Shown piece by piece: positions 1-64,000 of a stretch of DNA of 64,000 nucleotides; the stretch's first letter is position 1; each line of letters starts with the position of its first letter. The DNA lies in assembly GCF_000150275.1 (NCBI RefSeq), contig NW_002060960.1, positions 820,469-884,468 of the forward strand, read 5' to 3'. The translations under genes were made by a program, and so were the position numbers. Below the pieces are notes generated by a model. It had not been told where the DNA came from and ran no database searches. It worked only from the letters and a program-made list of their open reading frames with translations. The DNA is from Trichoplax adhaerens (taxonomy: Eukaryota; Animalia; Placozoa).

Positions 1-114
1 CATGACTATCTAAGTAATATGAATCAGTGCACAAAAACATTTCAAACATTAAAAAAATTTTAAATTTATAGTTACCTTTCGGGAGCCTTAACTATTAATA
101 TTTTGAGCTATTAC

Positions 115-3100
115 CTTGGCTACACTAGGTAAGTGTCTTATCATGTACTGCATAGTAGTTATCCCGTCTTTATTTACATTTAAGAGTAATTGTCGTCCAC
201 TATAATCAAAGTAGATCGAAAATATGAATGTTATGTAGGTGAACAATTTAATTATAGAGAATTTAAAAAGAGATTTTGCTTCTTCGAACAATAATATCGA
301 AGGCAGTTATTAATTGAGACTGTAATCTCTATAATTGCGATTTATACCTGTACTACCTAAAATAGGTATAGAATGAAGAAGTAATCATAATTTTATGCTC
401 ATTGCTTACTATTTATGCTTGAAAAGGATTATAGCAACCATTTCTTGTCTATGTTCTATGGCGTAATCTAAACTGGTCTTCTTATTTTCATCAGTTGCTA
501 AAGTATCCGCACCATAATCTACAAGTAGCTTTGCTATTTCATGAAATCCTCTGGCGGCGGCTGTATGCAATATCGTTTCCTATAACATTTTTTGGCATCA
601 TAACGCATGAAAATAGTAATTGATAATAAGGGTCATGAAAAAAAAGTAAATTGCGAACAATTTTGAAAGTCTTACTCATTAACTATTAAATTAGAAATAG
701 AAAATAATGTAAGGCCATTATCTTAACATAATCAATCTAATAAAAGTGTTATCTTATACTAAGAACAATGATTCCTACCCCTTTAGAATTTGCGATATTT
801 GGAGAAATGCCATGATTTAATAACAGCTCAACAATACTTGTGTAGCCCTTATTGACCGCAATTTCAATCGGCGTGATATAACTGCCGTCCCTAATCGCAA
901 GCAATATATGGTGCTTAATTAATCGTTGAAGAACGCGAAATGACAATTGCCTACGATGAATGATCACTCATACTTCTGCAGTACTGTACAATAAATTTAA
1001 GTTAATGGCTAATAATTATACTTGAATCTTCATATCGGCTATATGGAAAATTAGAAATATTGGCAGAAAAAATGAGGGCGAGCTTACCGTTTCGCAGCAT
1101 CAGCACCATAATTCAGCAAATACTGAATCGCCTCAAGATGACCACTTATCACAGCAACGTGCAAAGGCGTTCGTGATCTATCACCAATGCTGTTGATTAA
1201 AGAGGGCCCATTTTGGCATATTACTTGAATTGATTGAAGACTGCCACTTCTGAAGTAAATAGAAATACAGAAATATTCTAATAGAGTAAATCATATACTC
1301 TTAATTATTATTTCTTGTAAATGATCAGTTTTTGCGATATTAAATCGTTTTAAATTTTAGAAAGAGTTTCTGGTAATTTGATTATTTGAGTTAAGATTTA
1401 GGAGTAAAATTTGCATGACAAGTTAGAATAATTTTTTTCTGACGTAGTTAAATCAGTCAGGCAATAAGCAGTCTCTCATTTACTATGATGTGCTAGCTCT
1501 CATCTTTCTCTTATCAAAGCATACCTGCAGGCTAAATGTAACGGGCTGTTATCATCATCATCGACGACGTCGAGATTACCGCCTCGCGAAATTAAGAGCC
1601 TTAATACCTACTTATTGAAAATGTAATGAACTTTCTCAAGACCAGGATAATTTGTCATGTATTACCAGAATTTCTTAGTGTGTAATGGCTAAATAAATCG
1701 TGCTAGTCATACTAAAACGTATTACGGATATTAAAATCAGCCTTGATTGCTATTGCAAAATCTGGAGTGATCAGATGGCCTGTTCGCTGTAAAGCGTTAT
1801 CATCAAGGCCAGCATACATAAAATTTATAATCTAGCCGCTATTTATATCACATTAGAACAGCAATGTTAACGTTAAATATAAAAGTACATCTATATGGTA
1901 ACTTAAAGGGCCACATTCACCGAATTATATGCACCTATGATACAAAATGTAATCAAAAACTGAGCGTATACAGAATCTAGAACCTCATAACTTCCGGATT
2001 CGGCTGCATAATGTATTGCTGCTCTTCCGAGTGAATCAACTTCATTGATAAGTGAATTTGCTCCTCTCTATTTAAACCAGATGCAAAAACATGCATGCTT
2101 AATTCTTTAAACAAATTTAAAATCAAAGCATTAAAATTCTTTCATAAATCTCTATGTTATTCATTTTTATCAAATATTTGTACTTTTATTAACATAACGG
2201 ATACCTTGAGTAATTCTTCAAGGATTGCAACACGATTATGTATAGCGGCAATGTGAAGAGATGATCGATTGCGATCATCTTGCGTCAGGTAGTCTGCTTT
2301 ATTATTTAAAAGATATGTAACAGTTTCCGATTTTCCCTTTTCGATAGCATGTAGTAAAGCCGATTTACGTTTTCCGTCCATGTTGCTAACCGATGCTCCC
2401 TGATGTTTTTAACGTAACGGAAAAGCATTAAGCGAAACTGAACATATCAAAATGTACTGGTAATCTTTTTCAAGTACATTAAAACATAATAATAATATAC
2501 CATCATTAGTTAAATACTAATTCGTTTTCTTACGTTCTCTAGTAATATCTTTATAATGCTAATGTGACCACAAGATGCAGCAATATGAAAAGCGGTGTTG
2601 TAAAATTTATCACGCGCTTCAACATGAGCTCCACTTTCAATTAACACTTTAACTGCTTCGATTTGACCCGATGCCGCAGCGATGTGAAGCGGCGTTTGTC
2701 CATCTCGCTGTATCATTATTACAAAATTTAATTATAAATAAAGACAATCATTAATTTTAGAAATTGATGCAGTATGCTATTTAATATTGCAAAGTTTAGG
2801 GCTAGGGTTAGTTATAGTCACCCATTACGATGGAAATATACGTAACCCTTAGTCTGATTACTAGCTATATAGCGTACTTGTGCTGCATGAATGTCGCTTC
2901 CGATTTTCAAGCATAGCTTGATAGCCTGTTTAAAGAGAAAGGAATTAATAATATTCTATCATTAAATAAATTTTAGATAATTATACTTATATGCACTAAC
3001 TTCAATACGGCCTTTTTGAGCCGCTCGATGTAAGGGAGTTTGCTGATCGTTATCTGAAGCGTTTATTTGCTCGATCTCTGGAAAGTTATAATTGGAATGA

Positions 3101-5661
3101 TCCAATAGTATATTGATAAGTTCTACTGAGCCCTTTGCTGCTGCATAGTGAATCGGCATACTACCATCAATGGCTTTTTCATTAAGTGTGGCCCCTTTTT
3201 CCAACTGCAAGATAAACATACAAAAAAGAATAGTATCCATTATTGATACAAGAAGGAATATCCGATACCGTAACGTTAAGTATTCACTTAAAAAATATGA
3301 CTAATATGAATTTGTTACAAAAAATTATTATAATAAAAAGTCCGGTCATAAATTCCAACTAGTCTATTGACTTACCAGTAAGGCACATATTTCACTTTTT
3401 CCTTTCATGCAAGCCAGATGGAGAGCTGACATTTTATCCTTATCAACATTATTGATTAATAGTGGACTGAATTCCAATAAAACCTAATTTAATTAATATA
3501 TATACAATGATTACTTAGCTATACGATCAATTAATTGATATGATAATTGTGTAAATTTTAATAAGATATGCGTTGTATTACGTTTATTAAATACAGTATA
3601 AACACAACTTATAAAGAAAGTCTTACCAAGGTATAGAGATTGATATTTGACAAGACATAATATATAGAAATTATAGATTAACGAACTTGACAAGCTTGCA
3701 TTTTGCCATGCCGACAGGCAGTATGTAATGGGCCCTCGCCATTAGTATTTGTTAGACTTGTCGAGCCATAACGTTCGATTAAAAGGCGAAGTGCCTCGAT
3801 AGAGTTATATTTGGCAGCAATAAATATGGGCGTTTCATCATCATGTCCAATGCAGTCGATATCTAAAAATGTAGATACAAATGTAAATACAAAATATTTT
3901 GTATATGCTTTTATTTCATGGCTGACAGACTAAAAAATTAGAGTAATTTATTGAATCGTATATTCCTATTAGGCATTAATTTTTTCTATCTACTTTGTAG
4001 CATAGTGTAATGTAACTTAGTATTGTGACTGTAGACTGTTAGCCATGTTTAGTATAATGCACTGTAGATATTTATCCTAAGAGATATTTGGTAGCCATAA
4101 CTATAGCCTGTAGTGGTATAGACTCTATGCTAGAGTACAGATGACTATATGTAGTATTCGGCTAGAGTAGAGCTGTGTGTAGTAATCTTTGTATAAGATT
4201 CAATAAAGCCATTATTTTTCTAAAATTTCGAATCTCCTGATCGGTATACATCACACATAGCTCTGTCTCCAAATTTGATTGATAAATACGCTAGTCTTTC
4301 GGTTAATTTCAACCCTTTTATTAACTGTGTTAGTATATATATTTTCGATTACTACGGTAGTTAGTCAAAGTCAATCATTTGATGCTAACAAACTAAGTCC
4401 TATGCTAGGCCTCGAACACGTCTCCGAGAACTGTACTATGAATTATGACCACAATTATAACAGTAGTCAACTTAAAACTGTTACTGAAACTGTTTACTTT
4501 CTGTGATATGATTTGCTCGTACCGTACTATGAATTACGATAGTAAATATGACATAGTTAACTTAGAATTATAGCTGAAATTGTTCATTTTCTGCTATATG
4601 ATTTTCTAGTACCGTACTATGAATTATGACAGTAATTATGACAGCAGTTGATTTAAAATTATCGCTGAAACTGTTTACTTTCTCGGATATGATTTCCTAG
4701 TATTATATCATAAAATATGACAGTGATGATGACTGTAGTTAACTTAAGATTGTTGCAGAAACTGTTTATTTTCGGTGGTGTGATTTCCTAATACCGTGCT
4801 ATGAATTGTGACGGTAATTATGACTGTAGCTAAATTAAAATAGTTGCTGAAACTGTTTATTTTCGGCGATATGATTTTCTAATACCGTACCATGAATTAT
4901 GGCAGTAATTATGAATTATGACAGTAGTTAACTTGAGATAGTTGCTGAAACTAGTTATTTTCGGTAATGTGATTTCTTAGTATAATGCTATGACTTATGA
5001 TAGCAATTATGACAGTTATTAGGTTAAAAATTGTCACTGAAATTGTTTACTTCTAGTGATGTGACTTCCTATAACTATTATAGACAGTTAAATATGATTA
5101 ATTATTATGGTGTTCATCTAAGTGCTTTATAAGCTTAATGATCTATAATAAAGTTGATCTTCATAATTTCAGATAAAAGATTTAAGCTACAGAGAAACCG
5201 GTTACATGCTAGTTCGTTCAAACTTACCAGCACCATATTTAAGTAAACTCTTGATTATTTCTACACGATTGTATTTTGCAGCATAGTGTAGAGGAGACAT
5301 CTCATGTCGATCTAAGCGATTGCATTCAAAGCCATTATGTAATATAGCTTTGCTAAAATAGCGATCTAGAGCTTCCACATCTCCTGATTTAGCCGCCTAG
5401 GTGTTGTACCACAATAAGTAAAATTGAGTACTTGCTCGCAAATTAAGCTTAATGGACATAATTAAAGATCGTACTTATCGTTTTCGATATAAATTATAAA
5501 AATCATTTTACCCAAAAAAGATCACGAGCAGTGTCCTCGTCTACTAATTTAGACTGGCTAATATAAGATCCCATCAGTTCTTCCGGCATAACTTTATTAC
5601 CGATATCAGTTTGTGATCGAATTTTATTTCGATTCCAGACTCTAACGTTAACCTTCGACAT
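115..5661 (-). CDS. TRPA1: TRPA1-like transient receptor potential channel, N-terminal ankyrin-repeat region (5' 14 exons; gene continues beyond left edge)
   Basis: Manually spliced GT-AG exons keep frame: 5661-5512, 5396-5228, 3862-3687, 3483-3376, 3204-3001, 2925-2878, 2707-2534, 2399-2205, 2067-1984, 1607-1525, 1249-1088, 890-779, 579-410, 199-115 (1920 nt, 640 codons from ATG 5661, MSKVNVRV...). About 17 ankyrin repeats (SPLHYAAKYN, GPLHTACRHG, TPLHRAAQKG, TPLHIAAASG, TPLHVAVISG, etc.) are followed by TTMQYMIRHLPSVAK, resembling the TRPA1 post-ankyrin linker (PITEMIEYLPECMK) at nearly the same residue position. The transmembrane part is outside the window, so the TRPA call is inferred; the ankyrin gene itself is near-certain. 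Confidence 0.75.
4006..4255 (+). mobile_element. Solo LTR family A, internally deleted copy (250 bp), in TRPA-like intron 2
   Basis: TGTAAT...ATCACA ends, perfect 5-bp TSD CATAG on both sides, AATAAA at 4202-4207. Reverse complement matches both ends of 12989-13542 and 24459-25015 but lacks about 300 bp of the middle. Confidence 0.9.
4433..5075. repeat. Minisatellite, about 7 diverged copies of a 91-bp unit
   Basis: Unit GTACTATGAATTATGACAGTAATTATGACAG...GCTGAAACTGTTTA...GATATGATTTCCTAGTACC recurs at about 4433, 4524, 4614, 4705, 4796, 4887, 4985. Confidence 0.92.
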
Positions 5662-7747
5662 ATTGATTTCTTCAATTTCTCAAGGAAATTATCGCAGTAA
5701 ACAAATTACGATTTATCAAATTAGCCTAAAACATCGAGAGTTAGATTTTAGCTACTTTTATCCAGAGAAATCGCAGTAGGGATCGTTATTTTACACAAAA
5801 GCTGAAATGATGTCAAAGTCTGCGTACTTCCTGATTTGCTATACATTAAATAACGTAGATTATATTGTCGCTTTACAATAACAGTGCAGTAAAAAGTATA
5901 ATTAACATTGTTTGATCTTCTAAATATAATAGATAATTGTTATTATTCGCTTATAATATTGTATTACATTTAAGCTAGGTAAGGTCACCGAAAACAACGC
6001 CATAACTAAATTTATTGTATCCGTTGCTTATGTTAGCAGTACTAATATTACTACTTTCAATTAATTCCTTAGCATAATTTACGCCTTTATGGCAATGGAT
6101 ATAAAATTTAGTTAGAATGACGTACTTGTTTTTTTTACTATTATCAAGTAGAAAGAAATGTCCATAAAACAATTAAGTTTTATCTAAGTCAACAATTGCA
6201 TTTTTATAGGATTAATTTATTTGCATATTACTCATACTGTTTCTGGTTGCTTAGTTACCACTTATTGCACTTTTAGTAAGTTGTGTTAACTTTATAGTTC
6301 TTTTGCAAATTAAAAGACTTTACTTAATATTAAATATTAAGTAACAGTGATTTCGATGTAGAAATTTAATTGGCATTATGAAATTTCTTAAGAGTGCTGC
6401 TTTATGATTTTTTAATACCATCCCCTTACAATGAAAGCATCAAATTCTAAAATTGACGAAATAACGGCCTTTCATTAAAATAAATACTGATAAGCTATAA
6501 AGATTGTTGAAGATCGCAGCGTTCAAATTAATAAAAAAATATATTATACGTTATTAAACGCAAAGGAAGTTACAGGATAATCTTTTCTCATTTGAATTTG
6601 TGCAAATTATTCTTTTATATAATGCTAACTGCTGGTATTTCGATGAGCAACTTTAGATAGGCCATGAATACGCTTTTTATTTCAGTATAACTTCGGGTAA
6701 GGCAAAACTATTGATGTATTTCTCTACATTCGGTAAAGTGCAATTGATTTATGCCTTAAATTTGTAGATTGACAATGATATCCTGTCTTTTATTGATAAA
6801 TTAGTACAAGAATACAATATTAAGAGTTTTGGATATGAAATTTATGTAGTAAAGGACTAAAAGTAGAGTCCTTTATAGCTTTTAGTATGTAACTAGTATT
6901 ATTTTACTGTAGAAAATACCTAGAGAGTGATAGTGTCTTTAAGTTTTACCCTGCCAAACCATCATGTCGCCATCTTTTCTTCTTCATTATTTTACAAGGT
7001 ATTATATACATTATTATAAAATAAGGAAATATTAATCGGCATTTTGATTTGCTTATCGTATCGTAAAATAAGCCGTATCTAAGATCCCATCTACCACTAT
7101 AATACTGTCACTGCTTGACAATAAGCATCGCCAGTCTTATATAAAAGTGCAATTTTTCATACTTTATTGTCAATCTGGAATGTTAAAGTACCGGTACTTA
7201 AAATCTATTAAAATCGCTTCCCTGAAGTATTTATGGTAGAGTAAGCTGGTATTTCATTTAATTAGTAAATATCTATATCAAGAGTGACTTTGCAGCTTCC
7301 TGCTATCTATAAGTATGAGGTATATTTTAATTACTCTTGACAATATTCTATTTGATGTAAAGTTAATTCATAGTAGTTTGTAACAAAGTCATTCAATCAA
7401 AAAATGAAATTACTTGTTTAAATTTATTTTCAATTTTGAGTATAAACCTCATAAACTAGTGATTAACTTAGCAAATATAGTAGAATTAGAGAATTTGGGG
7501 CGTGAAAAGAAAGCGACCGGATTAAAATGAATTGATGCTAACCGGAGGGGACTGGAACATCACCTGCATTAAATCATATTGAGTGATTTTGCTTCTATTC
7601 AATATTAATCCAATATTGTATACCATTGCAGTATATTTGCAGACGCTATGATTTCCTATTGATTACATTGGTTTATTTCCAAAGCATCGATGCATCTTAT
7701 GTGATTGAAGATCTCTCTTGCTTCACTTCACTTATGTTTGATCAATT

Positions 7748-8064
7748 TGTAAGAATTAACAAAACACTGTCTTATCTCACAATAAGAATGGCCGATATAG
7801 ATAAAGCCTTCAAAATTCAAAACGTTTATTAAATCGCTATACAAATCACGTTCTGGGAATTCCATCGTAAATCACTTCTCCTCCCTCATAAGAGCAGTCG
7901 AAAAAGGCTAAGATAAACGGAATAATTATCCTAATATTTAGGACTATAAATCATCAGGCAGGTTACTATTACTTTCTATAGTACTTATGACTTCTAACTA
8001 GAGTATTACTTAGCTAGTTAATACAGAAGGAATCTTGAAATTTACGCGGCGCCAAAGTGATACA
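7748..8064 (-). mobile_element. Possible decayed solo LTR
   Basis: TGTA...TACA ends, flanks CAATT/CGATT (4/5), minus-strand AATAAA near 7825-7830. No second copy in window. Confidence 0.3.
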
Positions 8065-9895
8065 CGATTATTCTAGCCTGCCGTTAAATTCAGAATTATT
8101 ATTTCTGTATTACAAGATCTCCTTATGAACTGCATAGTATTGGCGAAGGACTGGAGAAACCGAAAGTGATTTTATGTTCAGGGTTGATACAATGTCGGCC
8201 ATGAAGTATATCTAGCTGATCAATTTCTAGCCGATTATTTAATTTAAGAATGGTACCCAATCCTATTCTATTGAATTTAATCTAAATGGCTTTTTAAAGA
8301 ATTAAATCAATCCATGTTAGTTTTACACAGCACCACAACTTTGCTGAGTAGAAAAGCCATCCTTTTTATTAGATATGGCAGTTTTAGAATAGAAACAGTA
8401 TAGTAAGTTTCAGTTTTTATTATCCTTCAGATGTTGCATTATGGGATGCGATTGAATTCCATTCTATGGGCGCTAGAGCGATTTCTTGGATCCAACATCT
8501 GGATTTAGATTCTAGATTTAGAGTTTCATACCGGGAGTGTTCTGATAATTTCTGATTGAGGAGAATTTATAAACTTTTAAGAAGCTCATAAGATGCTACT
8601 AACAAGTACTGAATGAAATTTCAGAATTATAAGCTATGCACAGATGGTACCCGATTGCATCAGGTCAGAGTGTCGTTTGTGTTTTTATGTCATCAAGTTG
8701 GACATTTGAAAGAATTTCGCATAATTTACGAATAGTATGAAAGAATAAGTACAAATGACTGCCATGGTTTAAACTAAATTTTATTCTTGTATTAAATAAT
8801 AAAACAGAGTTGATTATTTGAATGAACCTCGGCAGGACAATGACTGTCCTATATCTTAAGGTTATGATTGAGTTTATCTGTCTAGAATTTACTCAACAGC
8901 AAGAATGTAAGCTGATTAATCGTTATAAACGTCACGATCAATTGGCTTCATGGAATTTTTAATTAAATAAACTTACCAGTAAAGTTAAGCATGATAAATT
9001 AATTAATCCAAAGATTATTTAAATAAGTTAGCATTGAAATGTCATTAAAGATAGAGTCCATAAATTTCTTTCTGCAATCATATAAGAGTTGCAAAATATC
9101 TTATAGAAATGCAACCACAGCTTTAAATTAGTATGCTATGTTGAATAAGTGAAGAAAATTATCTGTTACTGATTTACTGCGTTCTTTGACCTACGCAAGT
9201 TTCGAGATACATCAATCTACTCTTGCACAGGAATTATGTAATATCAGAAACTGCCTTCTAATTTAATGTAGTAAAAAGAATAGCGGCCCTTATAGACTAT
9301 GAATATCAACATGAGTTACTTTCATAGATTTATTTTTCAATAGTACTGCATTAATAATATTAATTAGAGACCTATTACAAAGATCAAAGTAGCAATGTAT
9401 GAGCATGCTAATTAAATCTAATAATAGATAAAATATGAAATAATTTTATCCACTTTAGTACAGCACGTTAAATACACATGCTAATACATTTTACTTATCG
9501 GTCTTGAATAACGATTTTCATTTACTATTTTTTGTAATTTCATCGCAATAATCTTTACTGATTTAGGAAGAGATTGAAATAAATCAGATTTCTATTAAAG
9601 AGATAAAAATATTTACTGTCGTAATTTTAAACTAAAGCTGCAACAAAATTGTGGCTCGTAATTAAATTGATCATCAAAGCCAGTTACTTCAACCTGGGGT
9701 TCTGTAATAAGGCCTAAACTCTTCCTATGCTGCTATCCTATATAAATTAACAAAATTGGACCACATTTAAGGAATTTAATTTTCATTCTTAGCTGATGCA
9801 GCAAATATTACTCTAATTAAAACAAAGACTTATAAGAGAAGAACTGTAATACTATTGTGATTAAGTTATTAATTAAAAAATTACATAGGAATAAA

Positions 9896-11023
9896 TTAGG
9901 TAATAGCTGATAATAATCTTATCATTTGAAACTTACTTATCCGTAATGAGAAAGTTTGATCAGCACGATCTGCTTCATTACATCGGCTGATGTAACGTCG
10001 TAAAGGTAAAAAAAAGGAATGTAAAGGTTCACGAAAACGTTGAATATAATTAATATGAATGACAGGGCTGGTAATACCGGCTATTAACATTGCCAAATTT
10101 TGTATAATAAAGCAGATACTGGTAATATTTTTGTGAAAGTGTTGATTGCCCAACACAGTCATAGAAATAGAAATTAGCCATGTTACATTAAGTAAAAATT
10201 GAAGTAGAGATAGTTTACGAAGCATTTTGATAATATCTTTTTTTCGTTGGAACCCTGCATGAAATGATGAGTTCTGTTTCTCTAGATGGTTGGTAATGGT
10301 AGAATTTGTCATAGATGAGATAGAGATAGTGCTGCTAAGGTGGACTGATATTCTGTAATGGCAGTAAGTCGTGATAATTGCAGGTAACACAACTATTAAA
10401 GAGCATGAAATGAGTAAAAAACTTTGCTGTGTTCGATCTACTGTTAGTAGATCGCACAAATGGAAAATGGATTGTTGATTAACATTCGATTTCGCTGATG
10501 GAATAGCCCAAACTACACCAATACACCACAAAAGGATTAAAACTAATATAACCTGCCGATTTGCAAGGCGTCGACCATGGACTTCGGAATGTTTAACTTT
10601 TTGATAGCGAGCAATGCTAATAAATATTAAACTACCATTTATAACTACATTAGCCGTAATAGCAAGAGGAATCAAGAAACCGCATACGGTATAACTGACC
10701 CAAGGTATTAAAGTAATAGAACGATATTGCAATAGTGTTATAAAGTCTGCAAGCGACAACGTGGTGGCTAATAAGATATTAGCTATAGCAAGGTTTGCTA
10801 AAGCAAAAAATACAGGTATTGTAGTATCAGCTTTATATTTAATAACATAAATGATAAAACTGTTCAAAAAGCAGCTTATTAAACCAACAGTGCTATCAGC
10901 CAATAATTTGCACTGAAAAAAAATTAGCGGAATAGGCATTTCTAAAATTGTCGATGTTGAATTTGCATCGTAGTCATCGCTTAATTCCGTTGTGTTCAAG
11001 CAAAATGTTGAATTAAAGGCCAT
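9896..11023 (-). CDS. Intronless rhodopsin-class 7TM GPCR (cluster member 1, most divergent)
   Basis: Long ORF (first ATG 11023, aaaATGG), 7 hydrophobic segments, N-terminal N-glycan sequons, TM2 NLAIAN, TM3 CGF..P...SIARY, TM4 W, ECL2 Cys, TM5 P, TM7 SPVIH, helix-8 RFREP. Confidence 0.92.
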   Translation of the reverse strand: MAFNSTFCLNTTELSDDYDANSTSTILEMPIPLIFFQCKLLADSTVGLISCFLNSFIIYVIKYKADTTIPVFFALANLAIANILLATTLSLADFITLLQYRSITLIPWVSYTVCGFLIPLAITANVVINGSLIFISIARYQKVKHSEVHGRRLANRQVILVLILLWCIGVVWAIPSAKSNVNQQSIFHLCDLLTVDRTQQSFLLISCSLIVVLPAIITTYCHYRISVHLSSTISISSMTNSTITNHLEKQNSSFHAGFQRKKDIIKMLRKLSLLQFLLNVTWLISISMTVLGNQHFHKNITSICFIIQNLAMLIAGITSPVIHINYIQRFREPLHSFFLPLRRYISRCNEADRADQTFSLRISKFQMIRLLSAIT

Positions 11024-12988
11024 TTTATCCAATAGATTACTTGGTACTAAACAAATATTTTATTGCTTAGCTTGCTAATAAAAGTCGGCTCAAGTTTTCC
11101 ATTAACCATTCGAGCTATCCCTGAGCTTGTAACTAAATGAATTGATATTAAAGAATTTTACGAGCAATCATTACACAAGTTTACAATTATTTAAAATTGC
11201 TTACTACTGACACTTCTCCACAAAACCATTTCAAAAAAATTCTATATGAATAACATAAAATTGGAATATTCCAATCATAAGTCGCCACTGCCTCAAAATT
11301 AATTCATTAATCGACGTCATTGCGAAACTAAATTACGTAGTCATAAACATCAAGACATCATTTTATCGGTGTCTTTTCATCAGTAATATAGATTTAATAC
11401 CTGTCAACGATAATCAAACGAATTATTTACAAGGCAGTTAGCAATTCAATTGACATTCTACGTGTATGAAAATTTCGATTTTGGGTTGGTTGCAGTATTA
11501 ATATCGCAGCTTTAATGACTTAAATAAAGCTCACAAAAGAATCTGTTTCTGTGTCAGTAAGAATTCTATTTCATGAAATTAAATGACTGCTTAAATTTAC
11601 TGAATTCAATGATGTATCATTTAAAAGGAATCAATTAATTTTACATTATCATTAGAATAATATTTAACTTCTTGAATTAATAAATCTAGCCTTAAGCTGC
11701 CTTTCATCACTAGAAAAATACGACCAATTTTTGTATCAATCAGCTTTAGTTATTCACAGAAAGCGGTAGCAAAATTTATTCAATATAATTCAATAAATGT
11801 CTAGCTTACTAAACAAAAGGAAATTAATTCATATAATAACATTGTCCACTTATTGAAGGAAATAAAGATAAACCCGTGGTAGCATTTACTCAAAATAATT
11901 GAACCTTGAGAAGCAAATCCAAAAAATGTAATATTTCTTATTACCTACGTAATAAAAGATCTTCTGCTAAATATTCGCTAATAAACACATATCAACAAAA
12001 CAATTAGATTTTCATGCAAGCCCAGGGATAACATCTATCTAAAATATGGTAGCTTTGTTACAACTAATATTTCATAAAAGAATCCATTGTTTTATAAAGT
12101 AAAGTTTTTCATCGAACTTTTACCTATGGAAATCGCTATGTACTCTTACTTACAAAAGCAATTCTGAAGTAAATAAATTTCAAAGGTAGTATTTTACTTA
12201 ACGCATTCATATCCGGTCTAGAGCATTAGTAACTTCCCCATCATATAATTATTGTCCTCGCAATTTCTTGAGTAAATCGGTAAATTTTTTCAATCATAGC
12301 TGTCCAGCTACTTGAAGTTAATAAAATAATAATTTTAATTAACTGAGGTTACGCTGTCATTTAAAAATTATCATATGGATCAGCATTATTTGTCCAATAA
12401 GTTATAGAAATTATCTGATTATAATTTGCTTATCAGATGAGTGCATCAAAAATGCAGATAGTTTCATTTTGGTGATAAAAGTAAAAGATGGCCATAAATT
12501 ATAGCATCTGAGTCTTATAGAAATAGATTAAATTTTCTGAAAGTACTCGTTCAGATATATTCGAACATATGAAAGGGAGACATTTTATGCATTTCAAGCC
12601 CTTAATGAAGTTTAAGATCAATAAAATGAGTTTTCATCGATTTTCAGGAAGATGTAGAAGGAATTTACGATGGGGCAGCCGGATATCAATTTTACTAGGA
12701 ACAGATGAAAGTCTGTAGTCCTTTGTTTATGAAAAATACAGTATCCAAGGATTGTAAATTTTTGCGTTACTATAGCGAATAGCATTATTTCATATCAATT
12801 ATAATCATGAAAGTAAAATTTCGAATCAAGCTGTCATAATCTTGAGTGGGCATAGGAAGAATGAAAACATTATGAAACCATAATGAAATCAGCTTTAGAA
12901 TTTCATTTTGATGTGGTCATTGTCCAGTTTTGTATTACGCAGTTCCATTATTTGAATCAGTTATCGTCATCTATTTTATCATGCATAC

Positions 12989-13542
12989 TGTGATATATAC
13001 CGATCACGAAATTCCAAATTTTAGAAAAATAAGGGCTTTATTGAATCTTATACAAAGATTAACTACACACAGCTCTACTCTAGCCGAATACTACTACTAA
13101 AGACTTCTACAACGAACTGACAGAATAATCTAAGGTTGCATGCTTTTATATTTTTCGTAGCATTCGCAGCTACAATCCGCATGGCAACCTTTTACCTTAT
13201 TTTACACATAGTTAAATTATTCTTAGTAAGACTATTCTACTGCGGACCATCATTAATCCGATATGGATACGACTACAGTATTTACGTAGACATTATTCAC
13301 ACCAGCCAAAGTACAATGAATTAACTATATCCTAATATATGATTTACAGTTCTATTTTTACCTATAACCTTATTAGTAACTCAACACCTTACTGTATATA
13401 TAGTCATCTGTACTCTAGCATAGAGTCTATACCACTACAGGATATAGTTATGGCTACCAAATATATCCTAGGATAAATATCTCCCGTACATTATACTACA
13501 CATGGCTAACAGTCTACAATCACAATACTAAGTTACATTGCA
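12989..13542 (-). mobile_element. Solo LTR family A, full length (554 bp)
   Basis: TGTGAT...ATTGCA ends; highly similar to 24459-25015; flanks CATAC/TATGC (3/5, possibly a decayed TSD); minus-strand AATAAA near 13037-13042. Confidence 0.85.
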
Positions 13543-16022
13543 TATGCTTATTATTATAATATGCATATTAATCGTAATAGAAGAAAAATCATCATGATAT
13601 TATTAAAATATTTCGACCACTTTATGTTTGATACCATCAACATCAAACTTACTAAAGTTTGCCTTCTTTGGCAATAGACACATTAACTTAAATTTGGTAT
13701 TTTATAAAACAACTTTGATTCATCAATGTCGAAGCAAGATCATAATAGCAGTTTATATATTATTTAATGTAAGAATATGAATATCACCAAAGGTAGAATT
13801 TCGATCTTAAGTTCTGCGACGGAAATAAATTTTGATCGACCTCTCTTACTCTAGAGCTTTTATTTATGAATCCTTATTTGGAAGTATTTCCTTCCTTTAT
13901 ATTTATGATTATTATCGATACCAAGTCTCGACCTCAAATTTAGATTTACAAGAAACCTATCAACTGATGGCATCTCTCAAAATGTATATATCGTTAAGTC
14001 TATAATTTTCGCATGAAACTTTTATTAAGCTATAATGTAGGAAGTGTCATAATGCTATTCAAGTATTACCATATAACTTTTCATCAGCAACAGAACTATA
14101 AAATTATATTTTGTAAGCAAGTTAAAAAGCTTAATAAACAGCGATAGGATGAGTGCGAGTAAATATTTTTCTACAGGCGATAATCAAGGGATGTTAGGTG
14201 AAAATGTGAATAAAAATATACTAAAACATAGCTGTAAAATTTCAATTATTTGGTATAGTATTGACATGGAAATCTATTTCGGACATTCATATAATTTATG
14301 TTATCTTTATTTCCAGTATAAGACACTTTCGTGGAGTTAAGGTAACATCTATTGTTAGGATCGGAATAAAAAATATTCAGCTTAATATAATTAATGCCTA
14401 ACGTCTAATAGGCAAAATGATATATTGTTATCACTATTTCTTAATAAGGCTACTAAAGCCGAATGTAACAATTTATATAAAGCCCCAGCGCAAATGTCAA
14501 AGATGGCAACAAAGCAAGATCATTACGGTTTTTTATATCTAATGTGAATAATGCTTGATTTAGTCTCTATCTAAATACAGTCCGGATATTAAATTTCAAA
14601 TATACCTTTCATGCAATTAATGATAACTAAAAAAGTTCATAATATCAACGAGTAATATGCTAATTATTGCTCCTGAGTACTACTATAGAAGTCATCATGA
14701 GTGGGAATAATGGAAAAGTTTAATGTAATTTATATTCTGATGACCATTAAATAAATGAATTGAAAGGTATTACTATGCTAGCTTGATACTGCATAATGAC
14801 TAATATTTAGCCTTTATCATGTTTGTTGCATGTTGTAACGGTCACATATCACAAAGGTCTTCTTGGCGAATTAGATATACTCGATAAATACTTCATTGTT
14901 TGAGTGAAATTAAAATGCTACTGCTATGGCTACCTCGCTACAAATAATATCAAGTAATTGAAGACGGTATTAAAAAAATTTGACCTTTTTATCATACCTT
15001 TTAAATAATTTAATATATCATTGTTATTGACGTAAAGTTGCTACTTCCATTATTCTAAGATGTACAATCTATTTTTGCAGTGTTAATATCATTTCATTAT
15101 CATAATTTCGAAAGTAATTATCTGACAGATTGTCAGAATTTAAACTCTGCGACTATGAAACATGCAGTATAAGTCTATAAGTAACGACTGACTTAAAACG
15201 CTCTTTTAATAAGCGTTAAGCACACCCTTTAAAGTACCGTAAAGATAAAACTTTTATTAGCATAGACATTTTCATAACTTTTCACCATGCAACTCTACTC
15301 AAATATTCCTGTTTACATAGGAACTGTCCAATTTGTAAACGACTACAGTATTATTATGAAACCTTATTAGGAGAGACATCTCGACCTGAGATGCTCCTTA
15401 CATTGCTTTTCTATCAGTAAGTATTTTTAATCTATTACTCACACTTAATCTCAATCTAAGTACGTATGTTGTCTAGTTCAACTATCATTAGCTAGAGCTT
15501 AAACCATTACACTACTATACACATAACAACAATCAATACCAAGTATCTAGTAAACTATCACAAATAATATCCTCGTTAAGGTATTACTTATCTTACCTAC
15601 CATTACAAATATGGATATTGCCCCTATTGGCTATTACCGTACTATTACACTATCCTAACGGTAAGGTAACACCGTAAAATAGATTAATATTATCTTGTCT
15701 ATCTCATGACAGCAAGACCATCACTAGCTATAAATAATTCATTAGATTTTAGTTAAATTAGCTGAATAACATCTTCATAATTAAAAATTGCACATATTAG
15801 TGTTACTGTTGGTCTATGCTTTGGGTGGATAAGATAGTAATTTTTAATTCTTATTTTAGACTTATAGAATTTACTGTGAAAATAAATACAGGAAACGCAG
15901 AATCTATCCATGTTTTAGTTACTACAATAATAAGGTAGCTATGCAATCATAATTGATGATTTTTAGTTAGCATTCAACTTTTGGTGTTAATACTTATAAA
16001 GCATTCTAGGTTACAATTACAA

Positions 16023-17042
16023 TCAAGATCTTTGTTTAAACTGACAACATTGGCGTATGTTAAAGCAATATAGCTCTAGCGGACGTCGAAATTTTTTAAT
16101 CTTGACTATATACAGTATTGGGCCATTAAGGCAAGCCATAACTGTAGAAATATATTGTAGTGTAAAACTGAGTCCTACTACATAGGGATTCCATTTTCGA
16201 GCATAACCAATTTTTGTGCTGTATGAACCGACGAACGAAAGAAAGTAAAAGGTAAATTGCAACACTGTTAATAGTCGCAGCATTTGAAGAGTCTCCAATA
16301 CAAGTTGATTCGGTTGTATATTAATCAACAGCGGTTGAACACGAGCTGTTCGCATTGATCTACCATAAAACTGATGTTGATGGCTTCTTAATTTAACCAT
16401 TAAAATGAGATGAAATACTAAAGTAATAGCGAAAGGAACAAGGATATTAAGACCACTTAAAATTAATACCCAACTTCTACCATTTTGCGATACTGCATAG
16501 GCTGTACACATATTTCTAACGGTGCTTTTTGGCATTAAAAGAAATGATGGAGGATAATTATAAAGGATACCTATAATCCAGATACAAAGCAAAATCACTG
16601 ACGATTTCACTCGCGATATCTGCCGCGTTATATTTGCTGTTCCTGTTAATACGTAATATCGTTCATAAGCAATAAAAGCCAGCGTACCATTAGCTGCGAC
16701 TATAGCAGTAATAGACATTGGTATAATAAAACCACACAAAAAATACTTTATTATTTCTGAGCGATACTGAGAAGGAGAATTAAAATCTATTAACATCATC
16801 AGTGTCATCAATGGATAAAATATTGCTAACATAAGATTAGAAACAGCTAGATTAGTTAATGCATAGTAAGATGATTTTCTCTCTCTTTTTTGATGATAGA
16901 TTACACAAATAACATATAGGTTAGCCAAAATTCCTAGTAAACTCATTGCCAAAGCGATGCTGATCGTAAGATGGAGGATAATAACGGGAAAGGGTGGCGA
17001 GATAAAATTAACGGTAGTAAAGCTAGTTGTATTTTCTTCCAT
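16023..17042 (-). CDS. Intronless rhodopsin-class GPCR (cluster member 2)
   Basis: ORF, ATG 17042; LANLY, NLAVSN, CGFIIP, ERY, GPILY, KKFRRP; TGA stop. Confidence 0.93.
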   Translation of the reverse strand: MEENTTSFTTVNFISPPFPVIILHLTISIALAMSLLGILANLYVICVIYHQKRERKSSYYALTNLAVSNLMLAIFYPLMTLMMLIDFNSPSQYRSEIIKYFLCGFIIPMSITAIVAANGTLAFIAYERYYVLTGTANITRQISRVKSSVILLCIWIIGILYNYPPSFLLMPKSTVRNMCTAYAVSQNGRSWVLILSGLNILVPFAITLVFHLILMVKLRSHQHQFYGRSMRTARVQPLLINIQPNQLVLETLQMLRLLTVLQFTFYFLSFVGSYSTKIGYARKWNPYVVGLSFTLQYISTVMACLNGPILYIVKIKKFRRPLELYCFNIRQCCQFKQRS

Positions 17043-17589
17043 CGATATCAATTGAAAAAGTTGCAGATTAGATGATTAAATTTCCTAATTTCTCGATTCC
17101 TAATAAGATGCTCTATTGAATTAACTGACAAGAACCGCGATAATTGAAGCTCATTTAACAAACAGTGTATTATATGCTTATTCAAGAATAATAACTTGCT
17201 TAAAGCTATCAATGCATTAAAAGTGTAGTTGTCCTTAGTATCATTGTGGGTACTCTATCTAACGGTAAGAATAAATAATTCTCTAATGGAAGCCAAGTTC
17301 GTACATTTACTCACGTTTATCAAATTGAATAGGCAGATTATATTATTTGATTATATGACGCCTTAGGAAGTCTTCATTTTGCTCTTATAAATAACAAAAA
17401 ATTTCGATGACTTCCATCACTTATATTTTTGTCTTCCGTATACAATAGTTTGTTTCATTGAAAATAAGTTACGAAATCATCAAGATTAGGAAGCTCGATG
17501 ACATTGTGTTATGAAGATTATGACAAAAACAAATGAAAATGTTTTCAAATGACATTTAATAACGAATACATTCAGTTGCCGTTATTGGA

Positions 17590-18210
17590 AAAAAGTAGCT
17601 TTGTATAAACTACCACGGCGTATGATATCTTAACAATGTAAGTAAAAATAGGCATGATATTTCCAGACTTTCAGTCTTGCAATCCCTCAATTGAACTTTT
17701 TATTAAAAACATCAAAGTAGTATTAATGTAAAGCAAGCAGAAGAATAATATTACAGATTGCATCTTAAAATTACATTATTTTATAATCTTACCCGCATTT
17801 CTTAATAGTAACGGCACCTTTAATTCAGTGTTTCAGATTGAAAAACGAATACAAGATCTTATAAATGTATTTTTAGGTGCTATTTACAAAATGATTTTAC
17901 TAATTAATAATCTGAAACAATACTATTTATCTTTAGCCGTTAAATATTCATGCATCAGTAAGTTCAAGTATGACGTATTACGTAACAATTATTTTATCAA
18001 TCTTTCAAATAGTCAAATAAAAGTTATAAAATAGTATATATCACTGGATAATAGATTTGCCGTAAGTCTTCGTTCGAAGAGGCATGATACACAATAAAGT
18101 ACCGTGCCATATATAAGCAAAGTATTAATTAATAATGTAACACCTTTAATGCAATTGATTAGATTTTGTGCTATCGGAAATTGCAAGAAAGTTGTAAACA
18201 TTAGCGTACT
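17590..18210 (-). pseudogene. Probable decayed GPCR relic (different subfamily, retains D2.50-like Asp)
   Basis: ORF 18013-18351 contains TM1/TM2-like TLLINTLLIYGTVLY...ANLLSSDIYYFITFI. The same frame continues through stops into *YCFRLLISKIIL* (TM3-like Cys) and IMPIFTYIVKISYAVVVYTKL (TM5-like). Boundaries approximate. Confidence 0.4.
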
Positions 18211-18693
18211 TTTAACTCTTTGCAATTGTAAAGGGGTTAGCAACAGTGACAGTGATAGGGCAGTATGAAATCTAACGCCATCAGCGATACAAAAATCTAT
18301 ATAGTCTATTCTGATAAAATTTAGAATTCTATTAGATTCAAGATTTTTCAAAAATCTATATCGTGATCTGTTTACTAAGATAGGTTTTTGTTTACTGACG
18401 GATAATATTAGTTACTCGTTATTATGATAACAAGAAAACTTTCATTGCTTACGATTACAGAGATAAAATATTCGACGGAGATTTTTATAATAGCAAAACT
18501 CATTCATCTAAGCTACATCATAGCAGGGATAGGACTTATCCACCACCTTTGGAAATATTCTTCAATATGAAGTAATCTAATAAAAAAGAGTTTATCGTTT
18601 CGTAGTTATAAAGCAGCTAACGATACTAGTTTATGTCAATTGAAATTGTTTATAACTGTTTTAGACCGTTGAATTCCATGATATATACGTCGG

Positions 18694-18975
18694 TGTTGCG
18701 GTGCTTTACCACCGTAAGGTAATTACTTAACGTAGAAAAAGATTAGAGATTAGTTTAAGAATACACCAGCGGCCGCTCTAAGAGAGGATAAAAGGAGCTA
18801 GCTCACAACTACTAGTTATTCCGAAATTCAGTAGTCATAAAGGCTCGTCAAGCGATATAATAAACTTTTGAACTGAACACTTTTCGTGTAATTGATTGCC
18901 TATACGCATTCCGAGTGCATTAGGACATTAGTTACTAGAGGAGTGAAGCGTTCAGAAAGAAGAAAATTTATGACA
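18694..18975 (+). mobile_element. Solo LTR family H (282 bp)
   Basis: TGTTG...TGACA ends, perfect TSD GTCGG (18689-18693 and 18976-18980), TATA-like GATAAAAGG at 18787, AATAAA at 18859. Confidence 0.8.
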
Positions 18976-20448
18976 GTCGGATAGCAACAGAATATCATAT
19001 ACGAGAATTTGTTATCTTAAAATTACTTTGCAATAAGGACTAGTAGTAGTCTTCAGAAACGGGAGTTTTTATTCCCTTTATACTGCTACACTGCAATTTT
19101 AGTACGCTGTAGTTATCCTTTCCCAATAGTTACTGCCCGTATCCACTCTTGTGTTTTCTTGAGTAGGATAAACTAACATCATTATTGGCGGGTATGTATT
19201 ACAAAAGATCTGCAAGATAAACTTTATAATTTGACTTTACAAAACTTTTGATTGTCGCTGCGAAATTGATATATATAATAGATACTTTCAATCACTAGTA
19301 CATAAATTTCCTTTACCGGAAGTAACGTTGTCCTAAACTCTTATTATTAGAACTATATCAATTTTGCATGATGCAATTTGATACATGAAAATGTATTCAT
19401 TTGTAACAGATAATTCACTAACTATGGTATACTAAAATATATTATAATATTTCACTGGATAAAAACTATCTGCTATACGTTATCATTTGAAGGGCTGTAT
19501 GCAAATATTGTACTGGAAGTGTATCGCTGACGATCAAATAAGATAGATATAGATTGGTGTTTTAATTCTGATATTAGTGCTATCACTAGTATTTCTTATT
19601 ATGCAAAAGACAAATAGAACATTGAGCTTTACATAATAATGGAAGATATAACAGAACCTTTCGATTTCAGCATGAAGATCTAATCGGTTGATAATTATGA
19701 ATCCTGGCATCACACAAATTGGAAATGACGAGAATTTATGGTTTGGGAATATAGGTAAATTGTCGTTAATCACAAGACGCGCGTATATAATCGCTATAAC
19801 TAGGTGGAAAACATAGAGTAATTTCCCTATCCGGTATAGGATTGTAAAAGTATCTCACTAAATGATTATCTTAATCAAGATAGAATTTAAATAAAGGCTT
19901 TTATTACACAGTTCAAAAATAGTAGAGAAATAATTTATAATAATAAGAGTCTACTCCAATTATTCCGAGCTCGAAGTGAAATAGAACCAAATAAAAACTC
20001 ATCTCTGCATTTCTTACATAAAATTTGCTTAATATGTTTACGGAAAAAAATTGTTTCCGACTATCAGAAATGAATTAATTAGAAGAAATTTTTATAAAGT
20101 GATCATCAATATGTTTTGTAGTACCAGTCAATCTGCTTAAAACATCAATACTCTTCTATGAATGTTGAACACTGAAAGGTGCTAGGCATCTTTACAATTG
20201 CAGTAACTGAAGTCGTATACCATAAGTAGTTACCTGTCTAATATAAATATTCGACAATTTCTAATATTTTAAATAATAATCCTCTCGTATTGGCATTAGA
20301 ATAACATCTTTTCTTATAAGTATCTCAAATTTAGCTATTAATGGAATCAACTGTAAGGGTATCAAGTATACCGGTATAACAATCAGCCTGCGCATATTAT
20401 AGCCAGGTACACAAAAATTATTGTAATTAGCTGAAATCACTATGTTAC

Positions 20449-21049
20449 TGTTACGGTTTAAGATATTATGTGATAATGTTATTGAAGTAGAAGTAGACGG
20501 TTACGATTAGATAATCATAAATATTATGATCTGTTAATATTGCGAGGTTCAATCGTTAATGGACTTCCGTTAACGAATGTGTAGAAGTAAGGTACTTAAT
20601 ATGCCAATGACGTGTAATAACCAAAATGGCGGTTGTCACACTTGTAGGGAATCTGTTAGATCTTAAATTGTTAATTGGCGCGATAATATTATTAGCGCAT
20701 AATAATATCAATTATCACATATTTGTTCGATAGTAATTATTAGGATTACAAAGTTATAGAAAAGACTAAGTTATGTATAAGAATAATTAACAGGTGGAAA
20801 AGGTGTAGATTTGATACAAGTATATAAGAGGTTGTAATTTACCTCGCTAGAGAGGAGGAAAATACGGAGACCTAATAAAGTTAGTTTAGTAAATTTATCC
20901 AGACGCTTCTAGTCCGCCTTTACTGTTGACCGAAGTCCTTCGCTGAAGTGGAGCGAGTAGTGACGCCTGGTAGCAGTTTTACTGTAGGACAGAGGAGAGT
21001 AGGATAAGTGTGGAACGGGAATCCGATTGTTGCAAACGACGTTGTGACA
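20449..21049 (+). mobile_element. Solo LTR family C (601 bp)
   Basis: TGTTAC...GTGACA ends, perfect TSD GTTAC, TATATAA at 20821, AATAAA at 20874. Confidence 0.85.
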
Positions 21050-21094
21050 GTTACCGTATCCTAATTCTTGGAATTTCGAATTACTTATGTGATT

Positions 21095-21385
21095 TAAATT
21101 CAAATGAAAGATTATGCTAATATACAACAAGCTTAAAATTAGCTAAATATTCGTAATATTTTATGATTTATGTGTTATAGCAAGTTGCTATAGTGAAAAC
21201 ATACCTAAAACAAATTATTTTATTCTAACATACATGCTCTTTAAATTTATAAGATTACAAGCGAGAATACTCGCTGAGCAACAATACAATTTCATATCCT
21301 AACTCTAACCCTGACTTTTAAATACATATTCGAATTTTTACTGTCGTTACTGTTATTACTACCATTACTCTTATTACTGTTATTA
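21095..21385. repeat. Dispersed repeat F copy 1 (telomere-like TAACCC motif, trailing (G/A)TTACT microsatellite)
   Basis: Alignable with 30780-31030 (AAAACATACC.AAA.CAAATTATT, TACAATTTCATATCCTAAC.CTAACCCT). Confidence 0.75.
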
Positions 21386-21559
21386 TGTCATGTTAAAACA
21401 TCCTCACAAAATTCTCAATAGCTACATACAGTATTAATTAGTACGGAAACCGATTTCGAAAATTTATTAAATTTAAATCATGCTTACTTTCACTTTAAGA
21501 CGCTTTAGCGGGGTTAAAGGTAACGTTTATTATTAGAGTTATAATAAATAATATTTAAA

Positions 21560-21958
21560 TTAATGCAGTAAGTGTTTAACATCTAGTAAGTACCACAATG
21601 CATTCTTAACATTACTTCTTAAGATAACTACTATAGCTGATTGCTTCAACTTTGTATTTGTAATGACCAAGTAATAGTCTTTACTATTACAATGTCTAAA
21701 CCAAAGATGAAAATATTGTAAGATCATAACAATTTTTGTACTATCTAATGAAGATATCGCATTAATTAGCCTTTATTTGCATACTGCTCTAATTATAAAA
21801 TTTGAAAATGCCTTGTTGTCTGTCAATAATGAATAGAAGCTTGATGAATCAATGCGTAATATACTGATTATGTTATGGCTGTTAAGTGCTACAGCCGAAA
21901 TAAATATTGGTGCGGAAATGATACAAAAGTTTACGTCAGTGCATAATTTTATGATCAT
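21560..21958 (-). pseudogene. Probable decayed member of the cluster GPCR family
   Basis: ORF 21773-21958 reads AVALNSHNIISILRIDSSSFYSLLTDNKAFSNFII, resembling family TM1-ICL1-TM2 (LANSYIL...LRSSSYYSLINLAIANIFV). Downstream is broken by stops and frameshifts. Boundaries approximate. Confidence 0.45.
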
Positions 21959-24458
21959 TAAATGAATAAATTGAAATGCATTACTAAGTTAGCTTGCTGC
22001 TTGCTATGGACTAATTTTTAAGAATCTGCCGTGTTCATCTCATGTTTTTAAATATTACATATCATAATAATCTGGTTCTATAACGATAAATAGCAAATGA
22101 AGTCGAGTGATTTGACTTGATGACACTTGGTAGTTGATATTCTGAAAGCTAATGAAACCAATAAATATTCTTTGCGCAGCCAGGAATCTTATCATTGTTT
22201 AAAAGACTACAATCGCCGTTAATTATAAGAACGATATCGCTAAAATGTACGAGAAACTAAATAATATTTTTGTGAATATATCCATTAGAATAGGAACACA
22301 GAAAATTGAAAGCGATCGGACTAGCTGCTATGAATGTCAGACGCTCAATAGATTCTCACATCAAACAGTAGCTTAAAATCCGAAAATTTATAATACGATA
22401 GCGACTTCTTATGAACATTAATTCAACTGAAAAAATTATCTTAAAACTTATAGAATAGAGTGGATTTAGATATGCATTACTAACAATTTTCTTGCTTTCA
22501 TTTCCTTCGTGGTAACTAGCTAGACACGATAACCTATAAATAACAAATTAAGTATACCTATCAACTGCACTAAATGCTAATTAAAAAATTAGAACACTTT
22601 AAATGTACCAATGTTATTCAGATCATTAGCACGAACAATGATTTACTATTTGTTCGCAAACCCTTTCACCATGAATTTATGAATATAGTTCATGTTGTTT
22701 TAATAATTCTATAATTACAAACTCATTTCACTTAACTAGCAATCTTTAGTAAATGTGGTATCAACCTAATTAAATTACTGCCGTCATCACTAATTTCGAT
22801 TCTGAAGGGCAAAATTAAATCAAGAGTAAAGCTAGCCTTTTAAATTAATTTTTATCCAGGAATTCGGTCAAGCGCTTTATAAGAAAACAATAAAAGTTTT
22901 TATTAAGACAATGATTTACTATGTGACGTTAAAATTGGATTACTTTGAGCACAATAGCATTTTTTAATGTTGTACTCTATTATTAGGCTTTAGTATTTTA
23001 GTTTGTACTTCTAAATACGATATACTGTACTCTTAGTAAAATTAATTTCCACTATACTATTGTAAAGCTCCATGTATGTATAATCTACATTTAACATTTT
23101 CCACGGCGGAAATCTCGTTATACGGTACTCAAATCTGATTGTATTGTAGAACTACCCTAAAATATATATAAGATACTCTTATTACTAAATGAACTTAAAA
23201 AATAAATTCCTTGTGTACTTCCTATATTATAAAAGCTATCTTCGTGCACCTATCTCGTTATTTAGTTCTGCTATTTACACGGTAAGATTGTGCGCTTTAT
23301 CACTTCTACATTACTTTAGCTATTCAGCTTAGTCGCATCATCATATACGCTAAAAATTTTATACGGTTTTCCTTCTCGCACTGAATGCAATAAAGATTAG
23401 TGTTAAACTAAATTATTCTCTTACAATTTCTTACAATTATGACAGACACAATCTCTTGAAACATCACAAATACGATTCGAAACATTTACAGTCGTCGACT
23501 ATTTGAACTATCCCTTAAGTAATTAATTCAGTCATTGTTACTCGGTCCTAAATATAAAATAATAATTAAAATTGAATGAATTTACGGTGGTTTTCGAAAT
23601 AACATAACGTACATTTAGGATAAAAAGGGTACTATTTACTAATTCCAGCTAAATTAATCTCTTTTTTAGTGTAACATAGTATTAACTTTCAACTCGTAGA
23701 TAGGTGCATTAAGCTAAAACAGCAAATTTAAGTCATTTATTTTTAATTAATGTTAATTTATGCCTTTATGTATATATACATTTTTACGGTTGAAAATTAT
23801 GGCTTAATCTTTTATTATGGGTTTGTAATTTGTGCTCGAATCAAAGTTTAACCACGACTTCAATAAAGATCATACACGCTAGAACACCAATATACATAGA
23901 TATATCGTTAGATATCGCTTCAAAATTTCAATGTTTGTCGATATTATGTTTTTTTTCTTTGGCCTTATTAATGCAAATAGTTAGCTCTTGTTACGGTGCA
24001 ACTTCAATACACCTGTCGTAACATATTCTTTATAAGAGAATTTATCTAGGATTGTGTTAATATTAATTTTCTCTATAAAATTTTACCTATTTTTAATAGA
24101 TAACTACATAATAGTGTAATATTATCTACGAACTGATAATAATTAATACTCGTTTTTATTTTCTATAAATTGGCTGATTTTTCAATAGTTTAATTTTCTG
24201 TAGTATATAGCAGTTTCTAGTTGCAAATCTAGATTGGAGCAATCCTGTGTAGGGAATTATTCATATACTATTTAATTAGGCTATATTAAGGGTAACTTTA
24301 AAACCTACCAAGAGTAATATAGAGGAATGCCAAATTTCTCTAGATAGAAATTAATTACTGTATTGAAACTGTTTGATCGATCGTTTGTTTATATAATGTT
24401 ACCTCGGGCTAGTAATAATTTTACAATCTATCATTTACAACTAAGCCAAGAGGCCTAT

Positions 24459-25015
24459 AGTGATATATACCGATCACAAGATTCCAAATTTTAGAAAAAT
24501 CTGGGCTTTATTGAATCTTATACAAAGATTAACTGCACACAGCTCTACTCTAGCCGAATACTACTACTAAAGACTTCTAAAACGAACTAACAGAATAATC
24601 TAAAGTTGTATGCTTTTATACTTTTCGTAGCATTCGCAGCTACAATCCGCATGGCAACCTTTTACCTTATTTTACACGTAGTAAAATTATTCTTAGTAAG
24701 ACTATTCTACTGCGGACCATCATTAATCCGATATGGATACGACTACAATATTTATGTAGACATTATTCACACCAGCCAAAGTACAGTACAATGAATTAAA
24801 CATGTCCTAATATATGATTTACAGTTCTATTTTTACCTATAACCTTATTAGTAACTCAACACCTTACTGTATATTGTCATCTGTACTCTAGCATAGAGTC
24901 TCTACCACTACAGTCTATAGTTACAGCTACCAAATATCTCTTATGATAAATATCTACCGTACATTATACTACACATGGCTAACAGTCTACAATCACAATA
25001 CTAAGTTACATTACA
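24459..25015 (-). mobile_element. Solo LTR family A, full length (557 bp)
   Basis: (A)GTGAT...ATTACA ends, TSD CCTAT/CTTAT (4/5), near-identical to 12989-13542. Confidence 0.88.
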
Positions 25016-25205
25016 CTTATATACTAAATTAAGAAAGGGAGCCGTCTAGGTGAAAACGAAAATTTTAGATTCTAATAGAAAGCTGCTACGCAATCGAATA
25101 ATAAATCCACTTTGAAAATCTGAACAATAATTGTTTTTCAGTTACAAGTTAATTCTCTAGCAAGGAACAATTTTTCAAGAGGAAAACAGTTCTCTCGATG
25201 ATCAA

Positions 25206-26240
25206 TTAAGCCATTAAAGTAACCGATATCTTCGATGTTGATAAACTGCCACAGCGCCTGCAAGCAGACCAATAATGTTGTAATGGATACTGGAACTTAG
25301 ATAACCTGACGATGTAAAGAATTGGACTTTGAAGCCCTGTAGTAATAAGGGCTGCATATTGAATGCAAAATGAATAGCCTATTAGATATTTATTCCAATT
25401 TAAAGTGTATCCAATCGCTGAGATATAGAAAGTTAACAACCACAGTAAGCAGCAGAATAATTGCAAGAAAGCCAATTCACGTATTAACGCTATTGTTAAT
25501 TGTAATCGCCGTCTGACGGCAATACAACTCCACATGGCGGTGGATGTGGTAACATAGTTCTGAAACGGTAAAACAGAATTTTTACTTCGTTCATGAAGTT
25601 TTAATTTCTTGGCAATTATGAAATGGCTGATAAACGTGACACTAAATGGAATAAAAATATTAAGTGTAGCAAAGATTAGCATTACAGTGCGGATCAGTGT
25701 AACTTTGGTAAAATAAGTGCAGATTGTTAAAATAGAACTTCCATCAATAACCAAAATAGAACGTGGCCACTGTTGTAAAATCCCTATTATTCAAGGTATT
25801 AAAAAAATGGAAATGGCTTTACAACGATTTTGCCGACGACCAAATATTAGTGTTCTCTTTAAATACCGATAGTTTTCAACTGAAATAATGGCCAAAGTAA
25901 TATTCCCCGCTATTACTGCAACTAAAGACAACGGTAGTAGAAAACCACATAAAACACTTGTCAATGATTTGGAATGGTATGATTCAGAATTATAAGTCCA
26001 TAAAATACAAATCGGTGGAATGATATAAAAGACAGCCACAACTAGATTAGCTATAGCCAAATTGCATAATCCGTAATGCGTTGACGATCTCATATCCTTG
26101 TTATAGTAAATAATAATTAAGATATAGGAATTTGCTATTACACTCATAAGACTTAAAATAGCGCCAACAGTCACCATAATTTGTACAGTAATAATAGCCA
26201 TTGGTAATTCGCCGGCGTAGGTGAAATTAGTAAAATTCAT
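25206..26240 (-). pseudogene. Full-length cluster GPCR (member 3) interrupted by one in-frame TGA at the conserved TM4 Trp
   Basis: ORFs 25791-26240 and 25206-25754 are in the same frame. The junction reads FLIP*IIGILQQWPRSILVI versus paralog LIGLWIIGILQHWPRSIIV. 344 aa if TGA (25793-25791) were TGG. Confidence 0.88.
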
Positions 26241-26777
26241 TATTTACGATTCACCTGTCTTTGAACAAATTCAGCCCTAAAAAATTTATCTGTCTGGTGT
26301 AGAATAAATTAATGTTATGAATGTATGAGATTAATAACAATATCAATTCGACTTCCATGGTAACTAGCTACGTTAAAGTAAATCATTCCATTCTACAAGT
26401 CCGGATATAAAACTGACTGAACGATGTCGTCAACATGGAAAAGGAAAGACATTGTTTTATTTATCAATGATGGCATTTAAGTTAGGATGAATCACATGAA
26501 TAATTCTATTCAATTCCTGCTGAAAATAATGGATTAAATGTCTATTAATATGTTGTAAATTATCACTTGGTTAGCTTTATGAATAGTAACTTATGACCTC
26601 TAACTGAAAGATGAGCATTGGCTATCGGCTCATTTATTTTCCTATTCATAATGCATAATTTTTAGGTGTTTTAATTTTCTTTCTTCGATTATGTCTAATA
26701 CTTGGTTTTATTACAAACATTCCTATTTAATTCAGCAACGTAATGAAAACTTAATAAGCCCTCGAATCTTTTGGGAA

Positions 26778-27600
26778 TAATCCAAATTGAAATATACAAG
26801 GGAATGTAAACTTTCGATACCATCAACATTAAGATAAATTATTTTATTTCATTAATCAAATCAGAGTATATCATTGTCACGGTACGAACTACCGTGAAGA
26901 AATAGCTATCTAAACTTGGTAAATATAATATAGTGATAATATATTAAAACTAGTTACTTACAATAGGAATTACTCTAATTATAAATGTGTTACAGTAAAT
27001 ATAATGCTGTGCTGTAATGTGCACTGAAATGATTCTGTGAATGGACATATTGTAGTCCGACTGTGAAAAATTAGTTAGTAGATGTTCTTACCAAAGTATT
27101 TTTATAAGATGACTCATGAATGTTAGCTGCTGTAGAAGGGTATATAAGCCGGTCAGATAGTAGAATAAAGTAGTTCTCAATTGTCTAGTTGAGTTTAACG
27201 TAGAATCAAAGGCGTCTAAAATCTTGTGAGTAGGGATACTGAATCCGCAGATTTTTAGAGATTTAGAGGTTTATTTTATGTTATCCTTGTCACGAAGCTG
27301 GTTTGTGACAATTATTCAATTATAGGCTTTCTGTGTAGACACAGGTATTATAAATTAGATACAGAAAGTGTTAATTGAAAAGATATAATTTGAATTAAAT
27401 CCAATTTTATTAAAAATTTTTAAGCAATTAAGCAGAAATGGAACTTTTTAGGCATTCAAGCATACAAGCAGGTTATTGATCTTCAAAAAATTCAAATCAT
27501 TAGAGAGTAAATTTGAGATGATTCATAAGTGAAAAAAATTATATCATAATTTCCGAAGAAACTAGGTAATTCTCTATGATAAACCAGAATCGCCAAAGTA
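26778..27600. repeat. Old direct duplication, copy 1 (interrupted by LTR B)
   Basis: Shares AATCCAAATTGAAAT, ATAAATTATTTTATTTCATTAATCAA, AAGCAGGTTATT, TTAGAG.GTAAATTTGAGAT and AGAAACTAG.TAATT with 29640-30060. Confidence 0.75.
26875..27310 (+). mobile_element. Solo LTR family B copy 1 (436 bp)
   Basis: TGTCAC...GTGACA ends, TSD ATCAT/ATTAT, TATATAA at 27141, AATAAA at 27164; near-identical to 33985-34426. Confidence 0.92.
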
Positions 27601-27799
27601 TTCAACTTTGATTGATTACAACTTAGACGCTATAAAAATTTTACGTTAACTGATTTCAGTCATCTTGAAGAAGTTAAGAAGTACCAAATTCATAATTATG
27701 AGTTAACGTCCAACGCTTTATATTTGTAATATTATTTAATTATGAACTACCATCCTATGCCGTATATTTATAATATCAAAAAGAAAGTAATATTTTGAG

Positions 27800-28935
27800 T
27801 GTTACAAAATAGCTATGCAACAAGATAACGTAATGTACGATCAATAAGTCGATTCCCTGACTAAGTATCAGGGTGGAATATCTACTTTATCAGGAACACT
27901 TTTTTGATACTAGTAGAATACACAAAGGCTCAGATGTCTCGTATTTTACGTTAAACACCAATCTCAGGAATTCTCTTTATTATACGATATATCGCATTTA
28001 TAGACTCTTTTATAGTAGTTTGGGCATCCTAGTTCGTAATATTAACGTTGAAATTTTCTAATGAATCAAAAGTTGATTTTATCTACTGCTATTTAATGAA
28101 GACAACATTACTTAAGAATATAGCTATCTAATAACTAATACAAAATAGTCTGATTACAATATGCCTGTCACAAAACAGCTTTGCAACAAGATAACGCAAT
28201 ATACGATCAATAAGTCAATTCCTTGAACCACGTATCAAGGAACGATATCTGCACTATCACAAACACTTTTGCTCTACTAGCAGACTACACAAAGACTTAA
28301 ACGCCTCGTATTTTACGTTAAACACTAAGCTGGAGAATTCACTTTATTTCACGATATACTGCATTTATAGACTACTCCTCAATAGTTCATGAGTCATAGT
28401 TAATACAATTAACATTAGAATCATTTACTGAATTAGATATTAATTTTAGCTACTGCTCCCTTCATGCAGACAACAGTATTTACGAACATAGACATATAAT
28501 GACTAATACAGAATAGTCAGATTACGATATGTCCTATCACGGAACATTTCCATGATAATTTACAGTCTACTATAAGTAAATTACAATCACAATGATTCGA
28601 ACTGTAAGCAGATGATTTGCATTCCCTATTAGAACTATTAATTTCAGTATGTGTATAAGTGTCACTGTCATAAAAAGTCAATGCTATATTAAAATACAGT
28701 ATATCCAAATTAGAAGTTAACTAAATAAGGATAGTCTAATAGAATTATCCTAACATTGATATTTCTACTGTAATACAATGTATAACACTGTAACAATGTC
28801 CTATCACAGAACATTTCCATAATAATCTACAATCTACTGTGAGTAAGTTACAATCACAGTGATTTGAATTGTAAGAAGATCATTATCGATTCCCTAAATT
28901 TAACTACTAGTTGCAGTATGCTGTATGTATAGTAT
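27800..28935 (-). mobile_element. Head-to-tail array of four LTR-like units (X1 27800-28158, X2 28166-28526, Y1 28535-28795, Y2 28802-28935 truncated)
   Basis: X1/X2 and Y1/Y2 are diverged direct repeats. Units start T(G/A)T(T/C)AC and end ATTACA/ATTACG/GTAACA, joined by ATATGCC, ATATGTCC, ATGTCC. X units carry minus-strand TATA then AATAAA. Confidence 0.7.
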
Positions 28936-29613
28936 TGTCACACACCACTAGTGACAAAGTAGTCTACACACGCCAATCCTTGCGGAGAACGCCACTTACT
29001 AACTTAAAGAGGCGAGATTAGCTATATCACCAAATAATTCAGTTCCAACGACCGAATACTATGGTATAATTATAGCGTCACAGATGATGTAGACGAGATA
29101 GTCATAGATTTACTATCATTTATTTCTGAAGGAATCTTAAATAACATAACCAACCCTCCCACCCTTAAAAACACCCGATTTTTATACTTTCTTTCCGATG
29201 GATTGCACGATAGATTATCTATACACAATCTAAGACTTCATAAAATTCTCAGAAGCCTTTAATTACACATACACACTGGATCTCTAGAAAGTATAGCACA
29301 TTGCACCTTTAATTAATGCTTATAAAGATTCCTACGCCCGTATTTGGCGTTGTACACTAGACAATGGGATCAGCTGATATACCATATCATATGTTCAGTA
29401 TATTAGTTTAGATCATTGACTCGGCTTCTATACCTATATGCTACGTAAACTACACTAGATCATCTATTGTACGTACACTACGCTAGACCATGGACTTGGC
29501 TGCTATTTTGTATAATTCAGTGTGCAGTTCTGCATCGTACGAACATTAGGCTAGACCTCCTGATCTACACAAAGTACAGTACTATTAGCACTTTGAAAGA
29601 TTGGCGTTATACA
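28936..29613 (-). mobile_element. LTR family E copy 1 (right boundary uncertain)
   Basis: First about 200 bp (TGTCAC...) match 61404-61606. Minus-strand GTATAAAAA near 29180 then AATAAA near 29120. Putative end ...TATACA at 29613; no clean TSD. Confidence 0.65.
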
Positions 29614-29639
29614 GCGTATTGCTCTCCTTTTATAGCTAA

Positions 29640-30060
29640 TAATCCAAATTGAAATTATTTGTGCAAATATACTATGAAGGGCAAATTCTCGATATTCACA
29701 TAAATTATTTTATTTCATTAATCAATCAGAATTGATCATTTGATGAAGGCTTATTATAGATATACGTATTATTAATTATTACGCTTTAAGCATAGAAAGT
29801 GATATTTGCTAATTGAAATGCTATTAATAAAATTAAATCGCATATTGTAGGCAATTTTGAAGTCATTCAATAGAAAAAATGAAACGTTTTGAATGTTTAA
29901 TTGTAGAAGCAGGTTATTTAATTTCGATAGCTCAAATTGTTAGAGGGTAAATTTGAGATAATTCGTAAGTCAAGACAACCAAATCAGAATTGAAGAAAAT
30001 TAAATCAAAAATTCTGGAGAAACTAGATAATTTTTTGCGATAGACTAGAATTCCCAAAAT
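29640..30060. repeat. Old direct duplication, copy 2 (empty site for LTR B)
   Basis: Colinear with 26778-27600 without the LTR; single ATCAT at the insertion point (GAATTGATCAT|TTGATG). Confidence 0.75.
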
Positions 30061-30779
30061 TTTCCATCACGGGTGAATGTAAAAATATTTAAAAGATTGA
30101 GTTTAATAGTATTAACAGGAGTAACTGGAAGATATTACCTTGGATATTTTTTATTAATATTAATTAAAGAAATTTTCGGATACGCTTCGAATCCTTTCGC
30201 TCAAGTTTTTTAATTATTCAACTCAGTTAATTAAATATTACGCAAATCAATGTTTTTTCGTCCTAGCGATCAGGATTATATTATGGTAATTAATAATTGT
30301 ATGCAATTATTTTCAAGAATAAAAGCAATACCTTCAATAGATTTTGTTAGCATTTCATTCTTTTATTGACGTATATAGCCTTATTTGAATTTAATATTTA
30401 CGTAGTGATTAAGAAGAATAACCTTCTCATCTACAAAGAAACTAATTACTATAAAGGCACGGTAACGGACGCATATAAATTCTTCGATTCAAATGAGATG
30501 AGGTTACATTGGCTTGCAATTTCAAATTTGTTATAAATAGGAGTCATATTGCAAGATTTCCTAACCGATAAATAACACAAATTGAATACTAATTTGCTCC
30601 TTTCTTCTAAATAAATAAAATCATAATGAAAAATTTTATTTAATTGTTACTAATATGTCTTCACAGATAGACTTTGATACAGATAAATTACTGGGTGAGT
30701 ACTTCGCTATTTTACATCAATGCTTATACAGCTCACTATCGAATAAATGGCATTAGGATGAATTTAACATTAAATCATC

Positions 30780-31030
30780 CAATTTAAATAAAACATCATG
30801 CAAATAGATAACAAGCTCAAAATTAGCGGTTTCTATGTAAAATTTTATGATTTATACAGTTAAGCATGTTTCTAGAGTTAAAACATACCAAAAGCAAATT
30901 ATTCCATTTTAACATACGCGCTCTTTGAATTCATAAGTTCACAAGCTAAAATACATACTGAACTACATTACAATTTCATATCCTAACCCTAACCCTAGCT
31001 ATGAAACACACATTTAAATTTTTACTGTTA
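30780..31030. repeat. Dispersed repeat F copy 2
   Basis: Alignable with 21095-21350; contains CCTAACCCTAACCCTA. Confidence 0.75.
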
Positions 31031-31329
31031 TTAACTTTGATAATATACAGTAGGTAAAATTGCAAATTTAAAATTCATCAAAATGTATTTAAGTTGCAAA
31101 AATTGCTGTAATCAATCGTTGATTTGTATTTTCAAGAGCAAATATTGTAGTAGTCGAAAGGTACAGTATTTACAGATAAAAATTGATTATAATTTATGAA
31201 GGTAATATTTTATTATTCGCATTTAAAATAGTCAGAATTTACAGGATAGACATACAGGTGCGGTAGTGATTGACTTGAAGACTTTGAATTAAATAAAATC
31301 TGGCAGAAGTAATCTACACAAGGTATATT

Positions 31330-32352
31330 TCAATGGCCTTGTATTGCTGAGCAGAAAGATTGAATAGGTTTTCTGAATTTTTTCAGCCATAATATATAAG
31401 CTATAGGACTAGGCAAACCAGTAGCTACAATAGTAACTTGTTGTATATTAAATGCGATTCCTACAAGATAAAAATTTATTTTATAAGCATAACCGAAATT
31501 AGATAAATAATTTGCTAATAGCCATAAAAAACAAAAAAAAAATTGCCAATAGGTCAGCTTTCGCAGCATTCTAGCCGCTAGTCTGACCGATTTACTGGAG
31601 TAGCTTTTAAATTGATGCGGTTGGATTCGGTTCATTCTTGATGCCGCTTCAAAAACAAAAATAAGGCGATGACGATGATATTTTAAACTATTTGCGATTT
31701 TATAGTGGCAAACCAGCATAATAATGAAAGGGATAATAATATTAGCTGTAGATATTGTAAGCTTAATAGACATCTGAAATTGAGGATTAGGAAAAAACCG
31801 GCAAAATCTGGCGGCCGATCTGTTTCGGAGTACAAGAATCGTGCGCGGCCATTGCTGAAGTAATCCTATCACCCATATACCGATTATGATTAAAATAGTT
31901 GTCCGAAGATTTATACTTGTACGTCGAGTTGAATTGGACTTGTAAACTAGCGTACGATACTTATCTATTGCAATAAAAGCTAATGTACAGTTAACTACCA
32001 TAACGGCTGTAACTGCTAAGGGTCGGATAAAGCCACAGATGATTTGAATTAATGTCTTGGAATTCTGCTTCCCTGGTATACCAGATAAAAAAGTGACAAG
32101 TAGCGGAATAGGATACAAGACAGCCACCATTATATTTGCGATTGCTAAATTGGCTAAAGCATAATAAGATGGTTTTCTTAAATTCTTATTTATATAGATA
32201 ACATATAAAATGTACGTATTAGCTAGTAGACTAATACAACTGGTAAGTATGTTGAAAATTATGGTGAACTGAATAGTAATTAACGGCAATGCAAAGATAT
32301 CATGCAGTGGCAAAGACGAATTTGATGTATTTCTTAAAATCTTTTCTGCCAT
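31330..32352 (-). CDS. Intronless rhodopsin-class GPCR (member 4)
   Basis: ORF; likely ATG 32352 (aaaATGG; alternative 32376); NLAIAN, CGFIRP, DKY, QQWPR, SPIAY, KKFRKP. Confidence 0.93.
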   Translation of the reverse strand: MAEKILRNTSNSSLPLHDIFALPLITIQFTIIFNILTSCISLLANTYILYVIYINKNLRKPSYYALANLAIANIMVAVLYPIPLLVTFLSGIPGKQNSKTLIQIICGFIRPLAVTAVMVVNCTLAFIAIDKYRTLVYKSNSTRRTSINLRTTILIIIGIWVIGLLQQWPRTILVLRNRSAARFCRFFPNPQFQMSIKLTISTANIIIPFIIMLVCHYKIANSLKYHRHRLIFVFEAASRMNRIQPHQFKSYSSKSVRLAARMLRKLTYWQFFFCFLWLLANYLSNFGYAYKINFYLVGIAFNIQQVTIVATGLPSPIAYILWLKKFRKPIQSFCSAIQGH

Positions 32353-33970
32353 TTTAATACAATATTCATAAATCATATAAGCCAATATTGCTATCGATGT
32401 GCTTCACAACTAAGTTCAATGCTGATGGATAATATAGCAGTATGAATACCAATAGCACCGAGCATAGCGTGCTAGATAAAATGATGATTGACTAAATATT
32501 TTTCATCGGAGTTCTAATAACAAAGAAAAGCTTAATATTTTTTATATAGCAGGACAAATAAATTGGTCAATATTCTTTAGTATCAGTACTATTAAAAATT
32601 ATAGGCGGATAATGTAGGTTTTTTGTTAAAGAATTATCAATAGAATGAATTTATTTGATCTATTGTGTGAGAGGGGAAAACACATTCTATGAGAGCCGCA
32701 GTAGACTTTTATTTTCGATTGGAGTATGTCATAACGAATTTGTGACGATGGACATTCTTACTAACTAGCTATATAGCTTCCGATTGAGTAAGTATTCAAA
32801 TTCTATATTTGAGACCTGGTTTACAATTTTCTGATGTCGTTTTCGATTGTTAATTTAAATATAATATAAAGAGGAATGGAAAGAATATGAAAAGACCAGT
32901 TAGAATTCCTTTACTCATATCAATATAGTGAATGTCGGTTATCGCTTTATTATTAAAGTTTAATATTTAAAATTGATAGGGGCAACAAAGCATTCACATG
33001 CACGATCTACGTGTACAATTACAAAAAATAATTTTTTGCAATCCTTTTCTGATTTCAGTTATGAGACAAATACCGAGGCCAAGAGAGCATTAGCGTATTA
33101 TATGCCTTCAAAATAATATGAATTAGAATGTTGCACGATTTTATTCAAGGATCTAGTGTCATCTTTGACAACAATTAACAGAACAGTGAATTTTCTATAT
33201 TAAACACCGTGCTCTTCCGTAATTGTGTCAAATTTTAATCTATTGAGTGATTGTCAGAATTTCACGATATTATTGCAATAGAATTTCGGTTTCCAAATCC
33301 GTCATCTAGTTCAATATGCTAATAGATTTAGTTCTCTCAAAATTACAAAAATTTTGGGGTAATTTTGATCCAATCAACAGTTAATTCGGTGATCATTATC
33401 AGAAAAGTATTCTATAGCACAATACAAAATCAAAACTGTATGGATAAACACTCTTTAAAAACCTAATCTATGATATAAAATCTACTTAAATAAATTTATT
33501 TACTTGCTTATAAAGTTATAGAAAATAATATACAATGCCGTGGTATTTGATTGATTACTTTAAGTTCTATGGTAATTCCTTACTACACTTTAAACTAAGA
33601 ATTAGACTTAAGATTTTAGTGTAATAAAGTATTAAGAGAATAGAAACTGAATTCATAAACAAATGTAAAGATTCATTAAAAATTTAACAACCAAATAGAC
33701 ATTGAATTTATCATAGGAACATCTAGAGAATTTTATTTAATCGTGATTGAAACTGGAAAGCTGAACGAGTATCAATTCCTTAGAAATACCTAAAACGCTA
33801 CCTTATAGTTTTTCTTTAATGAGTTTTTAATCATCTACTATACTAAATATGCAGGAATGTATCCAGAAATACTGCTTCTACGTCAGTAGTTACTCTTATA
33901 TGTTGGGTTTTATTTTAGTGTGGGGGAGTGTTACGGAGCAAAGCACCATACTTGCTAATTAAATAGATTT

Positions 33971-34997
33971 TGTTAGTATTTAGCTGTCACGGTACGAACT
34001 ACCGTGAAGAAATAGCTATCTAAACTTGGTAAATATAATATAGTGATAATATATTAAAACTAGTTACTTACAATAGGAATTACTCTAATTATAAATGTGT
34101 TACAGTAAATTTAATGCTGTGCTGTAATGTGCACTGAAATGATTCTGTGAATGAATATGTTGTAGTCCGAATGTGAAAAATTAGTTAGTAGATGTTCTCA
34201 CTAAAGTATTTTTATAAGATGACTCATGAATGTTAGCTGCTGTAGAAGGGTATATAAGCCCGTCAGATAGTAGAATAAAGTAGTTCTCAATTGTCTAGTT
34301 GAGTTTAATGTAGAATCAAAGGCGTCTAAATTCTTGTGAGATAGTTAAGGGATACTGAATCCCGGAGACTATAGTAATTAAGAGATTTATTTTACGTTAT
34401 CCTTGTCACGAAGCTGGTTTGTGACATTAGCTAATAGATCATATTCGTAAGTGATAATTGAAATTAAGAATATTAATAATGTCTAGATTGCTAGACAACA
34501 AAAGGCATAATTGTATTTTACAATTAATTAGTAGAGCCTATATAGATATTAATAATGGCGACACGTTAGCACCATCTGCGAACGCGCCATTATCGTGCAG
34601 AGCCTCAAGGGTCTAATTGGCTATTAATTAGTTATTGCTAATTAAAGTTGTTTACGTACTTGTGTCTATAGTAAACTATATAGTTTAATGAGGCTTGTCC
34701 TTCTATACAAATTATGTAAATCTTATATTGTCAAGTTACTATGTAAGCACCACAAATTTAGTTGAAGGGTATAAAAGGACGAGCAAATGCTCAGTTCCTG
34801 AGTTCTTTATTAGATCGTGTACGAAAAGGTACTCGGCTACTTTATTAATAAAAACTATACTATATAACTATAACTATACTGTATAGAACTACCATACAGT
34901 AGATCTTCAGGTGTAGTGGAGCAAGGCATAAGTAATCTATTAGTTTAGTGTAGTACAGTAGTAACTCATGTAAGCAGCAAACTAAACGTTACTAACA
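33971..34997 (+). mobile_element. Solo LTR family D (about 580 bp after removing nested LTR B)
   Basis: 8-bp terminal inverted repeat TGTTAGTA...TACTAACA, TATAAAA at 34770, AATAAA at 34847; flanks ATTT/ATTC. Confidence 0.7.
33985..34426 (+). mobile_element. Solo LTR family B copy 2 (442 bp), nested in LTR D
   Basis: TGTCAC...GTGACA ends, perfect TSD TTAGC, near-identical to 26875-27310. Confidence 0.93.
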
Positions 34998-36530
34998 ATT
35001 CTTTCAAGATTAGTACTAAAAAAATTTAAAAGTAATATATAGTAAAGTTATCGTGATTAAGTTTACACAATAGTAAAGAAAGTAGGCGCTTTTATAAAAT
35101 ATAAATGAATGTTTCTCTTGAGAAGTAATATTCCGAAAACATAATTATTCTAAAATGATACGTTTCGTATAGACAATTAACGTATTGATTATCTTTCCAA
35201 TAGGGTGACGATGAGTTTCCCTCGTTTAATGGAGTTAAGCAAACGATACTGAACGATTAAATACACCAACTTAATCAAGTTGTATTTTTAAAAAGTTACG
35301 ATTCTTCCTGATTATCAAGAAGTGACCTTTCCTACAAAATGTATATCTTATTTACGTCAGATAACATTACATTATCTATGGCGTTAAATATTCTCTTAAT
35401 AGACAAGTGCATAATTTTATAATATTATTTATAAACTTATAAGTAATGCTTACGCAGATTTAGTATAAGTTGAACAATTTCTCAATAAAATTTGGGTTCA
35501 GTGTTGCTCACGAGAGACTAGCGTGGAGTTAATCAATATTCTTCCTGACGATCTCCTATTGTCAGTATTTAGATTCATACCGTACTATAGGTAAATATTA
35601 CGGAGGAAAAATTTGATAGTAGGTTCGTAGAGTTAATTTCTGTATTACTTCAAATATTTCATCTTCCCTCTTATAAATCTAAATTTGTAACGACGAATTC
35701 ATAAATTTGATAATGGGCTGAAATCTTAAAATGCTACTATACCAAAATTCAAATCAGCCAATTTTATAGAGATTTTTCAGCTCTTTAAATTATATAACGA
35801 GTTATGTTTTTCAAGTTAATATTATAATAAATGGTTTATGATAGAAAATTGATTAGTTGTAGGCCTATAAATACCAAAATCATTGAACACTGACCAAAAA
35901 ACTTTCCTTAAAGTCTTTGAGATAGTAATTGCATAATATGGCTACAATTAAAATAATTTTGTTAATTATTTCAGTTATAAGAATTAACATACTAGCTAGT
36001 TAGTCATAAATTCCGATTAATTTACTGTGTTTCAAAATATAAATTCAGTGAAATACTATAGCAACTGACAAATTTAAAACATTAAACATATATAAATTTA
36101 AGACGTATAAGTTTTACTCACAATATGTAGATATGTATAAGCAAGCACAAATGCCAACAGCATATTAATTTTAGTAGCTATCCACAAAGGTACACGTAAA
36201 TTACAATCTATTAGTTAGGATTTCTTAGCTTAAAATAATATAACTAAATCGTTACATCAAATTATTGCGTCAATATTGTATAATTAATCTTAAAAGTAAC
36301 GAGTTTTTATTTTAATTAGCTTGTAAGCTAGATTTTAGAATTTTCCATTGTAGTATGAACAAATTCTATCTTGGCCAGAATAATATGCAAAGTAATAGTT
36401 GGTCTGGATAAGGAACATTGGAACAGGTTTTAAACGTGAGAGTGGTATTCCATGAAACTATATTAATTCTCTTAAGAGATTCAAAGTATTATTCAAGCTA
36501 AAAGCTAAGTGAAGTTAGGCATTCTACAAC

Positions 36531-37694
36531 TTAATTCTCTTTCATAAGAGACATATACACATTTTTAGCCATCCGCTGAAATCTAATCATCATTTCTGAA
36601 CTGCGAACACCATGTTCAGTAATGGAATCGTAAACCATTGCTTCGCTATAGTTGAGTTTGCTAGCATCATAAGTACGAAGTCGAAATCTTGGATTATGAA
36701 CTGGTAGAACTTTTGACGAAGAAGCTAATAATCCAATGTAAACATCATCAATACTTGTAATCTTATGATGAAACGGTATCGATTGAATCAATTTACTAGC
36801 AGTTTCTCGAGCCATGACATAACTAAATCCTGAACAGAATCGAGGAAATCGTGTACCAGCGAAATCCCTATATGATACATAATATTTACTGCCTTTATGG
36901 CGTACTGGAGCACTGCTGCCAGCAGAAACAAGACCAATCCAGCAATTGGCTGGATCAAAACTTGAAGTAGCACTGATTTTAAATAAATAATCTAGTAACC
37001 TCCACTTATTTACCCATACATCGTCGTCACCCTTGTAGTAAAACTTTGCTGGACAAATTTGATTTGCCCAAAACATACCTAATAGGGTTTTTTCGGTTAA
37101 AGATTTATGGTGCTCTTTTTTACCCATGACTAATAAATCACCATAAATCATTGCTTCTTGTTTGACTCGAGCATCCGTCGCAGCATTTCCTGTACGTCCA
37201 ACAATAAAAATTACTTTCCAAATATGCTTGCTATTAAAACGCTCATTAAATTCCTTTGCATTTCCCCATGTTTGGCGAATACCAAGACGTCGGTCGAAAT
37301 GAAACGCAGCACTATTAATCATGAGTAGTACAAACGGAGAATAATTACAGGGTTTGGCACTTATGTGTTCATCATAAGCAGAAATAAAGATATTACCAAT
37401 CATCTCCAAAGCAGCTTTTACAGATACTTCGCGGAAAATATTTCGTTCGTTGCTAACTAATTGGTTAGTTGAAACAACACTAGTATAAATATCATAATTA
37501 GTTTTAATCTGAAGATCGGTTGTTGGCCTTAACAAGATGAATTTGAAACAGCATCTGGTTTGAAATGCCGATAAAATCATTCGTCTAACATGAAAGTAGC
37601 TTACAAACAACAAAAATGCAACCATCAAGGCTATGGAGGCAGTAACTGCTCTTTTAGTTGATTTCAAGCTAGGTATAAAAAGCATCTTGTACAT
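36531..37694 (-). CDS. Beta-1,3-galactosyltransferase / B3GNT-like glycosyltransferase (CAZy GT31), intronless
   Basis: Type II membrane anchor (IALMVAFLLFVSYF), RRxxIRQTWG, IFIVG, EAxxYGDL, LTEKT, YKGDDDVWVN (DxD), FCSG, IDDVYIG. First ATG at 37694. Confidence 0.95.
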   Translation of the reverse strand: MYKMLFIPSLKSTKRAVTASIALMVAFLLFVSYFHVRRMILSAFQTRCCFKFILLRPTTDLQIKTNYDIYTSVVSTNQLVSNERNIFREVSVKAALEMIGNIFISAYDEHISAKPCNYSPFVLLMINSAAFHFDRRLGIRQTWGNAKEFNERFNSKHIWKVIFIVGRTGNAATDARVKQEAMIYGDLLVMGKKEHHKSLTEKTLLGMFWANQICPAKFYYKGDDDVWVNKWRLLDYLFKISATSSFDPANCWIGLVSAGSSAPVRHKGSKYYVSYRDFAGTRFPRFCSGFSYVMARETASKLIQSIPFHHKITSIDDVYIGLLASSSKVLPVHNPRFRLRTYDASKLNYSEAMVYDSITEHGVRSSEMMIRFQRMAKNVYMSLMKEN

Positions 37695-38313
37695 TAAACG
37701 AAGTAACAAATATATCTAATGCAGTTCCTTAATTTCTTATTTTTCTATCTAGTACCAAGTAGGTAGATTTATTAATGAAAGCCATAAATCTAAGCCGTAT
37801 ATTCTAGTTACAAAGGATCACAAAGGGTTAATACAAGTTTTTTCGTTTATTACCTTATAAATAGGTGAATACCAATACACATGTCTTTAATCATACTATC
37901 GATTTACATTGGTAATGGTACCTGCTTAATTAGGCATTCTTCTAAGTACTCGAAATATTTCTTTAAAAAGTTTAATAATATTGCTAAAATTTTAGGAATA
38001 GATCACTGGTGTTTAGGAGAAAATTTCAAAAAAGTGATCTACTTTTCACAGATTCTCTCGTTAGAGGTACCTTAAACGTGTAAATAACATCTAAAATTAA
38101 CCATCGAGTAGATTTGGCCAGCAATAAATCACTGCAAATGATTGAGAACCACTCTTAGCAAATCAAAACCCGCATATCGATAAAGGTGGTTACTAACAAC
38201 TGTAATAGTGTGCTTCCAATTAAAATTAGAAAAGGCTTCATTTATGAATTATTCAAGTCGGTAGACTACATTAAGAATCGGTTAACGTTTGGCAAAAATA
38301 TTTTATGAAAACA

Positions 38314-38345
38314 CTAGAGGGCCGTTACGTAGCGTTGCATAGCAG
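38314..38345 (-). mobile_element. Possible Helitron-type 3' terminus
   Basis: Minus strand reads GCAACGCTACGTAACGGCCCTCTAG|T: a GC-rich near-palindrome just upstream of CTAG followed by T. No 5' end identified. Confidence 0.35.
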
Positions 38346-40687
38346 TTCATAGGTTGAAAATTAAAGACATTCGATATTCTTCGTATTTCGATTCATAGAC
38401 CACCAATGGAGGATTGATTTCCACGCATGAAACTGGTCTAAAATTCTTAATTATATAAGTTACTCATTAAAACATATATAACAGAATACGTTAAATATTG
38501 AAGCCTACTCTCAATTTTGATAGTAATGTGTATAATCAGTAATGATGGAAAGAATATTACACGCGTAATTTGCACTATCTGAAAATGATCTGGTTTTGAA
38601 CTAACGTGATTTTAAAGAGCATCCGCCTTTTATATTAATCGCTGAATTCAACGATAAACTTATGCAATTAGCTTCCCAATCAAGAATGAAAAATATTTTA
38701 AAGTTCCTTCGATTAATATGATTTGACTGATCTTTCAATAAAACTGAGGGTACTAGCTTAGTCCTTTGGGAGATGTATATGGTTACTCTGACATCCGAGC
38801 CAAAGAAGATCTCAGTACATTGAGTCTTTGTATGGTTATTTATCGGAAAGACTATCTTAACGAAAGGCTTATATACAATACGGTAGTTTCTTATTTCTAG
38901 TAGCCTTTATATTACGAATCGGGTCCAGTTCACGAAAGCGTGCACGTATTTAATAATAAACATAAATTTACAATCATGATTTTCTGCAACTCTTTCAACC
39001 CTATGTATTGATTCAAAGAATTCTTAGAATCTCATCTAGTAAAGTCAAACTTCTCTTCAACTCAGTAAAATCCAAATTACGTCAGCTAGCGTATTTTCAT
39101 GTCTAAATTACTTCAGCTATGTCTACAATATTGCATGCTTCTCTTTTACCGTATTCTAAAGAAAAGCTTAAAAATTTTGTAACGAATGATAGATTATGCC
39201 GTACTAATCTAGATAATTACCATCAATTTAACATTTCGGGATCGTAACATATAAATTCCCTCATTACAAGTTTCGAATTTACAGTTAACAAGTTTATACA
39301 AGTAGTTAATACATTGATGACAAAATTTATGAAGGAAAATTCTAAAAATTTGCCATTATTGTATCAAATTGTGCGATTTATAACTACAAGGAAGTTCTAT
39401 CGTGATACTACAGTAATAAAACAAATCAACTAGTTGTATTCTACAGACTACACAATTTATGCTATTAACTATATCAAATTTACTACTTTTAATCGAATCC
39501 TTGTCGATTTATCTGGTGAGAAGTACACTTTATAGTTTCGAGCCATTGACTGACTAAATATACGGTACTGAAATTGAATGGCTTAGTCCACAAATCATAA
39601 AATAGAAATAAATATCATTCAAATTCCTGTATCGTAGTACAATAATCTACAATACTGATGAAACCAATGGTGATTGGATATTGCTATACATTTTATGTTA
39701 AAGGTTATGTATATCGTATATTACATCTATGCGTGCGAGTATATCCTTAATTATTTTAAAATCTGATATAATTTCTTCCTTAACTTTTGATGGCAAAAGA
39801 GTTAAATAATTTCAGTGATATAGTATTAAGTAAATTAAGCGTAGAATTCTGCTTCTATTTTCAGAGAGATAAGCATCACATGTGTGCCAAGATATACTAA
39901 TAATTATTAAACACGCTCTATGATTTATTAAATTGAATACAGATTAAAGATATGATCAATAATATATTTTTGTTTAAAATTTTGACCTTTACTTTTATGT
40001 TGCATAACCTTAATCATGATTGTGTTCTTTTTTAAGCCCGGCAATACGTTCGGTAACATTTTACATTTCACATCGATATGAGTTATTATTATTGTCTTGA
40101 ATTAAAATGTATGAGCTATTCTTCTGAAGGACCGGATATCGTCTAGGGTCCAACAATGATTGGTACCACCTCTTGTCAAGGTTAATGAATATTAAAATTT
40201 TCCCATGGAATAATGAATTAGCTTTAACAAGTCTATTATGAGATCTTGCTTATATCATGTTAGCATTGGCAAATAACTACTTCTACTAATCTAGTTACCG
40301 TAAGTACTGGTAGCTTAAGGTATTAAAGCTAAATATCAAATTATTTATGAGCATTTCGATTAGTTTTCTAAATCAACATCCAGCGAAAGATATCCTGTGC
40401 TATAACAAAGTAATACTGAACACTTTAACAAATTGTGCTTCAAACAGCTGCAAGGCAATATTAATGATATTACATCTTAGAATGTTCTCATATTTTCTCA
40501 GCTTTAAAATAAAGTTATAGCTTTTAGAAGCATAAAATTTAATGTGTCGGATTTCGAAGCTGATTTTAAGTTAGCTTACAAGTAACACATCGCTCATTTC
40601 ATTAATACATTTACTTCGATATTGTCTACATAAAGATAACATCATGGTTAAAATAGATGATAATTCAGCTTGTTATTGAAAGTAGCA

Positions 40688-41716
40688 TTAATTTTTAAAA
40701 CATGGGCAGTATGATATTGCACCTGATAAGTAACAAATCAAAGGTTTCCTAAATTTCTTAATACATATAATGTGTAGAATTGGGCTGTGAAGTCCAATAG
40801 CTAAAATCGCAATATATTGTATTGCAAGAGCAAATCCAACCAAGTAGGCATTAGACTTTAAACTGTAACCTATGACAGTAAAATTAAAGCCCGTAAACCA
40901 CAATAAGCAACATATAAATTGCACTATAATTAAATGTTTTAACATTTTATTTATATGTAGTAGGCGTTGATTCCATCGTCCATCCAGACCTAATGTTTTA
41001 AACTTAAGTTGCTTTAACGTAATTGCAGATATGTAAAACCGATAATTACGCCTTAATTTCTTAGCAATCTTAATATAGCAGATCAACATAATTAGAAATG
41101 GAATAACTATATTTAAGCTGGAAATAATCAATGTTATGTTTCGTGATGCTAATGAATTAGTGTAGAGCGCGCACATATTGTTAATAGAGCTGTCCTTGAG
41201 GACAATAAGAGATCTTGGCCAATATTGCAAAATTCCAATTAACCAGAAACCTGACAAAATTGTTATAGTTTTACGACGTGCTTGTCGACGATTTGAATCC
41301 GTAAAAGTATGATTTGATAACTTGCAATAATTTTGTAGAGAAATGAAAGCCAGGGTGCCATTAGCTGTAAACAAAGCCACTACTGATAAAGGTATAATAA
41401 AACCACACAGTATCCCTGTCATAATTTTAGAGTACTGCAACGTTAAATCTTGGGTTAAAAGTGCAAAGACGAGTGGAAGAGGGTAAAAAATACCCACAAA
41501 AATATTAGCTATCGCTAAGTTTATTAAGCTATAGTATGAGGAAGATCTTAAATGTTTATTTTTGTAAATAATAAGCAATATATATAAGTTGGCTGGTAGA
41601 CTAAAAAAAGTTAAAGAGTATGCAATGATGATAGAACACCAGATTGTTATCAACGGTAATTTAAAAGTATCACTATAGTAATTACTGGCAAGATTTTCGA
41701 TGCTGCCATCATCCAT
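40688..41716 (-). CDS. Intronless rhodopsin-class GPCR (member 5)
   Basis: 342-aa ATG ORF; NLAIAN, CGFIIP, QNY, QYWPR, SPILH, KKFRKP. Confidence 0.93.
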   Translation of the reverse strand: MDDGSIENLASNYYSDTFKLPLITIWCSIIIAYSLTFFSLPANLYILLIIYKNKHLRSSSYYSLINLAIANIFVGIFYPLPLVFALLTQDLTLQYSKIMTGILCGFIIPLSVVALFTANGTLAFISLQNYCKLSNHTFTDSNRRQARRKTITILSGFWLIGILQYWPRSLIVLKDSSINNMCALYTNSLASRNITLIISSLNIVIPFLIMLICYIKIAKKLRRNYRFYISAITLKQLKFKTLGLDGRWNQRLLHINKMLKHLIIVQFICCLLWFTGFNFTVIGYSLKSNAYLVGFALAIQYIAILAIGLHSPILHIICIKKFRKPLICYLSGAISYCPCFKN

Positions 41717-44700
41717 ACTATCGATATATCGTTCAATTTCTTTAAAATTAATCAGGGTACGATTGGAGCAATTATTGATGAATCATCTGAAAAAAAGCTT
41801 TGATATTGCTTAATTTCTTAAAAACCAAATCAACATTTAAAGTATAGTGCTGTGTATCTAACCAATAAATAAAGTATCATGGCAACTAATCTTCTTAATG
41901 ATTTAGTAAATAAAATATAAATTAATAAATACCATATTTCTATAGCCTTGTGTAAACAAGAAGCTAACCAGTTTAGTCCATAATAAGACGGTTCAATTTA
42001 GTCATGGTGTATGGTAAGTTAAATTACTCAATACGAAAATCTAAGGACAGAAATTATCGTGTGCTTTGCTTATTTTTTAATTGAAATCAAATTCTTGTTT
42101 ACACTATATACAGTATTCTTTATTTAAAAATTGGTTGGCAGAATTTACTAAATAACAGTAGTTTGCCTGATTAGCTGTAAATGCAAGACAACAATGTCTC
42201 AGAAAATAAAAGTATCAGAATAAGATCATTCTTTGCTAAACTATACAAGTTGGCTTTGTTTTCGAGATAGCCTTTTTCGTATACTACAGATGTGGTCACG
42301 AATTAATATTCCAATGTCTAGTTGTTGCAATATAGCCTCGAGTTTCCTCTAATACAGCGTAAATATCAAAATCATTTTTGATCAAGCCGTTACTAATATG
42401 AGCACACTAAAGAGAAATTGAGGCATTAATACATCGTACAAACTTCAAGTAAAATGGCCAATCGATTATTTATCACTGAAAGGCATTCCTAGTTAAAATC
42501 AATAGGCTCTAATCTAGGCAATTACATATATTAACTAAGTAAATGTAGAGAAATTTGTAAATTTGAAAAGCCCTTTATATCTAAACTGATTCCGCGTTAC
42601 AGTAATTAAGCAAATTAATCAACTCATTTATGATAAATATTACTATCAAGTTCTTTGGTTGCTAGGGTAAGAAATACAAAGAAAATTGAGATACTTCCTT
42701 ATATAAATTTTTTGCTATTCATTATAGATAAAGCCATCGATACTATAGAGGTTTTGATATAGCTAATCATTATGATCGAACACCTTTACACAGCGAAGTA
42801 AAGTTAGTCAGATTTTTCCGTCACTATCCTATCGTTAAATTATTAAGTCAATAAGATGACTATTAGGAGTATTTATCAGTTATTAGATCGAGTACGATAG
42901 AACTAGTGTCTAACTCAGTTAAATATTTTCTTACCACTAATAGTACATACTACATTGAGAAGTAGAAGTTATGGATATAAATTAGTTTTACGATTTTTAT
43001 GGTAAACAAGAGAATTACTTTTTACTGATACTCTTTAGTAGAATAATTAACTGCTGTATTTAATAATTTGTAAATTTTGAAATTGTTTAAAGCAATAAAC
43101 AACCCTTGGCGTATAATCGACTATAAAAAATATTCTTATTTTCGAAATTATTCCGTCCTATATTGTTTGTACTGGAAGTAATTTTTGCTGTAATAGATGA
43201 ATTTAACAGCTGTGTTAGTGAATAACAAAAACATTAAATTTTTCAGACAGTAAACTTTTAACATAGCGTCTAGCCTGTTTGCACCGTATGGCTGTCTTAA
43301 AATAAATCTGTAACGATTTATTATTAGAAAATTGATAATGCTATACTTTAGTTTATGTTAGTTAAGATTTATTAACAGTAACGTTTTTAATTTTAAGCCT
43401 TGATGATTGATTAAATCCTACATATCCCAAATAGTAAATGCATGCTCTCAAGCTGTCTTAAATGAACGATTGTAGATACTGTATCTTGCATTTGTGCTTG
43501 GGTTTTGCAACTCTTAAATCGGTACTTTATACAGTAAATGCTCAAATAAAAATTAATAATATCGTCCTACTGTGCACTGCCAGGTTTTTCTACAGTCAGT
43601 TAGTAAAGCAAGGTTTGAATTGAATTACATTGTAATCAAATACGTGTACAGTATAGTCTGTTCAATTATTTAAGGCAGCTCAATATCTTATAATTTGGTT
43701 TATTTAAGATTAATTTTAAATATGTAACATTAGCAAGGCTACGTGAAGTACGAAAAGGTTATTTATCTAGGCATGTTACCTTAGAGTTCATTTTTTCAAT
43801 TTCTACTGTGTACTAATTGCTGATGAATTTCTTTGCAATATAATTAATGGAAACTACTGAACTTAGATAATAACTAATTATGCTACAATTCTAAGCGTAT
43901 TAATATAATTAAAGCATTTTCATTGTAATTGGCCATAAATCACAAAAATTTAGATTTAAACGTATGGCTCTGTATATTTCTTACTAGATTGGTATTGCTC
44001 GTTGCAGCCAAAATTAAAAATTAAGATTACCCTTTTTTGATTAAAATTGCTTGTACCACAATGACAAATATGTTAGCTTGACATACACGTAGATGCATTT
44101 CTATATATTACAAGTTATTAAATTTAGCCAATAACTATTACTTTCCGTATCATAAAACAATAACGATCTAGCTTGGTACTCCTGCTAAAAACTACGCTGG
44201 TTTAGTTTAGATTTGGATCTCTTTTAACGACAAAGCGGAAGCTTTGTAAATTTATTAATATTATCATCCTTGGTACCGAACCTGATGCCAAAAATAAAAG
44301 TAGAGATCGAATATTGATTATTTCAATTCCATTATACGCAATTCAATAAATAGAAATATTAGAATGTACGATGCTATTATACAATAAGATTAACGGTCAA
44401 TTTTGACCCAAGCCCGTTACTATTGGTTAATTTATATTTGTCCTTATCAGGAATCTGTTAGTAGTGTTCGAAACTTAGATGTAAAACTTGTTCCTTCTAC
44501 AATAAATAGCCATCAATTTCTTAAATATTTATCCTAATAGTTATTATATTATACTTTACCGTAATCATATTGCAGCTTCCTTGAAATCTTCGAACGAGTT
44601 ATTATCTTCCTTCTAGGAATCAATTCTTTTGCTCTAGTAAAATGGTATACAGTCGTATACTATTTGTAATATACCGTACATGTTTATGTAGGTTAATTAG

Positions 44701-44899
44701 CTTTTATGAAAAGTTAATCGCAATGTATTTAACTTGACGGTTATAAAAATTTTAGGAAATTTGTGTCCGTACTCACTAAAGTATGCAAGTATTACAAAAA
44801 AATTAAAAACTCATTTCTATCCAAGTGATGTGAAATAAAAAAGTGTAGAAACTACGTATTTGAAATATTATGCATTAAAAAACTGTACTGCTTTAAAAG

Positions 44900-45934
44900 T
44901 TATATTAAAGCCGAATCGATTTTCTTGAACCTTATCCATTTAGGCCAACATTGAATAGATAGTAAATGAGATTCTAATGGCTGTCGGAATTTTCTTAAAC
45001 ACAGTATGTATAATATTGGTCCATGAAGTCCAGTTGCTACTAATGCTATATATGAAATTGCATATGCAAAGCCCACGACATAAGAATTTAACTTTGTAGC
45101 ATAGCCTATGACAAAAGTAAGCATGCTGATTACCCCTGTAGTGCAGCATATAAACTGAATCTGTGCTACTCGTCGTAACATTTTAATTGCGTTATTAAGA
45201 CGTTGTGTTTGGCGCCCACCTTGATTGAAAGATCGAAATTTAAGTTGCCGTAGAATAGCTGCCGAAATGAAAAATCGATGACGTTGTTTCAATGTCTTTG
45301 CAATTTTAACATGGCAAATTAACATAATTATAAATGGATAAGTGTGAATGAAAGTAGCGGCTACCAGCATAATATTTCTCATTAAATCATCCTGAGTAAA
45401 TAATGTACAAATATTAGGTATGGAACTTCTATCTAATACAATAATCGAACGAGGCCAATGTTGGAGAATACCAATTATCCATAAACCAATTAAAATGGTC
45501 AATACTTTACGACGATGTAATTGTCGACGAGGATATGCATGTCGAACTATAGTATAATACTTTTCTATAGCGATAAATGCCAATGAACCATTAGCGGCCT
45601 GCAAAGCCACTACGGAAGAAGGTAGAATAAAGCAACATAAAACTAATTTTATAGCTTCGGAATGCTGCAACGGTGAATTATAGGTAATAAGGACAAAAAG
45701 TGGAGTTATTGGAAACGTAAAGGCGACAACAAGATTAGCAATTGATAGATTCGCTAGTCCATAAAATGACGCCGATCTTAAATCTTTATTAATAAAGATG
45801 ACATATAAGATATAGCTATTCGCTAGTATGCTAATGATACTGAGTATTCCAGCAATGACCATACAAATTTGGATCGTTATTATCGGCAAGGGCGTAATTT
45901 CATCACTGGAAGTATTAGCTTGAGTTGAATTCAT
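44900..45934 (-). CDS. Intronless rhodopsin-class GPCR (member 6)
   Basis: 344-aa ATG ORF; NLSIAN, EKY, QHWPR, GPILY, RKFRQP. Confidence 0.93.
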   Translation of the reverse strand: MNSTQANTSSDEITPLPIITIQICMVIAGILSIISILANSYILYVIFINKDLRSASFYGLANLSIANLVVAFTFPITPLFVLITYNSPLQHSEAIKLVLCCFILPSSVVALQAANGSLAFIAIEKYYTIVRHAYPRRQLHRRKVLTILIGLWIIGILQHWPRSIIVLDRSSIPNICTLFTQDDLMRNIMLVAATFIHTYPFIIMLICHVKIAKTLKQRHRFFISAAILRQLKFRSFNQGGRQTQRLNNAIKMLRRVAQIQFICCTTGVISMLTFVIGYATKLNSYVVGFAYAISYIALVATGLHGPILYILCLRKFRQPLESHLLSIQCWPKWIRFKKIDSALI

Positions 45935-48192
45935 AATTTTTTAATTATCTTATACTTGGATTTCAGATTTAAAGAAATGATAAACACCAACCAGTAACTG
46001 AATATTTCAATTTAAATATTTAAAAAATTCAAAAATTATTTGCTAGGGGAAATATTACGTTCTTAAGATTAGATAAAATCCATTTTAGTAGCTGATTATT
46101 ATTTTAATTATCAAATAATAAATATTATCTTACCTTATAGTTCATCTAAGAATTCCTTGATGATAGAATGCAGCGGAATTAAAACCGATTCGATCGTATG
46201 CGATATTGATACTATATGATAACTTGAAATAAACAATATGTATTCTAGATATAAGTAACTTTCTCATTGACATACGCCTATAGTAGTAATCGTTTGCAAT
46301 TTTTGATATCGTAAGATAAGTCGAATTTTCTTTATAACTCTAAAGGCGGTGAGAGAGGTTCTGCTATATTAAAATATATACTGTAGCTTCTCTGGACAAT
46401 AGGTCTGCAAATTTAGTACGACCATTATTAAACAAACTGCGTACATCCTGACTAGAAAATCAAAGCTGTGCTTTTCTAAAAAATTCGTATCACGTAAAAA
46501 TATTCATCTTATTAAAAACAATGCCTTCCAATAGTAATTTTGAAATTAACTATTTCATACCAACTAATTGTCTATGCATTCAGAGCAATTAATTCGACTT
46601 ATAAATAATAGACTGTCAACGCTCTAGATGTCATTGAATATCCTGAAAAACAAGATTTTATCTTTAAGAATAAAATACTTACTTGAATTCGAACGAATAA
46701 ACAATAGTTTATATCTCGGTTTTACTGCTAGACATCGTAGGGCTTTGCCATACTAGAACGTTATAAAGAGATCGTACCAAAAATTTCCCTTTTAGTTTTC
46801 CTATCAAATTTGATTTAGTTCTTATACCGTTATCAATGATTTGGGCTTCATTACACTTAAAGAGCTATACGCTTTAGTAGGTTGGAAGGGTGAAAATTTT
46901 TATGCTAAATATAGTTATTAAATGAGCTAAGACTAACATTATGGAATTAAATAGTGCGTACTTGTAACTAAGATTACAAGATTGAGTGCAAGTGTGTCTA
47001 CATTGTCATTGTGGATAAATACAGGCAGGTTCTTATGCGTAAATTTAAGAATTACAAGAAATTAAAGTATTTATCATTTCATCAGATTATTTTTAGAAAG
47101 CCTATAAAGTCAAAAATTCAAAAATATATGGTTCTAATTATTTGTGACATCAAAAGCCACTCGTAAGCTATAGCAATAACTTTTGTGACGCAATAAAATC
47201 ATCATATCCTGATCGGTATCGTAGAAAGTCTATTTTTTAATGTGTGAAATATACATAGGTATTGTGTGGAGAGCTTTATGGAATTTCTTCATAAATCAAT
47301 ATTCAGTTGCACTTTATACCCATTCAAAGGTGGCATTAAGCAATTCCAATACTTTACATGAATTATTTTCTGAATCGATATACAATAATAGTTCATCGAA
47401 GCTGCTTTGATTTCCTGATAAATGCAGTAAATTTATTAATATCAATTGTACGATTTTAATAAGGCTACATTCACTCAAAATTAATTGAAAGTTTGGTGTC
47501 TTACATTTCATGTTGATAGTTACTGTAAATCTGTCTTTTTAAATTAAATCTATTTTTATGTTTGCCATATCAGTAATGGTATTACATACTTTATACTTGC
47601 AATATTCTTCAATTTAACTCATTAATATAAACTTGACAATTTCGTATAGGTAAAATGTGTTAGTAAATTTATTAACACTAATAAATATTATTTTTCAACG
47701 TAAAGAAACCTTATTTTTATTTCAATTATCAGTTAAGTAGAACATATTTTAATTAAGTAAGAGAGACATTCAATACGAAGTGATCTACCAGTCGTAGGTC
47801 TTTCGGACAATAGCGGAGCCTTTTAAAGTCGAATATCGATTCGAACTTAGTCACAAATTGTACGTTCATCTGTTGAAGACTTCATAAAAATGACTAATTT
47901 ATGAAATCGTATACCCGTCAGTCTTATTTTTAATGCCCACTCGAAGTACCAACTTCGTCGCTGTCAATCGAAAGAAACTAGTTTTGGATGGTTAGCTATT
48001 TATGGGATCATGTCGCTAGCAACGTGGGCGAGAACAAATGAGAACAAATTTACGGGAGGATTTTATTTTTTGCTTAGTATTTATTTATGATAGTAATAAG
48101 AATGTTCAATGCAAAATACAACATTGAAAATTTTACGGTACTCCGCTATTTAAATCCTATTCTTTGGTTCTATTTATTCCTAGAGTACAAAA

Positions 48193-48791
48193 TGTCATGA
48201 GTCTTATCATTAATCGCCATATGACATAAACTAATACATACTTTATGTGTAGTTAAAACGTACTTCAATAAATCTGCTGCCTTTACTATATTCTGACCTT
48301 GTGCACTTATATACAATATTGTTACTACTGTCTAAGTGGCATAAACTATCTAGAACTACCCTCCTAGGTAGACTCAAAGAACAGTCTCAAAAAGTACAAC
48401 TTACTTTAGGTTACCACTTTATTTTGTAGTTCTTACTAGTAATCTATAACAAAAAGGAAAATCAATAACAACCTATAATAACAAGCTTTTACATTTAGAC
48501 TTAAAATAAGATAGTATAAAGCAAGCGAACAACAGACATCCAATCAAAGAAGGTTAAAGCAGCTAGAGCATTACAAACATGACAGATTGTAACTTAGTCA
48601 AACCGTATTATTAACTTAAATACTATAAGAAATTATTACAAGTTAAAAATATAGCTTTTAGCATAAGCTAGGCAAGAATTTCTGCCTGAACACGTATCTT
48701 ATCTACTGTCATTTAATATTACTGACAAGATTCCTATTACACCCATTTAATGACTCAATTGATATACATGTCTTAAATTACAGACATGACA
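48193..48791. mobile_element. Probable decayed solo LTR (599 bp)
   Basis: 7-bp terminal inverted repeat TGTCATG...CATGACA, size like neighbouring LTRs; flanks CAAAA/CAATC match only 3/5. Confidence 0.45.
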
Positions 48792-49911
48792 CAATCTTAA
48801 TAGCGGAAACGTAGTTCCGTAACAAATAGCTATTGGTAATATTTTGCAACACTAACAACAAAACCAGAATAAACTGGAATAGGTCTCAGGCATTTCTTGA
48901 GCCGCACTTTTAGGCTAAATTCTACTTCAAACGAATGATTAATCTTAAATTCTTTAGTGCATACAAATATGAACTTAAAGATGCCTAACTTTGGCAATAT
49001 TAACTTGGATATCGTTCAAGTACATCTGTATAACCTAGTATTCCTTCTCTTTTTTTTTATATCATTTACGCTAAACATAAGTTATAGTTCAGACTGCTCG
49101 GCGATTTTCCTATTACAGACTAGGCTAGAAACAAGAATGACCCTTATCCAAAGTTATTACCACGAGCATTTTTTCTGACTAAATAATTAAAATTAAAATT
49201 TTATTGAAATTTCAACTAGTTTCTAGTTCAGCTATGATATTAGACACGATTTTCACCATTCGATAGCTTACGGTACTTTCCATCTAAAAGCAATAATAAC
49301 CGTGCCTCATTACAATTTTATACCTTATACAACTTATGACAGCTAGTCAGACAGAGAATTAAAAAATCGTATTCGTAATGCATAAAAGCTCGGCAGGTCA
49401 AATTTAATAATTAGTAGAAAGAATTATTTATTATTTGACTTCTACACTACAGTACATACATACATCCATCTTTAAGTAAAATTAAGGTATATTATTAATA
49501 GAATGAACTCAATTAATTACAGTATTAAAAATAGGCCAGGATATATTGAAGCATACTATGATATTATAATACATTAATAGTAACAAAAACCGAATGTAGC
49601 AATTTACCTTTTAAAATTTATAATAGAGAATGAATGATAGTTTATAATTGATTTCTGTGCGACAGTCTTTACCTTATTAGCAAAGGTGCTAATGAATTAC
49701 TTAAACTGAAATGAAACATTACCGCTATTTTTTAACGAAGACCTGGTTTGAATGATAGCCCGTAAATCATTTGATAATTTCATTAAAAGTTTAAAAATTC
49801 CGGTAAAGAATTCTTTTTCGGCAGCAAAATACGAAGCAATATTGAATTTTAATTCAGCCTAAGCTATTGTAGATTAAGGCTGTATCGCCTCATTTTCTTC
49901 AATTTTTACGA

Positions 49912-50901
49912 TTAAATGGAACTGCTCGCTGAAATGCAAATTTGTAATGGCCGTCTAAATTTTTTTAACCAGATAATATGCAGAAGTGGAGCGTGAAGCC
50001 CACTCGCTATAATACATAAGTAGTGCAATATAAATGCAAATCCTACAAGATAGGGATTCAATTTTGCAGCATAACCAGAAACGGTAACATGGAAGCCCAA
50101 CAGCCACAACATGCAGCAAGCAAATTGAACTAAGGCTATATAGCGTAACATTTTAATTGATTTTTTAAAACGTAGCCCAGAGTTTTCGGTAGAATGGAAC
50201 GAAGGAACATCCAGTTGCCTAAATATAATTCTCGAAGTAAAGAAACGTTCATGTTTCTTCAATTCCCACGTAATTCTAGCATTACAGATTAGTGTAATAA
50301 CTAATGGTGTAACGTTAATAAATGTGCCTGAAATTAACAACGAGTTTCGAATAAAATCCAAACTAGAATAAAGTCTGCAAAATGCATGAATTGAACTTTC
50401 TTCTATGGAAATTAAAGACCGAGGCCATTGTATAAGTGATACAATCCATAAAGCCATTAAAATTGTGAATACTTTCTGGCGCTGCATTCGGCGGCGTGAA
50501 CGAGAACGATAGGTTATAGTATAACACTTTTCTATGGCAATAAACGTTAATGTACCATTAATTACTAAAAACGCAGACATAGGTAATGGCAGAATAAAGC
50601 CGCACAAGATTAGTTTCAGAGTCGGAGAATTTCGAAGTGGTGAATTATATGTGATCAGGACTAAGATTGGAATCAGAGGATATAAAACAGCAACGACCAA
50701 GTTAGCAAAAGATAGATTCATTAATCCATAAAATGAAGCTGATCTCATTTCTTTATCTTTATAAATTATATATATGATGTAAGTATTGACAATAATACTG
50801 ATCGCGGTAATTATTCCGCCAAGAATAACGGTAATTATGATAGTTAATAAAGGTAGAAGTAGATTATCTACATGCGTTGCGTTAGTATCATTTAGGGTCA
50901 T
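49912..50901 (-). CDS. Intronless rhodopsin-class GPCR (member 7)
   Basis: 329-aa ATG ORF; NLSFAN, CGFILP, EKC, QWPR, APLLH, KKFRRP. Confidence 0.93.
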   Translation of the reverse strand: MTLNDTNATHVDNLLLPLLTIIITVILGGIITAISIIVNTYIIYIIYKDKEMRSASFYGLMNLSFANLVVAVLYPLIPILVLITYNSPLRNSPTLKLILCGFILPLPMSAFLVINGTLTFIAIEKCYTITYRSRSRRRMQRQKVFTILMALWIVSLIQWPRSLISIEESSIHAFCRLYSSLDFIRNSLLISGTFINVTPLVITLICNARITWELKKHERFFTSRIIFRQLDVPSFHSTENSGLRFKKSIKMLRYIALVQFACCMLWLLGFHVTVSGYAAKLNPYLVGFAFILHYLCIIASGLHAPLLHIIWLKKFRRPLQICISASSSI

Positions 50902-52177
50902 ACTTTCAGGATTATTATCACAAAATTTACTGGTAAAATGATAAAGAGATCTCAGTATCGCTTAGGAATGACCTAGTAAAGATCGCTTACTTTTTAAATT
51001 ACTTTAATTTTCTTTACATTTTATGAAATATAACTGAATTCTTAAACGATTGTCATTAGAAACTTGAATCCTTTCATATCACGAACAAAACTCAAACAGC
51101 TAGTTTATCAAATATGAATTGAAAAAAATTTATAAGACAGGGATTATTGTTTATAATATTAAGCAGCGGATAATAAGTTTTTTGCATTTTAATAAATGGA
51201 CTGTAATATAGGTTAATTTAATAGTCAAGAGTTTCTATGGCATTTCATGATATAAATAACCAGTACCATTCAGTAATATTAAGTGTCATTACTGTCTGAT
51301 AAATGTCAAGATCGAAGCTTGATCTTTGTTTATAGCAACCGGATTATGTACATTTGTCTAACTCTTCTAAAGAAGCCAGTACATCGATTACTGTGGTTTA
51401 ATTTGGCTTACTTTTACTTGTAAGGTATTATACGATTATGCAGACTAAAACGGGTTCAGTATACATTTACAGGTAGAAGCAAATACCGTTAACTCTTGGT
51501 AAAAAACTGATTTTCAGGCTATTTGTTGCCTATTAATCATTTAACTGTACACTTTACTATCAAATTATACTCTCACTTTCATTTTCTATCTAGTAGCTTT
51601 GTACTAGTATTATTTCTGTTATTTTTTCATGCTAGATTTATAAAATAATACTATCCTTGTAACATGACGCTGCTTTCTAGCTCGATATTGATATATTATT
51701 CAATAACACACTCTTTGGCTATCATTAACGTGAATATGAATCGAAAACAATTTATAAGACAGGAATTATTAATTTTAATATTAAGTAGCGGATAATAGTC
51801 TTTGCATTCTAATAAATGGAATGTAATATAGGATAATTTAATAGTCAAAGAGTTTCTATGGCATGTCATGATAAAAATAACCAGCACCGGTCAGTAACGT
51901 TAAATGTCATCACTCAGGCTAATAAATGTCGAGATCGATGCTCAATCTTGACATATAGTAACCGGATTATGTACATTTGTCTAGCTCTTCTATAGAAGCC
52001 AGTACTTCGATTACAGTGATTTAATTTGGCTTACTTTTAGTTCTAAGGTAATTATACGACTATACAATCTAAAACAGGCTCAGTATATTGTACAGGTAGA
52101 GGTAGAAGTAAATACCGTTAATTCTTGGTAAAAAAACTGATTTTCAGACCATTTATCGCCTATTAATAATTTAACTT

Positions 52178-52957
52178 TGTAATGAAATGAAAAGTGTAGA
52201 GATCAAGCTACGAAACTTTAACAAACTTTGATTCTACTTTCGTTGCACTCCAGTCGACTTAACGCTAATACTTTGACACCAAATAAAATTTGGGGAAATA
52301 ACCGAACAACAATTTATTTCAAAACAAAAATGGAGAGAAGTATAAACCGAACAACCGCACAAATACTTAGCTTTAAGTATTATTAAAATAAATGACAGAC
52401 TTAAAAACTGTCAACGACCAAACAACCTTTCAAAAACAAGAACGTTTTAACTTACGACAATTCGACCCCGAAGGCCTTTTAAATTCAACAAGTTCTTCAA
52501 ATAAAATCTTCTTCTACTCTCCCTCTAAATTTTCTAATTGCACTATCATTTATAGGCTTCGTAGAGCCGTCAGAGGTATTTAAAACTAAACATTTGCTAA
52601 CCAGTCGCTCTTAAGATCCGTTTTACAAAACTACTTTGCACCATTTAAGAAAACAAAAATCATTCAAAGTTCAGACACAATTTACCCTACGATTCCCTTA
52701 CAAAACACTATAAAAATAACAAGCTAACTATAAAAATACATCAAACTTCATTTCTAACATAATTTCTATCATTAATACACTATAAAAGTCTAAAAATCAA
52801 CCTTTAAACATCAAGATTTAGTCATAAAAACAACATTCTAACTACCTAACAATCAACACAACCTCTGCCAATTTCCATCTTATTTTCTATTTTCCTCACT
52901 AAATCTCCTAATGTGACTTCAAGTCACGTCATAAAATTCCAAAGTTTCAAATTGATA
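52178..52957 (+). mobile_element. Possible 5' portion of an inserted retroelement (or low-quality contig tail)
   Basis: Present only in the first copy of the duplicated block. Starts TGTAATG, has TTTGACA then PBS-like TTTGGGGAAATAACCG (52289-52304), then strongly A/C-skewed, G-poor sequence up to the gap. Confidence 0.4.
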
Positions 52958-53007
52958 NNNNNNNNNNNNNNNNNNNNNNNNNNNNNNNNNNNNNNNNNNN
53001 NNNNNNN
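52958..53007. other. Assembly gap (50 N)
   Basis: Run of N. Confidence 1.
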
Positions 53008-53779
53008 CTAAGGCTATATAGCGTAACATTTTAATTGATTTTTTAAAACGTAGCCCAGAGTTTTCGGTAGAATGGAACGAAGGAACATCCAGTTGTCTAA
53101 ATATAATTCTCGAAGTAAAGAAACGTTCATGTTTCTTCAATTCCCACGTAATTCTAGCATTACAGATTAGTGTAATAACTAATGGTGTAACGTTAATAAA
53201 TGTGCCTGAAATTAACAACGAGTTTCGAATAAAATCCAAACTAGAATAAAGTCTGCAAAATGCATGAATTGAACTTTCTTCTATGGAAATTAAAGACCGA
53301 GGCCATTGTATAAGTGATATAATCCATAAAGCCATTAAAATTGTGAATACTTTCTGGCGCTGCATTCGGCGGCGTGAACGAGAACGATAGGTTATAGTAT
53401 AACACTTTTCTATGGCAATAAACGTTAATGTACCATTAATTACTAAAAACGCAGACATAGGTAATGGCAGAATAAAGCCGCACAAGATTAGTTTCAGAGT
53501 CGGAGAATTTCGAAGTGGTGAATTATATGTGATCAGGACTAAGATTGGAACCAGAGGATATAAAACAGCAACGACCAAGTTAGCAAAAGATAGATTCATT
53601 AATCCATAAAATGAAGCTGATCTCATTTCTTTATCTTTATAAATTATATATATGATGTAAGTATTAACAATAATACTGATCGCGGTAATTATTCCGCCAA
53701 GAATAACGGTAATTATGATAGTTAATAAAGGTAGAAGTAGATTATCTACATGCGTTGCGTTAGTATCATTTAGGGTCAT
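53008..53779 (-). CDS. Gap-truncated near-identical copy of GPCR member 7 (likely allelic haplotype, or very recent duplicate)
   Basis: Two amino-acid differences (LIPI/LVPI, WIVS/WIIS) over about 257 codons; 3' end lost in Ns. Confidence 0.7.
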
Positions 53780-53989
53780 ACTTTCAGGATTATTATCACA
53801 AAATTTACTGGTAAAATGATAAAGAGATCTCAGTATCGCTTAGGAATGACCTAGTAAAGATCGCTTACTTTTTAAATTACTTTAATTTTCTTTACATTTT
53901 ATGAAATATAACTGAATTCTTAAACGATTGTCATTAGAAACTTGAATCCTTTCATATCACGAACAAAACTCAAACAGCTAGTTTATCAA

Positions 53990-55240
53990 ATATGAATTGA
54001 AAAAAATTTATAAGACAGGGATTATTGTTTAAATATTAAGCAGCGGATAATAGTTTTTTGCATTTTAATAAATGGACTGTAATATAGGTTAATTTAATAG
54101 TCAAGAGTTTCTATGGCATTTCATGATATAAATAACCAGTACCATTCAGTAATATTAAGTGTCATTACTGTCTGATAAATGTCAAGATCGATGCTTGATC
54201 TTTGTTTATAGCAACCGGATTATGTACATTTGTCTAACTCTTCTAAAGAAGCCAGTACATCGATTACTGTGGTTTAATTTGGCTTACTTTTACTTGTAAG
54301 GTATTATACGATTATGCAGACTAAAACGGGTTCAGTATACATTTACAGGTAGAAGCAAATACCGTTAACTCTTGGTAAAAAACTGATTTTCAGGCTATTT
54401 GTTGCCTATTAATCATTTAACTGTACACTTTACTATCAAATTATACTCTCACTTTCATTTTCTATCTAGTAGCTTTGTACTAGTATTATTTCTGTTATTT
54501 TTTCATGCTAGATTTATAAAATAATACTATCCTTGTAACATGACGCTGCTTTCTAGCTCGATATTGATATATTATTCAATAACACACTCTTTGGCTATCA
54601 TTAACGTGAATATGAATCGAAAACAATTTATAAGACAGGAATTATTAATTTTAATATTAAGTAGCGGATAATAGTCTTTGCATTCTAATAAATGGAATGT
54701 AATATAGGATAATTTAATAGTCAAAGAGTTTCTATGGCATGTCATGATAAAAATAACCAGCACCGGTCAGTAACGTTAAATGTCATCACTCAGGCTAATA
54801 AATGTCGAGATCGATGCTCAATCTTGACATATAGTAACCGGATTATGTACATTTGTCTAGCTCTTCTATAGAAGCCAGTACTTCGATTACAGTGATTTAA
54901 TTTGGCTTACTTTTAGTTCTAAGGTAATTATACGACTATACAATCTAAAACAGGCTCAGTATATTGTACAGGTAGAGGTAGAAGTAAATACCGTTAATTC
55001 TTGGTAAAAAAACAGATTTTCAGACCATTTATCGCCTATTAATAATTTAACTTTACTTACTGTAATGTCAAATTATACTCTTAATTTTGTTTTCTATCTG
55101 GTAGCTTTATACTTGTATTATTTCTGTTATTTTTAATATAAGATTTATAAAATAATACTTTCATTATAAAATGAGGCTGCTTTCTAGTTCGATATTGATA
55201 TATCGTTCAATATTACACTCCATGAATATCATTAATGCGA
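53990..55240. repeat. Tandem duplication of an about 620-bp unit upstream of GPCR member 7 (also at 51110-52178)
   Basis: AATATGAAT.GAAAA.AATTTATAAGACAGG recurs at about 53990 and 54609; units colinear with scattered differences. Confidence 0.88.
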
Positions 55241-57413
55241 TTATCTGTATCATACTCTACCTTACCGCAAAACGCAACCAATAATTATTGAAAAGGCTTA
55301 ACGCATAACAAAACAATACAGAATATTTCTAATTAATAATTCGAAGAGTTATTATATCCTTATCTGTCAGGAAGTCGCTAGGCATTATGACTAATCGATA
55401 ATTATAACGCTGGAGAAAATGCTTGAATAGGGCTCTTTGAAATACAACCTTATGCCTGTCATTTGTAAACAAGAAAGCTGTCAATAATCTAAGACCGTAT
55501 CGTGATATTCAAGTAATTGATTATTTGTATTATCCCTGCTATTGGAAATTAATTAATAATATTAAGCGATAGTATACAAAAACAACTTTAAAAACTATCG
55601 TCTTTTTCTCAATTTTAGAGTCGAATCGAAATATGCCTCGTGTAGATTGCTGCCCTCATTTATCCAGTAAAATTTAGTCATTTAAGATATTGCAAATGCA
55701 TAATTTTTCTATCGACTTAAATTGATTAAGAGTAATTTTCCGTTGAAGTGGTACGTAAAGTAAAGCTGTAAATAAAAACTTTTAGCCAAATTTAAATGGC
55801 TTTTACTTTAATTCGAATCAAATTAATAAAATACTTAATATCCGTACGTTTATTTACGCCTTTACTATGCAATCAAATCGAAGAAATTTAATTTGAAGCA
55901 AGAGAATATTTATAAACTACAAATTGGATTATCGATTAACCTTCTGAACAATTTGAATACTTCATTCGCCTTATATCTGTACTTCTCTTCTCTACTTTCT
56001 CTACTAAACTATCTAATTAAATCATCTATTAAATGCTTCGTACAGTTTCGTTAGTAGCGTCAAAAGTAGGTAAATGCCTACTTTGAAGCATTCTTTCCCT
56101 TAAATTAGAAGGCTGTAAAATTTTTTTATTTCATATTTACCTCATGTTACTCCACTAATTATAGTAGTAGGAGCTTATTCAGTTAATCTGACCTTGATAA
56201 CGTGTAAGAAGATAGTTTTCGAACCTAGGTAGCTACATTTTCATCAGTGATCTTATTGCTGTATTAACGTTGTCATAGTACTATTTAAATTAATTAAATA
56301 AGTTATCTATGAGGATGCAACTCCAATTTAACAATTCATCTATTCTATGCTTTATGACTTAATTTAAACAATTTCTGAAATTTGATGAATTTACTATAAT
56401 GTCATCGGTAACAGCAATATGAAGTCATTAACTTATTAGAAAATCTTGGAACAATTTATTAAAAATTTTCTTCTAGATTACTATTATTTCATTAATATTT
56501 TATATAGATTGAAGCTTTATTACTGACGCTATCATTGTCGTAAATAGATTCGAAAAAGAGTTTTATTATCATTACGATATTCTAGAATTTAATATCGTTC
56601 ATTTATCGAATTGACGAGATCTTTATTCAGTGAAAAGCAAATATCTTCATTAAGTTATCGACATCAAGCCAGTTTGCCCTTATAGCTAATACTAATTGTT
56701 CATCTAGTAACACATATGAAATCGTGATTCTTCAGTAACGAAATTGTTATTTGATGGACCAATAGCTTAATCTATGAATTCCTACTTTTAAGTTCTAAGT
56801 TTCTTGATATTAGATCAATACACGCAAAATGTATGAACTTTTATGGGAAGAGAAGTTACGATTCACAATTTATTATTTCAAATCAGCCAAGTACGCGTTT
56901 AGAGACCTTTATCGAATTAACTATTAAGTATTAAGAGAATAAGAATTGATAACTAATAGAAGATATTAGTTTTCGGCAATCGTACGGCACTGTGTTGCCT
57001 CCAATTTAGAATTTGAAACAATATTGATGTTCGCAGGGTTTAATTATTGTATCATAATCAAGGTAGTGCTAGGATTGTATCGTTCTTACTAATATGGAAT
57101 TAATTTGCTATCTTAAAGCAATTTAATATAACTCATACCTTCATCGAAAACAGCAGTTACGAATATTATTCATAATAGCATATTACTGCTTATATATAAT
57201 TAGTCTTTATAAATAAATTTATCGTTATAAGTAATTAAGTAACTGTAGTGTGTTATATTAATTACGGTAGTTCACTAATTCTATTAAAATCTTTAAATTA
57301 TTTTTGCGTCTCTATGTTAAGAAAATGCATCTTGAAGTCTTAAGCTTAAAAAACTTCAAGAAACCGTATACAAAGTATCAAGAACGTGTGAAACGACAAG
57401 ATCTTCTGTTTTG

Positions 57414-58439
57414 TTAAGCTACTTTTAAAATTGACCAAAAAGCAATAAAGCAATTTTGTAGTGGTTGGCGAAATCTTTTTATATAAAAAATATAGAGGAT
57501 TGGACCATATAAGCCTGTCAAGACTCCACAGACATACATAAATGCGTACGATAAGCCGATAGTAAATGGGCTAGCTTTGTATGCATACCCTAAAACCGTT
57601 GCATAAAAACCAAATAGCCAGCAGAAAGAACATAAAAACTGACTCAAAGCAACATGTCGTAGAATCTTCACCGCGTTGTTTAATTTTTGATTTGACACGT
57701 TCGTTTCACGAAAGTTCTGAAGTTTAAGATCTTTCAAAATAGCAGCAGAAATAAAGAATCGATGACGTTGTTTCAATTTCCACACAATTTTAGTATGGCA
57801 AATGCACATAATAACGAATGGAATTGCAATTCCAGCAGCAGATAATGTTAGCATAATCCTGCGAGATACACTATTATCTGTATAAACGGTGCAAATGCCT
57901 TGTATGTAGCTCATATCCATAACTAGAACAGTACGAGGCCAATGTTGAATCATTGTTATAAACCATAAGCCGACTAATACTGCAAATATTTTACTTTTTT
58001 TGACCTTTCTTTTCAACGTACAATCTTGATTTAATGTATAATACTTCTCTACAGCAATAAATGCTAAAGTGCTATTAGCTACCATTAATGATACAATAGC
58101 AATTGGTACAGTAACACTACACATGATATACGTTATCCATACAGAATGTTTCAAAGGTGAATTATACGTGATTAGCATAAAAATTGGCGTAAAGGGATAG
58201 AAAGCGGCGACCAATAAATTGGCGATAGATACATTAATTAATCCGTAGTACGTTCCTGATCTCATTTCTTTATTGCCATAAATAATATACAGCACATAAC
58301 CATTCGCAAGAAAGCTAATCATACTTAGAAAGGTACCAATAACAGCCGTAATTTGAATTGATGTTAATGGCACAGGATTAGTTCTGTTGTAGGAGGATAT
58401 AAGAAAAATTGATTGATTTGCTGTTGATTTTCCAAGCAT
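57414..58439 (-). CDS. Intronless rhodopsin-class GPCR (member 8)
   Basis: 341-aa ATG ORF; NVSIAN, EKY, QHWPR, GPILY, KRFRQP. Confidence 0.93.
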   Translation of the reverse strand: MLGKSTANQSIFLISSYNRTNPVPLTSIQITAVIGTFLSMISFLANGYVLYIIYGNKEMRSGTYYGLINVSIANLLVAAFYPFTPIFMLITYNSPLKHSVWITYIMCSVTVPIAIVSLMVANSTLAFIAVEKYYTLNQDCTLKRKVKKSKIFAVLVGLWFITMIQHWPRTVLVMDMSYIQGICTVYTDNSVSRRIMLTLSAAGIAIPFVIMCICHTKIVWKLKQRHRFFISAAILKDLKLQNFRETNVSNQKLNNAVKILRHVALSQFLCSFCWLFGFYATVLGYAYKASPFTIGLSYAFMYVCGVLTGLYGPILYIFYIKRFRQPLQNCFIAFWSILKVA

Positions 58440-60689
58440 GACTCTTTACTTCAATGGTGAGCTGAAAAGAAATCAGTCAAAAAGAAGCATCTTCAATAAG
58501 TTTATCTATCAACATACGTCCATGAAATACTAAATGATAAAATTCTTACATCTCAAACGTGTGGTCTTTTAATTTGTACTTAAATATTTTTTTCTCACTC
58601 GATATCTTGTTGTCGCTTAAATCAATAGCGAGAAATTAGATATTTTTATGTGTTATCCTTGATACTAAAGTAAAAATAACGGTCAATTAGCTAAACAAGG
58701 TATCATTTTTAAACGAAATTTATTTATAAAGAATTATAAAGAAAAATCTAAAGATACGAGTAAAAATAAATTAATTAATTAATTCAAAGTAATAACGCAG
58801 TAAATCTTTTAATTGAAATTTTTATAAATTATTGTTATTACATAAATTACCATATGATAGATTTAATAGATACAATCATTGATTCCATATGAATGACTTA
58901 CATGTGAACAAGTACCACCTTAGCCTTGCTTTTCGATGATTTGAAGTTAATGCGATCAACTATAAGATAGATAAAGTTTGATGATTACATTTTTCCATTG
59001 GGAATTAGTTCTTCGTTTCACTGAATACTTAAATGATTATTGCGATGTGAATTACCTTTACTTTCTAAAGAAGTTCCTCATTTAAGAAGATATTGGAATG
59101 TCTTTAACTAAAGAAGAATAAATGTCATGATATTTTACAGTATTATTGAGATGTTTTACTTGTTCTTTAAAATTGAGAAAATTAGATTAACGATATATAA
59201 GGTTTAGTATCTATTCCAGAGTATTATTAGTGCATCAAAAATGGAAGAAATTGTGAGCAGCATTAGCAAAGTTTTGGATGACAAAAGAAAAATTCACTTA
59301 TCCTGTCAGTTCCAACAATAAATTATTTCTTAGCTTATCCTAATTTTTGTTTAATAATCAGTATGTTCGATTGCATTGCTTGCTTTATTAAAACTTCTAT
59401 TCATTTTTTTATTACAATCCTTTTGAAAATCTGATTTTTTACCGAGCTGTAGTAGCATTAACAGCGATTATGAAGTGCTTCAAGTTTAATAATTTTAAAT
59501 GTTTAAAATTTCTTATTAATAAAATATGTAGGAATGCATTTACACTCATTATAAAATTCGAATTACTTTCCGATATTATTCCTAGAGCTTAATTTGTACC
59601 ATATTTGCCTTTATGCATTTCAGAAAATAATTATACTTGTTATTGTTTTCGATATAAATCCGCATTTTACTTAATAAATTAAGATCTCTAGAGCAATAAT
59701 CTTATATTGGTGGAATGGAAGCAATAACTTAAAGGTAAATTGGCTCTAAGCGAAAATTTTACTAGTATACTTTAAAAATAGCGATCACCAATACACTTAA
59801 TTTATAATGATTTTAATTTCGACTTCATTTCATGTATTTTTGTTTCTGCCGTAAAATAAAATACCATATCTAATGTTTTGGACTTTTTCAAAATACAATT
59901 TCAATTAGCCTACTCTATTTATAAATTGTGTATGGGAATATCCCTTACATCTGCATATTCATTGTTATAATAGCAGTACCGTATTAAATTCATATTTCAA
60001 CCAAAGTTCGTAAATATTCGTTGATAAAGGAACTCTTAACTATTCTCTATCATTCTACAATGAAGTATTATCATAAAGACGCCGTGCTATTTATAGATTG
60101 CTTTTATGATTGAAAGAGAAGTTAAGCCATAATATCCAATTTTTGCTATGATTGCAATTTTATAAGTGATACTGGGATATCTGAGAGATATGAAATATAA
60201 AGTTTTCTATTGTCTCTAATGTTTCGTTTCTATCGGTTATTGCTTTTTGTTTAATGTAATTGGGCAGTTTCTAGCAGCGTTAATAAAGGATCAAATTTCG
60301 AAATAAAGTCATTCCTACTTTTGTTCCTGGCACAAATCATTTGTTAATTAATTAAACTGATGTTACTATGATATGATGATCATGAGTAATTTATCTTCAC
60401 ACATTTATCATGAAAGTAGCTATCATTGACTGAATATGATCGGAGGTATGAGGACTTATCTCGTCATTACTTATAACAGAGAATAACTCATTGTATTATT
60501 AGACGTAAAATCTGGGTATCGCATTCAGCCTTTTTATCCTACTTGAATAGCTGGTGTTTCAATTCTAATATAAATATTGTAGACTGTAATTTTTGTCAAA
60601 ATTAACTATTAGTAAGTAGCAGTATCGTTTATTCGCTTTTAAATAGGAATGTATAAATTCCAGAGTAAAATTAATTTCAGATGGTCAAC

Positions 60690-61051
60690 TGTTACAACTT
60701 CCAAATTTTGTAACAAGTACTAGATCTGCACTCAGTAAGGAGACCCAATAATTAAGTTGAAGAAATAACTTTATTGTTAAAATAATGAGTTTATATACTT
60801 TCATTTTTGTGACCTTTGATCTACTGGCGTAGATCCCAAGATCATCACTAAGAGAAAGGTTTCCCTAGTTTAGACATTACAAATAGAATATCACACCGAG
60901 TATGGCAACATGAGAATACATATATAGATAAGCTTAATATAGTACCATAACTACATCTATATACGCATGACGTGATAATAACATCGTGATATTTAACCAT
61001 ATATAGAAAGAAGGTAACATACTAATTATGTAACTATCACAGAACGTGACA
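60690..61051 (-). mobile_element. Solo LTR family G (362 bp)
   Basis: TGTTAC...GTGACA ends, perfect TSD TCAAC, minus-strand TATATAAA (60797-60790) then AATAAA (60775-60770). Confidence 0.87.
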
Positions 61052-61403
61052 TCAACACTTCGAAGAAAGTCAAGGAGGTACTATAGATTTTCCGATACGC
61101 AAAGTCTATCATATTCATATAGAAATGAATCAATTCCGGTTGAAAGGTAAGATTTATTTTAAAATAACAATAAGGGTCGAATAGTTTTCACTAATTAAAA
61201 TACCCGACGTAGAAATTAGAAAAGCGGATTATGTATATTTTTGCAAAAATTTAATCCTGTAATATCAAAAGACTATTAGTTTATAATTGCCTAGTTACAT
61301 AATTGTGTATATACTGCTATACAATTAATTGCAATGTTTATGCATATGAATGGAATTATTCTAATATTTAAAGCATCTCTTTCACTTTTGTCACCTATGT
61401 GCA

Positions 61404-61722
61404 TGTCACGCACCACTAGTGGCAAAGTAGTCTACACACGTCAATGCTTACGAAGAACTCCACTTACTGACTTAAAGAGGCGAGATTAGCTATATCACCG
61501 AATAGTTCAGTTCCAACGACCGAATAATATAGTGCAATTATAGCGTCACTGTTAGTGTAGACGAGGTAGTCAGAGATTTACTACTATTTATTACTGAAGA
61601 AATCTTGACACCCAAGATTATAGTCGTTACAATTCAATAGCAATTGATAAACTAGTTGACTATCTAACCGACTAACTAACTAAAAAGTAGTCTTCATCAG
61701 GACGAGCTTATGCATCGTAACA
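61404..61722 (-). mobile_element. LTR family E copy 2 (319 bp)
   Basis: TGTCACG...CGTAACA ends, perfect TSD GTGCA; first about 200 bp match 28936-29138. Confidence 0.87.
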
Positions 61723-64000
61723 GTGCATAATCACTAAACCTTTGATATGGGATTTAAATTACAATAAATTGCCTTGCTCCTCTAAAATATTTTACAGTAT
61801 ATCTTAAAACGGACATAGAATATTGCAGAATCCGAGTTCGAAAATGCTCAATGCTTGCTAGAATTTAATAATTTAGAGAAGAAATTTAGCTTAATATGGT
61901 TTCAGCTCAAAGTCGTAATTGTGAATAACGATTAATCAAAATCTGATCTACTGATTATATTATCAATTATGCATCCAATTTTCACCGCATAAAGTTTATA
62001 TATTGGATGCAGTTTACAAATTTAATTATAAGATGCGACATCAGAATAATTGATTGCTGCAGCAAGCAGCAAGCAGCTTTTTCTTTGTTTGAAGGAGCAC
62101 AAACATTAAATTTTGAGCTTATAGTCGGACTGCATGCTGTCCGTAAATAGTAAATAAATTATTTATTCATTTACCATATATTTTGTATTTAGTTATTTAA
62201 TCAATGTCCGTATTAGTAAATTATCATGCTATTTTCTTTCATGAAATATCTGTATTGGCCGATACTAAAATCAAAGTAATAAGCTTATAATATTCGTACT
62301 GAAATACGAGGAAAATCAGTGATAATACTCAGTTTAGTTAGCATAATGAATTTTAATTATTCTTTGAATTGCTTGAGTGGGAGTCGTTCTATTTTTTATA
62401 ATCTTTTTCGATACATTAGAAGATGGCCGTAATGATTACAGAATAAACATGCAGATGAATCTATCAGTAATTAATCTAAAGTTCTTTTTCCTGAAATGAG
62501 TTAGAAAGTATTTTGCTGCAGAAGTAACTTAAGATACTTATGTATCAGTTAGCGGGGAGTTCTCCACTAACTGGTATCTATGAAAGCTGTCATCAATTAA
62601 TTATGTGTTATAATAAATAACTATATTGTTGGGATACTATTAACCAACGTTCGATGAATTAAATAAGTTTGCTTTGAGCTCTTCATGTTTATATCAATAT
62701 ATCTCACAATATGTAGGTGTACGTTCAATCAAAGTAGCTATTATTAGATTTTTACTAAATGTAAGGCGGAATTAATATCCAGTTTTAGATACGAAGCTAT
62801 TTTAATGCAGCAGAAACGAAGAGATTTAAATAGGGCTTCCGTAATATCTTATAGATTCTCCTTAAATTCTTGTCCTATACTTATGCAAATGAATGCTGTA
62901 CGATAGCTTATTCCATTTTACTGCTGTTCGAAAATAAATACGTGCGAAATAATCATTCAATTATACCATACCAGATAATATGAATAGTATACAGTACATT
63001 TCAATACTCTAGGCATGTTGAGGACATATTTTGCTTACTGATTTTTACAGTAATTTGCAGTCCCTCGATATAAAGATACAAATTATTACTACATCTATAT
63101 ATAAATAGGCCTTAACATCGTACTATATAGATCTATTATTTTTATTTGTAGCACGAACAAGTAAAATTTAAAGTAATTTTAAAGCATCAAACATTCATGA
63201 GATTTAAATACATAAATAAAAATCAAAAGAATTCGATATATTTGCATTATTGCATGATAATGCCATTACTGGTGATTCATTGGTAATATTGAGGATTAGA
63301 AAATGAGATAACGAAGACCATTAATTTTTAATTAAACAAGAGTTATATACTGTACCGGCTATACATAACTTGCTTTTATATGCTCGAAACTAATTTGTGA
63401 ACAAAAGCTAATTGAAAACTGCTATTTTAGACTTAATAGTCTATCAAACCGACATTTAAAGTTTATTTATCAACTGTATATACTTGCGTAAGAACAAGAT
63501 ACTTTTATAACAGAAACAGAAAACCAGTTCCGTTATTGCTTATGCTAATTTATACTCGCTGATAAATCTTAAATATCTTTAGAATCTTAAAGTAATATTC
63601 CCTAAAGCGTCGTATGATATTAAGTAGCAAGCAGAATAATGAATTACTGTAACAAACGTTTTCAAAATCGTATTCATACAGTAGTGCATCTAACGCTAAG
63701 CTTTCATGAATCTATCCTTCATTTGTACCAGCATGCTACCTCCACTACGAAATTATCAGCAATAAATATTGTTATTAAGCAAGATTTAAAAGCGTTATGA
63801 TATTCTATAGACTTGAAAAACTGACGTTATAATTTGCCATCCTTAAATTGCCATCATATATCAGTTTATATCCTATCAACAAATCTATGTACACACACAT
63901 CTTTCTACAACAACATAAACGGTTACTTAGGCTATTTTTTGAGGAAGATCGAACTAGAGTATAATAGATAATTGTATCATACTTGGCACAGCTAAACATT

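Follow-up and report, generated by a model that had tools for sequence, protein, structure and literature searches.

The window, a 64,000-nt stretch of the Trichoplax adhaerens genome, carries eight distinct single-exon 7tm_1 genes arranged in tandem, all on the minus strand. These are g1 (positions 57414 to 58439; 341 amino acids [aa]), g2 (49912 to 50901; 329 aa), g3 (44900 to 45934; 344 aa), g4 (40688 to 41716; 342 aa), g5 (31330 to 32352; 340 aa), g6 (25206 to 26240; 344 codons), g7 (16023 to 17042; 339 aa), and g8 (9896 to 11023; 375 aa), the last being the most divergent member. Nine long minus-strand open reading frames (ORFs) are present, and the exception among them is an unrelated Galactosyl_T gene inside the array (ORF at 36531 to 37709, gene at 36531 to 37625, minus strand; Pfam score of 123 bits; 364 aa in strain H2). 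Beyond the array, the scanned Trichoplax genome (105.6 Mb, 1414 contigs) holds one unlinked close paralogue, located at 373 kb on contig C1413. About four more distant members of the clade lie at other places. The array is an old tandem set of orphan rhodopsin-family (class A) G-protein-coupled receptor (GPCR) genes.

We compared the window, which is of strain type H1, with contig NOWV01000115.1 of Trichoplax sp. H2; nucleotide identity was 99.1 to 99.2% over 40 kb, and all eight loci corresponded one to one. The g1 orthologue is of equal length and differs by three synonymous and three nonsynonymous changes, and g5 is 99% identical to RDD39990.1, a protein named “rhodopsin” by automatic annotation. 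The g4 frame is intact in H2, yet no gene is annotated there. An earlier note on this DNA had counted eight full-length members. Eight loci are indeed present, but only seven of the eight frames are intact in the window assembly, as g6 is interrupted by an in-frame TGA at codon 150 (Trp4.50; positions 25791 to 25793). The same codon is TGG in H2, where all eight frames are intact.

An apparent ninth copy, g2b (53008 to 53779, minus strand), comprises 772 nt from the 5′ end of a g2-like frame and is ended by an assembly gap (an N run at 52958 to 53007) across which the sequence is neither continuous nor in frame; the ORF at 52919 to 53779 loses its GPCR character at the gap. Positions 53008 to 55054 are a 99.6% copy of positions 50130 to 52178 (2049 bp). 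As this copy starts exactly at the gap edge and H2 has a single copy of the g2 region, we rejected g2b as a ninth gene. Almost certainly it is an artefact of the assembly, with duplication of an allele or during assembly as its most likely origin. Adjoining the gap is the 779-bp end of a young dispersed repeat (52179 to 52957), which occurs in at least 40 copies with 97 to 99% identity and has no match in the H2 region. This repeat probably caused the mis-join.

All eight loci scored above the 7tm_1 cut-off of 30.5 bits (48.2 to 77.6 bits), and g7 additionally had a weak Srx match (E = 4e-4) below the Pfam cut-off. The family profile matched over 400 class A receptors of solved structure, with E-values down to 5e-13, and favoured no particular subfamily (E-values were flat, from 1e-13 to 1e-9); the nearest were the OX1R/OX2R, squid rhodopsin, 5-HT2A, CCK-A, NPY-Y1, and NK1 receptors. 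An AlphaFold model of the g3 protein (pLDDT, 88.5; pTM, 0.87) has seven helices plus helix 8. With this model, Foldseek returned at least 500 matches, the best of those listed, led by orexin receptors, squid rhodopsin, and NK1R, all belonging to class A; most of their target-normalised TM-scores lay between 0.6 and 0.8. The class A identity proposed earlier is therefore borne out by both the profile scores and the predicted fold. The residues that the family shares with class A (PF00001) are those of the fold: N1.50, C3.25, W4.50, and P7.50 are each present in 12/12 core members and P5.50 in 10/12 (including all eight window genes), the ECL2 Cys that forms the disulfide with Cys3.25 is invariant, and the helix-8 Phe is kept. 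The genome has at least 147 further strong 7tm_1 loci for class A receptors, which resemble the family in that many of them lie in single-exon tandem clusters. Unlike the family, with its 48 to 78 bits, they score 112 to 179 bits and carry D2.50, (D/E)RY, CWxP, and NPxxY.

To number residues, we used three independent alignments: the family profile against solved structures, a hidden Markov model (HMM) built from canonical Trichoplax GPCRs, and hhalign. Residue placement was the same in all three for TM1 to TM5 and TM7, but the TM6 numbers depended on the alignment, with the family’s Gln falling at 6.41, 6.43, or 6.44 and a conserved Trp at 6.48, 6.50, or 6.51.

Class A activation is usually explained by a near-universal D2.50 with sodium, together with the DRY, PIF, CWxP, and NPxxY motifs and Y5.58. 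The family departs from class A at D2.50, S3.39, N/S7.45, N7.49, Y5.58, and P6.50 and, in six of the eight genes, at R3.50. Position 2.50 is Asn in all eight loci (NLAIAN, NLSIAN, NLAVSN, NLSFAN, or NVSIAN) and in 12/12 core-clade members. From g1 to g8, position 3.39 reads A, I, A, A, V, G, A, and I (A, V, I, G, or S across the 12 core members), and position 7.49, which is followed by Pro7.50, reads G, A, G, S, S, S, G, and S. The canonical N/S7.45 is T, A, I, M, or S across core members; the states at 7.49 were taken from multiple alignments, and the HMM mis-registers a few rows. No TM6 proline was present in the sequences or multiple alignments of any member, and DSSP assigns TM6 of the g3 model (residues 239 to 279) as an unbroken helix. 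At 5.58, His occupies six of the eight window genes (g2 has Asn and g4 Tyr) and 10/12 core members. Of the window genes, five keep Tyr7.53 and three have His at that position. The 3.49-to-3.51 motif is EKY in g1 and g3, EKC in g2, QNY in g4, DKY in g5, ENY in g6, ERY in g7, and ARY in g8. Position 3.50 is thus Lys in g1, g2, g3, and g5 and Asn, which cannot mimic Arg, in g4 and g6. The earlier description of Asn2.50, a non-Ser 3.39, a proline-free TM6, S/G/A7.49, and an Arg3.50 surviving only in the two left-most genes accordingly holds across the eight loci.

The same is true of two family-specific residues, Asn at 3.40 and a Gln in TM6, each of which is found in all eight genes. Two further motifs hold in modified form. 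Cys3.25 and Pro3.30 are invariant (Pro3.30 in 8/8 loci), but the wording CGFxxP given for them is absent from g1 (CSVTVP) and g3 (CCFILP). QxWPR, ascribed to the six distal genes, occurs in g1 (QHWPR), g3, g4 (QYWPR), and g5 and g6 (both QQWPR), but g2 has QWPR, one residue shorter; g7 lacks the motif. In the modelled g3 protein, the residues concerned are N67 (2.50), P105 (3.30), N115 (3.40), E124-K125-Y126, H208 (5.58), Q260 (TM6), and G305-P306 (7.49-7.50). At the sequence level, the residues of the sodium/water pocket and of the activation switches are nearly all replaced, and those of the fold are kept.

We aligned 184 other class A receptors in the same way as the family. The canonical states predominated, with D2.50 in 176/184, S3.39 in 159/184, R3.50 in 181/184, Tyr5.58 in 168/184, P6.50 in 164/172 aligned, and N7.49 in 164/171 aligned. 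Asn at 3.40 was found in none of the 184, nor was any combination of three or more of these losses. These figures bear on the view that the genes encode ordinary G-protein-coupled receptors, probably for peptides, that signal canonically and tolerate the substitutions, with Lys partly replacing Arg3.50 and Asn replacing Asp2.50. The retained fold-building residues and Pro7.50/Tyr7.53 fit this view, as do the G-alpha genes of the genome and the orexin/NPY/NK-type peptide receptors that form the closest nonfamily and structural matches. Single variants also occur in otherwise canonical Trichoplax receptors (EKY in L020; N2.50 with DSY in L019). However, at least seven switch positions are changed jointly and are fixed across the clade, three such losses did not coincide in any comparison receptor, and two members have Asn3.50 with no Arg mimic, so that we consider wholly ordinary signalling unlikely. 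The L006 branch combines the TM6 Gln with Ile3.40, and the covariation of this Gln with N3.40 is therefore not strict.

Over the eight loci, H1 and H2 differ by 21 synonymous and 29 nonsynonymous changes (dN/dS = 0.40; P = 0.0017 versus neutrality). This indicates purifying selection on the family, although a ratio of 0.40, based on 50 substitutions, corresponds to moderate constraint only. None of the listed H1-H2 amino acid differences, inspected by eye, hits a signature residue. Among paralogs, dN/dS is at most about 0.15 to 0.4, with dS saturated, as against the value near 1 considered in the earlier note. Could the genes nevertheless be decaying relics on the way to becoming pseudogenes? 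The premature stop in g6, the missing annotation of g4 in H2, and Pfam scores that are low relative to those of the 147 other receptors of the genome would be expected in that case. The intact frames (7/8 here and 8/8 in H2), the departure from neutrality, and the invariance of the family-specific residues in partners that are at most 51% identical make decay highly improbable.

A search of 1.84 billion representative proteins returned only 13 matches at an E-value of ≤1e-30, all of them family-like and all either Trichoplax sp. H2 proteins or metagenome/SRA contigs. The next matches outside the family were ordinary peptide-receptor-like GPCRs of at most 122 bits, and no already characterised family with these motifs appeared among the strong matches. 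As the earlier note proposed, the family thus appears to be lineage specific, being restricted so far to placozoan-like sequences, for which the placozoan assignment is suggested by tree position and a GC content of 30%. In the tree, the clade is separated from other Trichoplax receptors with an SH-aLRT support of 98, and g6, g7, and g8 each have a partner of their own, a homologue whose source is much more divergent (P0002 for g7 and P0025 for g8). The divergent homologues P0002, P0024, and P0025 (≤51% identical) keep the signature residues. Within the array, paralogs are 25 to 47% identical, with saturated dS (>1.5).

This age structure weighs against the suggestion that the array is a chemosensory family shaped by birth and death. 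Lineage-specific chemoreceptor arrays (nematode Srx-type genes and vertebrate OR, TAAR, and V1R genes) likewise consist of single-exon tandem genes with lineage restriction and divergent motifs, and the same-strand layout, the moderate rather than strong constraint, and the strain-specific nonsense allele of g6 are in keeping with such a family. Independent GPCR duplications have also been described in placozoans (PMC6067683). The family differs from these arrays in being small, old, and stable, and it shows no significant similarity to them. It has only eight loci here, one-to-one orthologues between H1 and H2, and saturated paralogue dS; the sole young duplicate is an artefact. The paralogs are old, and three of them are each matched by a partner from a divergent lineage, so that the array is not one of chemoreceptors with rapid birth and death. 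These data do not support a birth-and-death layout or the chemosensory interpretation derived from it, and we hold that explanation to be quite improbable.

We instead think it probable that the genes form an old class A family that has kept the fold and replaced the switches, and whose members are working, sodium-insensitive receptors with an amide/hydroxyl core. Since selection maintains the genes, the members are presumably working ligand-binding 7TM receptors. The geometry of the sodium site is documented (PMC6037435), and each of the four positions that bind the ion or bridge to it through water (2.50, 3.39, 7.45, and 7.49) is changed, from which loss of the sodium site, and with it the sodium independence suggested earlier, can be soundly inferred. 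Side chains bearing amide or hydroxyl groups (N2.50, N3.40, the TM6 Gln, and S7.49) would then hold the helical core in place of sodium and ordered water, and the receptors would therefore be insensitive to sodium. TM6 would operate without a proline hinge. A bolder and less likely reading, offered tentatively, is that of a class A-derived receptor that does without the sodium/water pocket, the proline hinge of TM6, and, in six genes, Arg3.50, and that relies on a putative amide core of N2.50, N3.40, and Gln; with the Gln at or beside 6.44, the hydrophobic P-I-F connector would become P-N-Q.

The GnRH receptor pairs N2.50 with D7.49 in a reciprocal swap and so provides, as a general-knowledge comparison, an example of Asn2.50 in a working receptor. 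Unlike that receptor, the family has no acidic residue left in its pocket because 7.49 is Ser, Gly, or Ala.

Coupling may differ within the family. The ERY/ARY members (g7, g8, and the unlinked paralogue) are probably still G-protein-coupled, and those with Lys or Asn at 3.50 probably couple weakly or by another route. In class A receptors, Arg3.50, Tyr5.58, Asn7.49, and the TM6 proline help form the G-protein-binding state, and their joint loss would suit a nonsignalling or atypical role, especially for the six K/N3.50 genes, as a decoy or scavenger, an arrestin-biased receptor, or an obligate partner or chaperone. The genome holds arrestin-fold genes as well as G-alpha genes, but the Pfam arrestin matches may be alpha-arrestin-like rather than visual or beta-arrestins. 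Moreover, most of the other changes are also seen in the ERY members, which makes the loss of R3.50 a late addition and not the core of the syndrome. We judge an atypical role for the family rather unlikely. Atypical chemokine receptors have an altered DRYLAIV motif and no G-protein signalling, and they generally keep D2.50, CWxP, and NPxxY. By general-knowledge comparison, they resemble the family in that a DRY change goes with loss of classical coupling; they differ in that the family changes the whole core, and the sequence relation between the two is that of class A only.

What we present is a description, from sequence, of orphan receptors that form a divergent family, and the mechanism that we attach to them is a proposal. 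A clade under selection in which nearly all switches are replaced and the fold is kept amounts to a natural test of which residues are needed, and eight single-exon genes of about 1 kb each are a tractable set for deorphanisation, on which work in placozoans has already begun (bioRxiv 10.1101/2025.04.18.649542). Should these receptors signal normally, microswitches would be easier to replace than textbooks hold; should they not, the family would be an early-animal case of atypical 7TM signalling. If the amide-core reading is true, it would represent a distinct solution to activation or transducer coupling, with its origin in an animal phylum that was among the earliest to branch off.

The window is AT-rich (30% GC), and all of its long ORFs lie on the minus strand. 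Eight distinct loci match Pfam 7tm_1 (class A GPCRs) at 48 to 78 bits (cut-off, 30.5). Numbered from right to left and with corrected ATG starts, these minus-strand genes are g1 (57414-58439), g2 (49912-50901), g3 (44900-45934), g4 (40688-41716), g5 (31330-32352), g6 (25206-26240), g7 (16023-17042), and g8 (9896-11023), each consisting of one unbroken frame. For comparison with the close strain Trichoplax sp. H2, we followed its contig NOWV01000115.1 gene by gene. About 40 kb aligned to the window (strain H1) at 99.1 to 99.2% identity, in coding and noncoding DNA alike, and the H2 protein RDD39990.1 is identical to one window protein at 336 of 340 positions. None of the window's six intact proteins had an exact match in a collection of 15 billion entries, from which records of this genome seem to be absent. 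The H2 annotation has single-exon products of identical lengths for seven of the eight loci. It calls no gene at the g4 locus, where the H2 sequence (L003; merged coordinates 14222-15250) nevertheless holds an intact 342-codon frame with four amino acid differences from H1. Codon 150 of g6, at the Trp4.50 position, is TGA in the window (25791-25793) and TGG in H2; aside from this codon, g6 differs from H2 by six nucleotides. Either the strain carries a null allele, or the TGA is a sequencing/base error.

The surroundings of these genes hold some further features. Between g4 and g5 lies a beta-1,3-galactosyltransferase-like gene (36531-37625, minus strand; Pfam Galactosyl_T, 123 bits), with one synonymous and five nonsynonymous differences between the strains. 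The DNA around g6 is repeat-rich: positions ∼23100-28800 and 33985-34429 give many short, reordered, repeated alignments to H2 (92 to 99.6% identity), and related copies occur at 12990-13542 and 4002-4150. In H2, a large ankyrin-repeat gene (L046:14136-17128; product of at least 1212 aa) is found downstream of g8.

An apparent ninth copy lies at an assembly gap between g1 and g2. In the ORF at 52919-53779, the GPCR frame breaks off at a run of Ns. Past the gap, 2049 bp (53008-55054) match 50130-52178 at 99.6% identity, and this copy starts exactly at the gap edge. H2 has a single copy of the g2 region and a g1-g2 spacing of 3.6 kb, versus 6.5 kb in the window. We therefore rejected the copy as a ninth gene. 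At its opposite edge, the gap adjoins a 779-bp segment (52179-52957) that has at least 40 genomic copies at 97 to 99% identity and, in the window-H2 alignment, is missing from the orthologous H2 locus. This segment is a young dispersed repeat and likely a transposon insertion, either recent or heterozygous, ∼1.3 kb upstream of g2. The simplest reading of the gap region is that two overlapping contigs were left unmerged at the repeat, itself perhaps a heterozygous insertion, and the six mismatches between the two copies would then be allelic. Direct repeats of 132 nt, spaced 623 bp apart and 87 to 100% identical, also occur upstream of g2 (51296-52050) and again in the artifact copy (54172-54926).

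For TM1 to TM5 and TM7, generic numbers came out the same in three independent alignments: the family profile was aligned to solved structures, the sequences were aligned to an HMM of 27 canonical Trichoplax receptors, and hhalign was run on canonical representatives. Against 5-HT2A, for example, the family's LANLAIAN lies over LMSLAIAD and its IAIEKY over ISLDRY, and counting backward through TM3 from 3.50 arrives at Cys3.25. All eight loci carry N2.50, P3.30, and N3.40. Position 3.39 is A, V, I, or G, and P7.50 is preceded by S, G, or A; their TM6 has no proline and an invariant Gln. Arg3.50 is found only in g7 (ERY) and g8 (ARY), with Lys in g1, g2, g3, and g5 and Asn in g4 and g6. The residue states that the earlier note gave for 2.50, 3.39, 3.40, 7.49, and TM6, as well as its observation that R3.50 survives in the two leftmost genes, were thus confirmed. 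Two changes go beyond its list: T, A, I, M, or S stands at 7.45, where N, S, or H is expected, and His replaces Tyr5.58 in 10 of the 12 core-clade members, among them six of the eight genes in the window. Every member retains N1.50, W4.50, P7.50, the disulfide pair, and the helix-8 Phe; P5.50 persists in 10 of the 12 core members and Y7.53 in the majority. The N3.40-x-T/S motif was considered as a glycosylation site and rejected, since it lies midway through TM3 and T3.42 belongs to the general class A consensus.

We then compared these states with those of 184 other class A receptors, comprising 135 nearest nonfamily representatives from a library of 1.84 billion proteins plus canonical and intermediate Trichoplax paralogues, all aligned in the same way as the family. 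The canonical residues were present in most of them: D2.50 in 176/184, S3.39 in 159/184, R3.50 in 181/184, Y5.58 in 168/184, P6.50 in 164/172 aligned receptors, and N7.49 in 164/171 aligned receptors. None of the 184 had Asn at 3.40, and in none were D2.50, P6.50, and N7.49 missing together, which places the residue pattern noted earlier beyond chance. Single deviations are scattered through the Trichoplax repertoire, as two otherwise canonical receptors each have switch changes: L020 (C1410:3426800-3428700) has EKY with D2.50, CWLP, and NPIIY, and L019 (C1411:5320700-5322500) combines N2.50 and DSY with CWLP and NPILY. Judged by these alignments, the hallmark of the family is the combination of changes and no single one of them.

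A word search with a single sequence gave only one match, and a profile word search gave four family matches before scores fell from 251 to 67 bits. Searching the genome (105.6 Mb, 1414 contigs) with g4 recovered, besides the eight loci and the artifact copy, an unlinked paralogue (L005, 35% identity) and weaker relatives. In an exhaustive profile search of the 1.84 billion representative proteins, only 13 reached an E value of ≤1e-30, namely, H2 orthologues and six metagenome/SRA assembly sequences (P0004 and P0023 to P0027); a seventh such sequence, P0002, came from the word search. Below these came standard receptors carrying D2.50, DRY, and NPxxY (≤122 bits), of which a mite protein is one example. 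In the IQ-TREE phylogeny, the family, the Trichoplax loci L005, L006, L007, and L010, and the divergent partners form one clade (SH-aLRT, 98). Together with the 13 proteins, this support indicates that the family proposed in the earlier note is real and lineage restricted.

Within the clade, g7 pairs with P0002 (support, 100), g8 with P0025 (99), and g6 with P0024 (92). The proteins of g7 and P0002 are 51% identical (dS, ∼1.7). The P0002 contig has a GC content of 30%, and its coding sequence shares 65% identity with g7. These divergent pairings imply that the paralogues are older than a deep split, which most simply lies within Placozoa, and that the signature residues have been conserved since that split. 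The outer branches L006, L007, and L010 are without D2.50 and the TM6 proline, have P3.30, and keep (D/E)R and S3.39, so the changes accumulated stepwise, with the loss of R3.50 (in one or more events) and the gain of QxWPR coming last.

Across the eight loci, the H1 and H2 strains are separated by 21 synonymous and 29 nonsynonymous changes (pS, 0.0113; pN, 0.0045; ratio, 0.40; P = 0.0017 by a binomial test against the neutral expectation), and inspection of the change lists revealed no amino acid change on a signature residue. Between paralogues, dN/dS is at most 0.15 to 0.4, values that are upper bounds only since dS is saturated. The GPCR genes of the window are constrained, but only moderately.

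The register of TM6 depends on the alignment. HMMER against 5-HT2A and hhalign both place the conserved Trp on W6.48 and the Gln at 6.41, which requires a three-residue upstream insertion. An ungapped alignment with squid rhodopsin gives Gln 6.43, Phe 6.44, and Trp 6.50, and the Trichoplax canonical HMM, gap-free for g2 from a shared KML motif, gives Gln 6.44 and Trp 6.51. A hand count from the KML Lys to Pro7.50 gave 55 residues in the family versus 54 in both the proline-bearing paralogue L011 and P0031. Trp at 6.50/6.51 thus takes one single-residue indel, versus two compensating indels for 6.48, which favors the former without being decisive. The AlphaFold2 model of g3 (80-row alignment; mean pLDDT, 88.5; pTM, 0.87) has seven helices and helix 8, with TM6 an unbroken helix (239-279). 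Its best Foldseek matches were orexin receptors, squid rhodopsin, NK1R, alpha-1A, opioid, and A2A, with none preferred. The symmetric TM6-TM7 hairpin of the model, with TM7 starting at 7.28, is also compatible with Gln at 6.43/6.44, and we lean toward this placement. If it holds, the hydrophobic P5.50-I3.40-F6.44 connector would have become P-N-Q, an attractive idea.

The DRY, NPxxY, Y5.58, and CWxP elements have established roles in class A activation. In this family, we infer that the sodium/water pocket (for its geometry, see PMC6037435) is gone and that TM6 operates without a hinge proline. Standard G-protein engagement by the six members with Lys or Asn at 3.50 seems unlikely, and the noncanonical mechanism suggested in the earlier note appears reasonable, if unproven. 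Its chemosensory birth-and-death reading, on the other hand, is weakened and has lost its main support, in view of the array's small size, age, and stability. Placozoan GPCR studies describe rich lineage-specific repertoires, with deorphanization ongoing; the clade and its motifs are not described in the literature that we consulted, and a literature search with the H2 accessions gave no match. Overall, the data reveal an old, selectively maintained class A clade with a fixed set of noncanonical residues, found only in placozoan-like sequences. Since both G-alpha and arrestin-fold genes were found in the genome, its members may signal through either route.
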